Assembly: GCA_902802945.1 (NCBI GenBank) | Contig: CADCOC010000002.1 | Coordinates: forward strand, 9,853 to 73,852 | Reading direction: 5' to 3' | Length of the DNA: 64,000 bases | Source of the DNA: an uncultured bacterium | GTDB taxonomy: Bacteria > Verrucomicrobiota > Kiritimatiellia > RFP12 > UBA1067 | Shown: positions 1 to 64,000 of the stretch, piece by piece | How positions within the stretch are numbered: position 1 is the stretch's first letter | Layout: each line of letters begins with the position of its first letter | Position numbers and translations under genes: made by a program | Notes under the pieces: model-generated | Told to the model about the DNA's origin: nothing | Database searches by the model: none | Seen by the model: only the letters and a program-made list of their open reading frames with translations

Positions 1-483
1 TGACAGTTCTTTGTAGTACGGGCAAATGTTGGCAAAGGAGCCGTCCCTCATGCGGAAGCCGTGCGGAATGGTACCGAGCTGTGTGAAGCCAAGGCGCTCG
101 TAGAGGTGCCGTGCATGGACGTTGCCTTCGACGACGGCGTTGAACTGGAGGACTCCGAACCCGTGTTCCTTCGCCTGTGCAAGGCAGTCGAGAACGAGTT
201 TCTCACCGATGTGCCGCCCACGGCATTTCGAGCTGACGGCATAGCTCGCGTTGCAGATGTGTCCGCAGCGTCCGACATTGTTCGGATGGAGGATGTAGAG
301 CCCCACGACCTTCCCGCCTTCGTCCACTGCGACGCCCGTGTAAGTCTGCGCCGCGAAGAATCCCTTGCCGGTGTCGTGCGTCAACGGTTCCTCCTGCGGG
401 AATGCGTCGCCCGCCTCCACGATCTCGTTCCAGACGGCAATCATGCCGTCGATGTCATCCTCTTCGTATTCTCGGATTGTCAT
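1..483 (-). CDS. GNAT family N-acetyltransferase. The 3' end runs off the window, with no stop before position 1.
   Basis: The reverse-strand ATG is at 481-483, which reads 'cat' on the + strand. Translation is MTIREYEEDDIDGMIAVWNEIVEAGDAFPQ...RHIGEKLVLDCLAQAKEHGFGVLQFNAVVEGNVHARHLYERLGF, a typical acetyl-CoA-binding GNAT fold. The ORF track omits it because it has no in-window stop. Confidence 0.7.
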   Translation of the reverse strand, partial: MTIREYEEDDIDGMIAVWNEIVEAGDAFPQEEPLTHDTGKGFFAAQTYTGVAVDEGGKVVGLYILHPNNVGRCGHICNASYAVSSKCRGRHIGEKLVLDCLAQAKEHGFGVLQFNAVVEGNVHARHLYERLGFTQLGTIPHGFRMRDGSFANICPYYKELS

Positions 484-504
484 AGATTCCTCCAAATCGC
501 TGTT

Positions 505-864
505 TCATTCTTCTTCGTCGCAGGGGATGGGCACGCCGAGCTGGGTGAAGAAATCGGCGCCCCACTTATCCATCGCGTGTACGATCGGGACGGTCGCCTT
601 GCCCATGTTGGTCAAGGCGTATTCGGTCTTGGGCGGAACGACGGGATAGACCTTGCGTGAGATGATACCGTCTGCCTCCATCTCGCGGAGCTGCTGGCTC
701 AGCATCTTGGCGGTCGCCTGCGGCACCCTGCGCTGGATCTCGCTGTAGCGCATCACGCCTTTCTCGTTCAGCCACCAGATGATGATGGCCTTGTACTTCC
801 CGCCGATGACGGCAATCGCCGCCTCCACCGTGCAGTGCAGCTTCTTCGCCTCGCTCTTCGTCAT
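505..864 (-). CDS. HxlR-family (MarR-like winged helix) transcriptional regulator
   Basis: MTKSEAKKLHCTVEAAIAVIGGKYKAIIIWWL...RYSEIQRRVPQATAKMLSQQLREMEADGIISRKVYPVVPPKTEYALT is the HxlR signature. The start is taken at the internal Met (864) of ORF 505..903. It is divergent from the NTF2-like gene. Confidence 0.8.
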   Translation of the reverse strand: MTKSEAKKLHCTVEAAIAVIGGKYKAIIIWWLNEKGVMRYSEIQRRVPQATAKMLSQQLREMEADGIISRKVYPVVPPKTEYALTNMGKATVPIVHAMDKWGADFFTQLGVPIPCDEEE

Positions 865-939
865 TTTGCCGACCTTGGTTTCCTTTTGGTTAGTATGATA
901 CAAAAAAGTACATTCTTGCGCTTGCGGCAGATAGTATAG

Positions 940-945
940 TATAAT
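940..945 (+). promoter_or_regulatory. TATAAT -10 element in the HxlR/NTF2-like divergent intergenic region
   Basis: 'atagtatagtataattcg' contains a perfect TATAAT hexamer at 940-945, followed by an inverted repeat (962-980), an RBS 'ggagaag' and the ATG at 1015. Confidence 0.4.
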
Positions 946-961
946 TCGCGCCGTTCCGCAA

Positions 962-980
962 GGACAGGATTGGCCTGTCC
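962..980. promoter_or_regulatory. Perfect 7-bp inverted repeat GGACAGG-attgg-CCTGTCC, a candidate HxlR operator
   Basis: Read directly: 962-968 GGACAGG and 974-980 CCTGTCC. It lies between the -10 and the RBS of the divergently transcribed target gene. Confidence 0.35.
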
Positions 981-1014
981 AAGCAAGGCAACAAACAAAG
1001 ATGGAGAAGATAAA

Positions 1015-1398
1015 ATGAGAGCGAATATCGCAGACTACAACGCGGTCGTCGAGGCCGCTTCAAAATTCACGCGCAGCGTCGCGGAGGGCAACAGCAAGTA
1101 CGCCAAGGAGCTGTTTACGGCAGACGCCTGTCTCTTCGGCTTCCTCAACGGGAAGTTCGAGCGCGGCAGCATCGAGCAGTTCTACCGCAACGTCGACACC
1201 GTCGGCGCGGGCGAGAACTTCAAGACGCGCATCGACGTTCTTGAGCTGGAGGAGACGCTGGCGGTCGTGCGCGTCCTCGAAGAGGGCTGGGGCGGCAAGA
1301 TCGACTTCACGGACGTCCTTCTGCTCCTGAAGATCGACGGCGAATGGAAGTGCGTCGCCAAGGCGTACAACCAGAACTCGAACACGATTGAGAAGTAA
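1015..1398 (+). CDS. NTF2-like / SnoaL-like (DUF4440-type) small protein
   Basis: ORF 970..1398, with the start chosen at ATG 1015 after RBS 'ggagaag'. MRANIADYNAVVEAASKFTRSVAEGNSKYAKELFTADACLFGF...WKCVAKAY matches the NTF2-fold pattern. Divergent pairing with HxlR regulators is common. Confidence 0.55.
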   Translation: MRANIADYNAVVEAASKFTRSVAEGNSKYAKELFTADACLFGFLNGKFERGSIEQFYRNVDTVGAGENFKTRIDVLELEETLAVVRVLEEGWGGKIDFTDVLLLLKIDGEWKCVAKAYNQNSNTIEK

Positions 1399-1407
1399 TC
1401 ACCACAA

Positions 1408-1441
1408 GCCCGCCACGTCGCACCGTGGCGGGCTTTTATTT
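1408..1441 (+). terminator. Rho-independent terminator
   Basis: GCCCGCCACG-tcgcac-CGTGGCGGGC stem-loop, followed by TTTTATTT. Confidence 0.75.
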
Positions 1442-1581
1442 CGTCAGGCATTCAAATAAGCGCAATCGCTCAAACAGTAAAATATAATTGCCGCCTACTA
1501 CTTCACCCTTACGCGCAGGAAGAATGTCTTTGGCGAACCCTTCTTCTTTTCATTTGCCAGTTTCACGATTTGAGATTGGTG

Positions 1582-2466
1582 TTAGAGCGCGGCGATTTCG
1601 TCGGCGGTGAGGCCGGTGAGTTCTGTAATGTCCGCTACGGCAAAGCCTTTGTCTTTCATCTTGCGGGCGGTCTGCCGCAGCTTTTCAACTGCCGCGTCTG
1701 CTTACGCAACTGCCTCATCGCGATTCTTCTTTTCCTCCGCAAGTTCCTCTCTCGCGTCATTGAGCTCGCCTATGATTGTTGCCTCGCGGCGCACCGCGTC
1801 CCAGTATCCTTCGTATGCCGCAATCTCCGCGTCGCTGTAAGCGGACTCCTCGACTATCTCCAGCGCCTTGGAAACTTCGGGATTGTCCAAAAGTTCCTGC
1901 GGGGCGGTGCGCGTCTTCTCGTCTATCTCGGTGAGAAACTTGAGCCACAATATCGCCATCTTCTTCTCTGCGAAGGACTGGGGCTTGAACTTGGGCAATT
2001 CCACGAACACCAGATGAAGGCCGTCAATCTTCTTCTTTGTGTCGAGATTATGAACCATCGAGTAGTGATGGTAGCAGTTGTCCGTGTCGGGCTCGAATAT
2101 CTTGTTGACGAGATTGAGCGAATAGACCGGTTGGAGAAGTTTGTATTTCTCGCTCCTGTCGATCTGCCGCACATACGCCTTTGCGGCATTGAAGAGGACG
2201 CGCTCCTTGAAGGCCGTAGTCCAATTTAATTGCATTTCCACAATGAACTTGCGCCCACCCGTCTCCTCGCAGCGCACGTCAACAATGCTGTTCTTCTTGT
2301 CGGGATTATCTGGCACCATCTCTGGCGGCAGATATTCTATCGACTCGACCTGCTTGCCAGGGTCAAGGGGCAATAAGGCATTAAGGAGGCTTATGACGAG
2401 ATTTTTATGCTCGCCAAAAACCTTCTTGAAGGTCACATCCGCCTTTGGATCAAGGTATTTTGCCAT
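1582..2466 (-). pseudogene. Rpn-family recombination-promoting nuclease / PD-(D/E)XK 'putative transposase' (TIGR01784-like). It is interrupted by an in-frame TAA at 1702-1704.
   Basis: N-terminal 254 aa (1705..2466): MAKYLDPKADVTFKKVFGEHKNLVISLLNALLP...NCYHHYSMVHNL. Directly after the TAA and in the same frame, the conserved family C-terminal tail continues to the stop at 1582-1584: ADAAVEKLRQTARKMKDKGFAVADITELTGLTADEIAAL. Total length is about 293 aa, the normal family size. Confidence 0.7.
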
Positions 2467-2599
2467 GTCTTTTGCCTCGCTTTCCGTTCAAGGGCACAAT
2501 ACCCCTAACGAAAAATAGGTTCCTTTTAGCAGAAATCGTGGCAAAAATCAATCTGGGCGCGGAAATTTTCGGAATTGAAAATTTTGAGTTCTGAAGTTT

Positions 2600-2629
2600 T
2601 GACGGTGAGGGGTAAATGTAGTATAATGC
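2600..2629 (+). promoter_or_regulatory. Sigma70-like promoter TTGACG-N18-TATAAT
   Basis: -35 TTGACG at 2600-2605 and -10 TATAAT at 2624-2629. A GTG lies at 2636, six nt downstream. Confidence 0.5.
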
Positions 2630-2668
2630 CCCTCCGTGAACCACAGGTGGGGCAGATTTAAGGACTGG

Positions 2669-3040
2669 ATGGCGCTGGTCGTCGCCGGTTGCATGGCGCT
2701 TGCGGCAGTTTGCTGCGGGCGAGTGATTTGTTTTTGTTCCGATGATCCTGATGGATGTGGCGAAGAGTGCCATGTGTGTGAGGAGAACCTGCCAGACGGC
2801 GTGTCCTCGTTCGATCCATGCGATCATCTGTCCTTTGGGTTCGTTGATTTCTGGGACGAAGACGGTGAGGTGACGGTTGACGGGAATGGTATCTTCCCCG
2901 TTGCCCCCGCGTGGGCGTCTGGCATCGCCCGAAACCAGATCCTTCTGCCGCGCCGCCCGCCGTCGCGCGCACATGCGCCGCCGGGCACATCTTCAGACTC
3001 CGTTCTTTTCCGAATGCGCAAGATTCTCCTTTTGTCGTGA
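2669..3040 (+). CDS. Hypothetical Cys-rich small protein (MALVVAGCMALAAVCC...CHVCEE...). It may instead start at GTG 2636.
   Basis: ORF 2636..3040. ATG 2669 is preceded by 'aagga'. The product is Cys-rich with a Pro/Arg-rich C-terminus and has no recognisable family. Confidence 0.3.
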   Translation: MALVVAGCMALAAVCCGRVICFCSDDPDGCGEECHVCEENLPDGVSSFDPCDHLSFGFVDFWDEDGEVTVDGNGIFPVAPAWASGIARNQILLPRRPPSRAHAPPGTSSDSVLFRMRKILLLS

Positions 3041-3102
3041 GGAATGCATCGCGTCCGCTCTGCTTTCAAGGAGCGGTTACGTTTCCATCTTCACCTCAAA
3101 CG

Positions 3103-3116
3103 GGACACGTGTCCCA
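3103..3116. promoter_or_regulatory. Perfect 14-bp palindrome GGGACACGTGTCCC immediately upstream of RBS 'aaggaga' and ATG 3130. It is a candidate operator of the former efflux operon.
   Basis: Read directly. It has a CACGTG core and sits 2 nt before the SD sequence. Confidence 0.45.
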
Positions 3117-3129
3117 AAGGAGAATCATC

Positions 3130-3213
3130 ATGTTTAGAATCTTTATTGCTTCATTACTCGTCGTTGGCCTCGTGACATCCGGATGCACAACCGGGGGGAG
3201 TGGGCGTCCGTGA
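3130..3213 (+). pseudogene. Orphan lipoprotein signal-peptide ORF (MFRIFIASLLVVGLVTSGCTTGGSGRP*). It is probably a remnant of the 5' end of an RND membrane-fusion-protein gene.
   Basis: It has a good RBS, a lipobox LVTSG|C and then a stop after 27 codons. It overlaps the start of the RND fragment in another frame. Confidence 0.5.
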
Positions 3214-4496
3214 CGCGCAAGACGGGGCGCGCAGAGCGCGACCAACATGCGGAGCCGGTTTCGGCGTCGGAGCTGATCGTGCGCGTGGACATGAAGCGAA
3301 ATCCGGACGAGCTGCGCGCGGCGATGAACGCCGTGATCAAGTCCGTGCCGGGCGCGTCGTGCATGATCGGCTATCCGATCGCACACCGCATCAGCGCGGT
3401 CCTCTCCGGCAGCGCGGCGGAACTTTCGCTCAACATTTTCGGCGACAAGCCGGAGGACATCCGCGCCGCCGCCGCGCGCGCGAAGGAGCTGCTCGCGACA
3501 ATGCCGGAGGTCGGCGACTTCCAGGCCAACCGCGAGATCCTCGTCGACACCGTGAAGATCGACTACGACCGCGAGCGCCTCGCGCACGAGGGGTTGACGC
3601 TCGCCGACGCGGGCGAGCAGGTCTCCGCCGCGTTCAACGGACGCGTCCTCGGCACGGTCGCGGAAGGGCAGAACCGCCGCGACGTGACGCTGCGCATGGA
3701 GGAGGGCGAGGCGGACGAAGAGGCCGTGAAGAAACTCCTCATCAAGACGCGGACGGGACGGTTCGTGCGGCTCGACGACATCGCGGACGTCCACCGCGAA
3801 GAGGCGTCCAACCTCGTCATCCACGAGAACGGGCGCCGGCAGGCGCTCATCACGCTCAATCCCGCGCCCGGCGTCTCGGTGGGCGAGCTCGTCAGCTCGC
3901 TGGCGCATCGGCTCGGACCGGAGCTTGCCGCGTTCGGCTGCACGGCGGAGTTCGGCGGCACCTACCAGGCGAACATCAGCGCGCGCCGCACGCTCGTGAC
4001 GTTCTCGGTGGTCCTGCTCTTCGTCGTCTTCTTCGTCCTCCTCGTGGCCACGAAGGCGCCGATGCGCGCGTTCACGGTGATGGCGACGCTGCCGCTCGCG
4101 CTCGTAGGGGCCGTCGGCGCGGTGGCGCTCACGGGGCGGATCGTGTCCATCGCCTCGGCCGTGGGACTCATCACCGTGGCCGGCTTTGTGATCCGGAACG
4201 GGCTGTTGCTCGAGAACCGCTATGTCGAGCTAGAACGTGAAGGGCACGGGCCAATCGAGGCGATCCGTTTCGGCAGCCGCGAGCGGATGGTGCCGATCCT
4301 GATGACCTCGCTCACGACCGTGCTCGGACTCGTTCCGATCGTGGTGGCGCTGGACGTCCCGGGCGGCGAGATCCTTGCGCCGCTCGCGGCGGTGCAGCTC
4401 GGCGGGCTGGTCATCGCGACCGTCGCCGCGCTCGTCGTGGTCCCCGCGCTCTCCGTCCTCATCGCCCCGAAAGCCATGGTACTGGTTCCAAAATGA
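3183..4496 (+). pseudogene. C-terminal ~435-aa fragment of a CzcA/CusA-like (heavy-metal efflux family) RND efflux permease. The N-terminal half is missing.
   Basis: IGYPIAHRISAVLSGSAAELSLNIFGDKPEDIR...VLLFVVFFVLLVATKAPMRAF...LMTSLTTVLGLVPIVVAL matches the second periplasmic and transmembrane repeat of CzcA-type pumps. A full pump is about 1030 aa. The ORF begins mid-domain. Confidence 0.7.
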
Positions 4497-4546
4497 GAAG
4501 ATATTCCTAAGTTTGGAACCCGATAGCTGTATTTCACGGCTATCCG

Positions 4547-4576
4547 TTGCCAAAGTCGGATATATTTGATATACTT
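4547..4576 (+). promoter_or_regulatory. Promoter TTGCCA-N18-(TGa)TATACT upstream of the AAA ATPase gene
   Basis: -35 at 4547-4552, extended -10 TGATATACT at 4568-4576, then RBS AAGGAGG at 4592-4598. Confidence 0.45.
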
Positions 4577-4603
4577 TGGCTCGTAACGACAAAGGAGGTA
4601 CAT

Positions 4604-6019
4604 GTGATTGGAAGGAGAGACGAGTCAAAGGCGTTGAGGACGGCTTACGAGTCGTCCTACTCGGAATTCGTGACGCTTTACGGCCGCCGCCGAATAGGCA
4701 AGACGTTTCTGGTCAACGAAACCTTTGGATACGAATTTGCGTTCCATTGTGCCGGTTTGAAAGGCGAGGGGATGGCGCGGCAGCTTGACAACTTTCGTTT
4801 TGCGCTCCGCCGGTACGGGCATGACAAATGCCCCCGGTTGAAGAGCTGGCTTGAGGCTTTCTATGAATTGGAGATGCTTCTTGAACGGCAGGGTGGTGGG
4901 CGTAAGGTCGTGTTCATCGACGAGATGCCGTGGATGGACACGCACAAGTCCGGTTTTCTTGCCGCGCTTGAGGGGTTTTGGAACGGCTGGGCCACTTCAC
5001 GCAAGGACATCCTGCTCATCGCCTGTGGGTCCGCGACCTCGTGGATCGTGAGAAAAATTAACCGCAACAGGGGTGGACTCCACAACCGCGTCGGGGTTCG
5101 CATCAAGCTGAGTCCCTTTACGCTTGCCGAATGCGAGGAGTATGCGAACGAAAGGCGGCTTGGTTACGACAGGCTAAACATTGCGGAATGTTACATGGCA
5201 CTTGGCGGCGTCGCCTACTACTGGAACCAACTGGAGAAAGGAAAGAGTCCGGAACAGAATTTCAACAGACTCTTCTTCGGCCCCGGCGACGGGCTGAGAC
5301 TTGAGTTTGATGAACTGTATTCTTCTCTCTTCAGAAATCCCGAACCGTACATGCGCATCATTACGGCTCTGGACAAGCGGCGCTCCGGGTTGACCCGCGA
5401 CGAGATCATTTCGGAAATCGGCGCAAGCTGTGGCGGCGGAAAACTGTCCGAGATGCTGGCTGACCTTGAGGAGTGCGGATTCGTGCGGCTGGCGCGTCCG
5501 ATCGGCGGAAAGAATGGCGGCGTGTACCAGCTGGTGGACGACTTCTCGTTGTTCTATCTCCAGTTCGTGAAGCGTTGTCAATCAAGGGATGGCGACTACT
5601 GGACGGACGCAGTCTCGTCTGAGACCAAGAACAACTGGCGAGGGCTGGCCTTCGAGCGCCTTTGTCTGGCGCATGTTCGGCAGATCAAGTTCGCGCTAGG
5701 AATATCCGGCGTCCACACGGACGTGTACTCGTGGCGGACCGAACCTACAGACGAATCGCGAGGTGCGCAGGTCGATCTTCTCATCGACAGGAAGGACGGA
5801 ATCGTCAATCTCTGCGAGATGAAGTACTCCCGGGAGAAATACGCCATCTCAAAGGACGAACATGACAGACTGCAGAACAGGGTTGCGGCGTTCGGCAGAA
5901 TCGCAGGGCGCGGCAAGTCGGTACACCTGACGATGGTGACCACATGCGGGCTTGTGCACAACAAGTACTGGAACGACGTCCAGTCCGAGGTTGTGCTGGA
6001 TGACTTGTTCCGCGCTTGA
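4604..6019 (+). CDS. AAA family ATPase (archaeal-type ATPase_2 + DUF234 architecture)
   Basis: GTG start 5 nt after AAGGAGG. VIGRRDESKALRTAYESSYSEFVTLYGRRRIGKTFLV contains a Walker A motif, and the C-terminal DUF234-like region follows. GC content is noticeably lower than in the neighbouring genes. Confidence 0.75.
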   Translation: MIGRRDESKALRTAYESSYSEFVTLYGRRRIGKTFLVNETFGYEFAFHCAGLKGEGMARQLDNFRFALRRYGHDKCPRLKSWLEAFYELEMLLERQGGGRKVVFIDEMPWMDTHKSGFLAALEGFWNGWATSRKDILLIACGSATSWIVRKINRNRGGLHNRVGVRIKLSPFTLAECEEYANERRLGYDRLNIAECYMALGGVAYYWNQLEKGKSPEQNFNRLFFGPGDGLRLEFDELYSSLFRNPEPYMRIITALDKRRSGLTRDEIISEIGASCGGGKLSEMLADLEECGFVRLARPIGGKNGGVYQLVDDFSLFYLQFVKRCQSRDGDYWTDAVSSETKNNWRGLAFERLCLAHVRQIKFALGISGVHTDVYSWRTEPTDESRGAQVDLLIDRKDGIVNLCEMKYSREKYAISKDEHDRLQNRVAAFGRIAGRGKSVHLTMVTTCGLVHNKYWNDVQSEVVLDDLFRA

Positions 6020-6116
6020 TGGCGTACGGTGGCGGTCTTTTAGTTTTTATTCATCCCGTCGCTCCGAGAGCCACTGCACTGCGCGCCCCTAGCCGATTTC
6101 CCGCCCCGCGTTTTTT

Positions 6117-6125
6117 TGGTATACT
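6117..6125 (+). promoter_or_regulatory. Extended -10 TGGTATACT with the ATG only 6 nt downstream, predicting a leaderless transcript
   Basis: 'tttttttggtatactgttgccATG'. There is no SD between the -10 and ATG 6132. Confidence 0.45.
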
Positions 6126-6131
6126 GTTGCC

Positions 6132-9100
6132 ATGTTCAGCCAGTTTTTCATCAACCGTCCGCGCTTCGCGTTCGTGCTCGCGATTGCGCTCTCGCTCTGC
6201 GGCGTGATCGCCCTCATGCAGCTCCCCGTCGAGGAGTATCCCGAAATCGCACCTGTTACTATCCGCGTAAGCGCCAGCTACCCCGGCGCGAGCGCGCAGG
6301 TGGTGGCGGACACGATCGCGCTCCCCGTGGAGGACCAGATCAACGGCGTGGAGAACGTCCTCTACTACTCCTCCACCTGCAACAACTCAGGTTCCTACTC
6401 CTGCTCCGTGACCTTTGCAAGCGGCGCGGACTCCGACATGGCGCTCGTCAACCTCCAGAACGCTGTCAAGCGCGCCGAGGCGAAACTGCCGTCCATCGTG
6501 AAGCAGCAGGGCATCTCCGTGCAGAAACGCAATTCGGACATGCTCGCGATGTACGCGTTCGCGACGGACGGGAGGAAGTACTCCCTCCAGCAGCTCGGCG
6601 ACTTCGTGGAGCAGAACGTGAAGGAGGCCGTGATGCGCCTCGAGGGCGTGTCCGTGGCGGAGGTGGCTGCCTCCCAGGCATACGCGATGCGCGTGTGGCT
6701 GAACCCCGTGCGCATGAGCGGACTCGGCATCTCGATCTCGGACATCTCGCGCGCCATCGAGGCGCAGAACGTGCAGGCGGCCGCCGGCACGGTCGGAAGC
6801 GAATATTCAAACCGCTACCTCTCCTACAAGCTCAACGTGGACGGTCGCCTGAAGACGGCGGAGGAGTTCGCCGCGATCGTGGTGCGCAACGACCCGGAAT
6901 CCGGCGGACAGGTCTTGCTCGGCGACGTGGCGCGCGTGGAGATCGGCTCGAAGAGCTACGCGGGACGGAGCGCGTTCAACGGACGCGAGTCGATCGGCCT
7001 TTCCGTGTACAAGACCCCCGAGGCGAACTCCCTGGAGGTGGTGGACCGCGTGAAGGCGACGCTCGACGACTGGATGAAGCGTCTCCCCGAGGGCGTGACG
7101 TGCGAGATCGCGAACGACGCGACGGCGTTCACGCGCGTGTTCATGCACGAGATCGTGGCCACGCTTTTCATGGCGCTCGGCCTCGTGGTGCTGATCACGT
7201 GGCTGTTCCTCCAGGACCTCCGCGCCACGCTCGTCCCCGCCGTCGCGATCCCGATCTCGCTCCTCGCGGCGTTCGTGTTCATCTGGGCATTCGGCTTCAC
7301 GATCAACATCCTCACGATGTTCGGCCTCATCCTCGTGATCGGGTCTCTCGTGGACGACGCGATCGTTGTGGTGGAGAACACGCAGACGCTGATGGCCACG
7401 GAAGGACTCTCCGCGAAAGAGGCGGCGTCGAAGTCGATGCGCCAGATCACCGGCGCCGTGATCGCGACGACGCTCGTGACGGTGGCCTGCTACATCCCGC
7501 TCGCGTTCTACGGCGGCATGGTGGGGAAGATGTACATCCAGTTCGCGTTCACGATGTGCGTGGCGCTCTGCCTCTCCACGTTCGTGGCGCTCACGCTCTC
7601 GCCAGTGCTCTGCTCGCTCCTGCTGCGTCCGCCAAAGGCTCGTCCGCCGCGTCTCTTCGCCCCCGTCAACTTCGTGATCGACGGCGCGCGGAAGGGGTAT
7701 CTCGCGGTGGTGCGACTTCTCGTGCGCCACGTGGTGATTTCGGCCCTCCTCTTCGCGGCGGCGGTGGGTGGCTGCTGGTTCCTCAAGGACTGCGTGAAGG
7801 AGACGCTTCTCCCCGACGAGGACAAGGGCATGATCATGATGGACGTGGAGCTGCCGCAGGGCGCCACGCTCGAGCGCACGAACCGCGTGCTGGACGACAT
7901 CCAGAAGCGCATCCAGGGCGTGCCGGGCGTGAAGGGCGTGATGCTGATCTCCGGCAACGGGTCGATGTCCGGCAGTGGTGAACACTGTGGCATGGGCGTA
8001 CTCCTGCTCGACCACTGGGACAAGCGCAAGACGCCCGAGACGCAGGTCGGTTCAATCATCGCAGAGATTCGCAAGCGCACGGCGGACGTCTACGCCGCAA
8101 AGGTGACATGCTTCACGACGCCCGCCATCAGCGGACTCGGACGCCTCGGCGGCGTGGGGTTCAACCTCTGCTCCGACGCCGGGTCGGACGCCACCGCGCT
8201 CGCCGCCGCCGCGCAGGCGTTCGTGCGCCGCATCCAGGAACTCCCCGAGGCCGGGCGCGTGACGTGCGGTTTCCGCGCGGACACGCCCCAGCTGCGTCTC
8301 ACGCTCGACCGACAGAAGGCCAAGTCGCTCGGCGTGGACCCGTCCACCGTGTTCTCGACTCTCCAGAACAAGCTTGCGAGCGTGTACGTGAACGACTTCA
8401 ACAAGGACGGCCGCGCCTACGAGGTGCTCGTACAGTCGCAGGCGGACTTCCGCGCGACGCCGGAGGACATCGCCGACCTCCACGTGCCGGGCGCGAACGG
8501 CGCGATGGTGCCGCTTTCGGCGATCGGCACGGTCGCCTACGAGATCGGTTCGCGCGAGGTCACGCGCTTCAACAAGATGCCGTCCGCGAGCATCAACGCG
8601 CAGGTCGCGCCTGGCGTCGCGCCGCTTGAGCTGATCTCCGCGATCGAGCGCGCGGGCGCGCCGGAGGGCTATCACGTCGAGTGGAGCGAGATGTCGCTCC
8701 AGGAGAAGGAGAACCAGGGACGTCTCGGACTCCTGATGGGACTCGCCGCGCTGTTCGCGTACCTCTTCCTCGTCGCGCAGTACGAGAGCTGGACGATCCC
8801 GCTGCCCGTGATGTGTAGCGTCGTCTTCGCGCTCGCCGGCGCGTATCTTGGGCTGTGGATCACCGGCACGCCGATGAGCATCTACGCGCAGCTTGGCCTC
8901 GTGATGCTGATCGGGCTTTCCGCGAAGAACGCGATCCTCATGGTGGAGTTCTCGAAGCAGCAGCGCGAGGAGGCGGGGTTGTCCGTCGCCGATGCGGCGC
9001 TGAAGGGGGCGGACCTCCGCTTCCGCGCCGTGCAGATGACGGCGTGGAGCTTCCTCTGCGGCGTGCTGCCGCTCGTGCTCGCGACGGGTGCGGGCGCGGG

Positions 9101-9233
9101 GTCGCAGAAGGCAATCGGCATCTCCACGTTCTCGGGAATGCTCGCCTCCACGTTCGTGGGCATCTTCTTCACGCCCGCGCTCTACGCCCTCTTCCAGCGC
9201 CTCCGCGAGTTCGTTCGTCCGTTGGCAAAGTAA
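6132..9233 (+). CDS. RND multidrug efflux permease, AcrB/HAE1 family, full length (1033 aa)
   Basis: MFSQFFINRPRFAFVLAIALSLCGVIALMQLPVEEYPEIAPVTI is a canonical AcrB N-terminus. It has 12 TM-type hydrophobic blocks and two large periplasmic loops. No membrane-fusion-protein gene precedes it. Confidence 0.9.
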   Translation: MFSQFFINRPRFAFVLAIALSLCGVIALMQLPVEEYPEIAPVTIRVSASYPGASAQVVADTIALPVEDQINGVENVLYYSSTCNNSGSYSCSVTFASGADSDMALVNLQNAVKRAEAKLPSIVKQQGISVQKRNSDMLAMYAFATDGRKYSLQQLGDFVEQNVKEAVMRLEGVSVAEVAASQAYAMRVWLNPVRMSGLGISISDISRAIEAQNVQAAAGTVGSEYSNRYLSYKLNVDGRLKTAEEFAAIVVRNDPESGGQVLLGDVARVEIGSKSYAGRSAFNGRESIGLSVYKTPEANSLEVVDRVKATLDDWMKRLPEGVTCEIANDATAFTRVFMHEIVATLFMALGLVVLITWLFLQDLRATLVPAVAIPISLLAAFVFIWAFGFTINILTMFGLILVIGSLVDDAIVVVENTQTLMATEGLSAKEAASKSMRQITGAVIATTLVTVACYIPLAFYGGMVGKMYIQFAFTMCVALCLSTFVALTLSPVLCSLLLRPPKARPPRLFAPVNFVIDGARKGYLAVVRLLVRHVVISALLFAAAVGGCWFLKDCVKETLLPDEDKGMIMMDVELPQGATLERTNRVLDDIQKRIQGVPGVKGVMLISGNGSMSGSGEHCGMGVLLLDHWDKRKTPETQVGSIIAEIRKRTADVYAAKVTCFTTPAISGLGRLGGVGFNLCSDAGSDATALAAAAQAFVRRIQELPEAGRVTCGFRADTPQLRLTLDRQKAKSLGVDPSTVFSTLQNKLASVYVNDFNKDGRAYEVLVQSQADFRATPEDIADLHVPGANGAMVPLSAIGTVAYEIGSREVTRFNKMPSASINAQVAPGVAPLELISAIERAGAPEGYHVEWSEMSLQEKENQGRLGLLMGLAALFAYLFLVAQYESWTIPLPVMCSVVFALAGAYLGLWITGTPMSIYAQLGLVMLIGLSAKNAILMVEFSKQQREEAGLSVADAALKGADLRFRAVQMTAWSFLCGVLPLVLATGAGAGSQKAIGISTFSGMLASTFVGIFFTPALYALFQRLREFVRPLAK

Positions 9234-9284
9234 CCCGCTCAAAAATCCCCTCGCCCTAGGGAGACAGCTTCTACCGCGTGGCTT

Positions 9285-9569
9285 TTACCCGAAGAGGTCG
9301 CTGTGGGTGCCAAGGCGGAAACAGATGAGTTGAAGCTGGCCTTCGACAATCCGGTAGATCAGCACAAGGTCGGATTCGACATGGCAGTCGCGGTATCCCG
9401 CATAGTCGCCAGAAAGCGCGTGGTCGTGGAGCGTTGGCGGAAGCGGCTCTTGGGCGCAGAGGAGGTCGATTACTTTCGTGATCTTTTCCAAGTCCTTGCC
9501 GCGTCGGACTGCCAGTTTGAGGTCTCGGGAGAATTGCCTTGTGAAGATGCGGTTGAGCATGGCAGTCAA
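9285..9569 (-). CDS. yafQ: Type II toxin YafQ/RelE-family mRNA interferase
   Basis: MTAMLNRIFTRQFSRDLKLAVRRGKDLEKITKVIDLLCAQEPLPPTLHDHALSGDYAGYRDCHVESDLVLIYR. It overlaps the antitoxin stop by 4 nt (ATGA). Confidence 0.8.
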   Translation of the reverse strand: MTAMLNRIFTRQFSRDLKLAVRRGKDLEKITKVIDLLCAQEPLPPTLHDHALSGDYAGYRDCHVESDLVLIYRIVEGQLQLICFRLGTHSDLFG

Positions 9570-9877
9570 TCCTCCATGTCCAATGCTGCTTTCAACATTT
9601 CCTCGGTGCTGTTGAAGGGGCCGTATGACGGTTCAAGTCCGGCCATGTCGCGATCAAGGACGGCGCGGGTCTCTGCATTGGGGTATTCGTTTGCCTCCTC
9701 CTCATCTGTGCGGGTTTTGCCCAGGGTGATGCCATGCGGGAAACCACGGTGCTCCAAAGTGTACATGAGAAGGATGTTCATGCCCGTCGACGTGGTCATC
9801 CCAAGGCGGGAGAAAAGAGCATCGGCCCGACGCTTGATTTCGGGTTTGACGCGGAAAGCGATTGTTGACGTAGCCAT
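9566..9877 (-). CDS. dinJ: Type II antitoxin DinJ/RelB family
   Basis: MATSTIAFRVKPEIKRRADALFSRLGMTTSTGMNILLMYTLEHRGFP. The start is at the internal Met of ORF 9566..9952. Confidence 0.8.
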   Translation of the reverse strand: MATSTIAFRVKPEIKRRADALFSRLGMTTSTGMNILLMYTLEHRGFPHGITLGKTRTDEEEANEYPNAETRAVLDRDMAGLEPSYGPFNSTEEMLKAALDMED

Positions 9878-10037
9878 TGCAAATGCTCCTATTTGTTTGA
9901 CGGACGTGGACAGTTTAGCACAATCGAATTGCAGATGCAACAGCCAAAACATGCGGACGGCGCGTTGTGCTACGCAGCCTAGTAGAACGGGCTGCCAGCC
10001 CGTTCAAACTTCACCTCAATCTGCAATTATAAATTTT

Positions 10038-10072
10038 CCCCCTTGCAACAGGCAAGGGGGATTTGGTAAACT
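10038..10072 (+). promoter_or_regulatory. Promoter of the giant gene, TTGCAA(10043-48)-N18-(TG)TAAACT(10067-72). It is overlapped by the hairpin CCCCCTTGC-aacag-GCAAGGGGG (10038-10060).
   Basis: Read directly. The same 'TGGTAAACT' extended -10 occurs before tRNA-Ser at 61750-61758. Confidence 0.4.
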
Positions 10073-10171
10073 TCACTTGACTTGGAGAAGGCATGGCCAG
10101 CGGCAGGGCGGCGAAATGGGAGTTTCGTCGGCAGGCAGGTGGCATGGATGATGATAAAAAGGAGCCCAAAC

Positions 10172-13100
10172 ATGAACACGATAATTCGTAAAATCGGCAT
10201 GGGAGGGGGTAAAACCCTAGTTTCCCTCTTTTCCGGAATCGCGAAGGCCGCAAGAGGCGCAGCGCTTCCGCTGTTGATCGCGGCGAGCGCAATCCTTTCG
10301 GCACGAGGGGACGGCCTCGCCATCACGCCCGCCACGCTGCCGGACGGAATGGAGGGCGTGCAATACGACCAGTGGTTCACCGCCACCGGCGGCGGCGACA
10401 GCCCGAGTTGGCAGTGGTACACCGTGCCCGCCAGTTACGCCACAGCTTCGAGCACCTATCAGGTTTCGGGAAACGAAACGCCGCTCTGGGAAGGTCAGAG
10501 CCAGCGGGGCAACGTGGAATACACCTTGCCGTTCGCGTTCCCGTTCGGGGGCCGCATGATCGACAAGGTCTATGTCAGCCCCGTAGGCGCAATCCTCTTC
10601 GAGGACGATTTCATCGACGACAACTACGTTAGAAACAGCTCGCTCTACTACCGCTATGGCATCGCGGTGTTCTGGTGCGAAACGTCGAAGGTGGAGGCCT
10701 ACGTCGATACGAACGTCGCAAACGAGGTGTCGTTCCGCTTCGAGTCGTTTTCGACCGGCACCGGCACGTGGGCTGCGCGCGCGACGCTCAAGAAAGACGG
10801 CACCATCCGCTGCTCCTACCGGCAGACGGGCAACACCTTCTCGGACACGACGCGCGTGATCGGCGTCGCCTTCAGTGGCAACTACCTGCCGGTTGGCGCG
10901 GAGTCGGACGGCATCCCGGCGACGGACATCGTCTTCACCACCTACGGTCTTCCCGCCGGCCTCCAGTTCAGCTCAGGCTCATGGGATCCCGACACCTCCC
11001 TCTATCGCCCCCGTCTCTACGGCAAGGTCGCCGAGGCGTGCGACGTGAAGTTTGCCGTGCGCGTTTACGACGACAACGACAGTTCGGTGGCCGCAACCAA
11101 CTTCTATGCCTTCTCCATCGTCCGCAACCCGAACCGTCCGCCCGTGATCGACGCCTTCGCGCCCGCCGACACGAACGAGGTGATCTTCATCAACCTCGGC
11201 GACACGGTCAACTTCAACGTGGCCGTCACGGACGAGGCGGGCGATCCCTTCGACGTGAAGTGGGAGTTCCTGTCCAGAGGCAACTCCTACTATTCGACGC
11301 CCGAGACCGTCGGCACGGAGACGAACCTCGTCTTCGAGGCGACGCAGGCGCTCTACGTGATGCAGGACTCGGACTACCAGCCTCTTCTCCGGTGTACCGT
11401 CTCGGACGAGTGCTGGACGAACATCGTCACGTGGAAGGTCAACATTCGCCGCGACTGGCATGTGGACGCCGCCGCCGATCCCGGCACCGCCGACGGCTCG
11501 GCGGATCATCCGTGGCCGAGCCCGCACATGGGCGGCCTGCAGCGGGGCGACACGGTCTTCGTCGCGCCCGGCACCTACGTCTGGGGTCCGTCCGACAGCA
11601 CGCAGATCGGCATCGCGGGCGGCGTGACGTTCCGCTCCACCGGCAGCGCCGCCGACACGAAGTTCGTCTTCCAGAAGAAGGGCTACATCCAGGCCCGCTA
11701 CTACAAGAACTCGACGTTCCAGGGCTTCTCCTTCGACGGCATCTGCTTCTACAACTGCGACCTCGTCGACTGCGAGATCCGGAACTACGACAGCGCCAAC
11801 AGCTACGACGGCGCCATCCGCGGCTGCTCGCTCCTGCGCTGCTACGTGACCGGCGGCACGGGCAAATTCCACTGCTACCAGACCGACATCGTCGATTCCA
11901 CCATCGCCGGCAACACGATCAACGTCCCCTCCACCGAGAGCGCGGAGTGCCGTGCCGTCGGCAAGGACTGCACGCTGGCGAACTCCATCGTCGTGAACAA
12001 CCTCGCGCTCGACGGCGTGGAGGCCAACGTCTACACCGACACCACCTATAGCCCGACCGCGGTAACGAACTCCTGCACGATCCCCGCGATGACGAAGCTC
12101 GGCCCCGGCAACTACGAGGCGCAGCCGACGTTCGTCTCGCTCGCGGGCGGCGACCTGCGCCTGCGCGTCGGCTCGGCGTGCATCGACGCGGGCGACCCCG
12201 CGAACAACACGGGCGCGTACAAGGGCCCCGGCGTCGAGGGCTTTGCCGTATACGCGTTCACCGATCCCGTGCGCGGCATCTTCTCGGACGGATCTGAACT
12301 GCAGGTTGTGGCGGCAGGCGCGACGGCCTACGTCATGGTCAAGCCGCTCGCCGACCGCGCGTTCCTCGGCTGGGTGACGAACGGTGTCGAAGTCGCGGGC
12401 GTGACAACTTCGGAACTCGCCATCGAGAACATCGACTGCGACTACGAGGTCGAGGCGCTTTTCGAATACAGGGAATTCTGGGTAAATCCGACCGAGGCGG
12501 ACGACTCCGGCGACGGCACCGCCGCCGCGCCGAAGAAGACCATCGCTGCCGCCGCCGCGCTCGCGATCGACGGCGAGACGATCCGCCTCGCGGAGGGCAC
12601 GTTCGAGCCGTTCGCCCTCCTGGAATCGCCCAAGGTCACGCTCCTCGGCGCGGGCCCGGACAAGACCTTCATCGACGGCGGCGGCACGAACTGGTGCGTC
12701 CGTCTCGGCTCCAACGCGACGCTCAAGAACGTCGCCGTGGTCAACGGCAAATACACGAGCTGGTCCAGCTACGCGGGCGGCGTCACCGGCGGCACGATCG
12801 AGAACTGCGTCGTCTCGAACTGCGTCTCCAGCCAGTCGGCCGGCGGCGTGTCCGGCGCGACGGTCGTGAGCTGCCTCGTCACGGGCAACACCACCGACCA
12901 GGAATATGGTGGCTTCGGAGGCGGCGCGTATCAATGCAAGGTCTACAACTCCACCATCGTCGGCAACGTCCATTCGTTCAACTGCGCCGGCGGTGCCAGT
13001 GTCTGCTACCTCTTCAACAACATCATCACCGGCAACAAGTCCAACGGCGGCAGCGACACGTATGACGTCTACGACCCCAAGGACGCGAATTTCAGTTCCA

Positions 13101-16100
13101 GCGTCAGCTCGAACGTCGCGTATTCCGCCAACCTCATCGGCTCCGATCCGTGGTTCGTCGACGCCGCGAACGGCGACTACCGCCTGATCGCGGGCTCGCC
13201 CGCAATCGACGCGGGCGGCGAGGCGCTCGGCTTCGACTTCGAGCACGCGACCGACCTCTCGGGCGGCCGTCGCATCAAGAACGGTATCGTCGACTACGGA
13301 TGCTACGAAGGCGGCGTCGTGACCGGCGCGCCCGCTGCGCCCGTCGCGACCGGCTCGAGCGCCAAGGCCGTGAAAGGCATTCCGTTCACGTGGGAGGCCG
13401 TGCCGAATGCGGCGGAGTACCGCATCTACCGCGGAACCGCCAACAATGTCGCCGCCGCGACGCTCCTCGGCTCCACGACCGCCACCTCCTACCTCGACCT
13501 CTCTACGACGGGTGGCACGGACTACTTCTACTGGGTCTCGTCCTACAACACCACCTACGGCGAAAGCGAGAAGTGCGGACCCATCGCCGTGACGTCCTAC
13601 GCAGACCTCAAGATCGAAACGGCGTCGCTTCCCGCCGCGACGGAGGCCGTCCCGTATTCGGTGCAGCTCGAATGCTCCGGCAACGTGGGCGAAGCGACGT
13701 GGAGCCTGCCGTATACGGTGGTCACACGTGGCGAGGGCAGCACCTTCAACGGCGACGTGGGTGTCGTGGTCGGCGACGACTGGCCGGAGAAGGACACATC
13801 CTACCAACACAACCCCATCGTTACTCTCCCGTTCTCGTTCACGTGGTTCGGCGAGCAATACGACAAGGTGCGTCTCTCGAAGTTTGGCGCGCTCTATTTC
13901 GGCGTTGGCACAGGAGTGTCCGTTTCGTGGTCTCCCTGGGCCATCGACGAAGAGCCGAAGATTGTCGTCAACGAAGGTCCTTACTCTTCCTACTATTATG
14001 TCGAGACTTCGGAATTTCGCGTCGACAGTCAGGCGGACCATGTGACGATCGTCTGGAAGGGCACGTGCCACGGGAAAACCGTCGAGTTCTCCGCGACGCT
14101 CAATTCCGACAACACCGTCCGTCTCGCCTACGGCTCCAACGAGGTAGGAGCGTATGTGGCCTACTCCAATGGGTCGGCGGACACCGTGAATACGCTCTAC
14201 AGGGCGGAAGGCGACTTCTCCAACGCGGACGACTATGTGATCACGTGCCTCCCGAACGAAAGCCACCTCGTGCTCTCGGAGGGCGGGCTTCTCTCCGGAA
14301 TCGAGGACGACGCGGGAGAGTATCTGGTCTCGGTGCTTGTGACGGACGACGCGAACGGCGACACCGCCTGGAAGACCTTTGCGCTCACCGTGAACGTGAA
14401 CGCGAACAAGCGTCCCGTCATCGACGCGGTCACGCCTGACGAAGACGAGGTGCTCGTCCTCGCGGGCGACAGCCAGGAGTTCACGGTTACGGCGCACGAC
14501 CCCGAAAGCGCGGCGCTCAGCTACAGCTGGTATCTCGACGACGCGCTCGTCTCGACCGCCGGGGCGAACTGGACCTACGCCCCGACCGACGCCGACCGCG
14601 GGAGACATTCGCTCGTCTGCGAAGTGGCCGACGCGCTCTGGACAAATGGACAGGTCTACGCCGAGTGGGAAGTCACCGTGGGCGCCAAGCTTTACGTCGA
14701 CGTCGTCAACGGCACGACGAACGGAACGGGAACGGCCGAGTCGCCGTTCAAGACCCTGCAGCAGGCGGAATCGTGGATCGGCGGAGGTGAAACTGTGTTC
14801 GTCGCGCCGGGCACCTACGCGCCGGTTCGCGTGTGGGGCGGCGGGATGCCCGACCCCGTGACGTTCCGCGCGACGGGAAGCGCGGCGGAGACGATCATCG
14901 ACGGCGGCAGCACCAACATCTGCGTGGACGACTACCACTGCTCGAAGAACTTCACCTTCGTCGGCTTCACCCTGCGCAACGGCGGGGACGAGGATTATGC
15001 CGGCACGGCGTCCTATGGCGTCAACCTGAAGGACTGCGTTGTCACGGGCTGCAAGAGCTGGCGCTGCACGATCTACGGCGCGAACGTCGAGAACTGCCAG
15101 ATCTACGGCAACACGGCGCTTCGCCACGGCGCGGCCGTCGGCTTCTGCAACGTCGTCAACAGTCTCATCTACGGCAACACGTCCGGCGAAACCGGCGTCG
15201 TATACCGCTCCACCCTCGACCGTTGCACCGTCTACGGCAATACCGCCCTGGTCGGCGGCGGTCTGGACGGCCTCTCGACGGCTGACCACTCGATCGTCTG
15301 GGGCAATACCGCGACTGCTGACGCTTCCACGGCCAACTACGAGCCGTCGACGAACGGCGTGCAGTTCACGTACTCCTGCACGACGCCGCTGCCGGAAGGG
15401 GAGGGCAACATCGCGTCCGATCCGCTCTTCGTGAACGCGGCGGGCGGCGACTTCCACCTCGCGGACAGCTCGCCGTGCCTTGCGGCCGGCATGGGCTGCT
15501 ACGCCGAGGGCGGCGGGGAACCGGTCGTGACGCAGTTCACCGTGACGTTCGACGCGAACGGCGGCACGTGCGCCGAGGCCTCGCGCCAGGTCGTGTCCGG
15601 CGCGGCGGTCGGCACTCTCCCGACCCCGACGCGCACGGGCTACACATTTGCCGGCTGGTACACCGCCAAGACGGGCGGGACGCAGGTTACGGCCGCGACG
15701 ACGGTGACGGCGGCCGTCACGTGGTACGCGCGTTGGACGGAACTTCCTCCGGCGTATACGTTGACGATTGAGGACGGCGTGCTGAAGGGCTACACGGGCG
15801 ACCTCCCGGCGACGCTCGCGATTCCGGCGACGGTGACGGCGTTCGGCGCAAACCTCTTCAAGGGCGCGACGGCGCTCACCGCCGTAACGGGCGGCGCGAA
15901 TGTGACGGCCTGCGGCGCGGGCGCGTTCCGCGACTCGGGCATCTGGAAGGCCGCGCCGAACGGACCGGTCGTGGTGTGCGGCGTGCTTGTGGGCTGGAAG
16001 GGGACGGTTCCCGCAACGGCGACCGTGCCATACGGCGTGAAGGTGATCGCGGATGGCGCGCTTGCGGGAGCCGCGAACCTCGCGACGCTCTATCTGCCCG

Positions 16101-19100
16101 ATTCGCTCGTCTCCATCGGCGCGGGCGCGTTCAAGGACTGCACGAAGCTCGACGACGTGTTCGGGCTTGAAGACGGCGTGACCGTTGCGGACAACGCCTT
16201 CGAAGGCACGCTCCGCAACACCTTCCGCTTTACGTGGTCTGGCCTGGTCGTGACCGGCTTCAAGGGTCCGCTCCCTGCCGCGCTCGTCATACCCGCCAAC
16301 GCCACCGGCATTGGCGTGAATGCGTTCAAGGGGCAGACGACGATTACCTCGCTGACAATCGAGGGCGAGAACGCCGTCAACGTCGGCGCAGGCGCGTTTG
16401 AGGGATGCACGGCGCTCGCGACGGCCACCATCGGCGGCGGCGCGACAATTGCCGCGACTTCGTTCAAGGGCTGCGCGGCGCTGACGAATCTCACCGTCGG
16501 CGGTTCGGCCACAATCGCCGCCGAATCGTTCAAGAATTTCGCGGCGCTGAAGACCGTTTCCATCGGTGGCGACGCAACAATCGGCGCGTCGGGGTTCGCG
16601 GGCTGCACGGCGCTTAATACTTTCACGGCCGGCGGTGGCGCAACGGTCGGCGCGTCCGCGTTTGAGGGCTGCACGACCCTTGAGACTTTCACGGCCGGCG
16701 ACACCGTTTCCATCGCCACGAATGCCTTCAAGGGTTGCGTCGCGCTTGCCACCGCAGACTTCGGGAAAGTTTCCGCACTTGGCGAGAGTGCGTTCGAGGG
16801 CTGCTCGTCGCTCGCATCGCTTGAGCTGGCGGAGGGCATCGAGGAGATCGGTGCGGCGTCGTTCAAGGGCTGCGCCTCGCTTAAGGCGATCGATCTCCCG
16901 GCGTCCGTCACGACGATCGGCGTGTCCGCCTTCGAGGGATGCTCGAAGCTGGCGACCGTCACGGGCGGCGAGAACGTGCGCGTTATCCGCACGGACGCCT
17001 TTGCCGGAACGGCGTGGTACGACGCGGCCCCTGCGGAGGGCTTCGAGGAAGTCTCGCTCGGCCACGTGCTCTTGCGCGTGAAGGGCGATGTCCCCGCCTC
17101 TTACGAGATCTCGTCGAACGTCTGGACGGTCGCGAACGGCGCGTTCGCTGGCGTCACCACGCTCACCGAACTCTATATCGGCACGGAGGTGGTCTCGCTC
17201 TGGGATCGCGCGTTTGCGGGTTGCACCTCGCTCGGCAGCGTGACCATTCCGAGCGGCTGCCGCGAGTTCGGCGACTACCTCTTCGACGGCTGCACGTCGC
17301 TCACCAACGTCTTCTTCCGCGGCCACGCACCGACGAACGACGTGCCGCACCTCTTCGCGGGCACGCCCGAGACGCTGAAGGTCCGCATCAAGGAAGGAAG
17401 CCGCGGATGGGTATATCCCGGCGCCGATTCCGACTACCGTCCCGCCCGCTGGCCATACCAGACGGCGGATGGTAGAAGGTGGCAGCGTGTCGCGGACGAC
17501 CTGAACCGCGCCGTTTACGAGCCGGACGACGAGCCCGGTGTCATTCGTAGTGTCATCGTCGACGGCATCATCACGAACGACACGATATGGGTCGGCGGCA
17601 GGGTGTACGAGATTCAGCGCAGTTGCTCTGTCAAAGGGAACGCGACGCTGACGGTCGAGGCCGGCGCAATCGTAAAGTTGCCGTTTGGGAGAGTTTACGC
17701 CTATGACCCAAGAGGGTTGAACGTCTATGATTCGGGCTCGCTTGTGGTCAACGGCACGCTCGCCAATCCCGTGGTGTTCACATCGATCCGCGACGACTCG
17801 TGGGGCGGCGACACGAACGGCGACGGCAACCGCTCCGAACCGTATCCCAGCGAATGCGGGGGCGTGTATGTTTATTCACGGGATGCAACTGTTCACGCGA
17901 CCTACGCGAAGTTCCTGTATGGGCAAGCCGTAAACACCTTTAGCGCTACAGCGTGTCTGATGAGCTATGGCCGGACCAACACCCTTTACGGTTGCGAGTT
18001 CAGCCATTCGGCGATGGACGGATATTTCGGCTGCGGACGGTTGGAGAATTGCGTCTTTACCGACTGCGACCGCGGACTTGTCTCTGTGGATAGGGGTGTT
18101 GTGGCCGTGAACTGCGTCGCATACGGCAACCGTATCGGTTTCTTCTCGCACACGTCGTACATGTACATAACGAACTGCATTTCCGCGTTCAACTCGGAAT
18201 ACGGCATCTCGGGCGACGGTAGCGCCGTCTTTTCCACGCGGAGCTGCCTCTGGACTCCCGGCGGCGAGAACACACGTTATAAGAATGGCGGGAAATCGTG
18301 GAACACCTACAACGTCGACAACATCGAGGCCGATCCGCTCTTCCTCGACGCGGAGAACGGGGACTTCCGGATTTCCGCGAGTTCGCCATGCGTGGACGCG
18401 GCCTGGGGCGACGTGGCGCCGGAGTATGACTACTACGAGCAGCCGCGCATGGATGTGAGGTTCGTCGAGAACACGGGCAAGCCGAACGCGGAGGGAATCT
18501 ATCCCGACATCGGCATCTACGAGGTGCCGGGCACGACGGAGCGTCCCGTGATGAATCTTGAGGTGGAGAGCGTGTCGTTCACGCCCGCGACGGTTGCGCC
18601 GGGCGAGACGCTGGCCGTCACCTACACGATGAAGAACGCGGGAGACGCGGCGGCGACGGGGTCGATCCGCGACGTGGTGCGCATCAAGTCCGCCGCGAAC
18701 GGCGGCACGATGGTGGCTGGCACGGTGACGCAGAACTACAGCCTTGAAACGAACGCCGTCGCCACGTTCACCGCGCGCGTAACGATGCCCGCCGCTCCGG
18801 CCGGCAACTGGTACGTGGGCATCGACGTGAACCCGAACCGCGACGTGTTCGAGCAGAACCTCCAGAGGAATTCGATGTGGACGGAAAATACGGTCGAGGT
18901 GACGCTGCCGGGTCTGACCACTTCGTCCTCGACAAGCGTGACCATCCCGGCCGGAACGACGAAGGGGTGGGCGTTGATCGATCTGCCGGCCGAGGGCGGC
19001 GTGGTGACGGTCACGGGCGCGAACGCGGCGGCGATCCGGGCGATGGTCGCGAACGGACACATGCCGACGGTGGTGATGAACGACGCGGCGTCCTTCGCGC

Positions 19101-22100
19101 AGGGCACGACAACGGCCGTGCTCGTGGTGCCGGCGCGCGCGGCGGGCGAGACGATGTACCTTGCCGTCGAGAACACGGGGATTTCGTCCGCGACGGTGAC
19201 GGTCAAGGTCGAGAAGCTGACGACGCAGCTGTGGTCGGTCTATCCCGAGATTGCGGCGAACGTGGGCGACATGGGCTTCACGTTCACGGGCGCGGGGCTG
19301 ACGGCGACGAGCGACATCCGTCTCGGCGGCATCAAGGCCAAGAGCGTGACGGTCGTAGACTCCGCGAACGTGTACGCTGTCTTCGACATCCACAACATCG
19401 CGGCAGACCGGTACTACGACGTGACGGCGGACGGCAAGACGCTCCGCGACGCGGTGTACATCAACAAGGTGGCGAAGGGGCCGATCCTCGAAGCGAAGCT
19501 GGAACTGCCGGAGCGCACGCGCGACAACCGCATCTATACGGGCTACGTGGTCTATGAGAACACGGGCGACACGCAGATGAACGTGCCGATGTTCATCGTG
19601 AAGCGCGGCAAGGGCGACACGACGACGATGCTGGGGGCGTACGACGCGGAGACGCTGACCTCCAACGCCGTCGTCGTGGCGGGCATCGGCTCGACGCATC
19701 CGGCGGGCATCCTGAAGCCGGGCGACACGGGCCGCCTGCCGTTCAAGTTCAAGCCGGTGGGCGACTACAATCTCTCGCTCAGGAAGTGGGTCAAGACGAA
19801 GGACGACGTGGCGGCGATGGCCACGCGCCTCAACCTCCGCGGCCGCACCGTCTGGAACGGTGACGACATCTACTACTCGGCGCTCAACGTGCGCAACGGC
19901 ACCCCCGTGGCGGGCGTCAGCGGATGGTGTCTCGACTCGCGCACCCGCGAGCCGCTGGAGGGAATCGCGCTCGTATTGGTGGCGACGAACACCGAGGCGT
20001 CGGCGGGAACCGCCAATAGGCGCGCATTCAGCACAACGACCGACGCAAACGGATACTTCCAGTTCGGTCTGCTGCCGGACGGACTCTACGGCTTCACGGC
20101 GTCCGGCAGGGCGCGGGTGGTTTCCACGGCGACCGTCGAGGTCTCTGGCCAGAAGGATGTCAACGGCGTCGAAGTCCTGGCGTTGCCGCCGACGAGGATA
20201 CACGGCTACGTCGTCGGCTCCGACGGCACCCCGGTGCAGTACGGGCATGTCGTGCTGCGCGAAGGGGACATGATGATAGGCGAGACGACCGAGACGGACG
20301 GCTTCGGCGCGTATTCGTTCGAGGGCATCGGCGACGGCACATACGACGTCCTGGCCGAGGCGATCGGCGTGTACGGTGCGGCGATAAAGACGAACGTCGC
20401 GGTGAACGTGACGAACGTCGACGTCAGAGTCGACCTCGAAATGCCGGCGCTCGCGAGCATTGCGGGCACGGTGACGCCCGGCGGCGCTCCCGTGGACGGC
20501 GGTATCGTGTCGGTGCTGTCGCTGGCGGACGGTGAGACGACGACCGTCGGGGTCGACACGAACGGCACGTATTCCGCAGACGGCGTCACGCCGGGCGAAT
20601 GCGAAGTGAAATACTCCGGTGGCGGAAAGTTCTCGCGCATCGCGCTGACGGTCGCGGCCGGCGAGAACAAGCTCGACATCGCCGCGCAGGCCGCGCCGAT
20701 CTTCGGGGCGACGTCCGCCAGGGCGTTCGTGGAGGCGGGCGCGTCCTTCGAGGCGACGTTCTGCGTCCGCGAGCCGTCGACGAACGACGTGTCCTACGCC
20801 TGGGACTTCGGCGACGGAAGCGCAACCGTCGTCACCGCCGCCCCTGTCGTGTCGCATGAATTCACCAGGACGGCGGATGAGAACCGGTTCACGGTCAAGC
20901 TGACCGTCACGAGGGCCGACGGGACGAGCGAGATATGCGTGGTGCGCGAGGCGTTCAGCCTGCTGGCGCCGATCGAGACGGAATACCAGGACAACGCGAT
21001 CATCCTCTCGGTGGCGAACCGCCACAACGCGGGGACGCTGGAGTTCGTGGACTTCGACCCGAACGGCGCGGCCGAGGGCACTGTCATGCGGCTCAAGGGC
21101 GAGGCGGCGATTCCGCTCGACGGAGCTGTCGTGATGGTCGGCTACATAGACGAGAAGACCGGCGACGTCACGAGCGGCATCCGCAGGATCGTCTCGCACA
21201 CGACCGGTACCGACGGGGTGGTCACGTGCACGACGGAGGGCGAAGGGCTCAGTGCCGTGTTCAAGCAGATCGGAGTCAGCACGTCCGACGCCTTGGAGGT
21301 GACGCCGGAGGAGGAACAGGAGTCCGTGGCGTTCAAGGTCAAGTACGCGAATAAATTTAAAGGCGCCATCAGCGACGCCGCGGCGGCGGCGGTAAGCGGA
21401 CTGGGCGAGCTCGCGAAGAAGACCGCTTCGCATCTCAACAAGGGCGGAAAGCTGATCGGTGATGTCAACCTGTCGCTCGGGTGCAAGGTCGGAGAAGACT
21501 GCCTTGCGGGGCGTTTCTCGACGGAAACCGCGAAGATCGAGCGCGAAATCACAGTCCCGACATACGACGAGCCGGACAGCTTCTACAATATGTACAGCGG
21601 CAACGAGTGGGTGCCCTACCGCACGAAGATATACACCAACAACGTGTGGCGCTTCACGTACACGATGCATGTGGACGTCACGCCGTATCTCCAGGCCAAC
21701 GGATCGTTTGGGGTGGGTCTCGAGAAGAGGACGGACAAGTGCGAACTGGACCTTTCCAAGTACCTGAAGAAGAAAAAGGATAAGAATAAGAAGGAAGAAG
21801 TCCAAGAGGTCGACGCCGGACCGGAGGTGCCGATAGTGATCGCGGGGGTCCCCATCGCGAAGTTACGCCCGGTGCTGCAGTTCCGTCCGTATCTCTTCGG
21901 CGGCGTCAACGGTGCGGCGCGGATGAACCTGAGGTTCCACGGCGACCTCGCGTTCACCATTTCGGTCGAGAACGACATAAGGATGCCGACGGCCTCCTGC
22001 GCGGCGCCTGGATTCAAGATCGACAAGTGGATCGAGAACGTCTCGGACGAGTTCTCCGGGTCGTTCGAGGGCGGCGTTGGGGTCGTGCTGGCGTTGAAGT

Positions 22101-24685
22101 TCACGATGGCGCAGTTCGTGGACGTCCTGACCGGCCTCGAGGCTGCCGCACAGTTCAAGGTCGAGAAGAAGTCGAAGGAGCCGCTTATGTTCGAGATGGG
22201 CGCTTCGCTGAACTACATCCTCGAGGCGACGCTCCTCGACCACGAGTTCTTCAAGAAGTTCCTGTCGAGGATCACGATCACGAAATTCTCCGGAACGATC
22301 TACAACATTTTCCGCTACAGGTGGTACGCGCCGAGGCCTGGATTCCTGTGGGAGCAGGAGACCGGCAACGAGAACGACGGCTACGTCGTCCGGTTCGAGG
22401 ACTGGACCGAGCCCGCATACTCCGCCTGGCTCGACAGCGGCTGGAGCGACGGGCTGGCGAAGACGATAAACAAGGTGACGTCGTTCGTAGGCATGTCCAA
22501 GCGTGTCTCGCGCGAAAGGTGGTCAGTCAAGGAATACCCGTTCAAGGAGCTGAAGTGGATGTACGGCGACGAGAAGTCGCTGTTCTCGCGCTGGACGCCC
22601 CGCTACGATCCCGGCGGCCAGCACTGGCACAACTATCCCAAGGCCGGTAAGTACACGGTGCAGCTCGCGCCGTATTCCGACTTCGGCACGTGGCTCCTGA
22701 CCAGCTCCTGCGAAGAGACGATCACGCTCAAGGAGATGGAGGAAGAAGAAGAAAAGGAAGAAGAGAAGGAAGGGGAAAGGAAGTCCGAGGTGGTGGACGA
22801 GAAGGGTGACAGAACCCAGAAATCGGTTGACCCGAACGAGGTGGTCGGACCCGAGGGCGAGGGTGCGAACCGCAGCGTGAAGCCGGGCGACTGGATGAAC
22901 TACACCGTATACTTCGAGAACAAGGCGGATGCGGACGCCGCCGCGCAGGAGGTGTTCGTGGACAGCCAGCTCAGCCAATACCTCGACTGGAGCACGTTCG
23001 AGATGGGCACGGTCTCCATCGCCGGGCAGATCGACAACGGACTCGACGGCCTGAACGCCTACGACCTGATCGCGTTGGGGTCTGCCTCGAGCGAGATGGA
23101 GCAGACGAACGGCCTGTACAGGGTGCGCACTGAAGTCCAGTTCGACGCCGCGACCGGCGCCGCAACCTGGTACATGCGCATAGTCGATCCGTCCAAGACC
23201 GACGGAGAGCAGTGGCCGGACGATCCTGACGCGGGCATCCTCAGTCCGAACGTGACGGTGCCGGAAGGCGAGGGCTACATCACCTACCGCGTGCGGGTGC
23301 GCGAGGACGCACCGGGGAACGTGAGGATCGACAACTCCGCGAACATCGTGTTCGACTACAACGCCCCGATCGTCACGGACCCGGCGTGGTGGAACACGGT
23401 GTTCGAGATGGCGACGGTGCCCATGACGTCGGACGGCGTGACTACGAATCTCCGGTTCGTGGTCGGCGAGCCCTACGGCGAATTGCCGACGCCCGCGCCG
23501 CGCGACGGCTGGACGTTCGAGGGGTGGTTCACGGGGCCGAACGGCACGGGACGCCGCGTGACGGCCGAGACCATCGTCCAATCCGGCGACCATCTCTATG
23601 CATACTGGAAGGCGGTCTGTCGCCTCTACGGCGAGTTGACGGGGGCGGCGCCGACGACAGCGGCAAGCGAGTACTACGGCTACGTCGTGAACACGAACGG
23701 AAACGTGATCATGGGCACGATCCAGGTGAAGGTGGGCAAGCCCAACAAGAAGACCGGTCTCGCCGCCGTGAAGGCGACGCTGATCGGGACGGACGGCAAG
23801 AAGAAGACCCTCAAGGCGGCCGAGAAGGGCAAGGCCAAGATCGAGGGCGACGGCCCGACCACGATCCCGCTCGCAGGCGGAGACGCCTGCGAAGTGATCC
23901 TCGGCGCGAAGGGCATGGGCGGCACGTATGGCGCGTATGTCATCTACGGCGCGCGGAACGTGTTCGCGTCGAAGGACGCGGCGGACAAGTCCGTGGCGGC
24001 GGCGGCACTCGCCAAGTGGAAGGGACCGGTGAACTTGGCGTGGCGGCCGGACGCGACGGAGCGCGTCCCTCCCTATCATACGCTGTCGGTGACCATCGCC
24101 GCGAAGGGCAAGGCGAAGGTGGCCGGGACGCTTGCGGACGGCACGAAGGTGAGCGCGAAGGGGCAGCTGATCGTGGGAGAGGAATGGGGCTGCGTGCCGG
24201 TGGTGGTCTCGAAGAAGGCAAAGCTTGCGTTCAACGTGTGGCTGCCGGTGGCCGCGACAAGCGCGGCCCTCCCGGTAGTGGTTGGGCTTGGCGAGGACGT
24301 GAGGGTCGGGAAGCCGGGGACGTTGAAGGCGGAGGCGACGTTCAAGCTGGGTGGCGAGATGGGCGACGCCAAGTACGGGGCCTACTTGCCGGATGGCGTG
24401 CCGGTGACGGGCGGCGCGAAGTGGAAGCTGCCGAAGGCGGGCAAGGTGCAGCTCGCCAAGGACGGCACCGTGGACGCGGCGAAGGCGGGCGAGAATCCGT
24501 CCGCGCTGAAGCTCACGTACAAGGCGAAGGACGGTTCGTTCAAGGGCTCGTTCAAGGCGTACGCGGATGTGGGCGGCAAGCCGAAGGGCACGACCGTGAA
24601 AGTGACGGGCGTGCTGGTCAACGGTGTCGGCTACGGCGCGGCCACGGTCAAGAAGTCCGGCGGAGTGGCGGTGATGGTGGAGTAG
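10172..24685 (+). CDS. Giant (4838 aa) modular cell-surface protein / adhesin. It has a signal peptide and an N-terminal Ig-like region.
   Basis: ATG 10172 follows 'aaaaaggag'. Modules: 3x DUF1565/pectate-lyase-like right-handed beta-helix; Listeria-Bacteroides (Flg_new) repeats (GYTFAGWYT...WYARW); BspA-type LRR repeats at 15.8-17.3 kb; CarbopepD_reg-like domains; PKD (WDFGDGS); an acidic EEEEKEEEKE linker; DUF11 (VDPNEVVGPEGEG...PGDWMNYTVYFEN); a Lys-rich C-terminal region. Confidence 0.85.
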   Translation: MNTIIRKIGMGGGKTLVSLFSGIAKAARGAALPLLIAASAILSARGDGLAITPATLPDGMEGVQYDQWFTATGGGDSPSWQWYTVPASYATASSTYQVSGNETPLWEGQSQRGNVEYTLPFAFPFGGRMIDKVYVSPVGAILFEDDFIDDNYVRNSSLYYRYGIAVFWCETSKVEAYVDTNVANEVSFRFESFSTGTGTWAARATLKKDGTIRCSYRQTGNTFSDTTRVIGVAFSGNYLPVGAESDGIPATDIVFTTYGLPAGLQFSSGSWDPDTSLYRPRLYGKVAEACDVKFAVRVYDDNDSSVAATNFYAFSIVRNPNRPPVIDAFAPADTNEVIFINLGDTVNFNVAVTDEAGDPFDVKWEFLSRGNSYYSTPETVGTETNLVFEATQALYVMQDSDYQPLLRCTVSDECWTNIVTWKVNIRRDWHVDAAADPGTADGSADHPWPSPHMGGLQRGDTVFVAPGTYVWGPSDSTQIGIAGGVTFRSTGSAADTKFVFQKKGYIQARYYKNSTFQGFSFDGICFYNCDLVDCEIRNYDSANSYDGAIRGCSLLRCYVTGGTGKFHCYQTDIVDSTIAGNTINVPSTESAECRAVGKDCTLANSIVVNNLALDGVEANVYTDTTYSPTAVTNSCTIPAMTKLGPGNYEAQPTFVSLAGGDLRLRVGSACIDAGDPANNTGAYKGPGVEGFAVYAFTDPVRGIFSDGSELQVVAAGATAYVMVKPLADRAFLGWVTNGVEVAGVTTSELAIENIDCDYEVEALFEYREFWVNPTEADDSGDGTAAAPKKTIAAAAALAIDGETIRLAEGTFEPFALLESPKVTLLGAGPDKTFIDGGGTNWCVRLGSNATLKNVAVVNGKYTSWSSYAGGVTGGTIENCVVSNCVSSQSAGGVSGATVVSCLVTGNTTDQEYGGFGGGAYQCKVYNSTIVGNVHSFNCAGGASVCYLFNNIITGNKSNGGSDTYDVYDPKDANFSSSVSSNVAYSANLIGSDPWFVDAANGDYRLIAGSPAIDAGGEALGFDFEHATDLSGGRRIKNGIVDYGCYEGGVVTGAPAAPVATGSSAKAVKGIPFTWEAVPNAAEYRIYRGTANNVAAATLLGSTTATSYLDLSTTGGTDYFYWVSSYNTTYGESEKCGPIAVTSYADLKIETASLPAATEAVPYSVQLECSGNVGEATWSLPYTVVTRGEGSTFNGDVGVVVGDDWPEKDTSYQHNPIVTLPFSFTWFGEQYDKVRLSKFGALYFGVGTGVSVSWSPWAIDEEPKIVVNEGPYSSYYYVETSEFRVDSQADHVTIVWKGTCHGKTVEFSATLNSDNTVRLAYGSNEVGAYVAYSNGSADTVNTLYRAEGDFSNADDYVITCLPNESHLVLSEGGLLSGIEDDAGEYLVSVLVTDDANGDTAWKTFALTVNVNANKRPVIDAVTPDEDEVLVLAGDSQEFTVTAHDPESAALSYSWYLDDALVSTAGANWTYAPTDADRGRHSLVCEVADALWTNGQVYAEWEVTVGAKLYVDVVNGTTNGTGTAESPFKTLQQAESWIGGGETVFVAPGTYAPVRVWGGGMPDPVTFRATGSAAETIIDGGSTNICVDDYHCSKNFTFVGFTLRNGGDEDYAGTASYGVNLKDCVVTGCKSWRCTIYGANVENCQIYGNTALRHGAAVGFCNVVNSLIYGNTSGETGVVYRSTLDRCTVYGNTALVGGGLDGLSTADHSIVWGNTATADASTANYEPSTNGVQFTYSCTTPLPEGEGNIASDPLFVNAAGGDFHLADSSPCLAAGMGCYAEGGGEPVVTQFTVTFDANGGTCAEASRQVVSGAAVGTLPTPTRTGYTFAGWYTAKTGGTQVTAATTVTAAVTWYARWTELPPAYTLTIEDGVLKGYTGDLPATLAIPATVTAFGANLFKGATALTAVTGGANVTACGAGAFRDSGIWKAAPNGPVVVCGVLVGWKGTVPATATVPYGVKVIADGALAGAANLATLYLPDSLVSIGAGAFKDCTKLDDVFGLEDGVTVADNAFEGTLRNTFRFTWSGLVVTGFKGPLPAALVIPANATGIGVNAFKGQTTITSLTIEGENAVNVGAGAFEGCTALATATIGGGATIAATSFKGCAALTNLTVGGSATIAAESFKNFAALKTVSIGGDATIGASGFAGCTALNTFTAGGGATVGASAFEGCTTLETFTAGDTVSIATNAFKGCVALATADFGKVSALGESAFEGCSSLASLELAEGIEEIGAASFKGCASLKAIDLPASVTTIGVSAFEGCSKLATVTGGENVRVIRTDAFAGTAWYDAAPAEGFEEVSLGHVLLRVKGDVPASYEISSNVWTVANGAFAGVTTLTELYIGTEVVSLWDRAFAGCTSLGSVTIPSGCREFGDYLFDGCTSLTNVFFRGHAPTNDVPHLFAGTPETLKVRIKEGSRGWVYPGADSDYRPARWPYQTADGRRWQRVADDLNRAVYEPDDEPGVIRSVIVDGIITNDTIWVGGRVYEIQRSCSVKGNATLTVEAGAIVKLPFGRVYAYDPRGLNVYDSGSLVVNGTLANPVVFTSIRDDSWGGDTNGDGNRSEPYPSECGGVYVYSRDATVHATYAKFLYGQAVNTFSATACLMSYGRTNTLYGCEFSHSAMDGYFGCGRLENCVFTDCDRGLVSVDRGVVAVNCVAYGNRIGFFSHTSYMYITNCISAFNSEYGISGDGSAVFSTRSCLWTPGGENTRYKNGGKSWNTYNVDNIEADPLFLDAENGDFRISASSPCVDAAWGDVAPEYDYYEQPRMDVRFVENTGKPNAEGIYPDIGIYEVPGTTERPVMNLEVESVSFTPATVAPGETLAVTYTMKNAGDAAATGSIRDVVRIKSAANGGTMVAGTVTQNYSLETNAVATFTARVTMPAAPAGNWYVGIDVNPNRDVFEQNLQRNSMWTENTVEVTLPGLTTSSSTSVTIPAGTTKGWALIDLPAEGGVVTVTGANAAAIRAMVANGHMPTVVMNDAASFAQGTTTAVLVVPARAAGETMYLAVENTGISSATVTVKVEKLTTQLWSVYPEIAANVGDMGFTFTGAGLTATSDIRLGGIKAKSVTVVDSANVYAVFDIHNIAADRYYDVTADGKTLRDAVYINKVAKGPILEAKLELPERTRDNRIYTGYVVYENTGDTQMNVPMFIVKRGKGDTTTMLGAYDAETLTSNAVVVAGIGSTHPAGILKPGDTGRLPFKFKPVGDYNLSLRKWVKTKDDVAAMATRLNLRGRTVWNGDDIYYSALNVRNGTPVAGVSGWCLDSRTREPLEGIALVLVATNTEASAGTANRRAFSTTTDANGYFQFGLLPDGLYGFTASGRARVVSTATVEVSGQKDVNGVEVLALPPTRIHGYVVGSDGTPVQYGHVVLREGDMMIGETTETDGFGAYSFEGIGDGTYDVLAEAIGVYGAAIKTNVAVNVTNVDVRVDLEMPALASIAGTVTPGGAPVDGGIVSVLSLADGETTTVGVDTNGTYSADGVTPGECEVKYSGGGKFSRIALTVAAGENKLDIAAQAAPIFGATSARAFVEAGASFEATFCVREPSTNDVSYAWDFGDGSATVVTAAPVVSHEFTRTADENRFTVKLTVTRADGTSEICVVREAFSLLAPIETEYQDNAIILSVANRHNAGTLEFVDFDPNGAAEGTVMRLKGEAAIPLDGAVVMVGYIDEKTGDVTSGIRRIVSHTTGTDGVVTCTTEGEGLSAVFKQIGVSTSDALEVTPEEEQESVAFKVKYANKFKGAISDAAAAAVSGLGELAKKTASHLNKGGKLIGDVNLSLGCKVGEDCLAGRFSTETAKIEREITVPTYDEPDSFYNMYSGNEWVPYRTKIYTNNVWRFTYTMHVDVTPYLQANGSFGVGLEKRTDKCELDLSKYLKKKKDKNKKEEVQEVDAGPEVPIVIAGVPIAKLRPVLQFRPYLFGGVNGAARMNLRFHGDLAFTISVENDIRMPTASCAAPGFKIDKWIENVSDEFSGSFEGGVGVVLALKFTMAQFVDVLTGLEAAAQFKVEKKSKEPLMFEMGASLNYILEATLLDHEFFKKFLSRITITKFSGTIYNIFRYRWYAPRPGFLWEQETGNENDGYVVRFEDWTEPAYSAWLDSGWSDGLAKTINKVTSFVGMSKRVSRERWSVKEYPFKELKWMYGDEKSLFSRWTPRYDPGGQHWHNYPKAGKYTVQLAPYSDFGTWLLTSSCEETITLKEMEEEEEKEEEKEGERKSEVVDEKGDRTQKSVDPNEVVGPEGEGANRSVKPGDWMNYTVYFENKADADAAAQEVFVDSQLSQYLDWSTFEMGTVSIAGQIDNGLDGLNAYDLIALGSASSEMEQTNGLYRVRTEVQFDAATGAATWYMRIVDPSKTDGEQWPDDPDAGILSPNVTVPEGEGYITYRVRVREDAPGNVRIDNSANIVFDYNAPIVTDPAWWNTVFEMATVPMTSDGVTTNLRFVVGEPYGELPTPAPRDGWTFEGWFTGPNGTGRRVTAETIVQSGDHLYAYWKAVCRLYGELTGAAPTTAASEYYGYVVNTNGNVIMGTIQVKVGKPNKKTGLAAVKATLIGTDGKKKTLKAAEKGKAKIEGDGPTTIPLAGGDACEVILGAKGMGGTYGAYVIYGARNVFASKDAADKSVAAAALAKWKGPVNLAWRPDATERVPPYHTLSVTIAAKGKAKVAGTLADGTKVSAKGQLIVGEEWGCVPVVVSKKAKLAFNVWLPVAATSAALPVVVGLGEDVRVGKPGTLKAEATFKLGGEMGDAKYGAYLPDGVPVTGGAKWKLPKAGKVQLAKDGTVDAAKAGENPSALKLTYKAKDGSFKGSFKAYADVGGKPKGTTVKVTGVLVNGVGYGAATVKKSGGVAVMVE
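24248..24275 (+). repeat. In-frame palindromic mini-repeat R4 (GGTGGCCGCGACAAGCGCGGCCCTCCCG), copy 1. It lies inside the giant gene and encodes ...VAATSAALP...
   Basis: The 28-nt string is identical at 29413-29440. The core palindrome GGCCGCG-acaag-CGCGGCC also occurs at 62650-62668. Confidence 0.8.
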
Positions 24686-24737
24686 GTTGCGCGCTAATGT
24701 TTCCACGCGAGTGGCGCATTGCCAGAGGGGGCGGGAT

Positions 24738-24747
24738 ATGGTAGAAT
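24738..24747 (+). promoter_or_regulatory. Extended -10 TGGTAGAAT, with an in-frame GTG 7 nt downstream. This is a candidate leaderless recJ transcript.
   Basis: 'gatatggtagaatatgggacGTGaat'. GTG 24755 is in frame with ORF 24719..26401. Confidence 0.4.
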
Positions 24748-24754
24748 ATGGGAC

Positions 24755-26401
24755 GTGAATTTGCATCCCATAGTTGAGCGCCTGCTTGAGAAGCGGGGAA
24801 TATGCGCGGAAGAGCGAGAGGAGTTCCTCGATCCGTCTCTTGCGCGTCTGGTGCGCGTGGACGCGCTGCCGGGCGTGCGGGAGGCTGCGGAGGTCATTCT
24901 GCCGTTCGTGCGCGACGGACGCAAGATCGTGGTGTACGGCGACTACGACTGCGACGGCGTGTGCGCGAGCGCGATCCTCGTCTCGGCCCTGCGTCGCCTC
25001 GGCGCAGTGGCGGAAGCATTCGTCCCCGACCGTTTCAAAGAGGGCTACGGCCTCACCGCCGCGGCGATCGGACGCCTTTTCTCCGAACACCCCGACGTGG
25101 GGCTTGTGGTGACGGTGGACAACGGAATTTCCTCCGTGCGCGAGATTGCCGACATCAAGGCGCGCGGCGTGTCGGTGGTCGTGACCGACCACCACCTGCC
25201 TGGTCCTGACCTACCCGCCGCCGACGCGCTCGTAAATCCCCGCGTGGCCGCCGCGCCGGGCTGTGCGGACCTCTGCGGCGCCGGCGTGGCGTTCTTCCTC
25301 GCCGGAGCGCTTGTGCAGGCCGCCCAGGCGGCAGGCCTTTATAGCGGCGGAAAGTTCGCCGCGCCGCTGCTCGTCCTGGCGGGACTTGCCACGGTGGCGG
25401 ACATCATGCCGCTCCGGGGACAGAACCGCATCCTCGTGGCGCAGTCGCTCGCGAACTTTTGGCGGTGCGCCCCACTCGGATTGAAGGAGCTCATGCGCTC
25501 CGCGTCCCGCGTGGCCTCATCGACGCCCAACGCCCGCGACTACGGGTTCCTCCTCTCGCCGCGCATCAACGCGACGGGGCGTCTGGAGAGCGCCGCGCTC
25601 GCCTACAACCTCCTCATGGAGCAGGATCGCGAGGTAGCGCGGAACCTCGCCGTGCGCGTGAACGGCATAAATGGACGCCGTCAGACGGAGGAGCGAGAGC
25701 TCGCGTTTGCGTTGCAGAACCAGATCGCATCCGGTCGCCCTGCCTGCGTGGCGCGCCTTGAGACGGGCAACACGGGCGTCGTCGGCATAGTCGCGGCGCG
25801 CCTGATGGAGCGGCTAGGCGTGCCGGTGGCCGTGGCGGTGGGCGATACGGGCAGCGTGCGCGCCCCCGACGGGTACAACGTGCGCGACGCGCTCGCGGCG
25901 GCGACCGACGCGCTGGACCGGTTCGGCGGCCATGCGGCGGCCGGCGGGTTCACGGTGAAGGAAGGCCGTTTCGAGGATTTCCGCCGACTCTTCACCGAGG
26001 CGTGCGCCGCGCAGTATGCGGAGTCACGCGAGACCATAGAACGCGCCAAGGCAGTGGAGCCAGACCTCTGGCTGGAGCCGGGCGACATCACGATGGAGCT
26101 TCTCGACGCGTTGAACGTGCTTGAGCCGTTCGGCGAGGGCAACCCGGAGCCAGTGTTCGGGCTGCAAGGCGTGCGATTCTCGGACGCAAGGCCGATAGGC
26201 GCGGAGGGACAGCATGCCACCTTCGCGTTCGTAAACAAGGCGATTCCGCGAGCCGTCTGGTGGAACCACGGGATTGACGTGGAGGCAATCCGCGCGCACG
26301 ACGTTCCGCGCGACGTGCTGTTCACGCTGATGGAGTCCGATTTCGGCGGCGATTCACATCTGGAGCTGAAATTGCTTGCTGTGCGCGTCCACGGGCAATG
26401 A
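24755..26401 (+). CDS. recJ: Single-stranded-DNA-specific exonuclease RecJ (DHH + DHHA1). The alternative upstream TTG start is at 24719.
   Basis: ...VVYGDYDCDGVCASAILVSALRRLG...VVTVDNGISS...VVVTDHHLPG... contains the DHH motifs. The C-terminal DHHA1 region follows. Confidence 0.85.
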   Translation: MNLHPIVERLLEKRGICAEEREEFLDPSLARLVRVDALPGVREAAEVILPFVRDGRKIVVYGDYDCDGVCASAILVSALRRLGAVAEAFVPDRFKEGYGLTAAAIGRLFSEHPDVGLVVTVDNGISSVREIADIKARGVSVVVTDHHLPGPDLPAADALVNPRVAAAPGCADLCGAGVAFFLAGALVQAAQAAGLYSGGKFAAPLLVLAGLATVADIMPLRGQNRILVAQSLANFWRCAPLGLKELMRSASRVASSTPNARDYGFLLSPRINATGRLESAALAYNLLMEQDREVARNLAVRVNGINGRRQTEERELAFALQNQIASGRPACVARLETGNTGVVGIVAARLMERLGVPVAVAVGDTGSVRAPDGYNVRDALAAATDALDRFGGHAAAGGFTVKEGRFEDFRRLFTEACAAQYAESRETIERAKAVEPDLWLEPGDITMELLDALNVLEPFGEGNPEPVFGLQGVRFSDARPIGAEGQHATFAFVNKAIPRAVWWNHGIDVEAIRAHDVPRDVLFTLMESDFGGDSHLELKLLAVRVHGQ

Positions 26402-26433
26402 TTTTACAAAATCAGAACAGAAGGGCATGGGAA

Positions 26434-28626
26434 ATGAGAACGAAATTCGTAAGACCGGAAATCGGCTCCGGCGGGGACGGGCACACGTTCCCGGGCGCGG
26501 CATATCCGTTCGGGCTTGTGCAGCCGTCTCCCGACACCGGACGCGAGGGATACCGCTACTGCGCCGGATACCGCTACGAGGACGACCGCATCCTCGGTTT
26601 CTCGCAGACGCATCTGAGCGGCACGGGATGCGGCGACCTCGGCGACGTGCGGATCATGCCGTTCGCGGGCGAGCCGTCGCCAGGAGTTTCATCCGCGTTC
26701 CGCAAGGAGACGCAGACCTGCGCTCCCGGCTACTACGCTGTCACTCTTGACGACTGCGACGTGCGCGTGGAGGCGACTGCCGCCGCGCACACTGCGGTCT
26801 ACCGTTTCACGGGTGCGGGGTCGAAGGCGATGCGGCTTCTCCTCGACTGCCAGTGGGGCATCGGCGGGAAGGTGCTCGCGAAGACGATTCTTTCAAGCGA
26901 CGTGCGTGCGCAGGGAAGGCGGATCGTATCCGGCACCAACGTGCGCAAGCATTGGGTAGAGAGACGCTATTCGTTCGTCATCGAGTGTAACCGCGATTTC
27001 GAAGAACCCATAACGCTAGAACCGCTCTCGCCTGATGAGAAGGCACCGCGAATGGTGCTTCAGTTTGTCGCTGGCGACGAGCCTCTGGTCATCAAGATTG
27101 GGTATTCGCTGGTGGATGAGGATGGTGCGCGACGCAACATGGACGCGGAGTGTCCGGGATTCGACTTCGATGCGGTGCGCGCGGCGGCGGATGTCGAATG
27201 GGAGCGACAGCTCGCGCGCATGGATGCCGAGGGAACGGACGACGAGAAGACGAACTTCTACTCCGCGCTCTACCGTCTGCTCATCCAGCCTGCCAACATA
27301 GCGGACGTGGACGGACGCTATCGCGGCGCGGACGGCGAGGTACATGTCGCGCCGGGCGGGCGCTATTATTCGACGCTTTCGCTCTGGGACACGTTCCGCG
27401 CGGCACATCCGCTCCACACGCTGATCTCCTCCGAGATGGGGGATGATTTCGTCGAGACGATGCTCGAGCACCAGAAAGCGGCCGGTTTTCTCCCGATATG
27501 GACGCTCATGGGGCGTGACAACCAGTGCATGATCGGTACGCATTCGGTGCCGGTCATTGTCGACTGGTTCCTGAAGACAGAGGCGATCTCGCGTCCCACC
27601 GCACCCGGCGGGGCGGACGCCGCGTCGCGTCATGCGCGCGACCGCGCGTTCTGGGAGGCGGCGTTCGCGGCGATAAAGGACTCGCTCACCAACCTTCACA
27701 AGGGACGCATCCTCGAGGACTGGCCAGCCCTCGACAAGTACGGGTACTACCCGAACGACATTGTGACGAGCGAATCCGTCTCGCGTCTCCTCGAGTGCTG
27801 CTACGACGACTGGTGCGCGGCGCGGATGGCGGAGCGTCTCGGTTTCGCGGACGACGCGGCTTTCTTCCTGAAGCGTTCGCGCAACTGGCGGAACGTGGTT
27901 GATCCCGAGACGCATTTCGTGCGCGGACGCGACACCAAGGGAAACTGGACTACGCCGTTCAACCCGCTTGCGCTCGGACGCAACGCCGGGACGGGAAGCG
28001 ATTTCACGGAGGGGAATGCCTGGCAGTGGACGTGGCATGTCCTGCACGAGCCCGAGGCGCTCATTGAGGCTGTCGGAGGTAAGGACGTCGCCGGCGAACG
28101 GCTTTGCCGCCTCTTCACGCTTGAGGCCGACGAGTCCGAGACCGGCACGTGCGACGACGTGACGGGGCTCATGGGACAGTACTGCCACGGCAACGAGCCG
28201 AGCCACCACGTCATCTATCTTCTGCGGTATGCCGACCGCACGGCGCGTCAGGCGGAACTCGTGAGGGATGTCTTTGAGAAGTTCTACGTCAACAGACCCG
28301 ACGGGCTCTGCGGCAACGACGACTGCGGACAGATGAGCGCCTGGTATCTCTTCTCCGCGATGGGTTTCTATCCGATGAACCCCGCGAGCGGCGAGTACGT
28401 GCTTGGCGCGCCGCAGCTGCCGAAGGTGGTGATGCGGGTGACGAGAGACGAGGGACGCGAGACGAGCTGTGGCGTGAAGACCTTCACAGTCATTGCAAAG
28501 AACCTTTCGGCAGAAAACAAATACGTCAAGTCGGTCACGCTCAACGGTGTGCCGCTGGAAGGATTCACCATCCGCCACGAGGATATCCTGAATGGCGGCG
28601 AGCTGGTGTTCGAGATGAAAAGCTAG
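26434..28626 (+). CDS. Glycoside hydrolase family 92 (alpha-1,2-mannosidase-like). No signal peptide is evident.
   Basis: MRTKFVRPEIGSGGDGHTFPGAAYPFGLVQPSPDT...GFSQTHLSGTGCGDLGDV is the GH92 N-terminal signature. Confidence 0.8.
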   Translation: MRTKFVRPEIGSGGDGHTFPGAAYPFGLVQPSPDTGREGYRYCAGYRYEDDRILGFSQTHLSGTGCGDLGDVRIMPFAGEPSPGVSSAFRKETQTCAPGYYAVTLDDCDVRVEATAAAHTAVYRFTGAGSKAMRLLLDCQWGIGGKVLAKTILSSDVRAQGRRIVSGTNVRKHWVERRYSFVIECNRDFEEPITLEPLSPDEKAPRMVLQFVAGDEPLVIKIGYSLVDEDGARRNMDAECPGFDFDAVRAAADVEWERQLARMDAEGTDDEKTNFYSALYRLLIQPANIADVDGRYRGADGEVHVAPGGRYYSTLSLWDTFRAAHPLHTLISSEMGDDFVETMLEHQKAAGFLPIWTLMGRDNQCMIGTHSVPVIVDWFLKTEAISRPTAPGGADAASRHARDRAFWEAAFAAIKDSLTNLHKGRILEDWPALDKYGYYPNDIVTSESVSRLLECCYDDWCAARMAERLGFADDAAFFLKRSRNWRNVVDPETHFVRGRDTKGNWTTPFNPLALGRNAGTGSDFTEGNAWQWTWHVLHEPEALIEAVGGKDVAGERLCRLFTLEADESETGTCDDVTGLMGQYCHGNEPSHHVIYLLRYADRTARQAELVRDVFEKFYVNRPDGLCGNDDCGQMSAWYLFSAMGFYPMNPASGEYVLGAPQLPKVVMRVTRDEGRETSCGVKTFTVIAKNLSAENKYVKSVTLNGVPLEGFTIRHEDILNGGELVFEMKS

Positions 28627-28691
28627 TTCCCCGCATGGCGAACGAAGGCATGGATTTGCAACCCGTTTGAGAAAAGTAGGACATGCTGCTC

Positions 28692-28721
28692 TTGACTTTG
28701 AAACGGAGGGTATTGTAGAAT
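28692..28721 (+). promoter_or_regulatory. Sigma70 promoter TTGACT-N18-(TG)TAGAAT
   Basis: -35 at 28692-28697 and -10 at 28716-28721. Gene start ATG 28804 follows RBS 'aaagga'. Confidence 0.5.
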
Positions 28722-28803
28722 ATTCGGCGCAGGGGCGAGTGGTGCCCGTGCGCGGAAGAACTGTGAAATTATGGTTAAAGGACAATCGAAAAGGACATAC
28801 AAA

Positions 28804-31800
28804 ATGAACAAAACGATTCTGTCGCTCGCGGTAGTTCTTACATCGGCGTGCTCGGGGTTTGCGGCGTTTCGTCCGCCCGCCGTGCCGCTCGTATCATGCG
28901 ACCCGTTCTTCAGCGTGTGGAGCGCGGCGGATACGCTCACGGAGAAGGAGACGACCCACTGGGCCGGCGCGAAACAGCCGATCTCCATCACCCTCACTGC
29001 CGATGGCAAGACGTGGCGTCTCTGCGGCCTCGAGCCGCAATCTATTCCAGCGTTGCCACAGACGGGCGTGAAAGTGATGCCGCTCCAAACCCGCTATGCC
29101 TTCGCTGGCAACGGCCTAAGAGTTTCGCTAGTATTCTCGACGGCGAAATTGACCGATGACTTGGATGTATTTTCGCGCCCGGTCACCTACGTGACCGCCT
29201 ACGTGGAGGGCGCGAAGGAGTGGAAGCTCAGCGCCACGATTTCGCCCGCGCTCGCGACGAACAACGACAAGGCGCAGATGGTCACCAACCGTTGCACAGT
29301 GGCGGGGCTGCCTGCAATCTCGATCGGACGGAAGGAGCAGCGTCCGCTTGCCTACAGCGGTGACCGCGTGCGCTGCGACTGGGGTTATGCGTGGCTCGTG
29401 GGCCCGAGCAAGGTGGCCGCGACAAGCGCGGCCCTCCCGCAGAGTGGCGGGGATGGCGTGGTTGAGGAATCGCATTTCCTCCTCGCCTACGACGACGTGA
29501 AGGCGATCCAGTTCTTTGGCGACGATCTCCCCGCGTGGTGGCGTCGCGACGGACTTTCCTTCACGGCTATGCTGGAGAAAGCCGAGGCGGAACGCGCCGC
29601 GCTCCTGAAGAAAATGGATGCGTTCGATGCAGAACTTTACGCCGATCTCGTAAAGGTCGGCGGCGAGAAGTACGCGGCGCTCGCGAGCCTCGCCTACCGC
29701 CAGACGTTCGCCGCGTGCAAGCTCGCGGCGGACCGCAACAACCAGCCGCTCTACTTCTCGAAGGAACAGGACTCCAACGGCTGCATCGGGACGGTGGATA
29801 TCCTCTATCCGCAGTCGCCGCAGATGCTGTTTGTCAGTCCTACGCTCATGCGTGCCATGCTCGCGCCTGTGCTCGTCTACGCCTCCCATTCGCGCTGGCC
29901 GTGGCCGTTTGCGCCGCATGACCTCGGGCAGTACCCCCTCGCCAACCAACAGCGCTACGGTGGCGGCGAGAAGGGGAAGAGGGAATCGCTGCTGATGCCC
30001 GTGGAGGAGAGCGGTAACATGATCATCTGCCTCGCGGCACTCGCGCAGATCGAAGGCACGGCCGAGTTCGCGTCGTACTGGTGGCCCACCGTCACGAAGT
30101 GGGCGGAGTACCTCGCGAAGTTCGGCTTCGATCCCGGCAACCAGCTCTGCACGGACGACTTTGCGGGACACCTCGCACACAACGCGAACCTCGCCGCGAA
30201 GTCCATCGTGGCCCTCGCCTGCTACGCCCGCCTCGCGGAGGCGCTCGGCTACTTCGACGTCGCCGCGAAGTACGCCAAGATGGCGAAGGACATGGTGCCG
30301 AAGTGGATGGAGGCCGCAAAGGGCGGCGCGGAGGGCGCGTACCGTCTCGCCTACGACCGTCCCGGCACATGGTCGATGAAGTACAACCTCGTGTGGGACC
30401 GCGTGCTCGGCCTCGGGCTCTTCCCGCAGTCCGTGTTCGACGCGGAGGCCAACGCCTACTGCCGTCTCGCACGCCCCTTCGGTCTGCCGCTCGACAACCG
30501 CAAGCTCTGGACGAAAACCGACTGGGAGCTCTGGTGCGCCGCGTTCACCGACCGCCGCGAGTGTTTCGACGCCATCGTCGACCGCGTCTATCGCTTCGCC
30601 AACGAGACGCCGAGCCGCGTGGCGTTCTCCGACTGGTACTGGACCCACAACTCGAAGTACGTCCACTTCATCGGGCGCAGCGTGATCGGCGGCGTGTTCA
30701 TGCCGATGCTTCGCAGCGGGGCGATGTGGAAGAAGTACGCCTCGCGCGACAAGGCAAAGACAGGTGTCTATGCCCCGCTCAAGGAGCGGGCAAGGTGCAA
30801 GATCATCGCCCCGGAAGGGCGTATGTCGGCGGACATCAAATGGAAGTACACCTTCACGAAGCCGCCGGCGGGATGGGAGCAGCCGGGATTCGACGATTCC
30901 GGGTGGCAGACCGGCGCGGGCGGATTCGGATTGGCCGGCACGCCGGGCGCAAGCGTCCGCACGAAGTGGGACACGAAGAACATCTGGTTGCGCCGCCATG
31001 TGTCGCTTGACGCCGTGCCTGCCGAGCCGTTCCTTTCAATCCACCACGACGACGACACGAAGGTGTGGTTCAACGGCGTGCTGGCCGGAGACTTCCATTG
31101 CTACTCGTGCGACTACGAGCCGCAGAATGTGTCCGCTGCCGCCGTAAAGGTGCTCAAGCCCGGCGACAACGTGATCGCCTCGACCACGTACCAGGACTAC
31201 GGCGGACAGTACATCGACTACGGTCTTGCGGCGTCCAACGACGAAGAGGACGCCTTCAACCTCGCGTCGTTCAACATCCGCTGTCCGAGTCCGTCGGATA
31301 CGGAAAACAATTTCTGGTCCAACCGCTTCCCGTACGTCGTCCAGGTGATCAACAACCGTCGTTTCGACATCGTGGGCATGCAGGAGCTCGCGCCCAAGCA
31401 GAGGAAATACCTCGACGAGGCGTTGGGCGATGGCTGGGGACGTATTGGCATCGGGCGTCTGCCGGATGACAAGGGCGAGTCGATGACCATCTACTATCGC
31501 AAGGACCGGTTCGAGTGCCTGGACACAGACACCTTCTGGCTCTCCGAGACGCCGCGCGAGCCTGGGTCGGAGTCGTGGAACACGGCCTGCCCGCGCATCT
31601 GCACGTGGGGCCTTTTCCGCGACAAGCGCACGGGCCGGAAGTTCCGCTACTACAACACGCACCTCGACCACATCAGTAACGAGGCGCGCGTGAAGGGCAT
31701 GAGAATTATCCTATCGGAAATGCGCCGCCTCTCGCAGGGCGAGACCGTCTTCCTCACCGGCGACATGAACGCGCACTACAAGCACGTCCCGGCGGAAGAC

Positions 31801-32094
31801 CGTGCACGTCTCGAGGCGGGCGGCGGACCCGTCATCGACGATCCCGAGACGATTGGTGGCCCGATTGCCGCCGCGCTGCACACGCTCTACGACACGCGCC
31901 TCATGAGCGAGACGCCGCACGAAGGACCGCTCTTCACGTTCAGCGGGTACAGGCCGCGCAACGTCTGCCTCATCGACTTCATCTTCGCGACGGGCAACGT
32001 GCGCGTGCTGCGCCACGTCACGTGCAACGAGCGTCCAGACGGCATCCACCCGAGCGACCACGACGCCGTGATGGCGCGGATGGTGATCAAATGA
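28804..32094 (+). CDS. Secreted fusion protein: glutaminase-A-like (DUF5127/DUF4965/DUF1793) catalytic region + jelly-roll domain + C-terminal endonuclease/exonuclease/phosphatase (EEP) domain
   Basis: Signal peptide MNKTILSLAVVLTSACSG. FRPPAVPLVSCDPFFSVWSAADTLTE is the glutaminase-A-family N-terminus. The C-terminal FNIRCPSPSD...DIVGMQEL...YNTHLDH...SDHDAVMARMVI carries the EEP motifs. The gene contains an R4 repeat copy at 29413-29440. Confidence 0.7.
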   Translation: MNKTILSLAVVLTSACSGFAAFRPPAVPLVSCDPFFSVWSAADTLTEKETTHWAGAKQPISITLTADGKTWRLCGLEPQSIPALPQTGVKVMPLQTRYAFAGNGLRVSLVFSTAKLTDDLDVFSRPVTYVTAYVEGAKEWKLSATISPALATNNDKAQMVTNRCTVAGLPAISIGRKEQRPLAYSGDRVRCDWGYAWLVGPSKVAATSAALPQSGGDGVVEESHFLLAYDDVKAIQFFGDDLPAWWRRDGLSFTAMLEKAEAERAALLKKMDAFDAELYADLVKVGGEKYAALASLAYRQTFAACKLAADRNNQPLYFSKEQDSNGCIGTVDILYPQSPQMLFVSPTLMRAMLAPVLVYASHSRWPWPFAPHDLGQYPLANQQRYGGGEKGKRESLLMPVEESGNMIICLAALAQIEGTAEFASYWWPTVTKWAEYLAKFGFDPGNQLCTDDFAGHLAHNANLAAKSIVALACYARLAEALGYFDVAAKYAKMAKDMVPKWMEAAKGGAEGAYRLAYDRPGTWSMKYNLVWDRVLGLGLFPQSVFDAEANAYCRLARPFGLPLDNRKLWTKTDWELWCAAFTDRRECFDAIVDRVYRFANETPSRVAFSDWYWTHNSKYVHFIGRSVIGGVFMPMLRSGAMWKKYASRDKAKTGVYAPLKERARCKIIAPEGRMSADIKWKYTFTKPPAGWEQPGFDDSGWQTGAGGFGLAGTPGASVRTKWDTKNIWLRRHVSLDAVPAEPFLSIHHDDDTKVWFNGVLAGDFHCYSCDYEPQNVSAAAVKVLKPGDNVIASTTYQDYGGQYIDYGLAASNDEEDAFNLASFNIRCPSPSDTENNFWSNRFPYVVQVINNRRFDIVGMQELAPKQRKYLDEALGDGWGRIGIGRLPDDKGESMTIYYRKDRFECLDTDTFWLSETPREPGSESWNTACPRICTWGLFRDKRTGRKFRYYNTHLDHISNEARVKGMRIILSEMRRLSQGETVFLTGDMNAHYKHVPAEDRARLEAGGGPVIDDPETIGGPIAAALHTLYDTRLMSETPHEGPLFTFSGYRPRNVCLIDFIFATGNVRVLRHVTCNERPDGIHPSDHDAVMARMVIK
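29413..29440 (+). repeat. R4 in-frame palindromic mini-repeat, copy 2 (identical 28-mer), encoding KVAATSAALPQS
   Basis: Identical to 24248-24275. Confidence 0.8.
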
Positions 32095-32113
32095 GTTTGA
32101 AAAGGAGAAACAA

Positions 32114-33331
32114 ATGAAGAATGCAGTTCTAGCATTGACGGCGGCTGTTTCCACATTGTGCGCCACGGCAACGGAGTATGACGTGACTCGCTACGGCGCG
32201 AAGCCGGACGGCGCGACGGACAACACCGCCGCCATCCAGAAGGCGATCGACGACTGCGCCGCGAAGGGCGGCGGACGCGTCCTCGTGCCCGGCGGCGGCA
32301 AGTACGTGACCTACACCCTCAACCTCAAGAACAACGTGGAGCTGCACGTCGACCGCGGCGCGACGCTCCTCGGCGGCGAGGATCCGTTCAAGTACCCCGT
32401 GTTCGAGACAAACGCCGTGTGGAACGCCGAGCGTTCCCCGCGCTTCAACCGCCGCGCGATGTTCTACACAGTCGGGCAGACGAACGTGGCCATCACCGGT
32501 TCGGGCACGATCGACGGCAACGCGGAGAAGTTCCATCACGAGGAGAAGCATAACAACTGGACCGGCTACCGCTGGTTCCGCAACAGCCACACGAACATCA
32601 CGGGACGCTGCGTGTTCTTCGTGGGCTGCCGCGACGTGCGCCTCGACGACGTGCTGATCCTGCATCCCGCCGGGTGGAGCACGTGGTTCCTCGACTGCGA
32701 CCGCGTGGGCGTGCGCGGCGTGCGCATCGAGGCGGACAGGCGCTTCCCCAACGGTGACGGACTCCACTTCGGCGGCTGTCGTGACGTGGTCGTCTCGGAC
32801 TGCATCGTCCATTCCCAGGACGACGCGCTCATCCTGCGCACGCACCAGGAGCAGATGAAGAAGCCGCGTCCCTGCGAGCGCGTGGTCGTGAACAACTGCA
32901 TCCTCAACTCCTACGGCGCGTATGCGATCCGCATCGGCTGGACGGGAGACGGCCCCGTGCGCGACATCACGGTGAACAACATCGTGAGTACGATTTCCCG
33001 GGCCGGCGTCGGCTTCACGCTGCCGCCCGAGCCGCCCGCGCCGAAGGAGTACATGGACCCGCCGCGCGGACGCGGACTCGTCCCGCCCCCGCTTTCGGAG
33101 CGGCTGCCGTTCTACGCCGAGAACATCCACTTCTCGAACATGACGATATACGGCTCCCGCGCCCCGCTCGACATCTCCATCGGCGACAACCAGCGCGTGG
33201 ACTACATCAAGAACATCTCCTTCTCGCACTGCCGCTTCAAGTCGCCGAACCTGCCGCGCACCAGGTTCCACGAGCGGAACAACGTCCGCGACTGGTGCTT
33301 CAGCGACGTCGTCTTCGAGATCGGCGAGTGA
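32114..33331 (+). CDS. Glycoside hydrolase family 28 / pectate-lyase-fold (polygalacturonase-like) secreted enzyme
   Basis: Signal peptide. YDVTRYGAKPDGATDNTAAIQKAIDDCAAKGGGRVLVPGG is the GH28 N-terminal signature. Beta-helix repeats follow. RBS 'aaaaggagaaac'. Confidence 0.75.
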   Translation: MKNAVLALTAAVSTLCATATEYDVTRYGAKPDGATDNTAAIQKAIDDCAAKGGGRVLVPGGGKYVTYTLNLKNNVELHVDRGATLLGGEDPFKYPVFETNAVWNAERSPRFNRRAMFYTVGQTNVAITGSGTIDGNAEKFHHEEKHNNWTGYRWFRNSHTNITGRCVFFVGCRDVRLDDVLILHPAGWSTWFLDCDRVGVRGVRIEADRRFPNGDGLHFGGCRDVVVSDCIVHSQDDALILRTHQEQMKKPRPCERVVVNNCILNSYGAYAIRIGWTGDGPVRDITVNNIVSTISRAGVGFTLPPEPPAPKEYMDPPRGRGLVPPPLSERLPFYAENIHFSNMTIYGSRAPLDISIGDNQRVDYIKNISFSHCRFKSPNLPRTRFHERNNVRDWCFSDVVFEIGE

Positions 33332-33397
33332 CCGCAGCACGACGCGGGGATATTGTGATACGGCATGTCCAAATCTAAAACGGAGACCTGTTGAAAG

Positions 33398-34042
33398 ATG
33401 CGGCTTTACCATGGATCTAAATCTGGCTTGACGGGGACGATCGCCCCCGTTAGCCGTGATGTCTGCGACTTCGGACGTGGCTTCTACATGGGCACGGAGA
33501 AGACGCAGCCGCTTACGCTCATCTGCCATGGCGAGTCGCCTAAGTTCTACGAGATCGACTATGATCTTGACGGGTTGCGTGTATATCGTTTTGAGGCAAA
33601 CTTGGACTGGGCCATGTTCGTGGTGTGGAACAGACGGGCGATTCCTGAACGGCTCAAGCCGTATTACGACGAAAAGTTCCTGCCAATAGTGCAATCGAAC
33701 GACGTGATTGTCGGCAAGATCGCCAATGACCGCATGGTTGTGGTGTTGGACTGGTTCTTTCAGGGATTCATTTCCGACATCGGACTTCTGGAGTCGCTTC
33801 AGGCGCTTAACCTCGGCGACCAGTACTGCGCAAAGACGGCGGAGGCTTGTACGCGCGTCAGAATCGTGAACGAAAAGTCGCTTTCGCCCAACGAATGCGA
33901 AATGTTGCGCGTCAAATCAGAGAATCAGCGCAAACTCGCCGTAAGGATGGTGGATCGCATCAGGCTCCTCCATCGCCGCGATGGAATGATCTTTCAGGAA
34001 ATCATCGAGCGAGACACGGGGAGGAAATGGGATGAACCTTGA
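33398..34042 (+). CDS. DUF3990 domain protein
   Basis: MRLYHGSKSGLTGTIAPVSRDVCDFGRGFYMGTEKTQPLT matches the DUF3990 N-terminal signature (LYHGS...DFG.GFY). This is the first gene of the low-GC island. Confidence 0.7.
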   Translation: MRLYHGSKSGLTGTIAPVSRDVCDFGRGFYMGTEKTQPLTLICHGESPKFYEIDYDLDGLRVYRFEANLDWAMFVVWNRRAIPERLKPYYDEKFLPIVQSNDVIVGKIANDRMVVVLDWFFQGFISDIGLLESLQALNLGDQYCAKTAEACTRVRIVNEKSLSPNECEMLRVKSENQRKLAVRMVDRIRLLHRRDGMIFQEIIERDTGRKWDEP

Positions 34043-34466
34043 CGTGTTCCAGATGCAGCAATGCGAGAACCAGGGACGGCTCTTCGAGAGCCTTGACCGG
34101 CGTCCCGTCGACGCGAAGGCGTTTATCAAGGCGTTCATGAACTCGCGTGCGGCGGCGGGGCTGGACTCGACCTTCGATCATTTCCAGTGGGCTGGCATCG
34201 AATACATCTACGAGGATGTCGTGGAGGAGTTCAACCTCCAGCCAGATCCGAACCCGCCGCGCTACAACACCGAGGCGCTTTGGTACGGCGGCTATATCAC
34301 GCGCTACTGGCACTATCTCACGGGCGAGACGATGAAGGAAATCTACTCCCAGTGCGATGAGAATCTTCTGCTTCAGTGCTACGGTTTCCATTCCGAAGCC
34401 AACGAATTGGCCATCGAGGACATCAAGGCGATAGCACAAAACAGGATCGGGGATAATATGGTATAA
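34032..34466 (+). CDS. Hypothetical protein with a DUF3791-like C-terminal region. It is a partner of DUF3990 and overlaps it by 11 nt.
   Basis: The C-terminal ...MKEIYSQCDENLLLQCYGFHSEANELAIEDIKAI resembles the DUF3791 pattern seen in the 36681 and 37381 proteins. Confidence 0.45.
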   Translation: MNLDVFQMQQCENQGRLFESLDRRPVDAKAFIKAFMNSRAAAGLDSTFDHFQWAGIEYIYEDVVEEFNLQPDPNPPRYNTEALWYGGYITRYWHYLTGETMKEIYSQCDENLLLQCYGFHSEANELAIEDIKAIAQNRIGDNMV

Positions 34467-34467
34467 T
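34459..34467 (+). promoter_or_regulatory. Extended -10 TGGTATAAT, overlapping the stop of the upstream gene and ahead of the ATPase gene
   Basis: 'ataatatggtataatact', then 'gaaagga' and ATG 34498. Confidence 0.35.
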
Positions 34468-34497
34468 ACTTCCCGGTTTAGAAAGGAATTCTTGCCA

Positions 34498-35802
34498 ATG
34501 GCATGTACAACTCTTACATTGAAATTAGAGAACTACAAGGCGATAAGGGATGCCACCATCGCACTTGATGACATCACTGTACTTTCGGGAGTCAATGCAT
34601 CTGGGAAGAGTACCATTGCTCATGTATTCCACGGTATCATAAACCTCAGCGCAACTTATAATGAATGGGCGATCAGGTCTGCATGGTCAATGCTCGCGCC
34701 GCTCGTATGGGAGATAGCAAGTTTGGTTGGAAGGTTGTCCAATGGGAATGGTTATGAAGGAGGTGCGCTGAACAATGCCATCGTTGATGATTTTGATCGC
34801 AATCTGCTCGTGCGTCCGTATTCCGATACGATCAAGGCCGTGAGTGATGTTTTGTCCAATATCGGAGACCAGATCGTCGCTCGTAAGGAAGATGAAAGTG
34901 CAATAAGGGCTTTTGACGTTTTCCTTAGAAACATCTCTAAGCACAATGAGATATCGGCCGAAAACTATGCCGCACGAGTCAGAAACCTGTTGGGCGAGTC
35001 GCAGGCGAAATACGAGGAATTGATTCGCCAACGTGTTTATACGGCATACAATGTTGCTGCTCCTAAGATGCGCGATTGGCTGATGTTTCCCGGGACAATT
35101 CGTTTTTCAGAGGGCGATACGGTCGTATATCATACGAAGAAGACCCAAACGAGCAATGCCCAGCCGATGTCGGACTTGAAAGAAATCTACGGCGTAAAGA
35201 GGGCAATCTACATTGAGTCGCCGTGGACAAGCATTCCGACACTACAGAAAGACGGGCGGCTTGATATGCACGACGGGTATGTTTATCCTGTCGGGAAATT
35301 GAGTAATCAACCGAAAGCTGGATTGTTTGAAGTCTTAGGCGGTAGCTTGAAAAACGAAGATGGACATTGGCAGTATTTGCGTAAAGATGGCTTGCCGCCT
35401 ATCGACCTTTCAATATGTGCGACCGGCATGAAGGCGCTGTCCATCCTCGAGATTTTGCATGATGGCGGGTATTTGGACGACGACACGCTCTTGATCGTTG
35501 ACGAGCCAGAAGCCCACTTGCACCCGCAATGGGTATTTGAGTATGCCAAGATTCTCGTGGCTTTGAACCGCAAGTACCAAGTGCGCCTGCTCATTACCAG
35601 TCACAATCCCGACATGGTCAACGCCATCAGGACAATAGCAGATGAAGAAGGAGTGGAGGGTTTGCGCTTTTATGTGTCGGAACCCGTCAACGACAGTCCA
35701 TACGATTTCACCTATCGAGACCTTGGGCGCGATATCGAACCGATCTTCGCGACTTTCAACAAGGCGCTTGATAGCATAGAGTCTTACCGGGGGCGCGCTT
35801 GA
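34498..35802 (+). CDS. ABC/AAA_21-type (SMC/RecF-like) ATPase. It is a component of a candidate two-gene defence or abortive-infection-like module.
   Basis: Walker A LSGVNASGKSTI, a signature-like CATGMKALSILEIL, Walker B LLIVDEPEAHLHPQ and an H-loop ITSHNPD. The architecture is typical of defence-island ATPases. Confidence 0.65.
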   Translation: MACTTLTLKLENYKAIRDATIALDDITVLSGVNASGKSTIAHVFHGIINLSATYNEWAIRSAWSMLAPLVWEIASLVGRLSNGNGYEGGALNNAIVDDFDRNLLVRPYSDTIKAVSDVLSNIGDQIVARKEDESAIRAFDVFLRNISKHNEISAENYAARVRNLLGESQAKYEELIRQRVYTAYNVAAPKMRDWLMFPGTIRFSEGDTVVYHTKKTQTSNAQPMSDLKEIYGVKRAIYIESPWTSIPTLQKDGRLDMHDGYVYPVGKLSNQPKAGLFEVLGGSLKNEDGHWQYLRKDGLPPIDLSICATGMKALSILEILHDGGYLDDDTLLIVDEPEAHLHPQWVFEYAKILVALNRKYQVRLLITSHNPDMVNAIRTIADEEGVEGLRFYVSEPVNDSPYDFTYRDLGRDIEPIFATFNKALDSIESYRGRA

Positions 35803-36425
35803 TGCGTATTTTATCGGGACAGGGCGGCAGGATTTTCCTCACGGATGCGATTCACCCAGTATCCAATGAGTGCATTGGGTTGAGGGATGGAATGCAGAAG
35901 ATGTTTGACGAAGGCATTTCCGCGCTTGACACCAATGAAGACCTCGACGAGACCGTGCGTGCTGTCGCACGGAATGACCTTGAACAGGAACGACCCGCCT
36001 GCAATGAAATCGCGGATTCGCTTTATGTGGTCAATGGCGACGCATGGTCGAACCGCATTGACGCCGAGGCCGGCCAGCCCTTTGCCAAATCTGTCGATTT
36101 GCTCGTGCCAGTTGAGGAGGACGGCTCTTCGTCTATCCTGTTTGTCGAGGGCAAGTTGGGGCTTGCACCTCGCGAACGGCGAAGCCGGCTGCGAAATCCG
36201 CGCTATGCCGATGTGGTAGAGAAATACTGCGCGACAAAATCAAAGGTCTGTCGAGAACATCCCGTCATGCTCTGTCGGACAATGAATCTGATCGTGCCAG
36301 CAGCCGTGCGTGAAGTGGCGCGGAACACATTCTCCCGTCGAAACATGACGAATCAAGTTTGCAGCATCATGCCAATTGACGCACGTGGATTCCTTTTCGG
36401 AATTGGAGTGCCAACCGTCAACTAA
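35802..36425 (+). CDS. Hypothetical 207-aa protein translationally coupled to the ATPase (1-nt TGATG overlap). It is the candidate effector subunit.
   Basis: No confident family. It contains an acidic 'SSILFVEGKLG' motif reminiscent of TOPRIM/DUF4276 (ilvEG) motifs, and a C/H-rich CATKSKVCREHPVMLC stretch. Confidence 0.4.
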   Translation: MRILSGQGGRIFLTDAIHPVSNECIGLRDGMQKMFDEGISALDTNEDLDETVRAVARNDLEQERPACNEIADSLYVVNGDAWSNRIDAEAGQPFAKSVDLLVPVEEDGSSSILFVEGKLGLAPRERRSRLRNPRYADVVEKYCATKSKVCREHPVMLCRTMNLIVPAAVREVARNTFSRRNMTNQVCSIMPIDARGFLFGIGVPTVN

Positions 36426-36497
36426 AGAAAGAGGGAAAATTGAAATGAACGGGCGTGCGCGCATCATTCTTCATACTTGTGCTACATGGGTCGAAAA

Positions 36498-36506
36498 TGG
36501 TATAAT
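36498..36506 (+). promoter_or_regulatory. Extended -10 TGGTATAAT upstream of the DUF3791/DUF3990/LRR operon
   Basis: 'aaaatggtataattaaa', then 'gagggaag' and ATG 36533. Confidence 0.4.
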
Positions 36507-36532
36507 TAAAGCCGTCTGAGGGAAGTGACTGA

Positions 36533-36706
36533 ATGAGCGAAGAGGAAAAGAACAATCTATTCTACGTCTGCTCCCTGATCGAGTATGTGGGGCGCAGGAC
36601 CGCAGGACGAAGAACCGTCGCGGCGACGTGGTCGCCGCGATGGACGACGCTTGCCTCAAAAACAAGTCGGAGGTGCTGCCGTGAGCACAACTTCCATAAC
36701 GAATAA
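36533..36706 (+). CDS. Small ORF (57 aa) with a DUF3791-like N-terminus (NLFYVCSLIEYVG). It is possibly a decayed DUF3791 paralog.
   Basis: Good RBS. The C-terminal half is Arg-rich and low-complexity, and it overlaps the next gene. Confidence 0.3.
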   Translation: MSEEEKNNLFYVCSLIEYVGRRTAGRRTVAATWSPRWTTLASKTSRRCCREHNFHNE

Positions 36707-36917
36707 GCGCGAATTGGAATTCGCCGTGTTCTGCATTGAAAACGTCGCTGCAGCTTGTGGAAAGTCGTCAGGCGATGTCTATCGGGCGTTGTCCGGTGAG
36801 GACGGCATCCTTCATCAATACATCGTGCCGAGTTATGATGTTCTTCACACGCAAGGGAAGGACTACATCGTCAACGACATCCGCGAGGTCATGGCGGAGA
36901 GAGGTGTCGTCGTATGA
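36681..36917 (+). CDS. DUF3791 domain protein
   Basis: GTG start after 'ggaggtg'. LEFAVFCIENVAAACGKSSGDVYRALSGEDGILHQYIVPSYDVLHTQGKDYIVNDIREVM is a canonical DUF3791. Confidence 0.7.
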   Translation: MSTTSITNKRELEFAVFCIENVAAACGKSSGDVYRALSGEDGILHQYIVPSYDVLHTQGKDYIVNDIREVMAERGVVV

Positions 36918-37384
36918 TTCTCTACCATGGCGGAGCCGTTGCGATTGCAGCGCCAGATCTCCTACACTCTCGTAGGGCTGTTGACTTTGGCCCTGGATTC
37001 TACGTGACGCCCATATATGATCAAGCGAGAAGGTGGAGCGAAAAACGGAAAAGGCGCTTGGGCGCTGCCGTCGTATCGAAGTATGAGTTTGATGAAGACG
37101 CTGCCGCAAACCTTAAGATTTTGCGGTTCGATTCATATTCCGAGGCATGGCTTGATTTCATCGTAAAATGCCGCGCGATTGAAGATGATTCTGATTGGGA
37201 TGTCGTATCCGGAGGCGTTGCCAATGACAAGGTGTTTGACACGCTTGAAGCATTCTTTGATGGCTTCGCAACGAAAGCTCAGACCATTGACAGGTTGCGG
37301 ATGGAATCGCCAAACATGCAGTATTGCTTTCGAACTCAGGCTGCTTTGGGCATGCTGCATTTCACGGGGAGCGAGCAGATATGA
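36914..37384 (+). CDS. DUF3990 domain protein (second copy)
   Basis: MILYHGGAVAIAAPDLLHSRRAVDFGPGFYVTPIYDQARRWSEKR. It overlaps the upstream gene by 4 nt. Confidence 0.7.
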   Translation: MILYHGGAVAIAAPDLLHSRRAVDFGPGFYVTPIYDQARRWSEKRKRRLGAAVVSKYEFDEDAAANLKILRFDSYSEAWLDFIVKCRAIEDDSDWDVVSGGVANDKVFDTLEAFFDGFATKAQTIDRLRMESPNMQYCFRTQAALGMLHFTGSEQI

Positions 37385-37602
37385 CGGCGAACAAGAACCT
37401 GCTTCGGATGAAATTCGCCCGTGTGATCGAGGCGTATGCCGCCCGCACTGGCTGTTCGCTTGACGAGGCGCTGGATTGCTTCTATCGCTCGCAGACCTAC
37501 GAGTTGATGCGTGATGGCATATCAGACATGCATTGCATGAGCGACGAGTATCTCGTAGATGAATTGATTGATGAAAAAAACTTGAAAGGAACGGGAAAAT
37601 GA
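37381..37602 (+). CDS. DUF3791-like small protein
   Basis: ATGA overlap with the upstream gene. LRMKFARVIEAYAARTGCSLDEALDCFYRSQTYELMRDGISDMHCMSDEYLVDELI follows the DUF3791 pattern. Confidence 0.55.
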   Translation: MTANKNLLRMKFARVIEAYAARTGCSLDEALDCFYRSQTYELMRDGISDMHCMSDEYLVDELIDEKNLKGTGK

Positions 37603-39383
37603 AAAAGGCAATTTTGTTTTTTGCCGCGATGGCGGCAACAATGGCGGCACTCACCGCGCACGCCGATAACTGGACCGATCCCTCAACGGGCATCACGTGG
37701 ACGTACACGGTCAGCAGTGGCAATGCGTCGTTGGGACGTGGGTGGGATTCTCCCGCCGTACCAACCACAACAACTGGCGCATTGACCATCCCATCCACAA
37801 TCAACGGCCATTCCGTGACTAGCATAGGGGAACGTGCGTTCTCTAGTTGCAGTGGGCTTACGAGCGTGATGATACCCGACAGCGTGACGAGCATCGGGCC
37901 TTCTGCGTTCCGCAATTGCAGCGGTCTTACGAACATGACGATACCTGACTCGGTGACGAGCATCGGGGATGGGGCGTTCGATTGTAGTGGATTGACGAAT
38001 GTTACGATACCTGACGGCGTGACGAGCATTGGTAATGAAGCGTTCTTCTATTGCAGCGGTCTTACAAGCGTGACGATACCGGACAGCGTGACGAGCATCG
38101 GGTATCGGGCATTTTCCTACTGTAGCGGGCTTCTGTCTTTTACTGTCGGCGATGGCAATGTAAACTACAAGTCGGTAAACGGCTTGTTGTTGTCTAAGGA
38201 TGACAAGACGCTTATTGCAGGCGTAAATGGCGACGTGATGATACCGGATGGCGTGACGAGTATAGATGATGCGGCGTTTAGCGATCGTAGCGGGCTTACG
38301 AGCGTGACGATACCGAACAGTGTGACAAACATCGGGTATTCTGCGTTCTCCAGCTGCAGCGGTCTTACGAGCGTGACGATACCTGACTGCGTGACGAACA
38401 TCGGTAATGAAGCGTTCAGGGGTTGCAGTGGGCTTAAGAGTGTGAAGATCGGCAACGGCGTTATGAGCATCGGGATTAATGCGTTCTACAATTGCAGCGG
38501 ACTTACGAGCGTGACATTCCTTGGACATCCTCCGCAGGGAGTATCAGATTCCTGCCTGGGTACTTATGCCTGTAGTTTCAAGTGTCCGAGACAATTAGGC
38601 TCTGAATATATCAGTTTATTAGGCAGGTCAAAGTTTTCGGGATTTGTTGAGGACCTGCCATTGACGGTTGTGCAGATTATATCTTCTGGCATTCGCGAAA
38701 ACGATCCGACGGTGATGGATGTGGTATATAAGGTTACGAGCGCAAAACCGACGGTCAAAGTGCGGGCGTTGGCGTTTGAGGATGGCGAGCGGAGTTTTGC
38801 CAAGGTAGTACGTCCGGAAGCATTCGTGAACGACTCCGATGGTAATTCTACGGCGCAGAACATCGGTGATGCGGTTGTGGCCAATGTGCCGCATAAACTT
38901 TCATGGAAAGTGTCGAGCGAATGGGCTACGAGACTTGCAAAGGTGAAGTTCGAGGTGCTGGCGTGTGAGGGCGAACCATTGCGTTTGGAGTTGCGCACGA
39001 TTCCCGCATCAGACCAATACGGCAAGATGAAGATTTCTTGGAATGTTATTTCAGACGCCCAATTTTTGGATGCAATGTTTTGGCTGTATGCTGATAAGGA
39101 TAGTGGATTTAAAGTGGAGAATGGAATCATAAAGCGTACATCGGATAATTTCTTGATGTCCTATGATGGGTGCGCTATCTCGACATTTTCTCGTAATTCT
39201 AGGCAGTATGTCAATGGCGTGCGGAATTACTATGATTTTGCATCCGTTCCAGAGTATGTTTTTGCGAAGATGGGGTATTCTTTGCTTTCGGGCGATACGC
39301 TGACCTACGCCAATCAGGAGACCCGCCTTGGCTTGTCGCCGAGTGGCGCACGCCAATATGCCTACAAGATCGTGGAGGAGTAA
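37599..39383 (+). CDS. Secreted BspA-type leucine-rich-repeat (LRR_5) cell-surface protein with a C-terminal domain of unknown function
   Basis: Signal peptide MKKAILFFAAMAATMAALTAHA. There are more than 10 repeats of IPDSVTSIG..AF..CSGLTSV. The start overlaps the stop of the upstream DUF3791 gene (ATGA). GC is low. Confidence 0.8.
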   Translation: MKKAILFFAAMAATMAALTAHADNWTDPSTGITWTYTVSSGNASLGRGWDSPAVPTTTTGALTIPSTINGHSVTSIGERAFSSCSGLTSVMIPDSVTSIGPSAFRNCSGLTNMTIPDSVTSIGDGAFDCSGLTNVTIPDGVTSIGNEAFFYCSGLTSVTIPDSVTSIGYRAFSYCSGLLSFTVGDGNVNYKSVNGLLLSKDDKTLIAGVNGDVMIPDGVTSIDDAAFSDRSGLTSVTIPNSVTNIGYSAFSSCSGLTSVTIPDCVTNIGNEAFRGCSGLKSVKIGNGVMSIGINAFYNCSGLTSVTFLGHPPQGVSDSCLGTYACSFKCPRQLGSEYISLLGRSKFSGFVEDLPLTVVQIISSGIRENDPTVMDVVYKVTSAKPTVKVRALAFEDGERSFAKVVRPEAFVNDSDGNSTAQNIGDAVVANVPHKLSWKVSSEWATRLAKVKFEVLACEGEPLRLELRTIPASDQYGKMKISWNVISDAQFLDAMFWLYADKDSGFKVENGIIKRTSDNFLMSYDGCAISTFSRNSRQYVNGVRNYYDFASVPEYVFAKMGYSLLSGDTLTYANQETRLGLSPSGARQYAYKIVEE

Positions 39384-39386
39384 GGG

Positions 39387-39480
39387 GCCAAAGAGACAAA
39401 AGGGAGGAACGTGACAAAAGAGACGATAGTGATTGGAGGAGCTGAGGCCAAAGAGGCTTGCAGTCGCTTTTGTCTCTTGG
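39387..39480. repeat. Intergenic cluster of 'CAAAGAGAC' 9-mer repeats forming an inverted repeat (CCAAAGAGACAAAAG ... CTTTTGTCTCTTGG)
   Basis: Read directly at 39389-39403 and 39467-39480. Related 9-mers (GAAGCGACT/AAAGGGACT and their reverse complements) recur at 40201-40304, 41661-41745 and 58364-58391. Confidence 0.6.
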
Positions 39481-39492
39481 AGGGTAATGCCC

Positions 39493-40182
39493 ATGGCTGA
39501 GATACCGAAAATCGTGCTGCCTCATGGCGGCTACCGCAATCTCGTGGCCTACAAAAAGAGCGAAATCGTGTATCAGGGCACGGCGCTCTTCTGTCGCCGC
39601 TTTCTGCCGCCGAATGGCGACCGCACCGTTGACCAGATGCCCCAGGCCGCCCGCAGCTGCAAGCAGAACATCGCCGAAGGCTCGGCCGCAAGCGGTACGT
39701 CGAAGGAAACCGAGCTTAAGCTTACCAACGTCGCGCGGGCAACGCTTGACGAACTGCTGGAAGATTACCTTGATTGGCTCAAGTCACACGGCGAAAGCGA
39801 ATGGACCGCTCGCGACGAGCGCAAGATCAAGGCCCGCGACCTCGGCAAGGAGCACGACGACTGGGAGTTCTGGCAGCCGCTCCTTGAATCGCGTCCGGCG
39901 GAGGTTGTCGCCAACCTGATGATCGTGATCATCTACCAGACGCGCTACCTCCTTGATCGCATGATCGCCTTTCAGGAAGCGGATTTCACGAAACACGGCG
40001 GTGTGCGCGAGCGGATGCACGCCGCCCGCACGGTAGCTCGCGGCGATGAATGGGATAAGGCGATCTACTCGCGGCTCGACGGCGCCGCGAACGCCGCAGA
40101 ACTCGCCGAAAGACTGGCCGAGATCAAACGCCAGGCCGAAAAGGCCGCCTGGGGCATTAGGAAGCGGAGGGGTTGGCAATGA
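39493..40182 (+). CDS. Four-helix-bundle protein (TIGR02436, the '23S rRNA intervening sequence protein' / bAvd-like family) with a C-terminal extension
   Basis: PHGGYRNLVAYKKSEIVYQGTALFCRRFLP...DQMPQAARSCKQNIAEGSA is the family signature. RBS 'ggaggg'. Confidence 0.65.
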   Translation: MAEIPKIVLPHGGYRNLVAYKKSEIVYQGTALFCRRFLPPNGDRTVDQMPQAARSCKQNIAEGSAASGTSKETELKLTNVARATLDELLEDYLDWLKSHGESEWTARDERKIKARDLGKEHDDWEFWQPLLESRPAEVVANLMIVIIYQTRYLLDRMIAFQEADFTKHGGVRERMHAARTVARGDEWDKAIYSRLDGAANAAELAERLAEIKRQAEKAAWGIRKRRGWQ

Positions 40183-42914
40183 GAATTAGAAGGGCGGAAG
40201 AAGCGACGGAAGCGACTAAAGGGACTAAAGCGACGGAAGCGACCAAAGCGACTGCTAGGGGCTTTCGCAGGAGTCGCTTGGGTCTCTTGAGTCTCTTTGG
40301 TCTCTTGATTCCCATGGGGCTTTTTGCCGATATCGTGCATGTTTACGAGCGGTCGCTGGCTGGCGGCGTAGCCAGCCAGATGAGCGACCGTACGCTCGAC
40401 ACCGGCAATACCTACTCAACCCAAAGCGCCCCCGCGAAGAGCGGCTACATCTTCACCCACTGGTCGATTTCGGTTGCGCAGCCAATCGATAACCGCGACC
40501 GTTTGGGTCGGGCGAAAGAAGTTACATCATTCACGCTCTACGAGGAAACCACGCTCACGGCCAACTATCTGGCTGAAGGTGAGGATTCCGACAACGACGG
40601 CATCGCCGACGGCTGGGAAATCTATTGGTATGGCGACCTTTCAAAGAATGCTTCGAGCGATACCGACAACGACGGCTTCACCTTCGCTGAGGAACTCGCG
40701 GCGGGTACCGACCCGCTTATGCCCGACGAATCGCTTCCCGGAGGCATCGTTTGGCAGGATGGCGCGCTTGTGCAGTACAATCCCGACAACCTTCAGCCCT
40801 ATACGATTCGCAGCGAGCCGGAAGGCGCGCTCTTCGCGACGGTAAGAGACTATCTGAAGCCGGGGCAGGTGATACCTATACCATATTCAGGGACACAAGG
40901 AACGCAAGGGACAGGTTTTGCATACTGGACGATCGACGGCGTGCGTCAGGCCGATAGGCACGGAAGGGCGCTTGACACGCTTTCGGTGACGATGCCGAAC
41001 ACTGCAATCGAGATTGTTGCCGTCTCCGAGAGCGACGAGGCGAAGCGCAATTCGCTCTACTGGTACGGCACCGCTTCCGTTGCGCAGAACAGCGACACCG
41101 ACAACGACGGCTTCACCTTTGCCGAGGAACTGGCGGCGGGCACCGATCCGCTAATGCCCGACGAATCGCTTCCCGGAGGCATCGTCTGGCAGGATGGCGC
41201 GCTTTTGGAAATGAACCTCCAGCCCTACGAGCAGGTGCTAGGCGCAGTCGTTGGCGGGGCGTATTCGCAGGTGTTTACTTCGCCAGTCGCTGGCAACGCC
41301 GCCACGAGCGCGACCTTCGGCAACGGCGGCGCCGTGTGGCCGGTGGTGGCCGATGTGAATGGCGATGGGCTGTGGGATTTGGTGGTGTGTTGGGAAGGTG
41401 AAGGGGAAGAGACGCAAGGGACTGCACCGCTTACACAATCGCTGACCATTTTCATCAATGTGGGCACCAAGGGCAACCCCGAGTTTGAGGTTGATGTGAG
41501 CGGCGCGCTCGGCGAGCGCGCCCTACCGTGGCTGGCGATGAACTCGCCCGAGAAGCTTGCCGGGCTTTCGCTCGACGTGCCTGCGCCGGGTGATGCGCTT
41601 TCGGCCACCACCAACGGCACCGCGCTTCTGGTGAGCGATAGCGAGGGCCGAATCTGGTATTATAAAGGGACGCAAGCGACAGAAGCGACTGAAGGGACTT
41701 CACCAACATCCCAGTCGCTTGAGTCTCTTGAGTCTCTTTCGTCGCTTTCCTTCACCCTCCAGCACAAGGTGTGGGGGGGCTCACACGCCGGCTTTGCGCA
41801 GGGGCTACGGCTCGCGGCGGTTGACTGGGATGATGATGGCGATCTCGACTGCCTTGCGGGTACCGCCGACGGCAAGCTGATGCTGTTGCGCGATCCGAAG
41901 GTGGGGCGGCCCACGAACCTGAAGGCGCTCGCTGGCGTGGATAACGTGCTGCTCACGTGGGATCCGAACGCGCAGAGCCGCATCAGGGGGTATAGGGTTT
42001 ATCGTGCGGAGGGGGAAGGAACAGCAAGCGTACAACAACAAGGTGGGGAGTCGACTTCGGGGACTGAGGGCTTTACGCGGATTGCGCAGCCGCAGCTGCC
42101 GACTTACCGCGATTTCCCGAACGGCGGTCACGGGGTGACCGCCCTACCGGAATACGCCTACAAGGTATCATCGGTGAGCCGGTTCTACACCGCCGGCAAC
42201 TCGACGCCCACGGAAACGGAATCGCCCGCGACCGAGGCGGTGACGGCGCGGCTGGGCAGCGTGCGCTTCTTCTGGAACGACGCGGCTACGAAGGTGGGCG
42301 AGCAGTTCGAGGTGATGCTTTCAATAGAAAACTCGATGAACTACTCCGTGACTGGCCAGACTGAGGTGGTTGCCTACGATCCAGAGTATTTGACGCCCGT
42401 GAAGGTGGTGAAAACGGGGCTCACGGAGGAGTGTGTGATTGAAGAGACTCACGGGACGAAAGAGACGCAAGGGACAGGGACGGAAGTGACCGGCGAGTGG
42501 CGGATCACGGTGAGTGGCGCGAGCGGGACAGCAAGCGTACAACAGCAAGGTGGGGCGGTCATTTTGCCGGCTGGCGGCGGGAAGTTCCTTTCGCTCGTTT
42601 TTGAAGCGAAGAAGGAGGGCGTGACGACGGTCGGCGGTCGCGGGGCGACCGCCCTGCCGGCGAGCGATGGGGCGTATGCCACGGTGAGCATTGCGGCGCG
42701 CTCGGTGATCGCGCCCTACCAGCTCGGCGACGTGGATGGCGACGGCGATGTGGATGAGGCCGATTTGCGGCTTCTGGCGAAGCTGTATAGTTCGCAGGGG
42801 GGCGCATCTATCGATGACAATCAGCGCAAGGCAGGCGATTTCAACGGAAACGGTAAGCTCGACAATGCTGATTACCAGGCGTTGAGGGCGTTGTTGAAAG
42901 AAAGGGGACTTTGA
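40179..42914 (+). CDS. Large secreted protein with TSP3-like (DTDNDG) repeats, FG-GAP/VCBS repeats, an Fn3 domain, a cohesin-like domain and a C-terminal type-I dockerin
   Basis: Dockerin DVDGDGDVDEADLRLLAKLY...DFNGNGKLDNADYQALRALL. FG-GAP ADVNGDGLWDLVV and VDWDDDGDLDCLAG. Cohesin-like YDPEYLTPVKVVKTGL. The N-terminal signal anchor is encoded through 9-mer tandem repeats. The gene contains R1, R2 and R3 mini-repeats. Confidence 0.7.
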   Translation: MRIRRAEEATEATKGTKATEATKATARGFRRSRLGLLSLFGLLIPMGLFADIVHVYERSLAGGVASQMSDRTLDTGNTYSTQSAPAKSGYIFTHWSISVAQPIDNRDRLGRAKEVTSFTLYEETTLTANYLAEGEDSDNDGIADGWEIYWYGDLSKNASSDTDNDGFTFAEELAAGTDPLMPDESLPGGIVWQDGALVQYNPDNLQPYTIRSEPEGALFATVRDYLKPGQVIPIPYSGTQGTQGTGFAYWTIDGVRQADRHGRALDTLSVTMPNTAIEIVAVSESDEAKRNSLYWYGTASVAQNSDTDNDGFTFAEELAAGTDPLMPDESLPGGIVWQDGALLEMNLQPYEQVLGAVVGGAYSQVFTSPVAGNAATSATFGNGGAVWPVVADVNGDGLWDLVVCWEGEGEETQGTAPLTQSLTIFINVGTKGNPEFEVDVSGALGERALPWLAMNSPEKLAGLSLDVPAPGDALSATTNGTALLVSDSEGRIWYYKGTQATEATEGTSPTSQSLESLESLSSLSFTLQHKVWGGSHAGFAQGLRLAAVDWDDDGDLDCLAGTADGKLMLLRDPKVGRPTNLKALAGVDNVLLTWDPNAQSRIRGYRVYRAEGEGTASVQQQGGESTSGTEGFTRIAQPQLPTYRDFPNGGHGVTALPEYAYKVSSVSRFYTAGNSTPTETESPATEAVTARLGSVRFFWNDAATKVGEQFEVMLSIENSMNYSVTGQTEVVAYDPEYLTPVKVVKTGLTEECVIEETHGTKETQGTGTEVTGEWRITVSGASGTASVQQQGGAVILPAGGGKFLSLVFEAKKEGVTTVGGRGATALPASDGAYATVSIAARSVIAPYQLGDVDGDGDVDEADLRLLAKLYSSQGGASIDDNQRKAGDFNGNGKLDNADYQALRALLKERGL
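42126..42150 (+). repeat. R1 in-frame palindromic mini-repeat (GGTCACGGGGTGACCGCCCTACCGG), encoding GHGVTALP
   Basis: Family consensus is GGYC(R)(S)rGGGc(K)GRCC-GCCCTRCCG. Other copies are at 42636-42660, 42973-42996, 47245-47317 (an inverted pair) and 48799-48823. Confidence 0.75.
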
Positions 42915-42915
42915 T

Positions 42916-44307
42916 ATGGTGAGAGAGATAGAGATGCGGAATACAACAAGCGTACAACAGCAAGTTGGCGGCGGTCGCGGGGCGACCGCCCTACCGTGGT
43001 GGCGTGTTGCGGCGCGCTCGGGGATCGCGCCCTACCGGTGGTGGGTGGCACTTCTGGCGATGGTTGTTGCGCCGGTGGCGTTGGCCTATCAGGTTTCAGT
43101 GGGCACGTATGTGGCGAATGCGGGGCGGCAAATCACCGTGCCGGTTGCGCTGGATTCGGCGGCGGGGCTTTCCTACGCGAGCGCCACGATTACCTACGAT
43201 CCGCAGGTGCTAGTGGTCACGAAGGCCGAGGCGGGGTCGCTCAAGTCGCTGATGGCGGAGGATTTCGTGGCGGTTGATACGAACGGCATGCTGACGGTCT
43301 CGATCTTCGGTTCGACGGACGCGAACGTTGCAAGCGGCTCCGGCTCGATTGCCAACGTCACGTTCGCGGTGCGCGAAGGGACGGCGGGGCTCTACTCCGA
43401 CTTGGCCGTGAGCAGCGTCGAACTCGGCGAGAAGTCGGGTGTGAAGGATGTCACGGCGGGGAATCCGGTTCAGACAGTGAGCGGAATGGTGCGCGTGATG
43501 GGCGAGACCGCCGAGGTGACGCGTCTGGAGAACGCCGAAATCGTCGTTGCCGATACCGCTTTGGGTGCGCTGTCGCTCAGCGCGGGCGATGCGATTCAGG
43601 CGAGCGATGCGCAAACGGCGATTCGGGTGTCCGGCGCGGTGTCGGCATCGGGCGCAATCGCCGTCAAGGCACCGGCGAACGGATGGGCAAGCGGAACCTA
43701 CGCGCTTCTCTCCACGACCACGGCGGGGTTGGCGTTCAGCCTGGAAGGGGTGGACGGCGCGACGTTCTCCACCGAGACGGCGAATGGCGTGACGACGTAC
43801 TACGCGGCGGTTTCCGTTGCTGGCGAGATTCCCGTGACCTGTGCGGCGGAGGTATTGTCCGCCGGGGCGAAGAACCAGATTCGGTCGCTTCTTGCCGGTC
43901 AGTTGTCCGGCGTGACGGAGATTGTCGTGTCGGGTCCGCAGGGGAATGTGGGCTTGATTGCGGACATGGGCATCGCGCCGTCCTGCACGCGCGACGGAAC
44001 GCGTCTGCTGGCAAACTATACGATGCCGGAACTGCGCATCACGCAGTTCGATCCCAAGACGGGGGCGGTGCGCTTCAAGGTGACGCCCGGCGCTGGCAAT
44101 CAGATCGTTTCTGAAATCGCAACGGGGTACATCCACATGTACGGCACGAACAGCCTGAGCGAGAAGATGAAGTACATCTCGCAGGTCGGATTCGACCTCA
44201 CGCCGTATCTCAAGGCCGAAACCAAGGGCGAGGGTACGCTCTACGTTACCCTCGGCACGCATACTTTCCTGAAAGTCAAGATTGAAGCAGAAGTAAAGGA
44301 AGACTGA
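42916..44307 (+). CDS. Cohesin-domain surface protein (N-terminal signal/TM, then a cohesin module)
   Basis: YQVSVGTYVANAGRQITVPVALDSAAGLSYASATITYDPQVLVV...VTFAVREGTAG is cohesin-like. Its first ~40 codons are built from the R3+R1+R2 repeat units. Confidence 0.6.
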   Translation: MVREIEMRNTTSVQQQVGGGRGATALPWWRVAARSGIAPYRWWVALLAMVVAPVALAYQVSVGTYVANAGRQITVPVALDSAAGLSYASATITYDPQVLVVTKAEAGSLKSLMAEDFVAVDTNGMLTVSIFGSTDANVASGSGSIANVTFAVREGTAGLYSDLAVSSVELGEKSGVKDVTAGNPVQTVSGMVRVMGETAEVTRLENAEIVVADTALGALSLSAGDAIQASDAQTAIRVSGAVSASGAIAVKAPANGWASGTYALLSTTTAGLAFSLEGVDGATFSTETANGVTTYYAAVSVAGEIPVTCAAEVLSAGAKNQIRSLLAGQLSGVTEIVVSGPQGNVGLIADMGIAPSCTRDGTRLLANYTMPELRITQFDPKTGAVRFKVTPGAGNQIVSEIATGYIHMYGTNSLSEKMKYISQVGFDLTPYLKAETKGEGTLYVTLGTHTFLKVKIEAEVKED

Positions 44308-44309
44308 CC

Positions 44310-46460
44310 ATGCATAAGAAAGCAATAACGTTTGCAGCCGGGATTCTCTCGGCGGCCGCCCTTGCCGTGACGGCAAGGCCGACGGCGCAGGAGGTGTTCA
44401 AGGGCATCAAGAACGTGGAGTTCGACAATGTGAAGATTGTCTATGCTCCGGAAAAGGTGTTCTGGAACATGGAGGTCGAGGTCGATGGCGAGAAGGCGCC
44501 GCTTGTGGTGGAGAGCATCGCGCAGGAGTGCCGCAGGGAAGGCGGCAAGCTCATGTATGGCCCGCTCACGTGCGGCGACAAGACGTTCGACATGAAGGTG
44601 GTCGTGAACGTGCGCGACACGCCGTCCGGCAAGGCCTATTCAGGCATCGTGGAGAACAACGACAAGCGCGTGCGCGTGACGATGTTCAACGGGCCGAAGC
44701 TCGACGCGGTCGCCCTCGACCCCGCCAAGGCGCACATCTACATCCCCGCCGGGTTCGGACGCCGCCTCAACTACTTCCCGACCGACCAGAAGAAGCTCGA
44801 ACCGTGGGAGAAGAAGTCCAACGAGATCATGTACCTCGAGACAAGCCCCTATCCCTCGCGTCACCTCTCGATGCCGTGGATCGCGATCGACACGGGAAAA
44901 GGCACATGGTACGCGGCCGTGCATGACGCCCAGGAGCGCTTCAAGCGCATCGGTGTCAGGTGGTATAACCGCGCGAAGAAAACCGACGTGCGCTTCCGCC
45001 ATCCGGTGTCCATCCGCGCGGGCGACAAGTGGGAGCTCCCCGAGACGGTGTTCGAGAAGGTCGACGGCGACTGGCACGCCGCGGCGAAGCGCTACCGCGC
45101 CTGGTTCGACTCCGCGCATAAGGCGGTGAGGTCCGCCGCGCCGGACTGGACGCGCGACCTCACGGGTTGGCTGCTCGTGATCATGAAGCAGCAGAACGAG
45201 GAGCTGATGTGGCCCTATGCCGATATTCCGAAGCTCTGCGACGTCGCCGAGCGCAACGGACTCAACTCCATCGGGCTCTTCGGCTGGACGGTGGGCGGGC
45301 ACGACCACCTCTATCCCGACTACGACGCCGACCCGAAGATGGGCGGCGCGGAGGCGCTCAAGGCCGGCATCGCCGAGGCGCACCGGCGCGGCATCCGCGT
45401 GTGCATCTACGCGAACGGACAGCTCCAGCAGATCGGCGCGACGAAGTTCTGGGGTGAACACGGCGAGAAGATCGCCATTCGCAAGCGCGACGGTTCGCCG
45501 TACATCCAGACGTACCACAAGTACAGGAACATCCCCGTTTACAGGTTCGCCCTTGGCTGCCTGCACGCCGAGCCGTGGCACGACCGGATGCTCGCGCTCG
45601 CCAGACAGGCGCGGGGCTTCGGCGCGGATGCGATCCTCTACGACCAGCTGGGCGTGACGACGCCGTTCGAGTGCTGGGGCAAGGGGCACGGACATCCCGT
45701 CCCGTGGCACAGCCACTGCGAGGAGCGTCCCGGATTCGTCCGGCGCATCGCGGACGAAATGCACGCGACCGACAAGGACTTCGCCGTCTTCACCGAAGGG
45801 CTCCACGACGGGCTTCTCGACACCATCGGCATGTTCCACGCGTGCCAGCCCAGCTCGTTCATGTGGGACGTCAACGCGCTGAAGGCGAGCCGCGCCACGT
45901 CGCGCGCGAATGCCGAGCCGTTCCCCGAACTCTTCCGCTACACGTTCCCGGAACTCGTCACCACCACGCGCAACCCCACGCCGATGACGCTCCGCTCCTT
46001 CGTGAACTACGCCGCCGTGTTCGGTCTCCGGCACGAGATCGAAATCCGCTACATGCCCGACCGCACGTACGCGCTCGACGGCAAGGTGCCGACGAAGAAG
46101 GACTACGGCGAGGTGAAGAACCTGCCGTCGCTCGCGGCGATGCACGCCGAACCGCCCACCGTCGCGAGTGCCTACATGAAGGCCGTGGCCGACTTCCAGC
46201 GTACGCACGCGAAGTACCTCCTGCGCGGCAAATTCGTCGATGACGAAGGGATCACATGTCGGAGCAGGGTCGTCGCCAAGCGCTTCATCGCCGATGACGG
46301 CACGAGCGCCGTGTGCGTGTGGAACATCACGAACAAGCCTGCCGATGTCATGATCAACGGATTAGGCAAGCCGACAGGCGTATTTGCTCCCGGAAGTGAA
46401 TCCACGAACGGACAGATTCGCCCAGATTCGCTGAGACTGTACGTCTATGGCGTGAAGTAA
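44310..46460 (+). CDS. Secreted hypothetical protein, possibly a TIM-barrel glycoside-hydrolase-like enzyme
   Basis: Signal peptide MHKKAITFAAGILSAAALA. GWTVGGHDHLYPDYD...RVCIYANGQL is suggestive of a GH-like barrel. There is no confident family. Confidence 0.4.
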   Translation: MHKKAITFAAGILSAAALAVTARPTAQEVFKGIKNVEFDNVKIVYAPEKVFWNMEVEVDGEKAPLVVESIAQECRREGGKLMYGPLTCGDKTFDMKVVVNVRDTPSGKAYSGIVENNDKRVRVTMFNGPKLDAVALDPAKAHIYIPAGFGRRLNYFPTDQKKLEPWEKKSNEIMYLETSPYPSRHLSMPWIAIDTGKGTWYAAVHDAQERFKRIGVRWYNRAKKTDVRFRHPVSIRAGDKWELPETVFEKVDGDWHAAAKRYRAWFDSAHKAVRSAAPDWTRDLTGWLLVIMKQQNEELMWPYADIPKLCDVAERNGLNSIGLFGWTVGGHDHLYPDYDADPKMGGAEALKAGIAEAHRRGIRVCIYANGQLQQIGATKFWGEHGEKIAIRKRDGSPYIQTYHKYRNIPVYRFALGCLHAEPWHDRMLALARQARGFGADAILYDQLGVTTPFECWGKGHGHPVPWHSHCEERPGFVRRIADEMHATDKDFAVFTEGLHDGLLDTIGMFHACQPSSFMWDVNALKASRATSRANAEPFPELFRYTFPELVTTTRNPTPMTLRSFVNYAAVFGLRHEIEIRYMPDRTYALDGKVPTKKDYGEVKNLPSLAAMHAEPPTVASAYMKAVADFQRTHAKYLLRGKFVDDEGITCRSRVVAKRFIADDGTSAVCVWNITNKPADVMINGLGKPTGVFAPGSESTNGQIRPDSLRLYVYGVK

Positions 46461-46482
46461 AAAACTGATTGAGGAATATGCA

Positions 46483-49428
46483 ATGACAACAGAAAATACA
46501 ATCACGAAAAACAAGTGTGTGAGAAGTGCTCACGGCAGAGCAGCCATCCTGGCATTAGCCTTAGGGGTTGCGTCATGCGTGTTGGCATACGCCCCTGCGC
46601 CGGTCGTGTTCGATACGCCGGCCAAAGACGAGAAAGGCATCATGGTGCTCGGCAACGGCGAGGTGGGCGCGACCGCGTGGCTGGACGCCGCCGGCACGTT
46701 GCACACCGTGCTGCAGAACTCCGATTCGTGGAACGAGGGCGGACGCCATGTGAAGACCGGCGCGATCGACTACGAGACGAAGTCGCCTGTCGACGCGGGC
46801 ACGTACCGTCAGGAGCTTTCGATGGAACGTGGCGAGTTCGAGGCCACGTGGAAGAGCGGCGGAAGGGCGGTGTCGCTGCGGTACCGCATCCAGCAGGGGA
46901 CGGACTCGATCGCCGTGTGCGACGTGAAGGGCGCGCCGGACGTCGAGGCGAAGGTGATCAACTGGCGTCTCTATCCCGGCGGGTCGAAGGAGTTCGGTGT
47001 CGGCGAGTACGAGCTCGGCAACAGGTTCTGCGAGGGCGGTCCTTTTGGGAAGGTGCTGAGCAAGAAGAAGTTCACCATCAGCGCCGACCGTCTTGTGCCG
47101 GGCGGCTGGTGCCACGTGAACCGCAACGAGACGGTTGCCGACCTGATGAAGGTGTATGACTTCTACCAGGCGACGGGCGATCTCGGCAAGCCGGATTTGC
47201 TTTCGGACCGCGCGTTCGGTGGCGTGACGCGAAAGTATTGCGGCGGTCAGAGGGCTGACCGCCCTACCTCTGGTAACATCGGTTCGGTAGGGCGGTCGCC
47301 CCGCGACCGCCGTACCCTCTTCCTTACCGCGATCACGTGCTATCATCCGTGCAAGGACGCGGACGAATGGCTGCGCCGCACGAACGAGATGCTCGACCGC
47401 GACGGCTGGAACATCGACGGCGAGGAGGCGAAGCGCGCGGCGCACATCGCCTGGTGGCGCACGTTCTGGAACCGCAGCCACATCGCGGTCACGCCGTCCG
47501 AAACGGCGAAGAACGCGCCGCCCAAGCCCTACGACTTTCCCACCAACAGCAAGCTGCCGCTCAGCTTCGGCGTGGATTCCAGGGGCGGCAACAAGTTCCT
47601 CGGAACGTTCGCGTCCGCCGAAGTGTCGTTCGACGGGAAGGTTGTGTATTCGGGCGTCCCGAAGGTGGGAGAGGTTATTGCAACGGGCAAGATGCCCGTT
47701 GTCCCAGTTGCGGGCGAGACGCCCGCCACCCCAGCAACGGGCAAGATGCCCGTTGTCCCAGGTTTTCACTTCAGGTGCAAATTCACGACGGATCATCTTG
47801 AGAAGCCGCAGCGGCTTCTCGACAACATGACGCCCGGCGGAAGCGACGGTTTCATCGTCGACGTCTATCTCGGGCGCCCGCGCGCGATTTTCGGTCCGGT
47901 GCAGATGCACCACTCCTCGAAGATCGCGGCAGGACGCGAGACGACACTCGAGGTGAGCGTGTCGAAGTACGGTACGGCGGAGATCGTCGTGAACGGCAAA
48001 AGTGAGAAGAAGGAGCTGGGGCGTCCCGTCATCCCGCTTGCCGACGAGTGCGCGGCGATCACCACGGCCTACGCCGCGCAGCGCTACCTCACCGCGTGCG
48101 CGTCGCGCGGACGCCTCCCGATCCGCTTCAACGGCACGCTCTTCACGATCTCCCACAGGGGCGATCCCGACTACCGCCGCTGGGGCAACGGCTACTGGTG
48201 GCAGAACACGCGCCTGCCGTACTACCCGATGTTCGCCGCCGGCGACATTGACGGCACCGACGCGCTCTTCGACATGTACTTCGGGAAGCTGGAGTTCTTC
48301 AAGAAGCGCACGAAGAAGTATTTCGGACACGACGGCGCGTACTTCCCCGAGTGCATGCAGCCGTGGGGCGACCACTTCATGGGCTGTTACGGTCCGGAAT
48401 GCGAGTGGAAGTACCGCAAGGACAAGCACCAGTACCATCACTGCCACAAGTACGCATGGGTGGGCCAACTGGAACTCTCGCTCATGGCCATCATGCGCTG
48501 GCAGCACACGCGCGACGATGGATGGTTCAAGAAAAATGCGCTGCCGTCCATCCGCGAGTACGTGCGCTACTTCGACGGACACTTCAAGCTGGACGCGAAG
48601 GGCCGCTATCACATGTACCCCGCGCAGGCGATCGAGACGTGGCAGGACTGCACGAACCCGATGACCGAAGTGGCCGGCCTCACCCGCGTCACGGACCTCC
48701 TCCTCGCGATGCCCGACAACGTGGTCTCGGCGGACGACCACGCGTTCTTCGCGAAGATCCGCGCGCGCCTGCCGGAGCTGCCTACGCGCACGCTCGGCGG
48801 CCAGAGGGCTGGCCGCCCTACCGAGTCGGCGATCGTGTTCGCGCCGGCGGAGATATTCAAGCGCCACGGCAACGTCGAGACGCCGGAGCTCTACTGCGTG
48901 TTCCCGTTCCGTCTCAGCTCGTTCGAGAAGCCGAATGCGGAGATCGGCCGACGCACGTACACCGATGGGCGTTTTCATAAGCTCTACTTCGGCTGGGCGC
49001 AGGACGAGTTGAACGCGGCGTACCTCGGCATGGCGGAGGAGGCGCGCGAGCACATCGTCGACCGCGTGTTCAAGAACACGCCCACGCTTGGCCGGACGAT
49101 CGCCTGCAACGAGGAGAACATCGCCGAGCGCGCGTACAGGCCCTCCGAATATCGCTGGCCGGCGTACTGGGGCCCGAACTACAACTGGCGTCCCGACCAG
49201 GACGAGGGCGGCGTGTTCCAGAACACGATCCAGTCGATGCTCCTGCAGTACGAGGGCGACAAAATCTTCCTCCTGCCTGCGTGGCCGAAGGAGTGGAACT
49301 GCGACTTCAAGCTCAACGCCCCCGGTAACACCACCGTCGAGGGCCGCGTGGAGAACGGCGAGCTGAAGGATCTTGTCGTGACGCCCGCCTTCCGCCGCGC
49401 CGACGTGGTCAACGCCGCAGTGCGATAG
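46483..49428 (+). CDS. GH95-like (DUF5703 / alpha-L-fucosidase-family six-hairpin) glycoside hydrolase
   Basis: The N-terminal MVLGNGEVGATAWLDAAGTLHTVLQNSDSWNEGG parallels the GH95 LGNGrlGa...LNedtlW motif. The gene contains R1 copies and an R6 duplicated 27-mer at 47680-47761. Confidence 0.5.
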   Translation: MTTENTITKNKCVRSAHGRAAILALALGVASCVLAYAPAPVVFDTPAKDEKGIMVLGNGEVGATAWLDAAGTLHTVLQNSDSWNEGGRHVKTGAIDYETKSPVDAGTYRQELSMERGEFEATWKSGGRAVSLRYRIQQGTDSIAVCDVKGAPDVEAKVINWRLYPGGSKEFGVGEYELGNRFCEGGPFGKVLSKKKFTISADRLVPGGWCHVNRNETVADLMKVYDFYQATGDLGKPDLLSDRAFGGVTRKYCGGQRADRPTSGNIGSVGRSPRDRRTLFLTAITCYHPCKDADEWLRRTNEMLDRDGWNIDGEEAKRAAHIAWWRTFWNRSHIAVTPSETAKNAPPKPYDFPTNSKLPLSFGVDSRGGNKFLGTFASAEVSFDGKVVYSGVPKVGEVIATGKMPVVPVAGETPATPATGKMPVVPGFHFRCKFTTDHLEKPQRLLDNMTPGGSDGFIVDVYLGRPRAIFGPVQMHHSSKIAAGRETTLEVSVSKYGTAEIVVNGKSEKKELGRPVIPLADECAAITTAYAAQRYLTACASRGRLPIRFNGTLFTISHRGDPDYRRWGNGYWWQNTRLPYYPMFAAGDIDGTDALFDMYFGKLEFFKKRTKKYFGHDGAYFPECMQPWGDHFMGCYGPECEWKYRKDKHQYHHCHKYAWVGQLELSLMAIMRWQHTRDDGWFKKNALPSIREYVRYFDGHFKLDAKGRYHMYPAQAIETWQDCTNPMTEVAGLTRVTDLLLAMPDNVVSADDHAFFAKIRARLPELPTRTLGGQRAGRPTESAIVFAPAEIFKRHGNVETPELYCVFPFRLSSFEKPNAEIGRRTYTDGRFHKLYFGWAQDELNAAYLGMAEEAREHIVDRVFKNTPTLGRTIACNEENIAERAYRPSEYRWPAYWGPNYNWRPDQDEGGVFQNTIQSMLLQYEGDKIFLLPAWPKEWNCDFKLNAPGNTTVEGRVENGELKDLVVTPAFRRADVVNAAVR
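47245..47317 (+). repeat. Composite R1 element: two R1 units in inverted orientation (GGTCAGAGGGCTGACCGCCCTACC ...17 nt... GGTAGGGCGGTCGCCCCGCGACC), in-frame inside the GH95-like gene
   Basis: Read directly. The second half is the exact reverse complement of the 42973-type unit. It encodes GGQRADRPTSGNIGSVGRSPRDRR. Confidence 0.75.
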
Positions 49429-49470
49429 ACGCACTTTTCTCGCCGGTGCAGTTGCGGGCGGGGGAGTATA

Positions 49471-49479
49471 TGGTATAAT
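49471..49479 (+). promoter_or_regulatory. Extended -10 TGGTATAAT
   Basis: 'agtatatggtataataacc', 29 nt before ATG 49508 with an A-rich RBS region. Confidence 0.4.
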
Positions 49480-49507
49480 AACCTCAATCCCAAAAAAGGA
49501 AAAAAGA

Positions 49508-50644
49508 ATGAAAGCAATGCTTGGAAAGTGCGCCCTGTGCGCTGTAACGGCCGCCATTGTGGCGGGAGACCTCTTCGCGAAGACGGAGACCTGGGGTGAC
49601 GAGCAGTATCGTCCTAAGCTCTTCAAGCGCTTCGGCGACATCGTGAACGTCCCCGACGGACTCACCAAGGACCCGCAGGGCAACATCTACCACTCTGCGC
49701 CGAACCTCGTGAAACCCGAATACCCCGGCGTCATCGTGAAGCGCGACTTCAAGAACGGACGCTGGAACGTCCTGTGCGCCGGACTACGTTCGCCCAAGAC
49801 CGGTTTCGGGCGTCCCATGGGGCTCGAGTTCTGTGAGGAGGACGGCAACCTCTACTACTGCGACAACCAGTACTTCGACTCCAAGGACTACGCGAGCCGC
49901 GTGATGCGCGTGGTCCTCGACAAGAAGGGCGAGGTCCTGCGCATCGAGACGGCGGTGGACAACGTGAAGCTCGCGAACGCGATCCGCTTCTACAAGGGCG
50001 ACATGTTCATCACCGACACCTACTTCGACCTCGGCCGCAAGGACGGCATCGGCGTGGGCGGCGTCTACCGCATTCCGCTCGCGGCGTGCAAGACGAAGAC
50101 GGTTTCGCTCCTTCCCAAGAAAGATTACATGAAGGACCCCTACTTCCTTTGCGCCACCGAGACGAAGCCTCTTGAGCGCAAGGACAACTCCGGCGCGGAC
50201 GGGCTCGCAATCACGAAGGAAGGCCATCTCTACTTCGGCACGTTCGGCTCCGGCCGCTTCTACACGGCAAAGCGCAAGGCCGACGGTTCCTACGAGCCCG
50301 CGAAGCTCATCTTCGAGGATCCGAAGCGCTTCCCGTGCTGCGACGGCATCTGCTACGACGAGGTTGCCAACCGCATCATCATGAGCGACAGCTGTCTCAA
50401 CGCGCTCCACACCTGGGACATCGCGAAGGAGCAGAAGGGCGAGTGCGGGTTCGGCGAGCTCTGGCGTAATGGTGACGACTCCGGTGCGCACGGTCTCCTC
50501 GACCAGCCCTGCGAGCCGATGATCTGGAAGGACAAGAAGGGCAACCGCAAGCTCATCATTGCTAACTTCGACATGACCTTCCCTGGCCTCACGAACCGGA
50601 AGAACGACAAGTTCCACACGCTCTCGGTCATCAACCTTGACTGA
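49508..50644 (+). CDS. SMP-30/gluconolactonase/LRE-like beta-propeller protein, secreted
   Basis: The signal peptide and the NIYHSAPN...GLEFCEEDGNLYYCDNQYF...AITKEGHLYFGTFG pattern indicate six-bladed propeller repeats. Confidence 0.55.
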   Translation: MKAMLGKCALCAVTAAIVAGDLFAKTETWGDEQYRPKLFKRFGDIVNVPDGLTKDPQGNIYHSAPNLVKPEYPGVIVKRDFKNGRWNVLCAGLRSPKTGFGRPMGLEFCEEDGNLYYCDNQYFDSKDYASRVMRVVLDKKGEVLRIETAVDNVKLANAIRFYKGDMFITDTYFDLGRKDGIGVGGVYRIPLAACKTKTVSLLPKKDYMKDPYFLCATETKPLERKDNSGADGLAITKEGHLYFGTFGSGRFYTAKRKADGSYEPAKLIFEDPKRFPCCDGICYDEVANRIIMSDSCLNALHTWDIAKEQKGECGFGELWRNGDDSGAHGLLDQPCEPMIWKDKKGNRKLIIANFDMTFPGLTNRKNDKFHTLSVINLD

Positions 50645-50670
50645 CAGAGCCGCCATTGTGCGGGCCATCC

Positions 50671-50699
50671 TTGCGCCGTCTGGGACGATTTGGTAGAAT
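50671..50699 (+). promoter_or_regulatory. Promoter TTGCGC-N17-(TG)TAGAAT
   Basis: 'ttgcgccgtctgggacgatttggtagaatag'. RBS 'caggaga' before ATG 50751. Confidence 0.4.
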
Positions 50700-50750
50700 A
50701 GTGAACGGAAAGCGACAGGTGCATGAAGATGACCAAACAGGAGAAATGAG

Positions 50751-52181
50751 ATGCAGATCACAAAGCGCGAGTTTTTGAAGCGGCTGGGACTTGGTGGCGC
50801 GGCCCTGGCGGGCGGCGCCGTACTGGGCGACCAGGCCGTCAAGACGAAGAGCGCCTTGCCGGCTGGAAGCTGCGGCGACCCGGACAACGTGGCGTTCGGT
50901 AAGAACATCTTCCCGATCGAACACACGATGACGGACGGCCCGAGCTGCGTGTTGAAGGACGGCAAGATCCTCCAGCCCGCGCGTGAGATTCCGATCTTCC
51001 ACACGACGGACGTCGTGGTCGTGGGTGGAGGTTCTGCGGGCTTTGCCGCTGCTGTCGCCGCCGCGCGCACGGGCGCGAAGGTGGCCCTCGTCGAGCGCTA
51101 CGGGTCGCTGGGAGGTCTCTTCACAAACGGCATGGTACTCATCATGCTCTGCACGAGCGCGCGCGAGGGCAAGAATTTCCGCCTCGTGACGAAGGGCATC
51201 GTCGAGGAATTCGCCAAGCGCGCCCGCGCGCTCGGCGACTGGGTGTGTACCGGACCCGTGCCGCCGAACCGCCACTGGCAGCCAACGGTCGATCCCGAGG
51301 GCGCGAAGTACCTCATGGACAAGATGGTCGCCGAGGAGAAGATCGACATGTTCTTCCACTGCTGGGGCGTCGACACGATCCAGGACGGCGACAAGGTGCT
51401 GGGCATCGTGTTCGAGTCGAAGCAGGGCCGCCAGGCGATTCTCGCGAAGCAGGTGGTGGACTGCACGGGCGACGCGGACGTGCTCTTTCAGGCCGGCGGC
51501 GACTACAAGCAGATCACCCACGGCATCGGACACGTCGTGCGCCTCGCGAACATGGACCGCATCACGGCGAAGAAGCCACCGAGGGGGCCGGACGGCAAGG
51601 TGAAGGGCAAGCTCGGCAGGTGGCCTCTGCGCTCGAACGAGGCGAACCCCTCGACGTGGTGGGGCAACTTCGGGACGGGCCCGAAGGGCAACGGACTCGA
51701 CGTGCGCGACCTCACGGCGGCGGAGATCGACTTCCGCAAGCGCTGGTGGGAGCATGTGGCGGAGATGCGCCAGGAGCCGGGCTGGGAGGAGGTGTTCATC
51801 GCGAACACGTGCTCGCAGATCGGTCCGCGCGCCTCGCGTCTCGTGGACGCGGAGCTCGTGGTGAGCCGCGCGACGCTGCGCGGCGCGTTCAAGCCGGACG
51901 ACGTGGTCGGCTGGTTCGGCCAGGACGGCCGCCACGCGGCCTTCCCCGTGCCGTACCGCCAGCTCGTGCCGAAGAAGGTGGAGAACCTCCTCTGCGCGGG
52001 ACGCTGCCTCGGGACGGGCGACACGATCGACACGTTCCGGCTCATTTGTCCGTGCTTCGTGACCGGCCAGGCCGCGGGAACGGCGGCCGCGCTCGCCGCG
52101 CAGGCGGGCGTCACGCCGCGCGCGCTGCCTTATTCAACTCTGCGCCAAGCCCTCGAGAAGGGCGGCGTGTATCTCGGCTAA
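50751..52181 (+). CDS. FAD-dependent oxidoreductase (FAD_oxidored family) with an N-terminal TAT-like signal (KR variant)
   Basis: TKREFLKRLGLGGAALAGGA is the signal. VVVVGGGSAGFAAAVAAARTGAKVALVE is a Rossmann FAD-binding GxGxxG motif. Confidence 0.7.
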   Translation: MQITKREFLKRLGLGGAALAGGAVLGDQAVKTKSALPAGSCGDPDNVAFGKNIFPIEHTMTDGPSCVLKDGKILQPAREIPIFHTTDVVVVGGGSAGFAAAVAAARTGAKVALVERYGSLGGLFTNGMVLIMLCTSAREGKNFRLVTKGIVEEFAKRARALGDWVCTGPVPPNRHWQPTVDPEGAKYLMDKMVAEEKIDMFFHCWGVDTIQDGDKVLGIVFESKQGRQAILAKQVVDCTGDADVLFQAGGDYKQITHGIGHVVRLANMDRITAKKPPRGPDGKVKGKLGRWPLRSNEANPSTWWGNFGTGPKGNGLDVRDLTAAEIDFRKRWWEHVAEMRQEPGWEEVFIANTCSQIGPRASRLVDAELVVSRATLRGAFKPDDVVGWFGQDGRHAAFPVPYRQLVPKKVENLLCAGRCLGTGDTIDTFRLICPCFVTGQAAGTAAALAAQAGVTPRALPYSTLRQALEKGGVYLG

Positions 52182-52193
52182 AGGAGAACGACG

Positions 52194-52391
52194 ATGAAAG
52201 TGACGCTCAATCCAGACGCGGAGGTCGTGAAGACCGTCCAGGAAGGCCTCAAGCGCACGGGCGGGTATTGTCCGTGCCGCCTCCAGCGCACGCCCGAGAC
52301 GAAATGCATGTGCCAGGAGTTCCGCGACCAGATCAAGGATCCGAAATTCGAGGGCTTCTGCCATTGCCTCCTCTACTACAAAAGCCTCTAA
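52194..52391 (+). CDS. Ferredoxin-thioredoxin reductase catalytic-subunit-like (FeThRed_B) small Cys-rich protein
   Basis: The CPC-x10-CMC-x15-CHC spacing (CPCRLQRTPETKCMCQEFRDQIKDPKFEGFCHCLLY) matches the FTR catalytic chain 4Fe-4S/disulfide motif. RBS 'aaaggaga'. Confidence 0.6.
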   Translation: MKVTLNPDAEVVKTVQEGLKRTGGYCPCRLQRTPETKCMCQEFRDQIKDPKFEGFCHCLLYYKSL

Positions 52392-52406
52392 GGAAAGAAC
52401 AAAGAA

Positions 52407-52718
52407 ATGGAAATCGAACTGACGAACGAAAACTTCGCCGCCGAGGTGCTCCAGTCGGAGCTGCCCGTGCTGGTTGACTTCTGGGCCACGTGGTGCGGGC
52501 CGTGCAAGATGCTCGCGCCGACCGTTGCGGAGATCGCGGAGGAGTACGCGGGCCGCGTGAAGGTGGGCAAGGTGAACGTGGACAACGCGCCGGAGATCGC
52601 CGCGAGCTACGGCATCACGAGCATTCCTGCGCTGCTCCTCTTCCGCAAGGGCGAGGTGGCGAAGACGTCTGTGGGCTTCGTGCCGAAGGCGGACGTTGTG
52701 GCTATGCTCGGTCTCTAG
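52407..52718 (+). CDS. trxA: Thioredoxin
   Basis: WCGPC active site. The 103-aa length and fold pattern are typical. Confidence 0.9.
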   Translation: MEIELTNENFAAEVLQSELPVLVDFWATWCGPCKMLAPTVAEIAEEYAGRVKVGKVNVDNAPEIAASYGITSIPALLLFRKGEVAKTSVGFVPKADVVAMLGL

Positions 52719-52735
52719 GCAAACGGAACCATCAC

Positions 52736-53902
52736 ATGTTTACCTTGCCCTTTACGAAAGCCGCGCGCGAGAAGAAACAGCAGAAGGTAGTCCTCAAGGC
52801 CGCGCGTGAATTCATCTACGCCCACGAGGACCTTCCGGCGTTCGATGCGTCGAACGAGCAGATGGCCGAACTGCGCTTGGCCCTTGCCGCAGGCAACGGG
52901 GAAAAGTGCGCGGAGCTCCTCGGCGTACTCGACCCGCCGAAGAGCTTCCAGGGATGCCGCGAGTGGCTGGACATCCTCGTCGTCTCCATTTCCGTGGCGA
53001 TGGCGTTCCGCGCGTACTTCTACGAGCCTTTCAACATCCCCACGGGGTCGATGCAGCCCACGCTTTACGGCAACCACTCCGAAACTATCGCGCCCGAACA
53101 GGTGAGCGCGTGGGACACTACGCCGCTCAAGTGGGGCAAGTGGCTCATGACGGGCAAGATGTACGAATGCTTCAAGGCGCCGTTTTCGGGCATCCTCGCG
53201 TTTCAGCCCACGAACACAGGACACTACGACATGCGCGTGGTGGACGCGATGGGCAAGCCGAGCGACTCGATGCTCGTGCCAACGGACGTGCTCCATCCTT
53301 TCGAGACGGGCGACGGGCCGTACCGCCGGCAGGGGTACGCGCTGCCGAACGGGCTGCGTCCGGGCGACCGCGTGGAGGCGGGCCAGCTGCTGTGGAGCGG
53401 ACTCGTCGTGACGGGCGACTTCCTTTTCGTGAACCGGTGGCTGTGGAACTTCCGCCATCCGCGCCGCGGCGACGTGATGATATTCTCCACTACGGGCATC
53501 GAGGGCCTCCAACAGGGCACGCACTACATCAAGCGCATGACCGGCACGCCCGGCGAGACGCTGACGATCAAGGACGGACATTTGCTTGTGGACGGCAAGC
53601 AGCCCATGGAGCCGCTTCGCATCCGCCAGATACAGAACCACGAGAAGTGGCACGAGAAGGCATATCCTTTTGCGGGATACCGTCCTAACGGCGACGCGCG
53701 GTACAACGTGCCGGGGCGTACGATCTTTGCCGAAGGCGACGAAGTGAAGCTGGGGCCGGACGAATACTATGCCTGCGGCGACAACTCGCCGTCAAGTTAC
53801 GACAGCCGCTACTGGGGGCCTGTCCCCGCGCGCAACCTCTGCGGCATTGCGGGCGGCGTGTTCTGGCCCTTCTTCAGCCATCGCTGGGGGCCGATCAAGT
53901 AA
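52736..53902 (+). CDS. lepB: Signal peptidase I (S26)
   Basis: IPTGSMQPTL is the catalytic Ser box, and GDNSPSSYDSRYWGPVP is box E. The internal ATG 52736 is chosen. The upstream part of ORF 52490 is the alternative frame over trxA. Confidence 0.85.
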   Translation: MFTLPFTKAAREKKQQKVVLKAAREFIYAHEDLPAFDASNEQMAELRLALAAGNGEKCAELLGVLDPPKSFQGCREWLDILVVSISVAMAFRAYFYEPFNIPTGSMQPTLYGNHSETIAPEQVSAWDTTPLKWGKWLMTGKMYECFKAPFSGILAFQPTNTGHYDMRVVDAMGKPSDSMLVPTDVLHPFETGDGPYRRQGYALPNGLRPGDRVEAGQLLWSGLVVTGDFLFVNRWLWNFRHPRRGDVMIFSTTGIEGLQQGTHYIKRMTGTPGETLTIKDGHLLVDGKQPMEPLRIRQIQNHEKWHEKAYPFAGYRPNGDARYNVPGRTIFAEGDEVKLGPDEYYACGDNSPSSYDSRYWGPVPARNLCGIAGGVFWPFFSHRWGPIK

Positions 53903-54568
53903 TCACCGGCCGCCACGGAAGAATATCGCCTCGGCGACAGGCCCGAAGCTCTGTCGGTGCTCTGGACACGGGCCGAGGCGGTTGAGCGCCTCGAAGTGTG
54001 CCGCCGTGGGATAGCCCTTGTGGACGGCGAAGCCGTAGCCGGGGTATTTCGCTTCCATTTCGACGCAGTAGGCGTCGCGGGAGGTTTTGGCGAGAATCGA
54101 GGCCGCTGCGATGAAGAGGGACTTCGCATCGCCTTTCACCACGTTCTGCGAGGGAAAGGGCAGCGTTGGGACGGCCAGACCATCTACGAGGATGGCGAAG
54201 GAATGCGGTGGATCAGAGGAAATTTTTTCCGCAAGGGCTAGGGCGGCTCGGCGCATGGCGAGATGGGTGGCGCGGAGGATGTTCAGCTGGTCGATCTCGA
54301 GGGCCGAGGCGGAGGCGACGGCCCATGTGCATAAAGGCGTGGACTTGATGATTTGCGCGAGCGCGTCGCGTTTTTTCTCCGAGAGTTTCTTCGAGTCGTT
54401 GATGGCCGCCCACGGTCCGGCCAGCAAGGCGTCCGCCGCTTCGAGCGGCACGGATACGGCAGCTGCGAACACTGGACCCGCAAGGGGTCCGCGTCCTGCC
54501 TCGTCAATCCCCATTACCGTGGTGCCGGGCTGGTGGGCGTGTTCTAGGTCGAGGGAGACGGTGTTCAT
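53903..54568 (-). CDS. rnhB: Ribonuclease HII
   Basis: MGIDEAGRGPLAGPVFAAAV is the RNase HII active-site motif. The start is at the internal Met. Confidence 0.85.
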   Translation of the reverse strand: MNTVSLDLEHAHQPGTTVMGIDEAGRGPLAGPVFAAAVSVPLEAADALLAGPWAAINDSKKLSEKKRDALAQIIKSTPLCTWAVASASALEIDQLNILRATHLAMRRAALALAEKISSDPPHSFAILVDGLAVPTLPFPSQNVVKGDAKSLFIAAASILAKTSRDAYCVEMEAKYPGYGFAVHKGYPTAAHFEALNRLGPCPEHRQSFGPVAEAIFFRGGR

Positions 54569-56547
54569 TTTTTCTGGGGGGAGATGATTTTCGCCGGTAG
54601 GGAGATGATGTCCTTCGATCGGGAAATTATCTCGTCGGAGCTGGGGATGATGTTCTGCTCGTAGGACCATGAGGGGTCGTCGATCTTCCCTTTTATGCGG
54701 AAGCCGAATATCTTGCCGCCGGTCCAGCGGATTGGAGAAGTGGCAAGCTGCATGAGGAAGTTTTTGTTGTCCTTCAGCGTGATGTTGCCGGTGAGCGCAA
54801 GGTCGTCCTTGGGAATGTCGTATGTTCCGGTTGCGGCTATGGTCAGCACATCGCTTGACACAACGGCGTTGGTGGCGTAGAGAGTGCCGTTTGTGATCGT
54901 GAAGCCGAGGGAGGCATCTGAGAGGTTGACGAGCGACTTGACGCCGGGGACGTGCTTTGCGAAGAATTCGGTGGCGCCGTAGAAGAAGGGCATCTGCTCA
55001 AGGCGCTCGTCCGTGCAGGAGACAAGTCCGTTGCCGTTGAGCTGGCTGGTGAGGTTGGTCGAGAGGGGGCCGGAGAGGCTGACGTTTCCTTTCAACATCC
55101 CGTGCTTGTCGTCGCGCTTGAGCTTGAAGATGTCCGCCAAATTGGCGCGGGCGATGTCCTTGCCCGACACCTCCACGCGGAAAGACGCTTTCTCCTGCTG
55201 GAAATCGGGGATGGAAATCGTGGCGTTTCCGGCAATGTCGCCGCCTAGCTCTGCCGTTGCGCGCGCATCCGAGAATGAAACGTCTGTTCCGCGCATGGAG
55301 AAGTGGGCGGAGGCGTCGCGGATCGGCACGGTGAAGATGGAACCGCGGGCGAATCCGATGTCTCCGGAAAGGCTGTTCGCGTCGGCGTGCGCGGGATCGA
55401 CGGCGAGTCGGCCATGGAGCCGTATGGATGGGGGCGTGGCGGGAACGAGACAGTCGAGCGTGCCGTCGTTCATCACGTCGGCGACGGCGAGCGCGTTTGA
55501 GAGCGAAGTGTTGGACCTGATGTCGAGAAAATCCACATAGCCGACGTCGTTGGTGTTCTCGTAGATGATGGTCCCGGACATGCGGCTGCCGTCCGCAAGG
55601 TTGGCGACGAGGGGTCCGACGGTGATTCGGGCGTTCTGGTAAGTGTCGCGCACGAACACGCGGATGTCCACGGGACCGCGGGCGTTCTCAAGGGGGACGC
55701 GGTTGTAGAATCCTCCCTCCGGCGCGAGGTCGAGGTGGATGTGGAGGTCGTTGTTGCGAAGGTTCACGTCAAACGCGCACGAGGCGTCCACGGGCTTCTC
55801 CACGCGCGTGAAGCTGTCGATGAAAGCGTAGGAGTTGGTGATGTCGAGCGCCACGAGCATCGGGCGGATGTGGTGCTGGCGGGCGAGTCCGTGGACTTCA
55901 CCCTCTGCGCGCTGCGTCTCGAGGTTGAGCTCGAATACTCCGTCCAGCGACATCTGCGCGTCGGCGTCCGGCCAGTCAAGACGGATGCCGTCCACGCGGA
56001 TGCCTTCCGGCGAGACGGATACGGACGCCGCGGCGACCTTCCTGGGCGTCACGCCCAAGACTTCGGGGCGGACAAGCGTAAGCTTGAAGGGCTGGAGGGT
56101 GGGCAGGTCGAGTTCCAGCGGTTCGTTCTGCTCCTGGAAATCCGGGCGGCCTGGGAATTCAACGGAATCAGGGATGTAGTAGCTGTCTGGGAGGCGCGGA
56201 TACCTGAGGTCGGTGACGGTGACAGACCTGACCAGCGTGCTTTTCGACCACGGAATGCGGCGCAAGTTGAGCGCGATGTCCACGCATGACGCCGAGATGA
56301 CTGGATGCGATGCGGGCTTCCTGCGGTCGAGGACGCGGAGGTTGTTGATCTTCAGGCCACGCGAGAAACGGAAGGAGGCGGAGTTTGCCCGCACGAGGTA
56401 GTCGGCGTTCGAGAGGGACTGGGTGATCTGGCGCAGCAGGGAATCGGGAACAGGCTGTTCAAAAATGAGAAGGGCGGCGATGGCGAGGATTAGAAGGCCG
56501 AGGAGACAGAAAAGCGTGTATTTTATGATCTTACCGAAAGTCCGCAT
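54565..56547 (-). CDS. AsmA-like / DUF748-like membrane-anchored protein
   Basis: N-terminal TM LFCLLGLLILAIAALLIF. The long beta-rich body is typical of AsmA/TamB-like proteins. The assignment is tentative. Confidence 0.45.
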   Translation of the reverse strand: MRTFGKIIKYTLFCLLGLLILAIAALLIFEQPVPDSLLRQITQSLSNADYLVRANSASFRFSRGLKINNLRVLDRRKPASHPVISASCVDIALNLRRIPWSKSTLVRSVTVTDLRYPRLPDSYYIPDSVEFPGRPDFQEQNEPLELDLPTLQPFKLTLVRPEVLGVTPRKVAAASVSVSPEGIRVDGIRLDWPDADAQMSLDGVFELNLETQRAEGEVHGLARQHHIRPMLVALDITNSYAFIDSFTRVEKPVDASCAFDVNLRNNDLHIHLDLAPEGGFYNRVPLENARGPVDIRVFVRDTYQNARITVGPLVANLADGSRMSGTIIYENTNDVGYVDFLDIRSNTSLSNALAVADVMNDGTLDCLVPATPPSIRLHGRLAVDPAHADANSLSGDIGFARGSIFTVPIRDASAHFSMRGTDVSFSDARATAELGGDIAGNATISIPDFQQEKASFRVEVSGKDIARANLADIFKLKRDDKHGMLKGNVSLSGPLSTNLTSQLNGNGLVSCTDERLEQMPFFYGATEFFAKHVPGVKSLVNLSDASLGFTITNGTLYATNAVVSSDVLTIAATGTYDIPKDDLALTGNITLKDNKNFLMQLATSPIRWTGGKIFGFRIKGKIDDPSWSYEQNIIPSSDEIISRSKDIISLPAKIISPQKK

Positions 56548-56568
56548 GTTGATTCAATCCTCTTGGAT

Positions 56569-56643
56569 TGGCAGCCCCTAGGAGAGTCGAACTCCTCTTC
56601 TCAGGATGAGAACCTGATGTCCTAGCCGATAGACGAAGGGGCC
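56569..56643 (-). tRNA. tRNA-Glu (anticodon CTC)
   Basis: GGCCCCTTCGTCTATCGGCTAGGACATCAGGTTCTCATCCTGAGAAGAGGAGTTCGACTCTCCTAGGGGCTGCCA is a cloverleaf with anticodon loop TTCTCAT and an encoded CCA. It closely resembles E. coli tRNA-Glu. There is a G1-U72 wobble. Confidence 0.85.
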
Positions 56644-56647
56644 AGCC

Positions 56648-56732
56648 TGGTGCACCCGGTGGGATTTGAACCCACACACCTTGCGGCACTAGAACCTGAA
56701 TCTAGCGTGTATGCCAATTTCACCACGGGTGC
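56648..56732 (-). tRNA. tRNA-Leu (anticodon CAG)
   Basis: GCACCCGTGGTGAAATTGGCATACACGCTAGATTCAGGTTCTAG...GGGTTCAAATCCCACCGGGTGCACCA has a long variable arm and an encoded CCA. Confidence 0.85.
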
Positions 56733-56744
56733 GTGACGGGGGTA

Positions 56745-56753
56745 TAGTATGCC
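56745..56753 (-). promoter_or_regulatory. Extended -10 (TGGCATACT on the minus strand) about 12 nt upstream of tRNA-Leu(CAG)
   Basis: The reverse complement of 'agtatgcca'. Confidence 0.35.
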
Positions 56754-57028
56754 AAAATCCTTCGCGCCCGTCAAGGGGGCAAATTTGAAAATCGTAATCG
56801 CGCCGAAACTTGCCGAAACTGGCTGAAACCGGTGCGTTCAGTTCCCGGCGTCTATGGGATATTGGGTACAGACCTTCGGCGGCGGCCCGAATGATACCCG
56901 CCACCCCGAATGCGTGTGAGTCCAAACGCGAAGTAGGTTAGCGGACTTTTTGGGTCTTGGCGGGAGGGCTTGGTTTTGGTATCATAAACAGCACCCAATA
57001 CAAGGTAATTTTGAACAGAAAGGATAAT

Positions 57029-58318
57029 ATGAAGATTTCCAGAAGGGCGTTTCTTGGCGGGGCGGGTGGTGCGATTGCGCTGCCGTGGCTCGTGCCCGCG
57101 TCGGCGCTCGGGCGCGATGGCGCTGTTGCGCCGTCCAACCGCATCACCGTGGCAGGCATCGGCCTGGGCGGACGCGGACAGTCCGTCCTGCGCAGCTGGG
57201 TGTTGCCGGGAAAAGACGTGCAGTTCATCGCCATCTGCGACGTGTGGAAGCCGCGCCGCGAAGCCGTGAAGAATATCGTCGATACGTATTACGGCAACCA
57301 CGACTGCAAAACTTACATTGACATGCGCGAGCTGCTGGCGCGTCCCGATATCGATGTGATCCACACCGCGACAGGCGACCGCTGGCACGCGGGCGTTTCC
57401 ATCGCCGCGATGAAGGCGGGCAAGGACGTCTACACCGAGAAGCCCGCTTCCATGACCATCCGCGAAGGGCAGGCCGTGGTGGCGACCGCCGCCAAGTACG
57501 GCCGTGTCTACCAGGCCGGAATGCAGCGCCTGAGCGAACCTAACTTCGTCGTGTGCAACGAGCTCATGCGTCTCGGACGCCTCGGCAAGGTGCATACCGT
57601 GTACGCCCATCTGGCGCCATGGTCAGGCGCTCTCCACCGCGACTGGCTGCCGGCCGAGCCGCTGCCGCCGCGCGACGTCATCGACTGGGATGCGTGGCTC
57701 GGACCGTGTCCGTGGCGCCCCTACAACCACAAGTACCTGCCGAGCGGCTGGCATCGCGACCACGACCTCTACACCGGTCGGATCGGCGAATGGGGTTCGC
57801 ACACCTTCGCGCAGTGCCATGACGCCGTCGGCGCGGAATCGACGTCGCCGGTTTACTATCAGTACGTGAACGGACCCGTGCCGGACGGGCAGCGGATGCG
57901 CTTCGCGAACGGCATCGAGATGGTGTCGGTGCGCAAGGGTTGGCACGGGTCGTGCGGCGTGAGGTACGTGGGCACGGAGGGATGGGTGTCGTGCGCGGAC
58001 GGCTATTCGCGTCCGGAGGCGTCGCGTCCGTCGCTCCTCGCCGACTACGACAAGATCCTCGCCGACTACTGCGTGCGCACGGGCTACACCGGACAGAACC
58101 ACATGCGCCAGTTCTTCAATTCAGTGAGGTCACGCACGAAGACCGTTGCCAATCCCGTGATGATGCACCGCTCCATGACGACGGTCCACTGCGCCAACAT
58201 CGCGCAGTGGCTCGGCCGCGACATGAAGTGGGATCCCGTGAAGGAGCGCTTCATCGGCGACGACGAGGCGAATCGCATGCTCTCCCGCACCCAGCGCGCG
58301 GGTTGGGAGATCGTTTAG
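57029..58318 (+). CDS. Gfo/Idh/MocA-family oxidoreductase with a TAT signal
   Basis: MKISRRAFLGGAGGAIALPWLVPASA is a twin-arginine signal. A Rossmann region ITVAGIGLGGRG follows. Confidence 0.8.
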   Translation: MKISRRAFLGGAGGAIALPWLVPASALGRDGAVAPSNRITVAGIGLGGRGQSVLRSWVLPGKDVQFIAICDVWKPRREAVKNIVDTYYGNHDCKTYIDMRELLARPDIDVIHTATGDRWHAGVSIAAMKAGKDVYTEKPASMTIREGQAVVATAAKYGRVYQAGMQRLSEPNFVVCNELMRLGRLGKVHTVYAHLAPWSGALHRDWLPAEPLPPRDVIDWDAWLGPCPWRPYNHKYLPSGWHRDHDLYTGRIGEWGSHTFAQCHDAVGAESTSPVYYQYVNGPVPDGQRMRFANGIEMVSVRKGWHGSCGVRYVGTEGWVSCADGYSRPEASRPSLLADYDKILADYCVRTGYTGQNHMRQFFNSVRSRTKTVANPVMMHRSMTTVHCANIAQWLGRDMKWDPVKERFIGDDEANRMLSRTQRAGWEIV

Positions 58319-58411
58319 TGATTTGTGGCTAGTGGTTAGTGGTTCGAGATTAAAAAGATCCTTTGTCTTTTGTCTTCTGTCCTCTGTCCTCCAAAAATAA
58401 AAAGGTTAAAA

Positions 58412-58522
58412 ATGAAGAAAGCTTTTTTGATAAGTCTTTGTGTCGCTCTTGTCCTGGTCGCGTCGGCGGCGGAGTTGAAGGAGCCTGTGTTCCGTATGAC
58501 CGAGCCGGAGGAAGAAAACTAA
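58412..58522 (+). pseudogene. 36-codon ORF duplicating the 5' end of the downstream gene: an alternative signal peptide plus the shared mature N-terminus SAAELKEPVFRMTEPE, then a stop
   Basis: MKKAFLISLCVALVLVASAAELKEPVFRMTEPEEEN*. The 49-nt segment 58462-58510 repeats at 58647-58695 with 2 mismatches. Confidence 0.5.
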
Positions 58523-58596
58523 CGAAGCGTACTTGATTCTTTGCGATCTTTGCGTTCTTTGCGGCAAAAAGTTAAACGACAAGAGAGTAGGTAAAA

Positions 58597-60426
58597 ATGA
58601 AAGTAGTAATTCTTACAATGGCTTGTGGAATGTTCATGTTAATGACGTCGGCGGCGGAGCTGAAGGAGCCTGTGTTCCGCATGACCGAGCCGGAGCTGCT
58701 GGCCGTGCTGAAGGAAAACGGCCTCAACGACAAGGTGACGGCCTGTCAGGAACTCAGCCATGTCGGCTCGTCCGCCGCCGTGCCTGCGCTCGCGGCGTTT
58801 CTGACGGATGCCACCGAACCGGCCCTGTTCCTCGCCGCCCGCTATGCGCTTGAGAACATCCCCGGCGTCGAGGCCGAAACTGCGTTGAAGCGTGCGCGTG
58901 CCGTCGTCACGGACGCCAAACGCCGCGGCGGGATTGAAAAGTCGCTTCGCGCGCGCACCAACCCAATCCCGGACGGCTACGCCGGCGCGAGCGAGAAGTT
59001 GACCGCGTTTCCGCCGAAGAACGCCGTCCAGAAGGGCGACCTCGCCGCCGTGCCGGCGCTCGTGGAGACGGCGCTCGGTACGGGTCCCGCGGCCACGCTC
59101 GCACGCCGCCATCTGGTCGGCTTCCCGAACGACGGTATTGTGGACGTGCTGCTGGGTTTGTTGGAAGGCGCAGATGTGAAGAAGGCCCGGCTCGCGCTGG
59201 ACGTCCTGGGTACCCGCCGCGTGCGCGTGGAGATGTCAAGGTTGTTTGCGTTCGCGCGCACGACGAAACAAGAGGGACTTCGCATGGAGGCGTTCAAGGC
59301 ATTTGCCACGCTGTGCGATCCGGAAGACCTGCCGCAGCTGCTGGCCCTGCTGAAGGAGTTCCCGAAGGCGGACCGTCTGTCTGGAAGCATCATCCGCGTC
59401 GTCGCGCGCGCGTTTGAGATGGACACGACGCCGATAACGGTCATTAAGGCCGAATACGGATTCTTCGGGACTCCGCGTCAGGTTGCAGACATCATTGGGG
59501 GGGTACGTGCGCTTGTCGGGGGTGGCTCGCGTACCATCATGGCGAGCAACCATCTGGCGGGACAAGGCGGTTTCCCGTTCGATCCCGCGCCGGGCAAGCA
59601 CAAGGAGCTCCATCTCACATACCGTCTCGGCGACGGACCTGAACTCTCGGCCATCGTGCAGGAGTGCGGCCAAATCAAGTTTACGGACTGCCGTCTTCCC
59701 GAATCGCTGGCGAAGCAGCTCGTCTCAGCCGCACAAGCGGCGACGGGCGACGAGCGGGCCGCGCTCGTGAACATCCTCGACACGCTCGACCGGCGCGGCA
59801 TCGTGCCCGGGGCGGACACGGTGCTGTTCCGTCCGATCTTCAACGGCAAGGACCTCACGGGCTGGAGCCAGCAGGACGGCTATTTCTCCGTCAAGGACGG
59901 CGTGATCACCGGCGAATCCACGCCAGATCACCTGTGCAAGCCCAACCACCACCTCGTCTATACCGCCGAAGAGCTGACCGACTTCGAGCTCCGCGCGGAG
60001 TTCCGTCTTTCAAAGGGCGCCAACAGCGGCATCCAGCTGCGCTGCAAGCCGCAGTTCATCGGCGACAACTGCTACCAGGCGGACATGAACGGCGGCGGCA
60101 ACTTCGTGGGGTTCCTCTACCATCCCAAGCAGCACCTCATTGGCGCGCGCGGGTCGGACGTGGTGATCGACGCGGCGGGCAAGAAGACCGTCACGCGCTT
60201 CGCAGACGGCAAGGCGCTCCAGGACCTCTACCGCGTGGAGCAGTGGAACGACATGCGCGTGAAGGTGGAAGGGCGTGCGATTACGGTGTGGGTCAACGGC
60301 GTGCGCATGACCTCGGTGGAGGATCAGCGTGAGGCGTTCTTCCCGGCGAAGGGACACATCGCGCTCCAGCTCCACCAAGGTCCGCCGATGAAAGTAGAGT
60401 TCCGCAATATCCGCCTTCGACGCTAG
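58597..60426 (+). CDS. Secreted HEAT-repeat + DUF1080 (3-keto-disaccharide hydrolase / LamG-like jelly-roll) protein
   Basis: Signal MKVVILTMACGMFMLMTSAA. The C-terminal FNGKDLTGWSQ...WNDMRVKVEGRAITVWVNGV...GHIALQLHQGPPMKVEFRNIRL is DUF1080. It typically partners Gfo/Idh/MocA genes. Confidence 0.7.
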   Translation: MKVVILTMACGMFMLMTSAAELKEPVFRMTEPELLAVLKENGLNDKVTACQELSHVGSSAAVPALAAFLTDATEPALFLAARYALENIPGVEAETALKRARAVVTDAKRRGGIEKSLRARTNPIPDGYAGASEKLTAFPPKNAVQKGDLAAVPALVETALGTGPAATLARRHLVGFPNDGIVDVLLGLLEGADVKKARLALDVLGTRRVRVEMSRLFAFARTTKQEGLRMEAFKAFATLCDPEDLPQLLALLKEFPKADRLSGSIIRVVARAFEMDTTPITVIKAEYGFFGTPRQVADIIGGVRALVGGGSRTIMASNHLAGQGGFPFDPAPGKHKELHLTYRLGDGPELSAIVQECGQIKFTDCRLPESLAKQLVSAAQAATGDERAALVNILDTLDRRGIVPGADTVLFRPIFNGKDLTGWSQQDGYFSVKDGVITGESTPDHLCKPNHHLVYTAEELTDFELRAEFRLSKGANSGIQLRCKPQFIGDNCYQADMNGGGNFVGFLYHPKQHLIGARGSDVVIDAAGKKTVTRFADGKALQDLYRVEQWNDMRVKVEGRAITVWVNGVRMTSVEDQREAFFPAKGHIALQLHQGPPMKVEFRNIRLRR

Positions 60427-60442
60427 GCGTATGAGGTAAAAA

Positions 60443-61141
60443 ATGAAACTAGAGCGTATTACAAAATGGCTTGACGATGTCTTGGACGTGAAATCGTTCT
60501 CGGACGTCTCCAACAATGGCGTGCAGATCGCGCGCACGGGGGACGACGTAAAGAAGGTCGCTTTCGGCGTCGATGCGTCCGTCGCCTTCATAGAGGCGGC
60601 GGCCGAGGCGGGCGCGCAGCTCGCCGTGGTACACCACGGCATCTCGTGGGGCGGCGGCATCGCGCGGATCGTTGACGGCGTGTACAACGTGGTCGCGGCG
60701 GCCATGCGGCACAATGTGGCGCTCTACGGCGTACACCTGCCGCTTGATGCGAGCCACGCCTACGGCAACAACTACGAGCTTGCGCGCTATCTGGGACTCA
60801 AGAACATCAAACCTGCCTTCGTGTACCATGGCGAGACTATAGGCTGCACGGGTACGTTGCCGAGCGGGAAGAAGGTCGGTGTCTGCTCCGGCGGCGCGGG
60901 CGAGTTCGCCACGGACGCGAAGAACCTCGGCTGCGACCTCTACATCACGGGCGAGGCGTCGTGGGGCGAGGTTATCATGGCGGAGAACGCGGGCATGCAG
61001 ATGATATGCGCCGGACACTACGCCACGGAGACTTTCGGCGTGAAGGCTCTCGCGAAGGCGATGAAAAAGTCTCTCCGAGTTGATACTGTGTTCATTCCAC
61101 GTCCAGACATCCCCAACCTGCAACCTCCGAGGCTCCCATGA
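60443..61141 (+). CDS. Nif3-like dinuclear metal centre protein (YqfO/YbgI family)
   Basis: The N-terminal ...FSDVSNNGVQIA... and C-terminal ...DLYITGEASWGEV...ICAGHYATE motifs are present. Confidence 0.75.
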   Translation: MKLERITKWLDDVLDVKSFSDVSNNGVQIARTGDDVKKVAFGVDASVAFIEAAAEAGAQLAVVHHGISWGGGIARIVDGVYNVVAAAMRHNVALYGVHLPLDASHAYGNNYELARYLGLKNIKPAFVYHGETIGCTGTLPSGKKVGVCSGGAGEFATDAKNLGCDLYITGEASWGEVIMAENAGMQMICAGHYATETFGVKALAKAMKKSLRVDTVFIPRPDIPNLQPPRLP

Positions 61142-61605
61142 AAATCTCTCTCAACAAAGAATACGCCATCCGTCATCTTGGTGTGGCAGCACTCTTTTTC
61201 GGCCTGTCGCTCTACTTCCTGTATGACGCGATCTTCGTATATCCGTACCTGCCTGCGGACGGAGCGCACCACACGACGGTGGAGTTCCAGTACTCGTCGG
61301 CTGCACTGCTGGCGTTGATGTCGTTCGTGGTCGCATTCCGTGTGTTCCTTAACTGGCGTGCGACGCTTTCGTGGGACGAAGAGCAGATGACGGGCACGCT
61401 CACATGTGGCGTGCCGCTCAAGTTTGACGCCATAGACCACTTGGACGTAGGAAAATGGGAACCGAAGCAGATTCTCGTCGTGTGCGCGAAGGACGGCCGT
61501 CGCGTGACACTGGACGCCTGGCATCACGCAGGTGCGCGCGAACTGGCGGAGCGGCTTCTTTCCCATGAACCGCCGTATGCGGTTACACCCGACGGAAAAA
61601 TGTGA
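61138..61605 (+). CDS. Hypothetical small membrane protein
   Basis: ATGA overlap with the Nif3 gene. Two hydrophobic helices (VAALFFGLSLYFLY and LLALMSFVVAFRVFL). Confidence 0.4.
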   Translation: MKISLNKEYAIRHLGVAALFFGLSLYFLYDAIFVYPYLPADGAHHTTVEFQYSSAALLALMSFVVAFRVFLNWRATLSWDEEQMTGTLTCGVPLKFDAIDHLDVGKWEPKQILVVCAKDGRRVTLDAWHHAGARELAERLLSHEPPYAVTPDGKM

Positions 61606-61611
61606 TATACT
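61603..61611 (+). promoter_or_regulatory. Extended -10 TGATATACT about 12 nt upstream of tRNA-Leu(TAG)
   Basis: Read directly. Confidence 0.35.
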
Positions 61612-61623
61612 ATATTCCTCTCC

Positions 61624-61707
61624 GGGCGCGTGGTGAAATGGCAGACACGCTGGATTTAGGTTCCAGTTCCGCAAGGAGTGGGGGTTCAAGTCCCCCCGCG
61701 CCCACCA
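61624..61707 (+). tRNA. tRNA-Leu (anticodon TAG)
   Basis: GGGCGCGTGGTGAAATGGCAGACACGCTGGATTTAGGTTCCAG...GGGGGTTCAAGTCCCCCCGCGCCCACCA has a long variable arm. Confidence 0.85.
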
Positions 61708-61729
61708 TCAAATTTCAATCGCCAGGTGC

Positions 61730-61758
61730 TTGACGGCGGGGCGGGGACTTGGTAAACT
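61730..61758 (+). promoter_or_regulatory. Sigma70 promoter TTGACG-N17-(TG)TAAACT upstream of tRNA-Ser
   Basis: Read directly. The extended -10 TGGTAAACT is identical to the one before the giant gene. Confidence 0.5.
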
Positions 61759-61774
61759 ATTCCCCGCTTTCCAC

Positions 61775-61864
61775 GGAGAGGTGGCAGAGCCTGGTTGAAT
61801 GCACATGACTCGAAATCATGCATACCGCAAGGTATCGGGGGTTCGAATCCCTCCCTCTCCGCCA
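61775..61864 (+). tRNA. tRNA-Ser (anticodon CGA)
   Basis: GGAGAGGTGGCAGAGCCTGGTTGAATGCACATGACTCGAAATCATG...GGGGGTTCGAATCCCTCCCTCTCCGCCA has a long variable arm. Confidence 0.8.
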
Positions 61865-61866
61865 AG

Positions 61867-61940
61867 GCGGGCGTAATTCAATGGCAGAATAGGAGCTTCC
61901 CAAGCTTCTTACGTGGGTTCGATTCCCATCGCCCGCTCCA
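61867..61940 (+). tRNA. tRNA-Gly (anticodon CCC), followed by a T7 run
   Basis: GCGGGCGTAATTCAATGGCAGAATAGGAGCTTCCCAAGCTTCTTACGTGGGTTCGATTCCCATCGCCCGCTCCA. Confidence 0.85.
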
Positions 61941-61961
61941 TTTTTTTGTCTGGAGAGAGTC

Positions 61962-62621
61962 ATGGCCGTTCAGATTCTTCCATCACTGCTCGCCGCCGAC
62001 TACGGCGCGCTGGCCGCAGATATCACGCGCGCCTTCCGTTCGGGCGCGGATGCGCTCCACCTTGACATCATGGACGCGCACTTCGTACCCAACCTCTCGT
62101 TCGGTCCGGACATCGTGAAACTCTGTCGCCGCGTTGAGCCTGAGTTCTACCGCCACGTACACCTGATGATGACACGTCCCGACCTCTACCTCGAGGTCTT
62201 CGCCAATGCCGGCGCGCAGACGATTCAGATCCACGTGGAGGCGGACTGCGACCTCCACGCCGAACTCCCGCGCATTCGCGCGCTCGGCGTGCGTCCGGCC
62301 ATCGTGCTCAATCCCGAGACGCCCGTGGAGGCCGTCTACCCCTATCTCGCCCTCTGCGACGAGGTGCTCGTGATGACCGTCCATCCCGGCTACGGCGGAC
62401 AGTCCTTCATCGCGGACTGTCTTCCGAAGGTCGCCGCGCTTCGCGCGCGCGCACCGCACCTCGACATCATGGTGGATGGCGGCGTGAACGCCCAGACGGC
62501 CCTCGATGCGGTGCGCACCGGTGCAAACCAGCTGGTGGCCGGAAGCTTTCTCTTCAAGCAGGCGGACATGGCGTCCGCCGTTTCCGCCCTCCGCGCCGCC
62601 TGTGACGCCGCCGCATGCTGA
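61962..62621 (+). CDS. rpe: Ribulose-phosphate 3-epimerase
   Basis: ILPSLLAADYGALAADI...HLDIMDAHFVPNLSFG...MTVHPGYGGQSF...DGGVN are the RPE signature blocks. Confidence 0.9.
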   Translation: MAVQILPSLLAADYGALAADITRAFRSGADALHLDIMDAHFVPNLSFGPDIVKLCRRVEPEFYRHVHLMMTRPDLYLEVFANAGAQTIQIHVEADCDLHAELPRIRALGVRPAIVLNPETPVEAVYPYLALCDEVLVMTVHPGYGGQSFIADCLPKVAALRARAPHLDIMVDGGVNAQTALDAVRTGANQLVAGSFLFKQADMASAVSALRAACDAAAC

Positions 62622-64000
62622 CCCTGCACCTGGACATTCTCGAAGGGCAGGCCGCGACAAGCGCGGCCCTCACGCGTGAAGCGGCAAGAGTGCCGCTTCC
62701 CCGAACGGCGGCTGCGTTTCGCGGGGAGCGGTCCGTGGGGGTGGATGGCAATCTCGTGCCGCTTGTCGGGGATGAGTTGCTGGAGGCGGTGTGCGAGGTG
62801 GTCTGGTTCAAGGATGAGGTCCGGTTGGAAGGGGAGTGCGTCATCCCCTCCATGCGCAATCTCCTGATGTTCCTTTCCGACGTGCGGACGCGCCGTTTCA
62901 AGGCGGGCGTGTTCCTTGGGGACGACGTGCTGACGGCGGCGGAGACGTTCCGCGCCGCCGCACGCACTGTCGCTGACGGCGCCTACCTGCCGCATCTCGT
63001 GGAGGAGGCGGGCGGATTCGCCGCGCGGTGGTTGCCGCTCGATACGTCGCGCGGCGCGTTCTTCGCGTGGCTTGTGGACGGCCTTGCGCGCTTCGGCGGA
63101 CGCACCCCGCTTGAAACGGGAGCGGCGCGTCCGGATACCGTCCATGATGCCTGGCTCTTCGCGCTACGAAGCGACGACGGGCGCATCGCGTGGACGGACG
63201 AAGACGACATCCGTGCGCTCATGCACGACCTCGCCGTGTGGCGCGCGCCACTGCGCGTCTCCGCCGCCGACCGCGCCGCGCTACGCTTCTCCCTTGAACC
63301 GCCAGCCGAAGAGGACGGCATCTGGCGGCTTCGCCTCGCATCCGTACCCCGCACGCGCGCTGGACTCGTCTCGCTCGGACAGGCCGTCTCCCTCTTTCCT
63401 CCGCTTGCCGCGCTCCGCGGAACAGAGGCCGAACTCGACCGTGCGGCGGCGGAGTCGTTCCTCCGCACGGGCGCGCAGGCGCTCGTCGGTGCCGGCTACG
63501 CGGTGGAACCACCGCCCGGACTGCTCGGCGAACATGTGGACGCCGAGGCCGACCTCGCGCCCGTCTCCGACGAGCCGTCCGCGCCCGTCACGACGAAACT
63601 CACGATTCGTGTGGACGGAGAGGTCGTCACCGAACAGGAAATCCAGTTCCTCCTCGACCAGAACTCGCCGTTCGTGTTTTTCCGCGACCGCTGGATCGAG
63701 GTCGACCGCGCCGTGTTGCGTGAGGCCCTGCGCGCGCTGCGCGACGTGAAGGGGAAGAAGGTGTCCGTCCACGACGCCATCGCGCTCGCCTTCGGACTCC
63801 GCCGAGCCGGGGGACTCCGCGTGGACCGCGTGCGCGCGCACGGCTGGCTGCGTGGCCTTATCAACGAACTGCGCGGTGAGCAGCGTTTCCGCGTGCTGGA
63901 TGCCCCCGTCGGTTTCAACGGCACACTACGCGACTACCAGCTCCGCGGCGCGAGCTGGCTTGCCTTCCTCGCGAAGTGGGGATTCGGGGCGTGTCTTGCG
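62615..64000 (+). CDS. SNF2-family helicase (N-terminal helicase-associated region up to the start of the SNF2_N domain). The 3' end runs off the window.
   Basis: The ATG overlaps the rpe stop (ATGCTGA). The window ends in ...LRDYQLRGASWLAFLAKWGFGACLA, the SNF2 DEXH-box entry motif. It contains an R4 core repeat at 62650-62668 (encoding AATSAAL). It is absent from the ORF track because there is no in-window stop. Confidence 0.7.
   Translation, partial: MLTLHLDILEGQAATSAALTREAARVPLPRTAAAFRGERSVGVDGNLVPLVGDELLEAVCEVVWFKDEVRLEGECVIPSMRNLLMFLSDVRTRRFKAGVFLGDDVLTAAETFRAAARTVADGAYLPHLVEEAGGFAARWLPLDTSRGAFFAWLVDGLARFGGRTPLETGAARPDTVHDAWLFALRSDDGRIAWTDEDDIRALMHDLAVWRAPLRVSAADRAALRFSLEPPAEEDGIWRLRLASVPRTRAGLVSLGQAVSLFPPLAALRGTEAELDRAAAESFLRTGAQALVGAGYAVEPPPGLLGEHVDAEADLAPVSDEPSAPVTTKLTIRVDGEVVTEQEIQFLLDQNSPFVFFRDRWIEVDRAVLREALRALRDVKGKKVSVHDAIALAFGLRRAGGLRVDRVRAHGWLRGLINELRGEQRFRVLDAPVGFNGTLRDYQLRGASWLAFLAKWGFGACLA

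Follow-up and report, generated by a model that had tools for sequence, protein, structure and literature searches.

Near-consensus −10 elements placed 6–8 nt from start codons and probable leaderless mRNAs in a rumen Kiritimatiellae lineage

Leaderless mRNAs that begin with the A of the AUG and lack a Shine-Dalgarno (SD) sequence are produced in E. coli systems by lambda cI, transcribed from PRM, and by tetR of Tn1721. Direct binding of the ribosome and initiator tRNA to the 5′-terminal start codon is the established route of leaderless translation. In Actinobacteria and Deinococcus-Thermus, −10 boxes located 6–8 nt from start codons are described as marks of leaderless genes in several surveys (PMC6028130, PMC3160421, PMC12340547). 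Within the PVC superphylum, 10% of the transcription start sites mapped by Cappable-seq in Akkermansia muciniphila (Verrucomicrobiota) lie at annotated start codons (PMC4782308). PVC phyla are unmentioned in the main text of surveys of leaderless genes (PMC3898074, PMC6028130, PMC3160421), and nothing specific was found in the literature on leaderless transcripts in Kiritimatiellota and Planctomycetes. Leaderless expression is a well-known mode, and the starts described here open no new mechanism; they appear to extend this mode to a phylum for which no report was found.

The DNA analyzed, termed the window, is a stretch of 64,000 nucleotides from an uncultured bacterium of this lineage. An earlier note on this DNA had proposed that an RND efflux pump gene, recJ and a small open reading frame (ORF) are each preceded by a −10 element so close to the start codon that their mRNAs would be leaderless. 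Comparison with orthologs supports this interpretation for all three candidates: the sites are very probably promoters of leaderless mRNAs, a conclusion that is strongly argued for rather than proven.

Promoters and start codons of the three genes

The extended −10 element of the pump gene, TGGTATACT, is located at positions 6117–6125 on the forward strand (TGG at 6117–6119 and TATACT at 6120–6125) and is separated by a 6-nt discriminator, GTTGCC (6126–6131, +), from the ATG at 6132–6134, which is both the start codon of a 1033-aa RND efflux permease (6132–9233, +) and the predicted transcription start. No usable −35 was found for this promoter, and no purine-rich SD sequence lies within 25 nt 5′ of the ATG; the positions of the element and the start, and the lack of an SD sequence between them, had been given exactly in the earlier note. 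The C at −1 and the A at +1 follow the pyrimidine/purine rule for transcription starts. Because an in-frame TAG occurs at 6090, the ATG at 6132 is the sole possible start, and the Pfam ACR_tran profile (positions 1–1020) matches residues 2–1021, with profile position 1 falling on residue 2. An MFSQFFI-like N-terminus is present in ~55 of the 59 pump homologs among the matches listed. The pattern TGnTATAMT followed by 6, 7 or 9 nt and ATG was identified in 13 orthologous loci, and the spacing is kept in orthologs of 76–79% identity (L085, L086, L087 and L092) even though the upstream DNA is unalignable. Such retention while the flanks diverge indicates that the −10-to-start spacing is under selection.

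The recJ gene carries an extended −10, TGGTAGAAT, that ends at 24747 (24739–24747, +), and its in-frame GTG lies at 24755, 7 nt past the −10, exactly as the earlier note had reported; that note had missed a −35 hexamer, TTGCCA (24719–24724, +), which lies 17 nt from the −10. The coding sequence (24755–26401, +) specifies 548 aa with the Pfam domains DHH, DHHA1 and RecJ_OB, and homolog comparison gives M-x-LHPIVERLL as the N-terminus of the clade. The TTG at 24719, taken as the recJ start by the ORF tool, was rejected, since the −35 hexamer stands at this very position and the residues that would be added lack conservation. The −35 is kept as TTGCCA or TTGCAT in L001, L002, L123 and L125, and in five lineages the order of −35, 17 nt, TGnTAnAAT, exactly 7 nt of variable sequence and GTG recurs. 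By their sequences, the pump and recJ sites are members of the extended −10 (TGn) promoter class. A conserved GUG-initiated start in a housekeeping gene, recJ, would be one of the features of a leaderless-rich lineage.

At the third site, the earlier note was right in placing a TATAAT near the GTG at 2636, but the hexamer ends at 2627 rather than 2629 and the distance is 8 nt, not 6–7 nt. Nor is it an extended −10 (TAGTATAAT); a −35, TTGACG, is present instead. The promoter, TTGACG-17-TATAAT (2599–2627, +; −35 at 2599–2604 and −10 at 2622–2627), has 11 of 12 consensus matches and precedes the gene of a small Cys-rich protein of 134 aa (2636–3040, +), which heads a degraded efflux operon. It is kept in L128 and L129, with TGGTACAAT in its place in L131, and the −10-to-start distance is 8–9 nt in four loci, in which the start is GTG or ATG.

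The small ORF also bears on a different explanation, namely that the start codons are mis-assigned, the real starts lying downstream in frame with ribosome-binding sites of their own, and that the −10 elements drive ordinary mRNAs with short leaders. An in-frame ATG at 2669 has AAGGA 4 nt upstream (2660–2664) and is preferred by gene callers, most database homologs being 123-aa forms; in recJ, codon 3 is a TTG that could likewise be read as a start. However, alignment of small-ORF homologs, of which 19 clusters were identified, together with the homolog DNA, reveals that residues 1–11 are conserved as protein; they make up the charged n-region of a signal sequence of lipoprotein-like type (MNHRWGRFKDW-MALVVAGC). 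As the sole start, the ATG at 2669 was rejected, since it is not conserved and the internal Met is replaced, the codon being GTG in P0246/L128 and GCG in L131. In recJ no downstream SD sequence occurs, and conservation of the N-terminus begins at codon 1–2. In the pump, the next in-frame start (GTG, codon 15) would cost the protein the universally conserved MxxFFIxRP with which TM1 begins. Mis-assignment is thus very improbable; Pfam matches, homolog N-termini and the conserved extension indicate that the three start codons are the true N-termini. Conserved SD-led alternative starts in orthologs, which the earlier note had named as evidence that would count against its proposal, were found for none of the three candidates, and no GGAG, GAGG or AGGA occurs within 3–13 nt of the three starts.

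Conserved spacing, leadered genes and alternative explanations

In the window, TGNTANNNT-N6-RTG has 2 matches (0.82 expected) and TGNTANNNT-N7-RTG has 3 (0.69 expected), neither of which is significant; strong extended −10 boxes are followed by an ORF-opening start at 6–9 nt in 2 of 12 cases against 0.40 expected (binomial P = 0.06). Since these window-only statistics fall short of significance, the case rests on the verified protein N-termini and ortholog conservation. The counts, being within the range of shuffled sequences, would by themselves be compatible with chance, that is, with functionless −10-like hexamers that happen to lie near starts, but the comparative data effectively refute this explanation. 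The elements are conserved across orthologs with divergent flanks, and of 57 extended −10 boxes in related contigs totaling 246 kb, 24 lie 6–9 nt from a start against 2.3 expected, a pooled figure that is inflated because the loci were gathered through pump and recJ orthologs and that includes ~9 independent flanking cases. In a negative control of 1.16 Mb of Firmicutes-type loci, 5 of 785 sites (0.6%) have this spacing. The same pattern occurs at no fewer than 9 additional, unrelated genes, many with clear signal-peptide N-termini. Divergent pairs of putative leaderless promoters, with only 45 nt between the two start codons, were also observed.

The distances in the 246 kb are bimodal, with peaks at 6 nt (10 cases) and 7 nt (10 cases) and the rest at 28–59 nt. 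Base −1 is a pyrimidine in all 31 leaderless-type cases (C in 29, T in 2), which also argues against chance, and +1 is a purine in 31 of 31; in SD-led genes, −1 is a pyrimidine in ~9 of 22. Of the 31 cases, at least 23 carry TGn, and more do after correction of six mis-registered rows, whereas cases without TGn, such as the small ORF, have a good −35, suggesting that either element can make up for the lack of the other. In 23 kb of a more distant Kiritimatiellia contig (L132, GC 0.67) no extended −10 box occurs, and this promoter habit may thus be limited to part of the class.

The same type of motif precedes leadered genes, which serve as internal controls. The start region of an AAA/DUF4143 ATPase gene (4547–4606, +) has TTGCCA-17-TGATATACT at 4547–4575, an SD sequence, AAGGAGG, at 4592–4598 and its GTG at 4604, and that of a further leadered gene (49471–49510, +) has TGGTATAAT followed by 28 nt containing AAAGGA and an ATG at 49508; similar leadered cases occur at 34459, 50691, 56977 and 10064. 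TGATATACT also stands at 61603–61611 (+), 12 nt before tRNA-Leu (61624) and in front of a tRNA operon, showing that motifs of this type work as promoters where translation plays no part. GGAG or AGGA lies 4–13 nt before the start of ~18 of the 27 other window genes, and leaders of 20–90 nt with AAGGAG sites on other window genes show that two initiation modes coexist; on both the leaders and the coexistence the earlier note was correct. A giant ORF was considered as a fourth leaderless case (TTG at 10082, 9 nt past TGGTAAACT) and rejected, as translation from an SD-led ATG at 10172 gives an N-terminus typical of signal peptides. An Rfam scan of the whole window identified five tRNAs only, with no riboswitch or leader RNA at the three sites. 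Among operon-embedded orthologs, those in L084, L127 and L090 have an SD sequence or a start/stop overlap with the upstream gene, as expected of a switch between the two modes, and the L120 ortholog lies 19 nt after a thioredoxin gene and has no −10.

The region 5′ of the pump bears on a second alternative, in which the genes are read from longer, leadered transcripts arising by read-through or from a distant promoter and translated independently of SD sequences, the A/T-rich box being an unstructured or S1-binding landing site and no promoter. The right arm of a relic terminator, CCCGCCCCGCG, and a T7 tract (6100–6117, +) adjoin the pump −10. The hairpin is intact by folding in L083 and L099, and L130 has the same arms as judged by sequence without folding; in the window, L001 and L111 the hairpin has degenerated. 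Read-through is possible in the window and L001 because of this decay, and transcripts from the upstream gene into the pump probably also exist there. In addition, in a GC-rich genome such as this one, A/T-rich sequence just 5′ of a start codon would leave the mRNA less structured there, and SD-less genes exist in the class, ~63% of Kiritimatiellae genes being of the SD type (PMC10783764). In L083 and L099, however, a strong terminator, consisting of a GC hairpin and U7–8, finishes right at the pump −10, so that neither a second promoter nor a leader would fit; terminator, −10 and ATG can thus be packed within 25 nt. Moreover, an unstructured patch needs neither TG at −15/−14, a final T, a −35 at exactly 17 nt nor a pyrimidine at −1; it would not explain why the same box lies before tRNA genes and 27–90 nt upstream of SD-led genes, nor why distances peak sharply at 6–7 nt. 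We regard leadered transcripts of this kind as unlikely, and transcription that starts at the start codon itself as the better account of the three genes.

Proposed mechanism and comparison with described systems

From these features we infer the 5′ ends and the translation mechanism of the three genes as follows. A sigma-70-type RNA polymerase would recognize the near-consensus −10 with the help of the extended −10 TG in the pump and recJ promoters, or of a −35 located 17 nt away in the promoters of recJ and the small ORF, and would start transcription at the purine 7–9 nt downstream, which corresponds to the A or G of ATG or GTG and is preceded by C. The transcript would open with 5′-AUG or 5′-GUG, with at most ~3 extra nt in variants with a 9-nt spacer, and a ribosome with initiator tRNA would bind this terminal codon directly, without SD contact. 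The leaderless mode would serve first or stand-alone genes, and SD-led initiation the leadered and operon-internal genes of the same genome. A counterpoint is that recJ and the small ORF start with GTG; in E. coli this codon serves poorly at a leaderless 5′ end, yet it is used in mycobacteria and Deinococcus.

A wider reading, quite possible but not quite to be favored, is that the rumen Kiritimatiellae lineage is an unrecognized leaderless-rich PVC group, in which roughly a fifth or more of the transcription units start from an extended −10 that lacks a −35 and directly adjoins the start codon. On this reading, the ribosomes of the lineage would accept 5′-terminal AUG and GUG efficiently beside a strong canonical SD system, and another PVC phylum would join those with documented frequent leaderless expression. 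Gene callers tuned to SD sequences misplace starts in such genomes: most database entries of the small ORF are 11–19 codons short, and some recJ calls run upstream into the −35 of the gene. Knowledge of the leaderless starts of this lineage would therefore improve the annotation of rumen Kiritimatiellae MAGs, and orthologs that change between leaderless and SD-led initiation on moving out of or into operons would provide clean natural examples.

The three sites resemble the leaderless systems of high-GC phyla, including that of D. deserti, in having a −10 a few bp from the ORF, no SD sequence, a 5′ AUG or GUG, a specific spacing, an optional −35 and coexisting SD-led genes. They differ in that the −10 is the degenerate TANNNT in high-GC phyla, whereas here it is near-consensus (TATACT, TATAAT or TAGAAT) and mostly extended (TGn), and in that the phylum here is Kiritimatiellota (PVC). 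The leaderless share is 47–60% in D. deserti and apparently lower here, ~3 of the 27 window genes and roughly 20–25% of recognizable promoters. Actinobacteria and GeneMarkS-2 group C likewise have a Pribnow box 6–8 nt from first-in-operon starts with ribosome-binding sites elsewhere, tolerate GTG as a leaderless start and include orthologs that switch modes (PMC3898074, PMC6028130, PMC3160421). A −10 peak at 6–7 nt is clear in the 246 kb of related contigs, sampled through two genes with ~9 independent cases, and genomes of this lineage may be of the group C type. Akkermansia shares the PVC superphylum, the gut habitat and a mixture of leaderless and leadered transcripts, but it belongs to another phylum, is SD-poor and has experimentally mapped transcription start sites, whereas strong AAGGAG sites and comparative sequence analysis characterize the present case. 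Lambda cI and Tn1721 tetR are alike in a transcript that starts from the A of the start codon and in SD-free translation; those examples are rare and AUG-dependent, whereas here many genes with housekeeping or envelope functions have the pattern, one of them with a conserved GUG start.

Extended -10 boxes in the window

A scan of the window for extended -10 elements (TGnTAnnnT, with at least five of six matches to TATAAT) identified 12 sites. The gene-bearing strand has 11 of these, and nine are intergenic, just 5′ of genes. Six of the nine lie 27–51 nt from the start codon with a clear AAGGAG-type site between, as in the TTGCCA-17-TGATATACT promoter at 4547–4575 (+), which is followed by AAGGAGG (4592–4598) and GTG 4604. 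One box is located 12 nt 5′ of a tRNA-Leu gene, and a giant ORF has a TTGCAA-18-TGGTAAACT promoter at 10043–10072 (+) and a Shine–Dalgarno (SD)-led ATG at 10172; in the window, only the boxes of the RND pump and recJ lie 6–7 nt from a start. Since the box thus serves leadered genes, a tRNA and the giant gene as well as pump and recJ, it is the ordinary promoter type of this organism. The earlier note's statement that two initiation modes coexist is correct: among 27 window genes, 3 combine TANNNT at 6–8 nt with the lack of an SD, and approximately 18 have an SD. Of the two tRNA clusters observed, Leu-Ser-Gly (61603–61940, +) lies 12 nt downstream of a TGATATACT box, and Leu-Glu is at 56569–56732 (-).

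Start codons and promoters of the pump and recJ genes

The pump box consists of TGG (6117–6119, +) and TATACT (6120–6125), followed by the 6-nt spacer GTTGCC and ATG 6132; seven T residues (6111–6117) and a GC-rich segment are located on its 5′ side, and inspection revealed no purine-rich SD motif upstream of this ATG. At recJ, TGGTAGAAT (24739–24747, +) precedes GTG 24755 by 7 nt. Both sites had been proposed as leaderless in the earlier note, whose box ends and start codons, and the missing SD at the pump, are exact in the sequence; it had overlooked the recJ -35 element TTGCCA (24719–24724, +), 17 nt from the -10. A "TTG start" assigned to recJ at 24719 by an ORF tool was rejected, being this -35 hexamer itself.

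Mis-assignment of the start codons fits the data poorly. With a TAG in frame at 6090, the pump can start only at ATG 6132, and the product (CDS 6132–9233, 1033 aa) is a full-length RND permease, with Pfam ACR_tran positions 1–1020 matching residues 2–1021; MFSQFFI or a close variant opens approximately 55 of the 59 homologs listed. RecJ (24755–26401, 548 aa; Pfam DHH, DHHA1 and RecJ_OB) belongs to a clade of 77–98% identity sharing the N-terminus M-x-LHPIVERLL, in which residue 2 is variable; distant RecJ proteins outside the clade have a longer N-terminus.

Chance juxtaposition of boxes and starts is likewise a poor fit to the spacing in related metagenome loci. For the pump, TGnTATAMT-6 nt-ATG is present in the window and in L001, L081, L083, L111, L130, L085, L087 and L092, with 7 nt in L086 and 9 nt in L082, L088 and L099; in L085, L086, L087 and L092 (76–79% protein identity) the upstream DNA cannot be aligned with the window, yet box and spacing are still kept. 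L084 (79%) instead has GGAGGGAG 4 nt 5′ of the ATG, and in L090 (55%) a preceding ORF stops 3 nt before it. The recJ promoter is TTGCCA-17-TGGTAGAAT-7-GTG in the window, L001 and L125, TTGCAT-17-TGGTAAAAT-7-GTG in L002 and L126, and TTGCCA-17-TGATAGAAT-7-GTG in L123; most spacer positions differ (atgggac, atggcgc, accagcc, aaggccc, accggtc), but the length is constant at 7 nt. No promoter is found at recJ in L120 (77%), where 19 nt separate the gene from a preceding thioredoxin gene, and in L127 (63%) recJ overlaps the preceding gene (GTGA).

SD-independent translation of read-through transcripts also fits poorly. Folding identified a stable GC hairpin followed by U7-8 that terminates exactly at the pump -10 in L083 and L099, so that a separate promoter is required and no space remains for a leader; L130 has the same hairpin arms upstream of its box. 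This terminator is reduced to its right arm and T tract in the window, L001 and L111; because of this decay, SD-independent translation of read-through transcripts may be a supplementary route for the pump of the strain studied here. For the pump, recJ and the small ORF described below, leaderless transcription and translation is the best explanation of the sequence features.

In L085 (2566–2616) and L086 (5950–6003), whose orthologs have 77% identity, the adaptor (MFP) and RND genes are divergent, with approximately 45 nt separating their ATGs and two back-to-back TGCTATAAT boxes, each 6–7 nt from its own ATG, a highly compact divergent pair with leaderless-type promoters.

The small Cys-rich ORF and locus rearrangements

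The third site combines TTGACG (2599–2604, +) and TATAAT (2622–2627), with 11 of 12 consensus matches, and GTG 2636 lies 8 nt after. The earlier note was right about the TATAAT and the GTG, but the box ends at 2627, not 2629, giving the 8-nt spacing, and the proposed extended -10 is absent, the -35 being present instead. An in-frame ATG 2669 has AAGGA (2660–2664) ahead of it. The homologs P0245–P0247 and P0250 conserve, at the protein level, the eleven residues that begin at GTG 2636 (MNHRWGRFKDW); this stretch supplies the charged n-region of a lipoprotein-like signal (…MALVVAGC). P0246 has another residue in place of the internal Met, and at the codon equivalent to ATG 2669, L128 has GTG and L131 has GCG. 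The promoter spacing is TATAAT-8-GTG in the window and L128, TATAAT-8-ATG in L129 and TGGTACAAT-9-ATG in L131.

The ORF is a member of a genuine family comprising 19 clusters, for which no Pfam match was found; its members (window 2636–3040; L130 3022–3372; L131 889–1293) share the motif CFCSDDPDGCGEECHVCEE and an invariant C-terminus, RRILLLS. It heads operons in the order small ORF, 61-aa ORF, outer-membrane factor (OMF), MFP and RND, and its product might assist the pump as a metal-binding accessory or act as its sensor. The ORF has a GC3 of 0.64, far below that of its neighbours. A PD-(D/E)XK (PDDEXK_2, Rpn-type) nuclease/transposase gene (1702–2466, -) adjoins the promoter upstream, and a hint of repeated or mobile DNA in the vicinity comes from the many small-ORF homologs that sit on contigs of very short length with many members. 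On a single metagenome scaffold, L130 (2990–3070), the small ORF is joined in frame, at FCSEDP, to a segment of the pump locus comprising the terminator, the -10 box and the first 14 codons (MFSQFFINRPRFAF); either recombination captured the promoter naturally or the assembly is chimeric.

The closest database proteins carry the name Kiritimatiellae bacterium, and the closest genomes are the rumen MAGs RUG10619 and RUG572. Comparison with RUG10619 (L001) gives a tightly packed ancestral order of small ORF, OMF, MFP, RND1, pump (RND2) and recJ; in L001 the recJ -35 begins 3–4 nt past the pump stop codon. Relative to L001 (window 2923–4476 versus L001 1–5792), the first operon lacks approximately 4.2 kb at approximately 3207–3210, comprising OMF, MFP and the N-terminal half of the first RND gene, and a lipoprotein signal peptide (ATG 3130) is left beside the C-terminal RND half (3183–4496, Pfam positions 592–1020), explained either by decay of the efflux operon or by an artefact of assembly. 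The window has an extra 1.6 kb (4477–6087) between the two RND genes, beside the decayed terminator, with an AAA/DUF4143 ATPase gene under its own TTGCCA-17-TGATATACT promoter and AAGGAGG, and an extra 15.5 kb (9215–24715) between pump and recJ, containing the SD-led giant ORF (10172–24685, approximately 4,840 aa), which has a signal-peptide-like N-terminus. Window GC is approximately 62% and native-gene GC3 0.8–0.9; the region 32000–40000, with GC of 0.52–0.56, lower GC3 than the remainder, several small genes and DUF3990-like neighbours in related loci, may be horizontally acquired.

Spacing across the lineage and known leaderless systems

On the window alone, the chance test gives weak support: loose box-plus-start patterns had 2 and 3 matches versus 0.82 and 0.69 in shuffles, and 2 of 12 strong boxes had an ORF-opening start at 6–9 nt versus 0.40 expected (P=0.06). 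The case for leaderless starts rests on the N-termini, ortholog spacing, transcription features and lineage data. In 246 kb of related contigs, a sample ascertained via pump and recJ, 24 of 57 extended -10 sites lie 6–9 nt from a start versus 2.3 expected, and distances to the first ORF-opening ATG/GTG are bimodal: 6 nt (10), 7 nt (10) and 9 nt (3), the rest scattered over 28–59 nt. The flanks of these loci contain at least nine further unrelated genes with the same architecture, including those for a sigma-54 activator, a lipid A acyltransferase, GH129, a pyruvate-carboxylase-like protein, a cellulase, an HTH protein, a secreted protein and the MFP divergent from the pump (45 nt between ATGs); several begin with typical MKK/MKN signal peptides. 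The identical script applied to 1.16 Mb of Firmicutes-type recJ loci as a control yielded 5 of 785 (0.6%), with leaders mostly of 20–39 nt. Among more distant Kiritimatiellae contigs, L133 has one gene of leaderless architecture, and the extended -10 is absent across 23 kb of L132.

Among the collected cases, TGn and -35 are mutually compensating, and the position just before the start codon is occupied by C 29 times and by T twice in 31 cases, which fits the rule that transcription starts have a pyrimidine at -1 and a purine at +1 (PMC4782308). In SD-led window genes this base is a pyrimidine in approximately 9 of 22.

One survey reported 63% SD-type genes in the class Kiritimatiellae (PMC10783764), and 10% of mapped transcription start sites are leaderless in Akkermansia, another PVC bacterium (PMC4782308). 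Our literature search found no report of leaderless transcripts in Kiritimatiellota, and the signature is already known elsewhere; the sites described here would therefore extend a known mode to a further group. A Pribnow box 6–8 nt from the start is a recognised leaderless signature in Actinobacteria and Deinococcus-Thermus (PMC3160421, PMC6028130, PMC4007540, PMC12340547), and the boxes here are similarly positioned, at 6–8 nt.

Follow-up and report, generated by a model that had tools for sequence, protein, structure and literature searches.

A giant modular adhesin-like gene from an uncultured Kiritimatiellia bacterium, with a recombined central block and a candidate C-terminal surface-retention domain

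The locus that we describe here has parallels in several known systems. Mosaic surface-protein genes, such as pspA and pspC of pneumococci and tbpB of Neisseria, are maintained by homologous recombination. In the Bacteroidota, many proteins that are exported by Sec and whose upstream parts are unrelated end with the C-terminal domain of T9SS (Por_Secre_tail), which is found only at the extreme C-terminus. And proteins with BspA-type LRRs and Listeria-Bacteroides repeats, such as BspA of Tannerella or InlB of Listeria (with its B-repeat), have the secreted, multi-domain architecture of typical adhesins.

The Kiritimatiellae of the gut and the rumen are abundant, and nearly all of them are uncultured. 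We analyzed a 64,000-nucleotide stretch of DNA from an uncultured member of the Kiritimatiellia (the “window”), which contains a giant gene of 14.5 kb (Table 1). The bacterium most likely lives in the rumen and belongs to the class Kiritimatiellae of the PVC group. The product is a Sec-exported, multi-domain, modular cell-surface protein that resembles adhesins. As a class, giant modular genes of this kind are ordinary for such organisms. Our overall best explanation, which we consider to have a probability of roughly 60%, is that this gene encodes a mosaic adhesin-like protein in which a block that sets specificity has been swapped and in which a C-terminal domain (CTD) serves for surface retention or sorting.

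The original prediction gave a length of 4,838 amino acids, which is right only if the stop is counted: there are 4,838 codons, and the protein has 4,837 amino acids. As read from the sequence, the protein’s start (MNTIIRKIG...LLIAASAILSARG) looks like a Sec signal. The modules that had been named from the sequence (beta-helix, LRR, PKD, CarboxypepD, DUF11-like, and Flg_new) were all recovered by Pfam profiles. The LRR_5 family (PF13306), for example, passed its gathering cutoff with 209 bits, versus a cutoff of 27.7, across four stretches. Near the N-terminus, a supermodule with an Ig-like domain, ~250 amino acids without assignment, a PKD-like domain, and a right-handed beta-helix is duplicated (amino acids 47-800 versus 1100-1870, 29% identity, E = 2e-34). 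Pfam matches in the supermodule region were weak (DUF1565, DUF5123, Beta_helix, and PKD_4), and amino acids 1-480 had no match in Pfam or NCBIfam. This make-up of beta-helices, Ig-like domains, BspA-type LRRs, and Flg_new repeats would suit adhesion to particles, glycans, or other cells. The next gene downstream encodes RecJ.

Table 1. Features of the giant gene, with positions in the 64-kb window.
Feature	Position	Strand	Amino acids	Remarks
Giant gene	10172..24685	+		Single unbroken ORF, ATG 10172 to stop 24685; GC3 0.87 throughout frame
Sec-type signal region	10172..10309	+	1-46	Basic N-terminus, hydrophobic core LPLLIAASAIL, then SARG
Two supermodule copies, additional beta-helix between	10310..15535	+		Internal duplication; weak profile matches
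Flg_new (Listeria-Bacteroides repeat), first copy	15536..15730	+	1789-1853	Pfam E 1.6e-18
BspA-type LRR region (LRR_5)	15749..17326	+	~1860-2385	E 2.2e-62
Third beta-helix, DUF5123-like end	17369..18421	+	~2400-2750	Pfam
CARDB	18554..18871	+	2795-2900	E 1e-4, right at Pfam cutoff
Variable recombination block, ~2.85 kb	19910..22769	+	~3247-4199	Nucleotide identity switch and dS
CarboxypepD_reg x3	19919..20671	+	3250-3500	E 8e-20, three stretches
PKD	20690..20932	+	3507-3587	PKD_4 E 1.7e-13
Module domain A	20960..21244	+	3597-3691	Small, beta-rich, most conserved module part
Orphan core	21245..22342	+	3692-4057	AlphaFold pLDDT 22-49
Lys run KYLKKKKDKNKKEE	21758..21799	+		Variable loop insertion
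Degenerate PKD-like domain with insertions	22343..22729	+	4058-4186	PKD_4 E 0.15
Acidic linker KEMEEEEEKEEEKEGERKSEVVDEKGDRTQK	22730..22822	+		Includes EEEEKEEEKE at 22742-22771
DUF7619 (DUF11-like) x2	22823..23371	+	4218-4400	E 3e-20
Flg_new, second copy	23429..23599	+	~4420-4476	E 4e-5
Basic CTD, second variable block	23582..24682	+	4471-4837	Candidate surface-retention/sorting domain

The end of the protein had been described as a repetitive tail with no sorting signal. Our analysis does not support this description. A self-BLAST gave no off-diagonal match, there are no tandem repeats in the last ~370 amino acids, and the region has a confident fold: AlphaFold models the CTD (~340-370 amino acids, pI 9.67, net charge +23) as all-beta strand runs followed by a helix, with a pLDDT of 94.6 and a pTM of 0.89. 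And because this domain is conserved and is found only at the C-termini of proteins with signal peptides, the best candidate for a sorting or anchoring element is the domain itself.

The CTD has at least 223 protein homologs. Its genomic relatives are found at 148 or more loci in 29 species genomes, all of them metagenome-assembled genomes from the gut or rumen (the sources are animal and human guts), with up to at least 7 copies per genome among the loci that we kept. In all copies but one, the CTD ends 0-14 residues from the stop, with a conserved ending (...IKKVGSVPVTIE). Signal-peptide-like N-termini are present in 44 of the 47 complete ORFs that bear a CTD. The regions upstream are diverse (LRR_5, Flg_new, BACON, CARDB, DUF7619, or Wzt_C) and acidic, while the CTDs are basic (median pI 9.2) and many of their lysines are almost invariant. 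The identity of the CTD is also incongruent with the identity of the adjoining region, and the CTD is exchanged separately from the remainder of the protein. Clustering of the ORFs around 77 loci did not identify a conserved partner gene beside the CTD genes, and a literature search did not find any account of the CTD in Kiritimatiellae.

Judging from these sequence patterns, the CTD is probably a surface-retention or sorting element. It would hold the protein on the cell surface after export, or else direct the protein there. A likely route is that the conserved lysines and the beta-barrel-like lobes, which might bind lipid or LPS, touch the anionic outer membrane.

Alternatively, the CTD might be the adhesive part of the protein, that is, a ligand-binding head with a lipocalin- or TbpB-like barrel, and the protein might be held on the cell in some other way. 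We consider this possible but not probable. Several of the CTD’s properties agree with it. Some proteins, such as P0040, are small and have just a signal peptide, a Pro/Thr linker, and the CTD; these proteins, and the confinement of the CTD to gut- and rumen-associated genomes, fit ligand binding just as well as anchoring. The interior of the CTD is highly variable among close homologs while both ends are conserved. The weak fold matches also include ligand-binding barrels (TbpB, fHbp, and lipocalin-like proteins): Foldseek’s best match for the CTD was TbpB (probability 0.63, TM 0.20), followed by RseB, LolA, and lipocalin-like proteins (probability 0.1-0.3), with no significant match to the whole chain. 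(A profile comparison of the CTD with the lipocalin-like “GKISGK...” C-terminal units of another protein, P0124, was not significant, with a probability of 3.4%.) On the other hand, each copy that we examined is strictly C-terminal, no matter what lies upstream, and we found no other anchor in the sequence (no lipobox, no C-terminal hydrophobic helix, and no match in Pfam or NCBIfam). The near-invariant lysines, and a charge that is the reverse of the charge upstream, would both suit the binding of a constant, anionic component of the envelope.

If the CTD is for surface retention or sorting, as we favor, then it might even define a new sorting or anchoring system of gut Kiritimatiellae, with its own machinery or envelope ligand, and the orphan core of the central module might be an exchangeable specificity head with a new fold. 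We view this broader proposal as speculative and rather unlikely.

The central block was identified by comparing the window to its closest homolog (L010, from RUG10619). The two sequences are 99-100% identical at the nucleotide level at 18470-19909 and at 22770-23309, and just ~70% identical (59-82%) in between. The changes in identity, at ~19910 and ~22770, are abrupt. Similarly, dS between the two sequences is 0.6-1.0 within the block and 0.04-0.06 in the flanks. The block includes the three CarboxypepD_reg stretches, the PKD domain, domain A, the orphan core, the PKD-like domain, and the beginning of the acidic linker; its left breakpoint is a domain boundary and its right breakpoint is in the conserved acidic linker. 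A third sequence (P0123) shows the reciprocal pattern: it is 85-100% identical to L010 in the block and 47-88% identical elsewhere, so L010 is like the window outside the block and like P0123 inside it. Three of the four possible combinations of module type and CTD type were observed. This is clearly a recombination mosaic, with both the block and the CTD exchanged between gene lineages.

We propose that the block was replaced as one unit, by homologous recombination between diverged lineages of the gene. The block is probably the exposed part of the protein that sets its binding specificity, and it is probably kept polymorphic in the population. We did not find silent cassettes or a second copy of the module in the 64-kb window. 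Also, the DNA 3' of the gene in L010 is unlike that in the window, so L010 might not be a strict ortholog; it may be a recent paralog, or a copy that has been rearranged. We rejected the idea that the block is the target of a DGR: such targets are typically ~100-200 bp, with adenine-specific changes and a nearby template, whereas here the divergence extends over 2.85 kb, both synonymous and non-synonymous changes are saturated, there are indels, and the window has no second copy.

All of the sequences that we compared are from metagenome-assembled genomes or metagenome contigs, and any one contig could be chimeric. The scaffold with P0001 has frameshifts and, oddly, a patch of 440 nt that is identical. 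Could the mosaic be an artifact, with strains or paralogs stitched together at identical stretches? We think this is improbable. Even a chimera would require that two different cassettes have identical sequence on both sides (1.4 kb and 0.55 kb), and therefore both types must occur within one backbone or among very recent relatives. Furthermore, the reading frame is intact in the window, L010, P0123, and P0002, which are distinct contigs, and the breakpoints coincide with a domain boundary and the linker.

The block contains a module that comprises domain A, the orphan core (~365 amino acids), and a degenerate PKD-like domain. The module was thought to have no obvious family, and the core indeed has none that we could recognize. 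Amino acids 3597-4189 had no match in Pfam, NCBIfam, PHROGs, or the sequences in PDB, and when 1.84 billion representative proteins were searched exhaustively with a profile, just three full-length representatives of the module were returned. A word-index search with an alignment of the module returned only P0002. Across all of our searches, there were six full-length copies, of four types, with pairwise identities of 39-51%. Domain A is 65-78% identical across these types, and in a distant variant (L027), it is the only part that is detectable (iE = 1e-9). AlphaFold’s model of the module, from a three-sequence input, has a pLDDT of 37.6, which is too poor for a comparison of folds, although domain A is modeled as beta strands with a pLDDT of 50-69.

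Because the core is not confidently folded, it could have a known fold, such as that of a pore-former or an enzyme. In particular, the core might be a diverged effector (a pore-forming toxin or an enzyme) that is delivered by the adhesin. The low-confidence model does have long beta-hairpins (E184-200, E220-247, and E320-337), two distant variants (L027 and L045) have long stretches of alternating residues, and the sequence motifs EKRTDKCEL and a CxxxxxC pair are kept across the module types. But a pLDDT below 50 makes the hairpins unreliable. None of five module variants, including the two distant ones, matched a pore-former or peptidase in Pfam, NCBIfam, PHROGs, or PDB sequences, and searches of Pfam, NCBIfam, and PDB at permissive thresholds did not turn up any family of toxins or peptidases either. 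Also, the module is internal, between Ig-like domains, while polymorphic toxins carry theirs at the terminus, and the downstream neighbor is RecJ rather than a small immunity-like gene. An effector is thus an unlikely explanation.

Other descriptions of the module fared variously. It was said to be rich in lysine, which is so (7.6%), but it has even more glutamate (8.1%) and its net charge is -10, so it is not basic. The lysine-rich run that was quoted is present. This run is missing from the P0001/L010 type and is altered in P0124, and it is an indel in a variable surface loop. As for the proposed bracketing by PKD-like domains and an acidic linker, the upstream PKD domain and the EEEEKEEEKE linker are there, while the downstream PKD-like domain is a weak match (12.5 bits to PKD_4, versus a cutoff of 27). 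At the equivalent site, L045 has a PKD match with 25.9 bits (E = 1e-5), which is slightly under Pfam’s cutoff, and PKD-containing proteins align to positions 526-584 of the module profile. The linker also contains a GAA-rich tandem repeat with a 12-nt unit, at 22745-22783.

The composition of the region at ~21.3-22.7 kb was expected to deviate from the rest of the gene. The dip in GC content is real (0.54-0.62 at 21.35-22.85 kb, versus a mean of 0.646 for the gene), but it is not unique: there are similar dips at ~13.7-14.1 kb and at ~17.5-18.3 kb, with GC3 falling more strongly in the second of these. By codon position, the GC content of the core is 0.536, 0.385, and 0.844, as compared to 0.578, 0.491, and 0.869 for the entire gene. 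The dip is due to amino acids (K, E, N, F, and Y) that affect codon positions 1 and 2, and not to codon usage; and since GC3 in the core is unchanged, the module is not compositionally foreign. If the module had recently been inserted by horizontal transfer from a donor with lower GC, as in the low-GC island at 33-40 kb, this would account for a GC content of 0.54-0.62 in a gene of 0.65, but the codon-position analysis refutes it, as the core’s GC3 matches the rest of the gene and the neighboring genes (it is 0.55-0.58 in the island) and every type of the module has the same composition.

The LRR module was proposed to have been exchanged with the separate LRR gene at 37599-39383. We do not see this: the two are 29-32% identical, which is a family-level likeness only, and GC3 is ~0.76-0.86 in the giant gene’s LRR region and 0.58 in the LRR gene. 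Modules have been exchanged, but these are the block and the CTD rather than the LRRs.

More broadly, a cassette in this 14.5-kb gene has been replaced with sharp boundaries, which suggests that these bacteria keep different forms of an exposed region in circulation, and this polymorphism points to selection by phages, host immunity, or substrate specificity. The CTD gives something concrete to work with: it would predict which proteins are displayed on the surface, and it could be tried out as a display tag or as an LPS-binding module.

How does the CTD compare to known sorting systems? Like the T9SS domain, it has many copies per genome, is found in one clade, and has no fixed neighbor gene, but it is much longer (~340-370 amino acids, versus ~80-100 for the Ig-like T9SS domain). 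It does not seem to be a Por_Secre_tail, as the C-terminal 378 amino acids did not match any model in Pfam or NCBIfam significantly (assuming that these libraries include such models); the best hits were SnoaL (E = 0.13) and FlgF (E = 0.11). We also rejected a type V autotransporter, which would have a 12-stranded barrel and an aromatic last residue: the same 378 amino acids lack a Pfam match, the giant protein ends with ...VAVMVE (the family’s consensus is ...VTIE), and the CTD is rich in lysine and has helices. PEP-CTERM, LPXTG, and other short sorting tags were rejected as well, since the last 40 amino acids have no hydrophobic helix and there is no NCBIfam match. Lobes of TbpB and fHbp lipoproteins, RseB/MucB, LolA, and lipocalin-like half-barrels recur among the best Foldseek matches to the CTD, but these are not significant (E >= 0.006, TM <= 0.22), and the CTD has no sequence similarity to them and no lipobox.

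The giant protein shares strong LRR_5 and Flg_new matches with BspA and InlB. It differs from them in that it is far larger and has three beta-helices, an orphan module, and another kind of C-terminal element, and its binding is putative. Finally, as compared to pspA, pspC, and tbpB, the block is 2.85 kb, with seven domains, including an orphan one, and the window contains no silent cassette; like those genes, the giant gene has deeply diverged blocks within near-identical flanks, raised synonymous divergence, and blocks that assort independently.

The giant gene (window 10172-24685) carries an orphan core of about 365 amino acids on an exchangeable 2.85-kb cassette with sharp boundaries, and the last ~370 amino acids of its product belong to an unannotated, confidently folded C-terminal domain (CTD) family present in many proteins that gut Kiritimatiellae export. 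Both go beyond the original prediction. The gene is a single unbroken ORF on the + strand (ATG at 10172, stop at 24685), with a product of 4,837 amino acids. The N-terminus (MNTIIRKIG...LPLLIAASAILSARG) reads like a Sec signal. Pfam recovered most of the domains that had been predicted: LRR_5, Flg_new, CarboxypepD_reg, PKD, beta-helix signatures (DUF1565, DUF5123, and Beta_helix), and DUF11-like domains (DUF7619). Three regions (aa 1-480, 3597-4189, and 4460-4837) have no family in Pfam or NCBIfam. Judging by domain content, the product would be a surface adhesin-like molecule, and genes of this class are nothing unusual in a gut PVC bacterium.

An N-terminal supermodule occurs twice in the protein (aa 47-800 vs. 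aa 1100-1870, 29% identity; aa 47-1870 correspond to 10310-15781). Its parts, in order, are an Ig-like domain, about 250 unassigned amino acids, a PKD-like domain, and a beta-helix. The motif LPFxFxFxG..(Y)DKV.(V/L)S..GA(I/L).F lies in the unassigned part, for which Pfam and NCBIfam have no family. Opposite the gene lie ORFs at 10979-17350 (2,123 aa) and 17876-21805 (1,309 aa), both on the - strand, which we take to be shadow ORFs and not genes. (Shadow ORFs are common in high-GC coding sequence.)

Features of the giant protein (aa), segments of its gene compared to the homologous locus L010 (nt), and genes of the low-GC island (nt)
Feature	Position	Strand	Evidence or description
Flg_new, first copy	aa 1789-1853	+	Pfam
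LRR_5	aa about 1860-2385	+	Pfam, E 2e-62
CARDB	aa 2795-2900	+	Pfam
CarboxypepD_reg x3	aa 3250-3500	+	Pfam
PKD	aa 3507-3587	+	Pfam
Module domain A	aa 3597-3691		beta domain, well conserved in alignments
Module core	aa 3692-4057		~365 aa; conserved islands between variable loops
Degenerate PKD-like domain	aa 4058-4186		PKD_4, E 0.15
DUF7619 x2 (DUF11-like)	aa 4218-4400	+	Pfam
Flg_new, second copy	aa about 4420-4476	+	Pfam
Left flank	nt 18470-19909		99-100% DNA identity
Block	nt about 19910-22769		59-82% DNA identity
Right flank	nt 22770-23309		99-100% DNA identity
Next segment	nt 23310-23579		93-97% DNA identity
CTD	nt 23580-24685		62-82% DNA identity
DUF3990	nt 33398-34042
AAA_15/AAA_21 ATPase	nt 34492-35802
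Unassigned ORF	nt 35799-36425
BspA-LRR protein	nt 37599-39383

The Lys-rich module (aa 3597-4189) was predicted to have no obvious family, and it matched no known domain at the sequence level (Pfam, NCBIfam, PHROGs, and PDB sequences); nor did searches of Pfam, PHROGs, and PDB sequences return anything for any of its variants. Among 5.8 billion proteins, a word-index search gave two matches, and an HMM search run exhaustively on 1.84 billion representative proteins gave three full-length relatives (P0001, P0123, and P0124). Species genomes yielded two more copies, at loci L010 and L003. The six copies form four types with pairwise identities of 39-51%. In two more distant syntenic variants (L027 and L045), domain A or the PKD-like domain is kept and the cores cannot be aligned. 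By sequence comparison, the core is an orphan. Its conserved islands include GGKLIG...LGC....C, EKRTDKCEL, and PVLQFRP. The motif KYLKKKKDKNKKEE lies at nt 21758-21799. The poly-Lys run is an insertion that the L010/P0001 type lacks and that has another form in P0124; in L003, a KKKK run sits in another loop. With a three-sequence alignment, AlphaFold gave a mean pLDDT of just 37.6, with values of 50-70 only in domain A and the PKD-like part. As for the predicted bracketing of the module, there is a PKD domain upstream, and the acidic linker (EEEEKEEEKE, nt 22742-22771) directly follows the PKD-like domain, but the match of that downstream domain to PKD is weak. (At the equivalent position in L045, PKD_4 has E = 1e-5.)

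The module was also thought to stand out by composition, and this argument fails. GC is indeed lower at about 21.35-22.85 kb (0.54-0.62, vs. a gene mean of 0.646), but the gene has comparable dips elsewhere, around 13.7-14.1 and 17.5-18.3 kb. The dip lies in codon positions 1 and 2 (0.536 and 0.385 in the core vs. 0.578 and 0.491 gene-wide), so it reflects amino-acid usage. (The module has 7.6% K, 8.1% E, and a net charge of -10.) GC at the third position (GC3) is 0.844 in the core and 0.869 gene-wide, as compared to 0.55-0.58 in the island at 33-40 kb, so we rejected a foreign origin. In the third beta-helix, codon usage is more anomalous than anywhere in the module: over its first half (about 17520-18000, aa about 2450-2650), GC3 falls to 0.66-0.78.

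There was no sign of the proposed exchange between the gene's LRR region and the LRR gene at 37599-39383: they are 29-32% identical, no more than is usual within the repeat family, and GC3 is about 0.76-0.86 vs. 0.58. The latter gene, whose last 250 amino acids have no Pfam match, lies in a low-GC island (about 33400-40200; GC about 0.51, GC3 0.55-0.58 vs. 0.78-0.91 in neighboring genes). Beyond the island, a gene with TSP3 repeats, Flg_new_2, and a terminal Dockerin_1 domain (40173-42914) adjoins a gene with a Cohesin domain (42916-44307), both on the + strand, which gives this presumed Kiritimatiellae genome a cohesin-dockerin pair.

The closest homologue of the giant gene is L010, from the rumen genome RUG10619. 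Synonymous divergence between the two (dS) rises from 0.04-0.06 in the flanks to 0.6-1.0 in the block and is 0.85 in the CTD, so the block is an old diverged allele and not a site of fast point mutation. L010 and P0123 are 85-100% identical inside the block and 47-88% identical outside it, where L010 and the window are 98-100% identical. This reciprocal pattern is as expected from recombination among the three sequences, all of which, like every sequence in this comparison, come from metagenome assemblies. The left breakpoint coincides with where the first CarboxypepD_reg domain begins, and the right one is within the acidic linker, whose coding sequence is a GAA-rich 12-nt tandem repeat (22745-22783). 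The window has module and CTD types W and W, L010 has B and B, and P0002 has W and B, so in these sequences the two variable blocks assort independently, and the gene is a cassette mosaic. Although gene segments of the window and L010 are 99-100% identical, their genomic context differs: the ~1.15 kb after the gene in L010 (L010 7126-8278) is unlike anything in the window, which has RecJ next, at 24719. We found no silent copy of the module in the 64-kb window. We suggest that the block is an exposed specificity determinant that recombination keeps polymorphic. Separately, a 440-nt patch of the P0001 scaffold (L078 4256-4695) is 99.8% identical to 22913-23352, while the rest of the P0001 gene is only 67-83% identical. 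This could be gene conversion or an assembly chimera; on the scaffold, the end of the gene is also frameshifted.

The CTD had been described as a repetitive tail, but we found no internal repeats, and it has at least 223 homologues (the named ones are from Kiritimatiellae metagenome-assembled genomes). The model from a 91-sequence alignment (pLDDT 94.6, pTM 0.89) predicts an all-beta fold with two longer helices. A scan with one genome per species found 148 relatives, of which 77 loci were kept. These come from 29 genomes, and up to seven or more of the kept copies lie in a single genome. All of these genomes are from the rumen or from horse, goat, yak, deer, or human gut. In all copies but one, the CTD ends 0-14 residues before the stop codon, with the conserved end ...GYGTATIKKVGSVPVTIE, and 44 of 47 complete ORFs have a signal-peptide-like start. 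The proteins range from about 420 to 4,837 amino acids, and their upstream regions vary widely (LRR_5, Flg_new, BACON, CARDB, DUF7619, Wzt_C, or Pro/Thr linkers). These regions are acidic (pI 4.6 and net -197 for the window protein minus its CTD), while the CTD is basic (pI 9.67 and net +23 in the window; family median pI 9.2), with at least 16 nearly invariant lysines. CTD identity is incongruent with that of the adjacent DUF7619-Flg_new segment (57% vs. 97% for L010, and 84% vs. 46% for locus L002), which implies that CTDs are shuffled between proteins. Overall, the family is strictly C-terminal, basic, exported, and shuffled.

For the CTD, we suggest a role in surface retention or sorting of exported proteins, probably through affinity for an anionic or lipid component of the envelope. 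The main alternative is that it is a ligand-binding head domain: proteins with the CTD only, and its restriction to host-associated genomes, fit that role as well as they fit surface retention. Sequence searches (Pfam, NCBIfam, and PDB) gave no family match, and a whole-chain Foldseek search of PDB gave nothing significant, with recurring weak matches to TbpB/fHbp lobes and to lipid-binding half-barrels (RseB/MucB, LolA, and lipocalin-like). No conserved gene neighbors the CTD genes at the 77 loci. In membership tests, the CTD did not qualify as an autotransporter beta-domain, a T9SS C-terminal domain, or a short C-terminal sorting tag. If the CTD turned out to define a new sorting route, interest in these findings would rise. 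The CTD is like the T9SS C-terminal domains in logic but not in family. More broadly, the cassette is a variant of mosaic surface-protein genes, and the CTD would be a variant of C-terminal sorting or anchoring domains.

Follow-up and report, generated by a model that had tools for sequence, protein, structure and literature searches.

The 28-nt segment GGTGGCCGCGACAAGCGCGGCCCTCCCG, which recurs within unrelated genes of the 64-kb stretch of DNA analyzed here (the window), is very probably (we estimate about 0.88, judging from sequence comparisons) a REP element of a REP/RAYT family that has many intragenic copies and populates gut and rumen Kiritimatiellae. REPs are repetitive palindromic sequences recognized and moved by a REP-associated tyrosine (HUH/Y1) transposase (RAYT). 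The phenomenon is already known from related bacteria such as Opitutus terrae (PMC3733652), while the family described here, F1, is itself new.

The 28-mer occurs exactly at copies 1 and 2 (Table 1), each one base before the position (+1) given in an earlier sequence-only reading, whose claim of identity over 28 nt is correct. The third match has three mismatches, all beyond the stem-loop, and its 19-nt core, GGCCGCGACAAGCGCGGCC, is exact (starting at 24250, 29415, and 62650 in the three copies), confirming the core copy previously noted in the SNF2 gene. No extra copy of the core was found in the window when up to three mismatches were allowed. Folding of the 28-mer (−16.5 kcal/mol, z = −3.0) yields a hairpin whose 7-bp stem closes a 5-nt loop. 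On the complementary strand, the order is the conserved foot CGGGAG, which takes the place of the canonical GTAG head, the 7-bp GC stem, the loop, the return stem, and a 3-nt tail, ACC. As had been proposed, the host ORFs read all three copies in the same frame, GCC GCG ACA AGC GCG GCC CTC, encoding (V/Q)AATSAAL.

Table 1. REP and REP-like hairpin elements of the window.
Feature	Position	Strand	Sequence, peptide, and host
F1 REP copy 1	24247..24274	+	GGT-GGCCGCG-acaag-CGCGGCC-CTCCCG; in frame, VAATSAALP, aa 4723-4731; C-terminal domain of 4867-aa surface protein, ORF 10082-24685
F1 REP copy 2	29412..29439	+	28-mer as copy 1; in frame, VAATSAALP, aa 215-223; variable loop of DUF5127 domain, GtaA-like/EEP protein, ORF 28771-32094
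F1 REP copy 3	62647..62674	+	GCA-core-CTCACG; in frame, QAATSAALT, aa 12-20; N-terminal extension of SNF2 helicase ORF, start 62615
F4 hairpin	62678..62705	+	GAAGCGGCA-agag-TGCCGCTTC-CCCGAA; EAARVPLPR; directly 3' of copy 3
F1-like hairpin	24049..24074	+	GGACGCG-acggag-CGCGTCC-CTCCCT; same giant ORF as copy 1
F2 (GTAG-footed) REP	41500..41528	+	GGCGCGCTC-ggc-GAGCGCGCC-CTACCG; GALGERALP; ORF 40173-42914
F2 REP	42122..42149	+	GGCGGTCAC-ggg-GTGACCGCC-CTACCG; GGHGVTALP
F2 REP	42632..42659	+	GGCGGTCGC-ggg-GCGACCGCC-CTGCCG; GGRGATALP
Degenerate F2 REP	42693..42721	+	AARSVIAPYQ frame
F2 REP	42969..42996	+	GGRGATALP; close to start of cohesin ORF 42916-44307
Degenerate F2 REP	43009..43037	+	AARSGIAPYR
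Inverted F2 doublet (REPIN-like)	47242..47312	.	47242-47269 on +, 47285-47312 on -; in frame (GGQRADRPTSGNIGSVGRSPRDRR); DUF5703_N domain, ORF 46483-49428
Two F3 elements	47681..47761	+	CAACGGGCA-aga-TGCCCGTTG-TCCCAG; TGKMPVVP; small hairpin in between
F2 REP	48796..48823	+	GGCGGCCAG-aggg-CTGGCCGCC-CTACCG; GGQRAGRPT; ORF 46483-49428

The DNA around all three F1 copies is truly coding. The GC3 of the giant ORF is ∼0.9 in its frame on either side of copy 1, up to the stop at 24685. Copy 2 lies inside Pfam DUF5127, in a protein of DUF4964/DUF5127/GtaA_6_Hairpin/Exo_endo_phos architecture, and interrupts the domain match exactly. More distant SNF2 orthologs share the N-terminal MLxLHLxI upstream of the element site and lack the element; thus, ATG 62615 is the real start and copy 3 is translated.

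Ortholog comparisons show that the segments are derived and not an ancestral, conserved part of each family. Besides the window's own protein, only 2 of the 70 closest GtaA-like orthologs (P0001 and P0030) carry AATSAAL, and those of 92–94% identity have AAKDGEA in its place. Among SNF2 orthologs, P0242, P0243, and P0247 lack the segment, whereas one copy is present in P0241 and two are present in P0244. In the adhesin, the C-terminal loop of about a dozen homologs contains AATSAA[L/A]P, some homologs have decayed versions of it (e.g., AAASAAIP, DATRAALP, and AASSTARP), others carry different hairpin-derived peptides, and the loop of L114 has no hairpin. This site is a hot spot at which homologs hold different hairpin elements at one position. 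The copy 1 loop is variable everywhere among homologs. The sequence-only reading envisaged orthologs without a 21–27-nt insertion; most orthologs do lack the segment, but copy 2 is not a clean insertion, with 63 nt replacing 21 nt of a variable loop in the nearest element-free ortholog. No clean filled-versus-empty pair was found among the ortholog comparisons, copy 1 likewise lying in a variable loop.

F1 is no singular event but a sub-family within the larger REP-like hairpin population of the window. This population comprises at least 16 elements, short GC-rich hairpins that fall into four families; all of them lie inside ORFs and combine a stem-loop with a conserved 6-nt foot. Perfect hairpins with stems of at least 9 bp number 18 in the window, compared to 0–4 in phase-preserving shuffles. 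Only the co-resident F2 family has a GTAG foot, that of F1 being GGAG (CGGGAG); the F1-like hairpin in the giant ORF is possibly a diverged relative of F1. The 74-nt stretch of the inverted F2 doublet folds at −55.8 kcal/mol and is kept in strain L110, which has a 55-nt block with an F2 element in place of the F3 block. The F4 element next to copy 3 is missing from the closest SNF2 orthologs (P0241 and P0244), and an F4-family element also adjoins F1 in L062 and L064.

The exact 28-mer is present on 12 metagenome contigs. Besides the orthologs of copy 2, it occupies at least five further unrelated in-frame gene sites, with hosts including a GH5 cellulase and a CMD-cupin protein, and the five independent coding-signature sites all encode VAATSAALP. 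Several contigs of Kiritimatiellae and Lentisphaerae MAGs from gut and rumen also contain the element; in several such gut MAGs, the core with its CTCCCG foot is present on several contigs each, often beside F2 and F4. Loci in this genome scan were chosen by exact core match, so the scan cannot serve as an argument for conservation.

The same element surrounds predicted transposase genes. Positions 839–1375 of contig L124 match NCBIfam NF047646 (REP_Tyr_transpos) with 81.1 bits (E = 7e-23; cut-off, 80 bits). Just upstream of this predicted RAYT gene lie three F1 copies (two match the 28-mer exactly) together with inverted F1' copies; one F1 copy lies downstream, and others lie inside the gene, which is interrupted in frame. 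A second predicted RAYT, on L046, is 54% identical to the first, has the HUH motif PDHIH and the Tyr motif YVRNNPV, scores 73.7–76.4 bits, and has TnpA-REP (4er8) as its best PDB match; here, too, F1 and F1' copies lie around the gene and interrupt it. No RAYT gene was found in the 64-kb window, and the RAYT link therefore rests on these two contigs, which come from other samples. The recently active intragenic mini-element suggested earlier is thus supported by the absence of the segment from most orthologs of two host genes, by the different hairpins at one adhesin position, by dispersal in unrelated genes of related genomes, and by the 28-mers flanking the predicted RAYT gene on L124.

Selection for a host function, rather than selfish insertion, could also have kept the hairpin or its peptide, for example as a ribosome-pausing or exonuclease-blocking mRNA structure, a protein-binding RNA/DNA site, or a flexible Ala-rich linker. 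One frame and orientation is common to every independent site (7/7) at which the exact 28-mer has a coding signature, a bias stronger than that predicted for random insertion into six open frames (6/6 frames of the 28-mer are stop-free). In-frame arrays with 30-nt and 39-nt periods also occur, the hairpin is stable, and the 28-mer is unchanged between the window and L110/L111, whereas the following 20 nt differ at 7 positions. We nevertheless consider this explanation improbable, as most close orthologs of otherwise conserved proteins lack the segment, the adhesin-site peptides decay freely, different hairpin families replace one another at the same site, the hosts have no functional relation, and copies cluster around a transposase gene.

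Still less likely is an origin without transposition, in which short GC-rich palindromes act as hot spots for gene conversion or illegitimate recombination. Along the GtaA-like gene, a strain mosaic, the best-match partner changes exactly at copy 2 (identity to L109 rises from 85% upstream to 92–96% downstream), and elements turn over at fixed sites. However, the identity of copies 1 and 2 ends abruptly at the 28-mer borders; their flanks have no homology and hence offer no substrate for ordinary conversion. The same 28-mer is also found in the further unrelated gene contexts of other samples and next to predicted RAYT genes. The suggested coincidence of copies with recombination breakpoints holds at copy 2, but several other breakpoints of this gene are distant from any element. 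The switch at copy 2 implies that filled alleles are also carried from strain to strain by homologous recombination, and part of the between-strain spread is thus recombination, not transposition. Of the alternatives offered earlier, the mini-element stands and a gene-conversion hot spot is not needed, though recombination shuffles filled alleles. Chance similarity of GC-rich low-complexity sequence is ruled out, as is misassembly: short GC palindromes are commoner in a GC-rich genome (61–68%), but none of 100 dinucleotide-preserving shuffles contained any match to the 28-mer, in line with the earlier claim that the identity is not expected by chance, the same sites are filled in the independently assembled L110, L111, L122, and L125, and the reading frames are intact.

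The REP/RAYT reading has a close precedent in the PVC bacterium Opitutus terrae, which has 70 intragenic REPs, with the same REP peptide recurring in unrelated proteins (Di Nocera, De Gregorio and Rocco 2013, BMC Genomics 14:522, PMC3733652). Both systems have 25–30-nt hairpin repeats with a conserved foot and short tail, several co-resident families, singletons and inverted dimers, a preference for N-terminal and loop positions, a link to RAYT genes, and many in-frame copies in unrelated proteins, among them glycoside hydrolases and helicases; recurring peptides are VAGVADPGPGSASPA, GTGVPPV, and VGPALAAG there, and VAATSAALP and GGRGATALP here. They differ in clade (here gut and rumen Kiritimatiellae), in stem-loop sequence, and in the F1 foot, GGAG instead of GTAG; in addition, every REP-like element of the window is intragenic, and the coding sequences of the predicted RAYT genes themselves contain a REP cluster. 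Shared with the REP-RAYT systems and REPINs of E. coli and Pseudomonas (TnpA-REP structure 4ER8; Nunvar 2010 and Bertels and Rainey 2011, as cited in PMC3733652) are the predicted HUH/Y1 transposase with its NF047646 and 4er8 matches, a RAYT gene flanked by cognate REPs in both orientations, and inverted doublets, although nearly all of those classical REPs lie outside genes and their head is GT[A/G]G. CGTC-tagged REPs of Alphaproteobacteria (Methylocystis, Rhodospirillales, and others) contain a 19-nt core identical to that of F1, but in different flanks (cgtggat-core-atgacg) that create the CGTC tag and a longer palindrome, and no RAYT is linked to them (Di Nocera 2013, PMC3733652). Rickettsia palindromic elements (RPE; Ogata et al. 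2000, as cited in PMC3733652) offer a further parallel. Like F1, they are palindromic selfish repeats that lie in frame in functional protein genes and add surface peptide segments; unlike F1, they are restricted to Rickettsia. RPE-1 is much longer than F1, at roughly 100 nt or above, and we know of no dedicated transposase for RPE.

By analogy with IS200/IS605-type Y1 transposases and E. coli TnpA-REP, the RAYT would bind the folded hairpin on single-stranded DNA, read the foot, and cut and rejoin the DNA, so that copies would spread slowly to new sites. An intragenic copy would be kept only if the net change preserves the frame (nine codons, 27 nt, plus one base make up the conserved unit), if no stop codon arises, if it lands in a tolerant loop, linker, or terminus, and if the peptide is harmless, a candidate reason for the dominance of the Ala-rich VAATSAALP. 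Such selection would also account for the frame and orientation bias. Homologous recombination between strains would then shuffle filled and empty alleles. Mildly unusual points are limited to the strictness of the frame bias and the clustering of REPs within the transposase gene. The recency of the element's activity is shown only to the species or strain level, by presence and absence among orthologs of 92–96% protein identity.

The 28-mer GGTGGCCGCGACAAGCGCGGCCCTCCCG occurs twice in the window as a perfect match, as the sequence-only reading had claimed, although at coordinates one base lower than it gave; shuffles of the window produced zero matches. The third core copy that it had placed at the N-terminus of the SNF2 helicase is likewise present, with a perfect 19-nt core and three mismatches to the 28-mer, all outside the stem-loop. 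This element, F1, is a 28-nt unit with a 7-bp stem and a 5-nt loop, laid out as GGCCGCG-acaag-CGCGGCC followed by CTCCCG, and the 28-mer folds at −16.5 kcal/mol. No F1 copy is flanked by duplications. The 28-mer is free of stop codons in all six frames, and the shared reading proposed for the copies was confirmed, with GCC GCG ACA AGC GCG GCC CTC encoding AATSAAL in 3/3 host ORFs.

We assessed the coding status of each copy separately. Around copy 1, GC3 remains at ∼0.9 in the frame of the 4867-aa surface-protein ORF on both sides, until the stop at 24685. Copy 2 falls within the DUF5127 domain of the GtaA-like protein (domains DUF4964/DUF5127/GtaA_6_Hairpin/Exo_endo_phos), where the Pfam match breaks exactly at the element. 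Copy 3 is found 26 nt downstream of the ribulose-phosphate epimerase (rpe) stop codon, and this position had raised the suspicion of an extragenic element. That suspicion was ruled out by SNF2 orthologs (58–61% identity) lacking the element, which display the same MLxLHLxI N-terminal peptide upstream of the element site. Thus, the ATG at 62615 is the real start, and copy 3 is translated.

F1 is accompanied by three sister families, F2, F3, and F4, which share a common architecture of a stem-loop followed by a conserved 6-nt foot. A repeat search combined with a hairpin census identified 18 perfect GC hairpins with stems of at least 9 bp in the window, compared with 0–4 in phase-preserving shuffles. 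The 64 kb contain three F1 copies and at least 12 sister-family copies, all within ORFs and all in frame. On the other strand, F2 reads as CGGTAG plus palindrome, the signature of GTAG-type short repetitive extragenic palindromes (REPs), and F1 reads CGGGAG. The coding signature runs on around the F2 copies of ORF 40173-42914, and the strand with positive GC skew carries nearly all window genes and elements.

Hairpin elements of the window and genes for REP-associated tyrosine transposases (RAYTs) on two other contigs, L046 and L124
Feature	Position	Strand	Sequence or motifs	Remarks
F1 copy 1	window 24247-24274		28-mer	giant surface-protein ORF
F1 copy 2	window 29412-29439		28-mer	GtaA-like ORF
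F1 copy 3	window 62647-62674		19-nt core exact	SNF2 helicase N-terminus
F2	window 41.5-43.0 kb and 47.2-48.8 kb		GGCGGTCGC-ggg-GCGACCGCC + CTACCG and variants	nine copies, including the inverted doublet
F2 inverted doublet	window 47242-47312			
F3	window 47681 and 47735		CAACGGGCA-aga-TGCCCGTTG + TCCCAG	
F4	window 62678		GAAGCGGCA-agag-TGCCGCTTC + CCCGAA	directly after F1 copy 3
L046 RAYT	2968-3585	(-)	HUH motif VIMPDHIHFF, Tyr motif YVRNNPV	
L124 RAYT	839-1375	(+)		81.1 bits on NF047646, above cut-off

Several other repeats and features lie in the same window. A 26-nt repeat, ACAGCAAGCGTACAACAGCAAGGTGG, is present three times (42021-42046, 42528-42553, and 42943-42968), where the first two stop ∼75 nt short of F2 copies (42122 and 42632) and the third abuts the F2 copy at 42969, an arrangement pointing to a larger, composite unit of repetition in the cohesin/dockerin genes. 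Two long imperfect palindromes of 9-nt tandem units, (RAAGCGACN)n facing (AGTCNCTTN)n, occupy 40196-40324 and 41665-41756, within ORF 40173-42914 or at its start; the coding signature drops at each of them, and they represent a palindromic insert or regulatory region of another, larger type. The block 34434-44363 (∼9.9 kb) is missing from the strain contig L110, which is otherwise syntenic, and looks like a strain-specific island. It encodes an AAA_15/AbiEii-like ATPase, DUF3791/DUF3990 pairs, a BspA-type LRR protein, and TSP3/cohesin/dockerin proteins, and GC falls to 0.51–0.53 across 34–40 kb. Two tRNA clusters are located at 61624-61937 (+, three genes) and 56572-56732 (-, two genes), and a 50-nt direct repeat (58461-58510 and 58646-58695, 96% identical) straddles the start of ORF 58597-60426 (HEAT/3-keto-disaccharide hydrolase). 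The 12-bp perfect hairpin with a following T run at 1406-1435, after ORF 970-1398, resembles an ordinary intrinsic terminator and differs from the REP families.

Comparison with orthologs, a check proposed by the sequence-only reading, showed the segment to be absent from most orthologs of two host genes; at copy 2 it is not a clean insertion. KVAATSAALPQSGG is found in the GtaA-like protein and in just two of its 70 closest orthologs, P0001 and P0030; the 70 span 50–96% identity, and NCBI names several of them as Kiritimatiellae. AAKDGEA stands at this place in orthologs of 92–94% identity, and in the DNA 63 nt stand in place of 21 nt. More distant orthologs carry other long indels here, which identifies the site as a variable loop. 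No clean pair of filled and empty sites was found at copy 2, nor at copy 1, where the site is variable in all homologs. Aligned with the contigs L109, L110, and L122, the GtaA-like gene (window 28771-32094) is a strain-lineage mosaic with several identity switches, one of them exactly at copy 2. Identity to the element-free strain contig L109 is 85% upstream of copy 2 and 92–96% downstream, whereas identity to the element-bearing L110 is 89–92% upstream and 84–89% downstream. A recombination junction therefore coincides with this element, a point that the sequence-only reading had proposed to check, but other junctions occur away from it in the same gene.

The copy 1 and copy 3 sites also vary among homologs. 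The host domain of copy 1, a C-terminal region of ∼350 aa, is common to many Kiritimatiellae surface proteins. In about a dozen homologs, its loop between WLP and VVGLG reads AATSAA[L/A]P; in others it contains peptides of other hairpins (NGQDARSPS, AAGTAAPH, GDAPYR, ATDGTSVVP, and DATGRV) or decayed versions (AAASAAIP, DATRAALP, and AASSTARP), and the homolog P0127 (contig L114) has a short loop without a hairpin. At the copy 3 site, a lone F1 is present in the SNF2 ortholog P0241, two F1 copies in P0244, F1 together with F4 in the window, and no element in more distant orthologs. In a GH95-like gene, the two F3 elements of the window (47666-47768, TGKMPVVP) are replaced in L110 (9917-9971) by a 55-nt block with one inverted F2 (VGRSPRDRR). 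Thus, these segments are derived, presence-variable, and concentrated at hot spots where one family replaces another.

We searched for the 19-nt core in one genome per species and obtained at least 108 loci, whose flanks, among the matches listed, separate into two flavours. The alphaproteobacterial flavour, cgtggat-core-atgacg, is a CGTC-tagged REP (e.g., loci L011, L015, L042, and L070); among these matches it is limited to Alphaproteobacteria, where it is widespread (Methylocystis, Rhodospirillales, and others). The listed matches in gut and rumen Kiritimatiellae, Lentisphaerae, and related metagenome-assembled genomes (MAGs) instead have the core plus [N]CTCCCG, as in the window, with several copies per MAG, often adjoining F2 and F4 and sometimes in tandem; RGIG2765, RUG10619, CAKUGW, CAKTZI, CAKULR, UMGS1035, and CAMKJU each contain at least 2–8 copies on separate contigs. 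Tandem F1 arrays have periods that are multiples of three: 39 nt in L069 (6940-7075, four units, AATSAALPPTDDA) and 30 nt in L124 (673-757, three units, VAATSAALPP). Roughly half of the listed copies seem to be intragenic, mostly in two Ala-rich readings (sense AATSAAL or antisense RAALVAA), a statement kept rough because sorting by GC3 and ORF length is noisy. Core conservation in the orthologous pairs L072/L077 and L021/L066 was not taken as evidence of selection, since these loci were ascertained by an exact core match. A metagenome scan for the exact 28-mer yielded 12 contigs. Beyond the copy 2 orthologs, these include five further independent sites with coding-signature flanks, all reading VAATSAALP, one located behind the signal peptide of a GH5 cellulase and another at the CMD-cupin junction of a different protein. 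Together with the two window sites, 7/7 coding-signature sites use one of six open frames, a result with a chance of (1/6)^6, or ∼2e-5, given the first site and equal frames. A further match, on contigs L118 and L120, appears intergenic.

The link to a transposase came from a tblastn search with an approximate E. coli YafM query, which produced a weak match located between F1 copies of L046; screening for HUH and Tyr motifs by regular expression returned no match. NCBIfam and PDB searches verified this lead. The L046 ORF scores 73.7 bits against NF047646 (REP-associated tyrosine transposase), and 76.4 bits in one stretch when an internal REP-encoded segment is spliced out, just below the 80-bit cut-off, and its best PDB match is 4er8, TnpA-REP. 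With the L046 protein as query, we found a RAYT of 54% identity on L124, one of the contigs holding the exact 28-mer. Here the exact 28-mer lies 82 nt upstream of the RAYT gene, as part of a group of two inverted F1' copies and three F1 copies, two of the latter being the exact 28-mer. Additional F1 copies are located inside the gene and just downstream, so that F1 and F1' occur on both sides; inverted F1'(-)/F1(+) pairs are found at L124 639-697 and on L046. Each of the two RAYT genes contains an in-frame interruption, a cluster of its own REPs that falls at the same point in both, between the HUH motif and the catalytic Tyr motif; this cluster could be tolerated junk or part of autoregulation. 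The flagged sequence is thus tied to a REPtron, a RAYT with its cognate REPs, although no RAYT was detected in the 64-kb window itself, either by Pfam scanning of 30 ORFs or by tblastn from the L046 protein.

REPs are GC-rich imperfect palindromes of 20–40 nt with a tetranucleotide head, GTAG or its variants GTRG and GTGG. F1 shares with REP/RAYT systems a short GC-rich stem-loop, many dispersed copies, inverted doublets, and, on L124, a RAYT flanked by cognate REPs. A conserved foot, CTCCCG or on the other strand CGGGAG, is present in most Kiritimatiellae copies, but it reads GGAG instead of GTAG; the co-resident F2 has CGGTAG. Its core is identical to that of CGTC-tagged REPs, but the window feet are CTCCCG or CTCACG instead of CGTC. 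Extragenic location, another REP feature, is absent here, where all three F1 copies are translated, a placement compatible with REP membership because a minority of REPs is documented to lie within genes (PMC3733652). Di Nocera et al. 2013 (PMC3733652) described GTAG- and CGTC-tagged REPs and their dimers, linked GTAG REPs to RAYT genes, and reported in-frame intragenic REPs, which reach their highest number in the PVC bacterium Opitutus terrae (70 entries), where they encode identical peptides in unrelated proteins, including glycoside hydrolases and helicases. The same study found orthologous genes with different REPs at the same site and called for an ortholog check of N-terminal copies. 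Feature by feature, the present case agrees with this description, while differing in clade, stem-loop sequence, the GGAG foot of F1, the intragenic location of every window element, and the REP cluster inside the RAYT genes. Rickettsia palindromic elements also insert in frame, but F1, at 28 nt, is not long like the RPE-1 type, and the host is not Rickettsia.

F1 is a dispersed hairpin family, presence-variable among orthologs and associated with RAYT, and these three properties support the mini-element that the sequence-only reading had proposed. Gene conversion alone, related to its other suggestion of a conversion hotspot, lacks flanking homology and leaves the presence of this 28-mer in numerous unrelated genes, and beside a transposase, unexplained. 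A selected RNA or peptide function fits poorly with a segment that close orthologs lack, that decays freely, and whose sites see one family replaced by another. A chance match is excluded by the shuffles, as is an assembly artefact by independently assembled contigs carrying the element.

CRISPR arrays comprise regularly spaced repeats, unique spacers, and cas genes; spacing and context argue against one here, where the copies lie within genes, 5.2 and 33 kb apart, where Pfam scans of 30 window ORFs detected no cas-type domains, and where the “spacers” of tandem arrays elsewhere are identical. MITEs measure 70–300 bp, with terminal inverted repeats and target-site duplications, in contrast to a 28-nt unit without duplicated flanks. 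Neither a DGR nor a known structured RNA received support from spacing, context, or an Rfam scan, which returned only five tRNAs. The 28-mer element is very probably a REP of a RAYT system and so of a known kind; what is new is a member in gut Kiritimatiellae.

By analogy with IS200/IS605-type Y1 transposases and TnpA-REP, the RAYT would act on single-stranded DNA, where it would recognise the folded hairpin with its foot and catalyse cleavage and joining, by which copies would spread. Intragenic copies would persist if the frame is kept, no stop arises, and the site tolerates ∼9 extra residues, the Ala-rich frame presumably being the least harmful, although the orientation bias may equally stem from a replication-strand bias of Y1 transposases. 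Filled alleles are then redistributed by inter-strain recombination. Many of the proteins that host elements are secreted or located at the surface, for example adhesins, CAZymes, and cohesin/dockerin proteins. It seems improbable that the REP/RAYT system of these Kiritimatiellae goes beyond a parasite with occasional survivors in genes and is a codon-length (27-nt) module whose insertion, swapping, and tandem amplification favour one reading frame at recurrent loop sites, making it a transposase-driven generator of protein loop variation, with the RAYT-internal REP cluster as part of RAYT control.

The REP reading accounts for the puzzling exact nucleotide identity between unrelated genes with nothing new invoked, and it widens the REP/RAYT range to uncultured gut and rumen Kiritimatiellae, especially for the intragenic, protein-decorating class known from Opitutus and Rickettsia. 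For annotation, VAATSAALP, GGRGATALP, GERALP, TGKMPVVP, and EAARVPLPR in these MAG proteins are repeat-derived; such peptides flag loops prone to indels as well as possible recombination junctions, and they are a potential source of error in alignments and domain calls. For specialists, three features are noteworthy: how strictly one frame is used, the turnover at hot spots in surface and CAZyme proteins, and the REP cluster that is conserved within the RAYT gene. With its very high intragenic fraction and strict frame bias, this clade is suited to the study of how selfish hairpins are filtered by, or provide input to, protein evolution.
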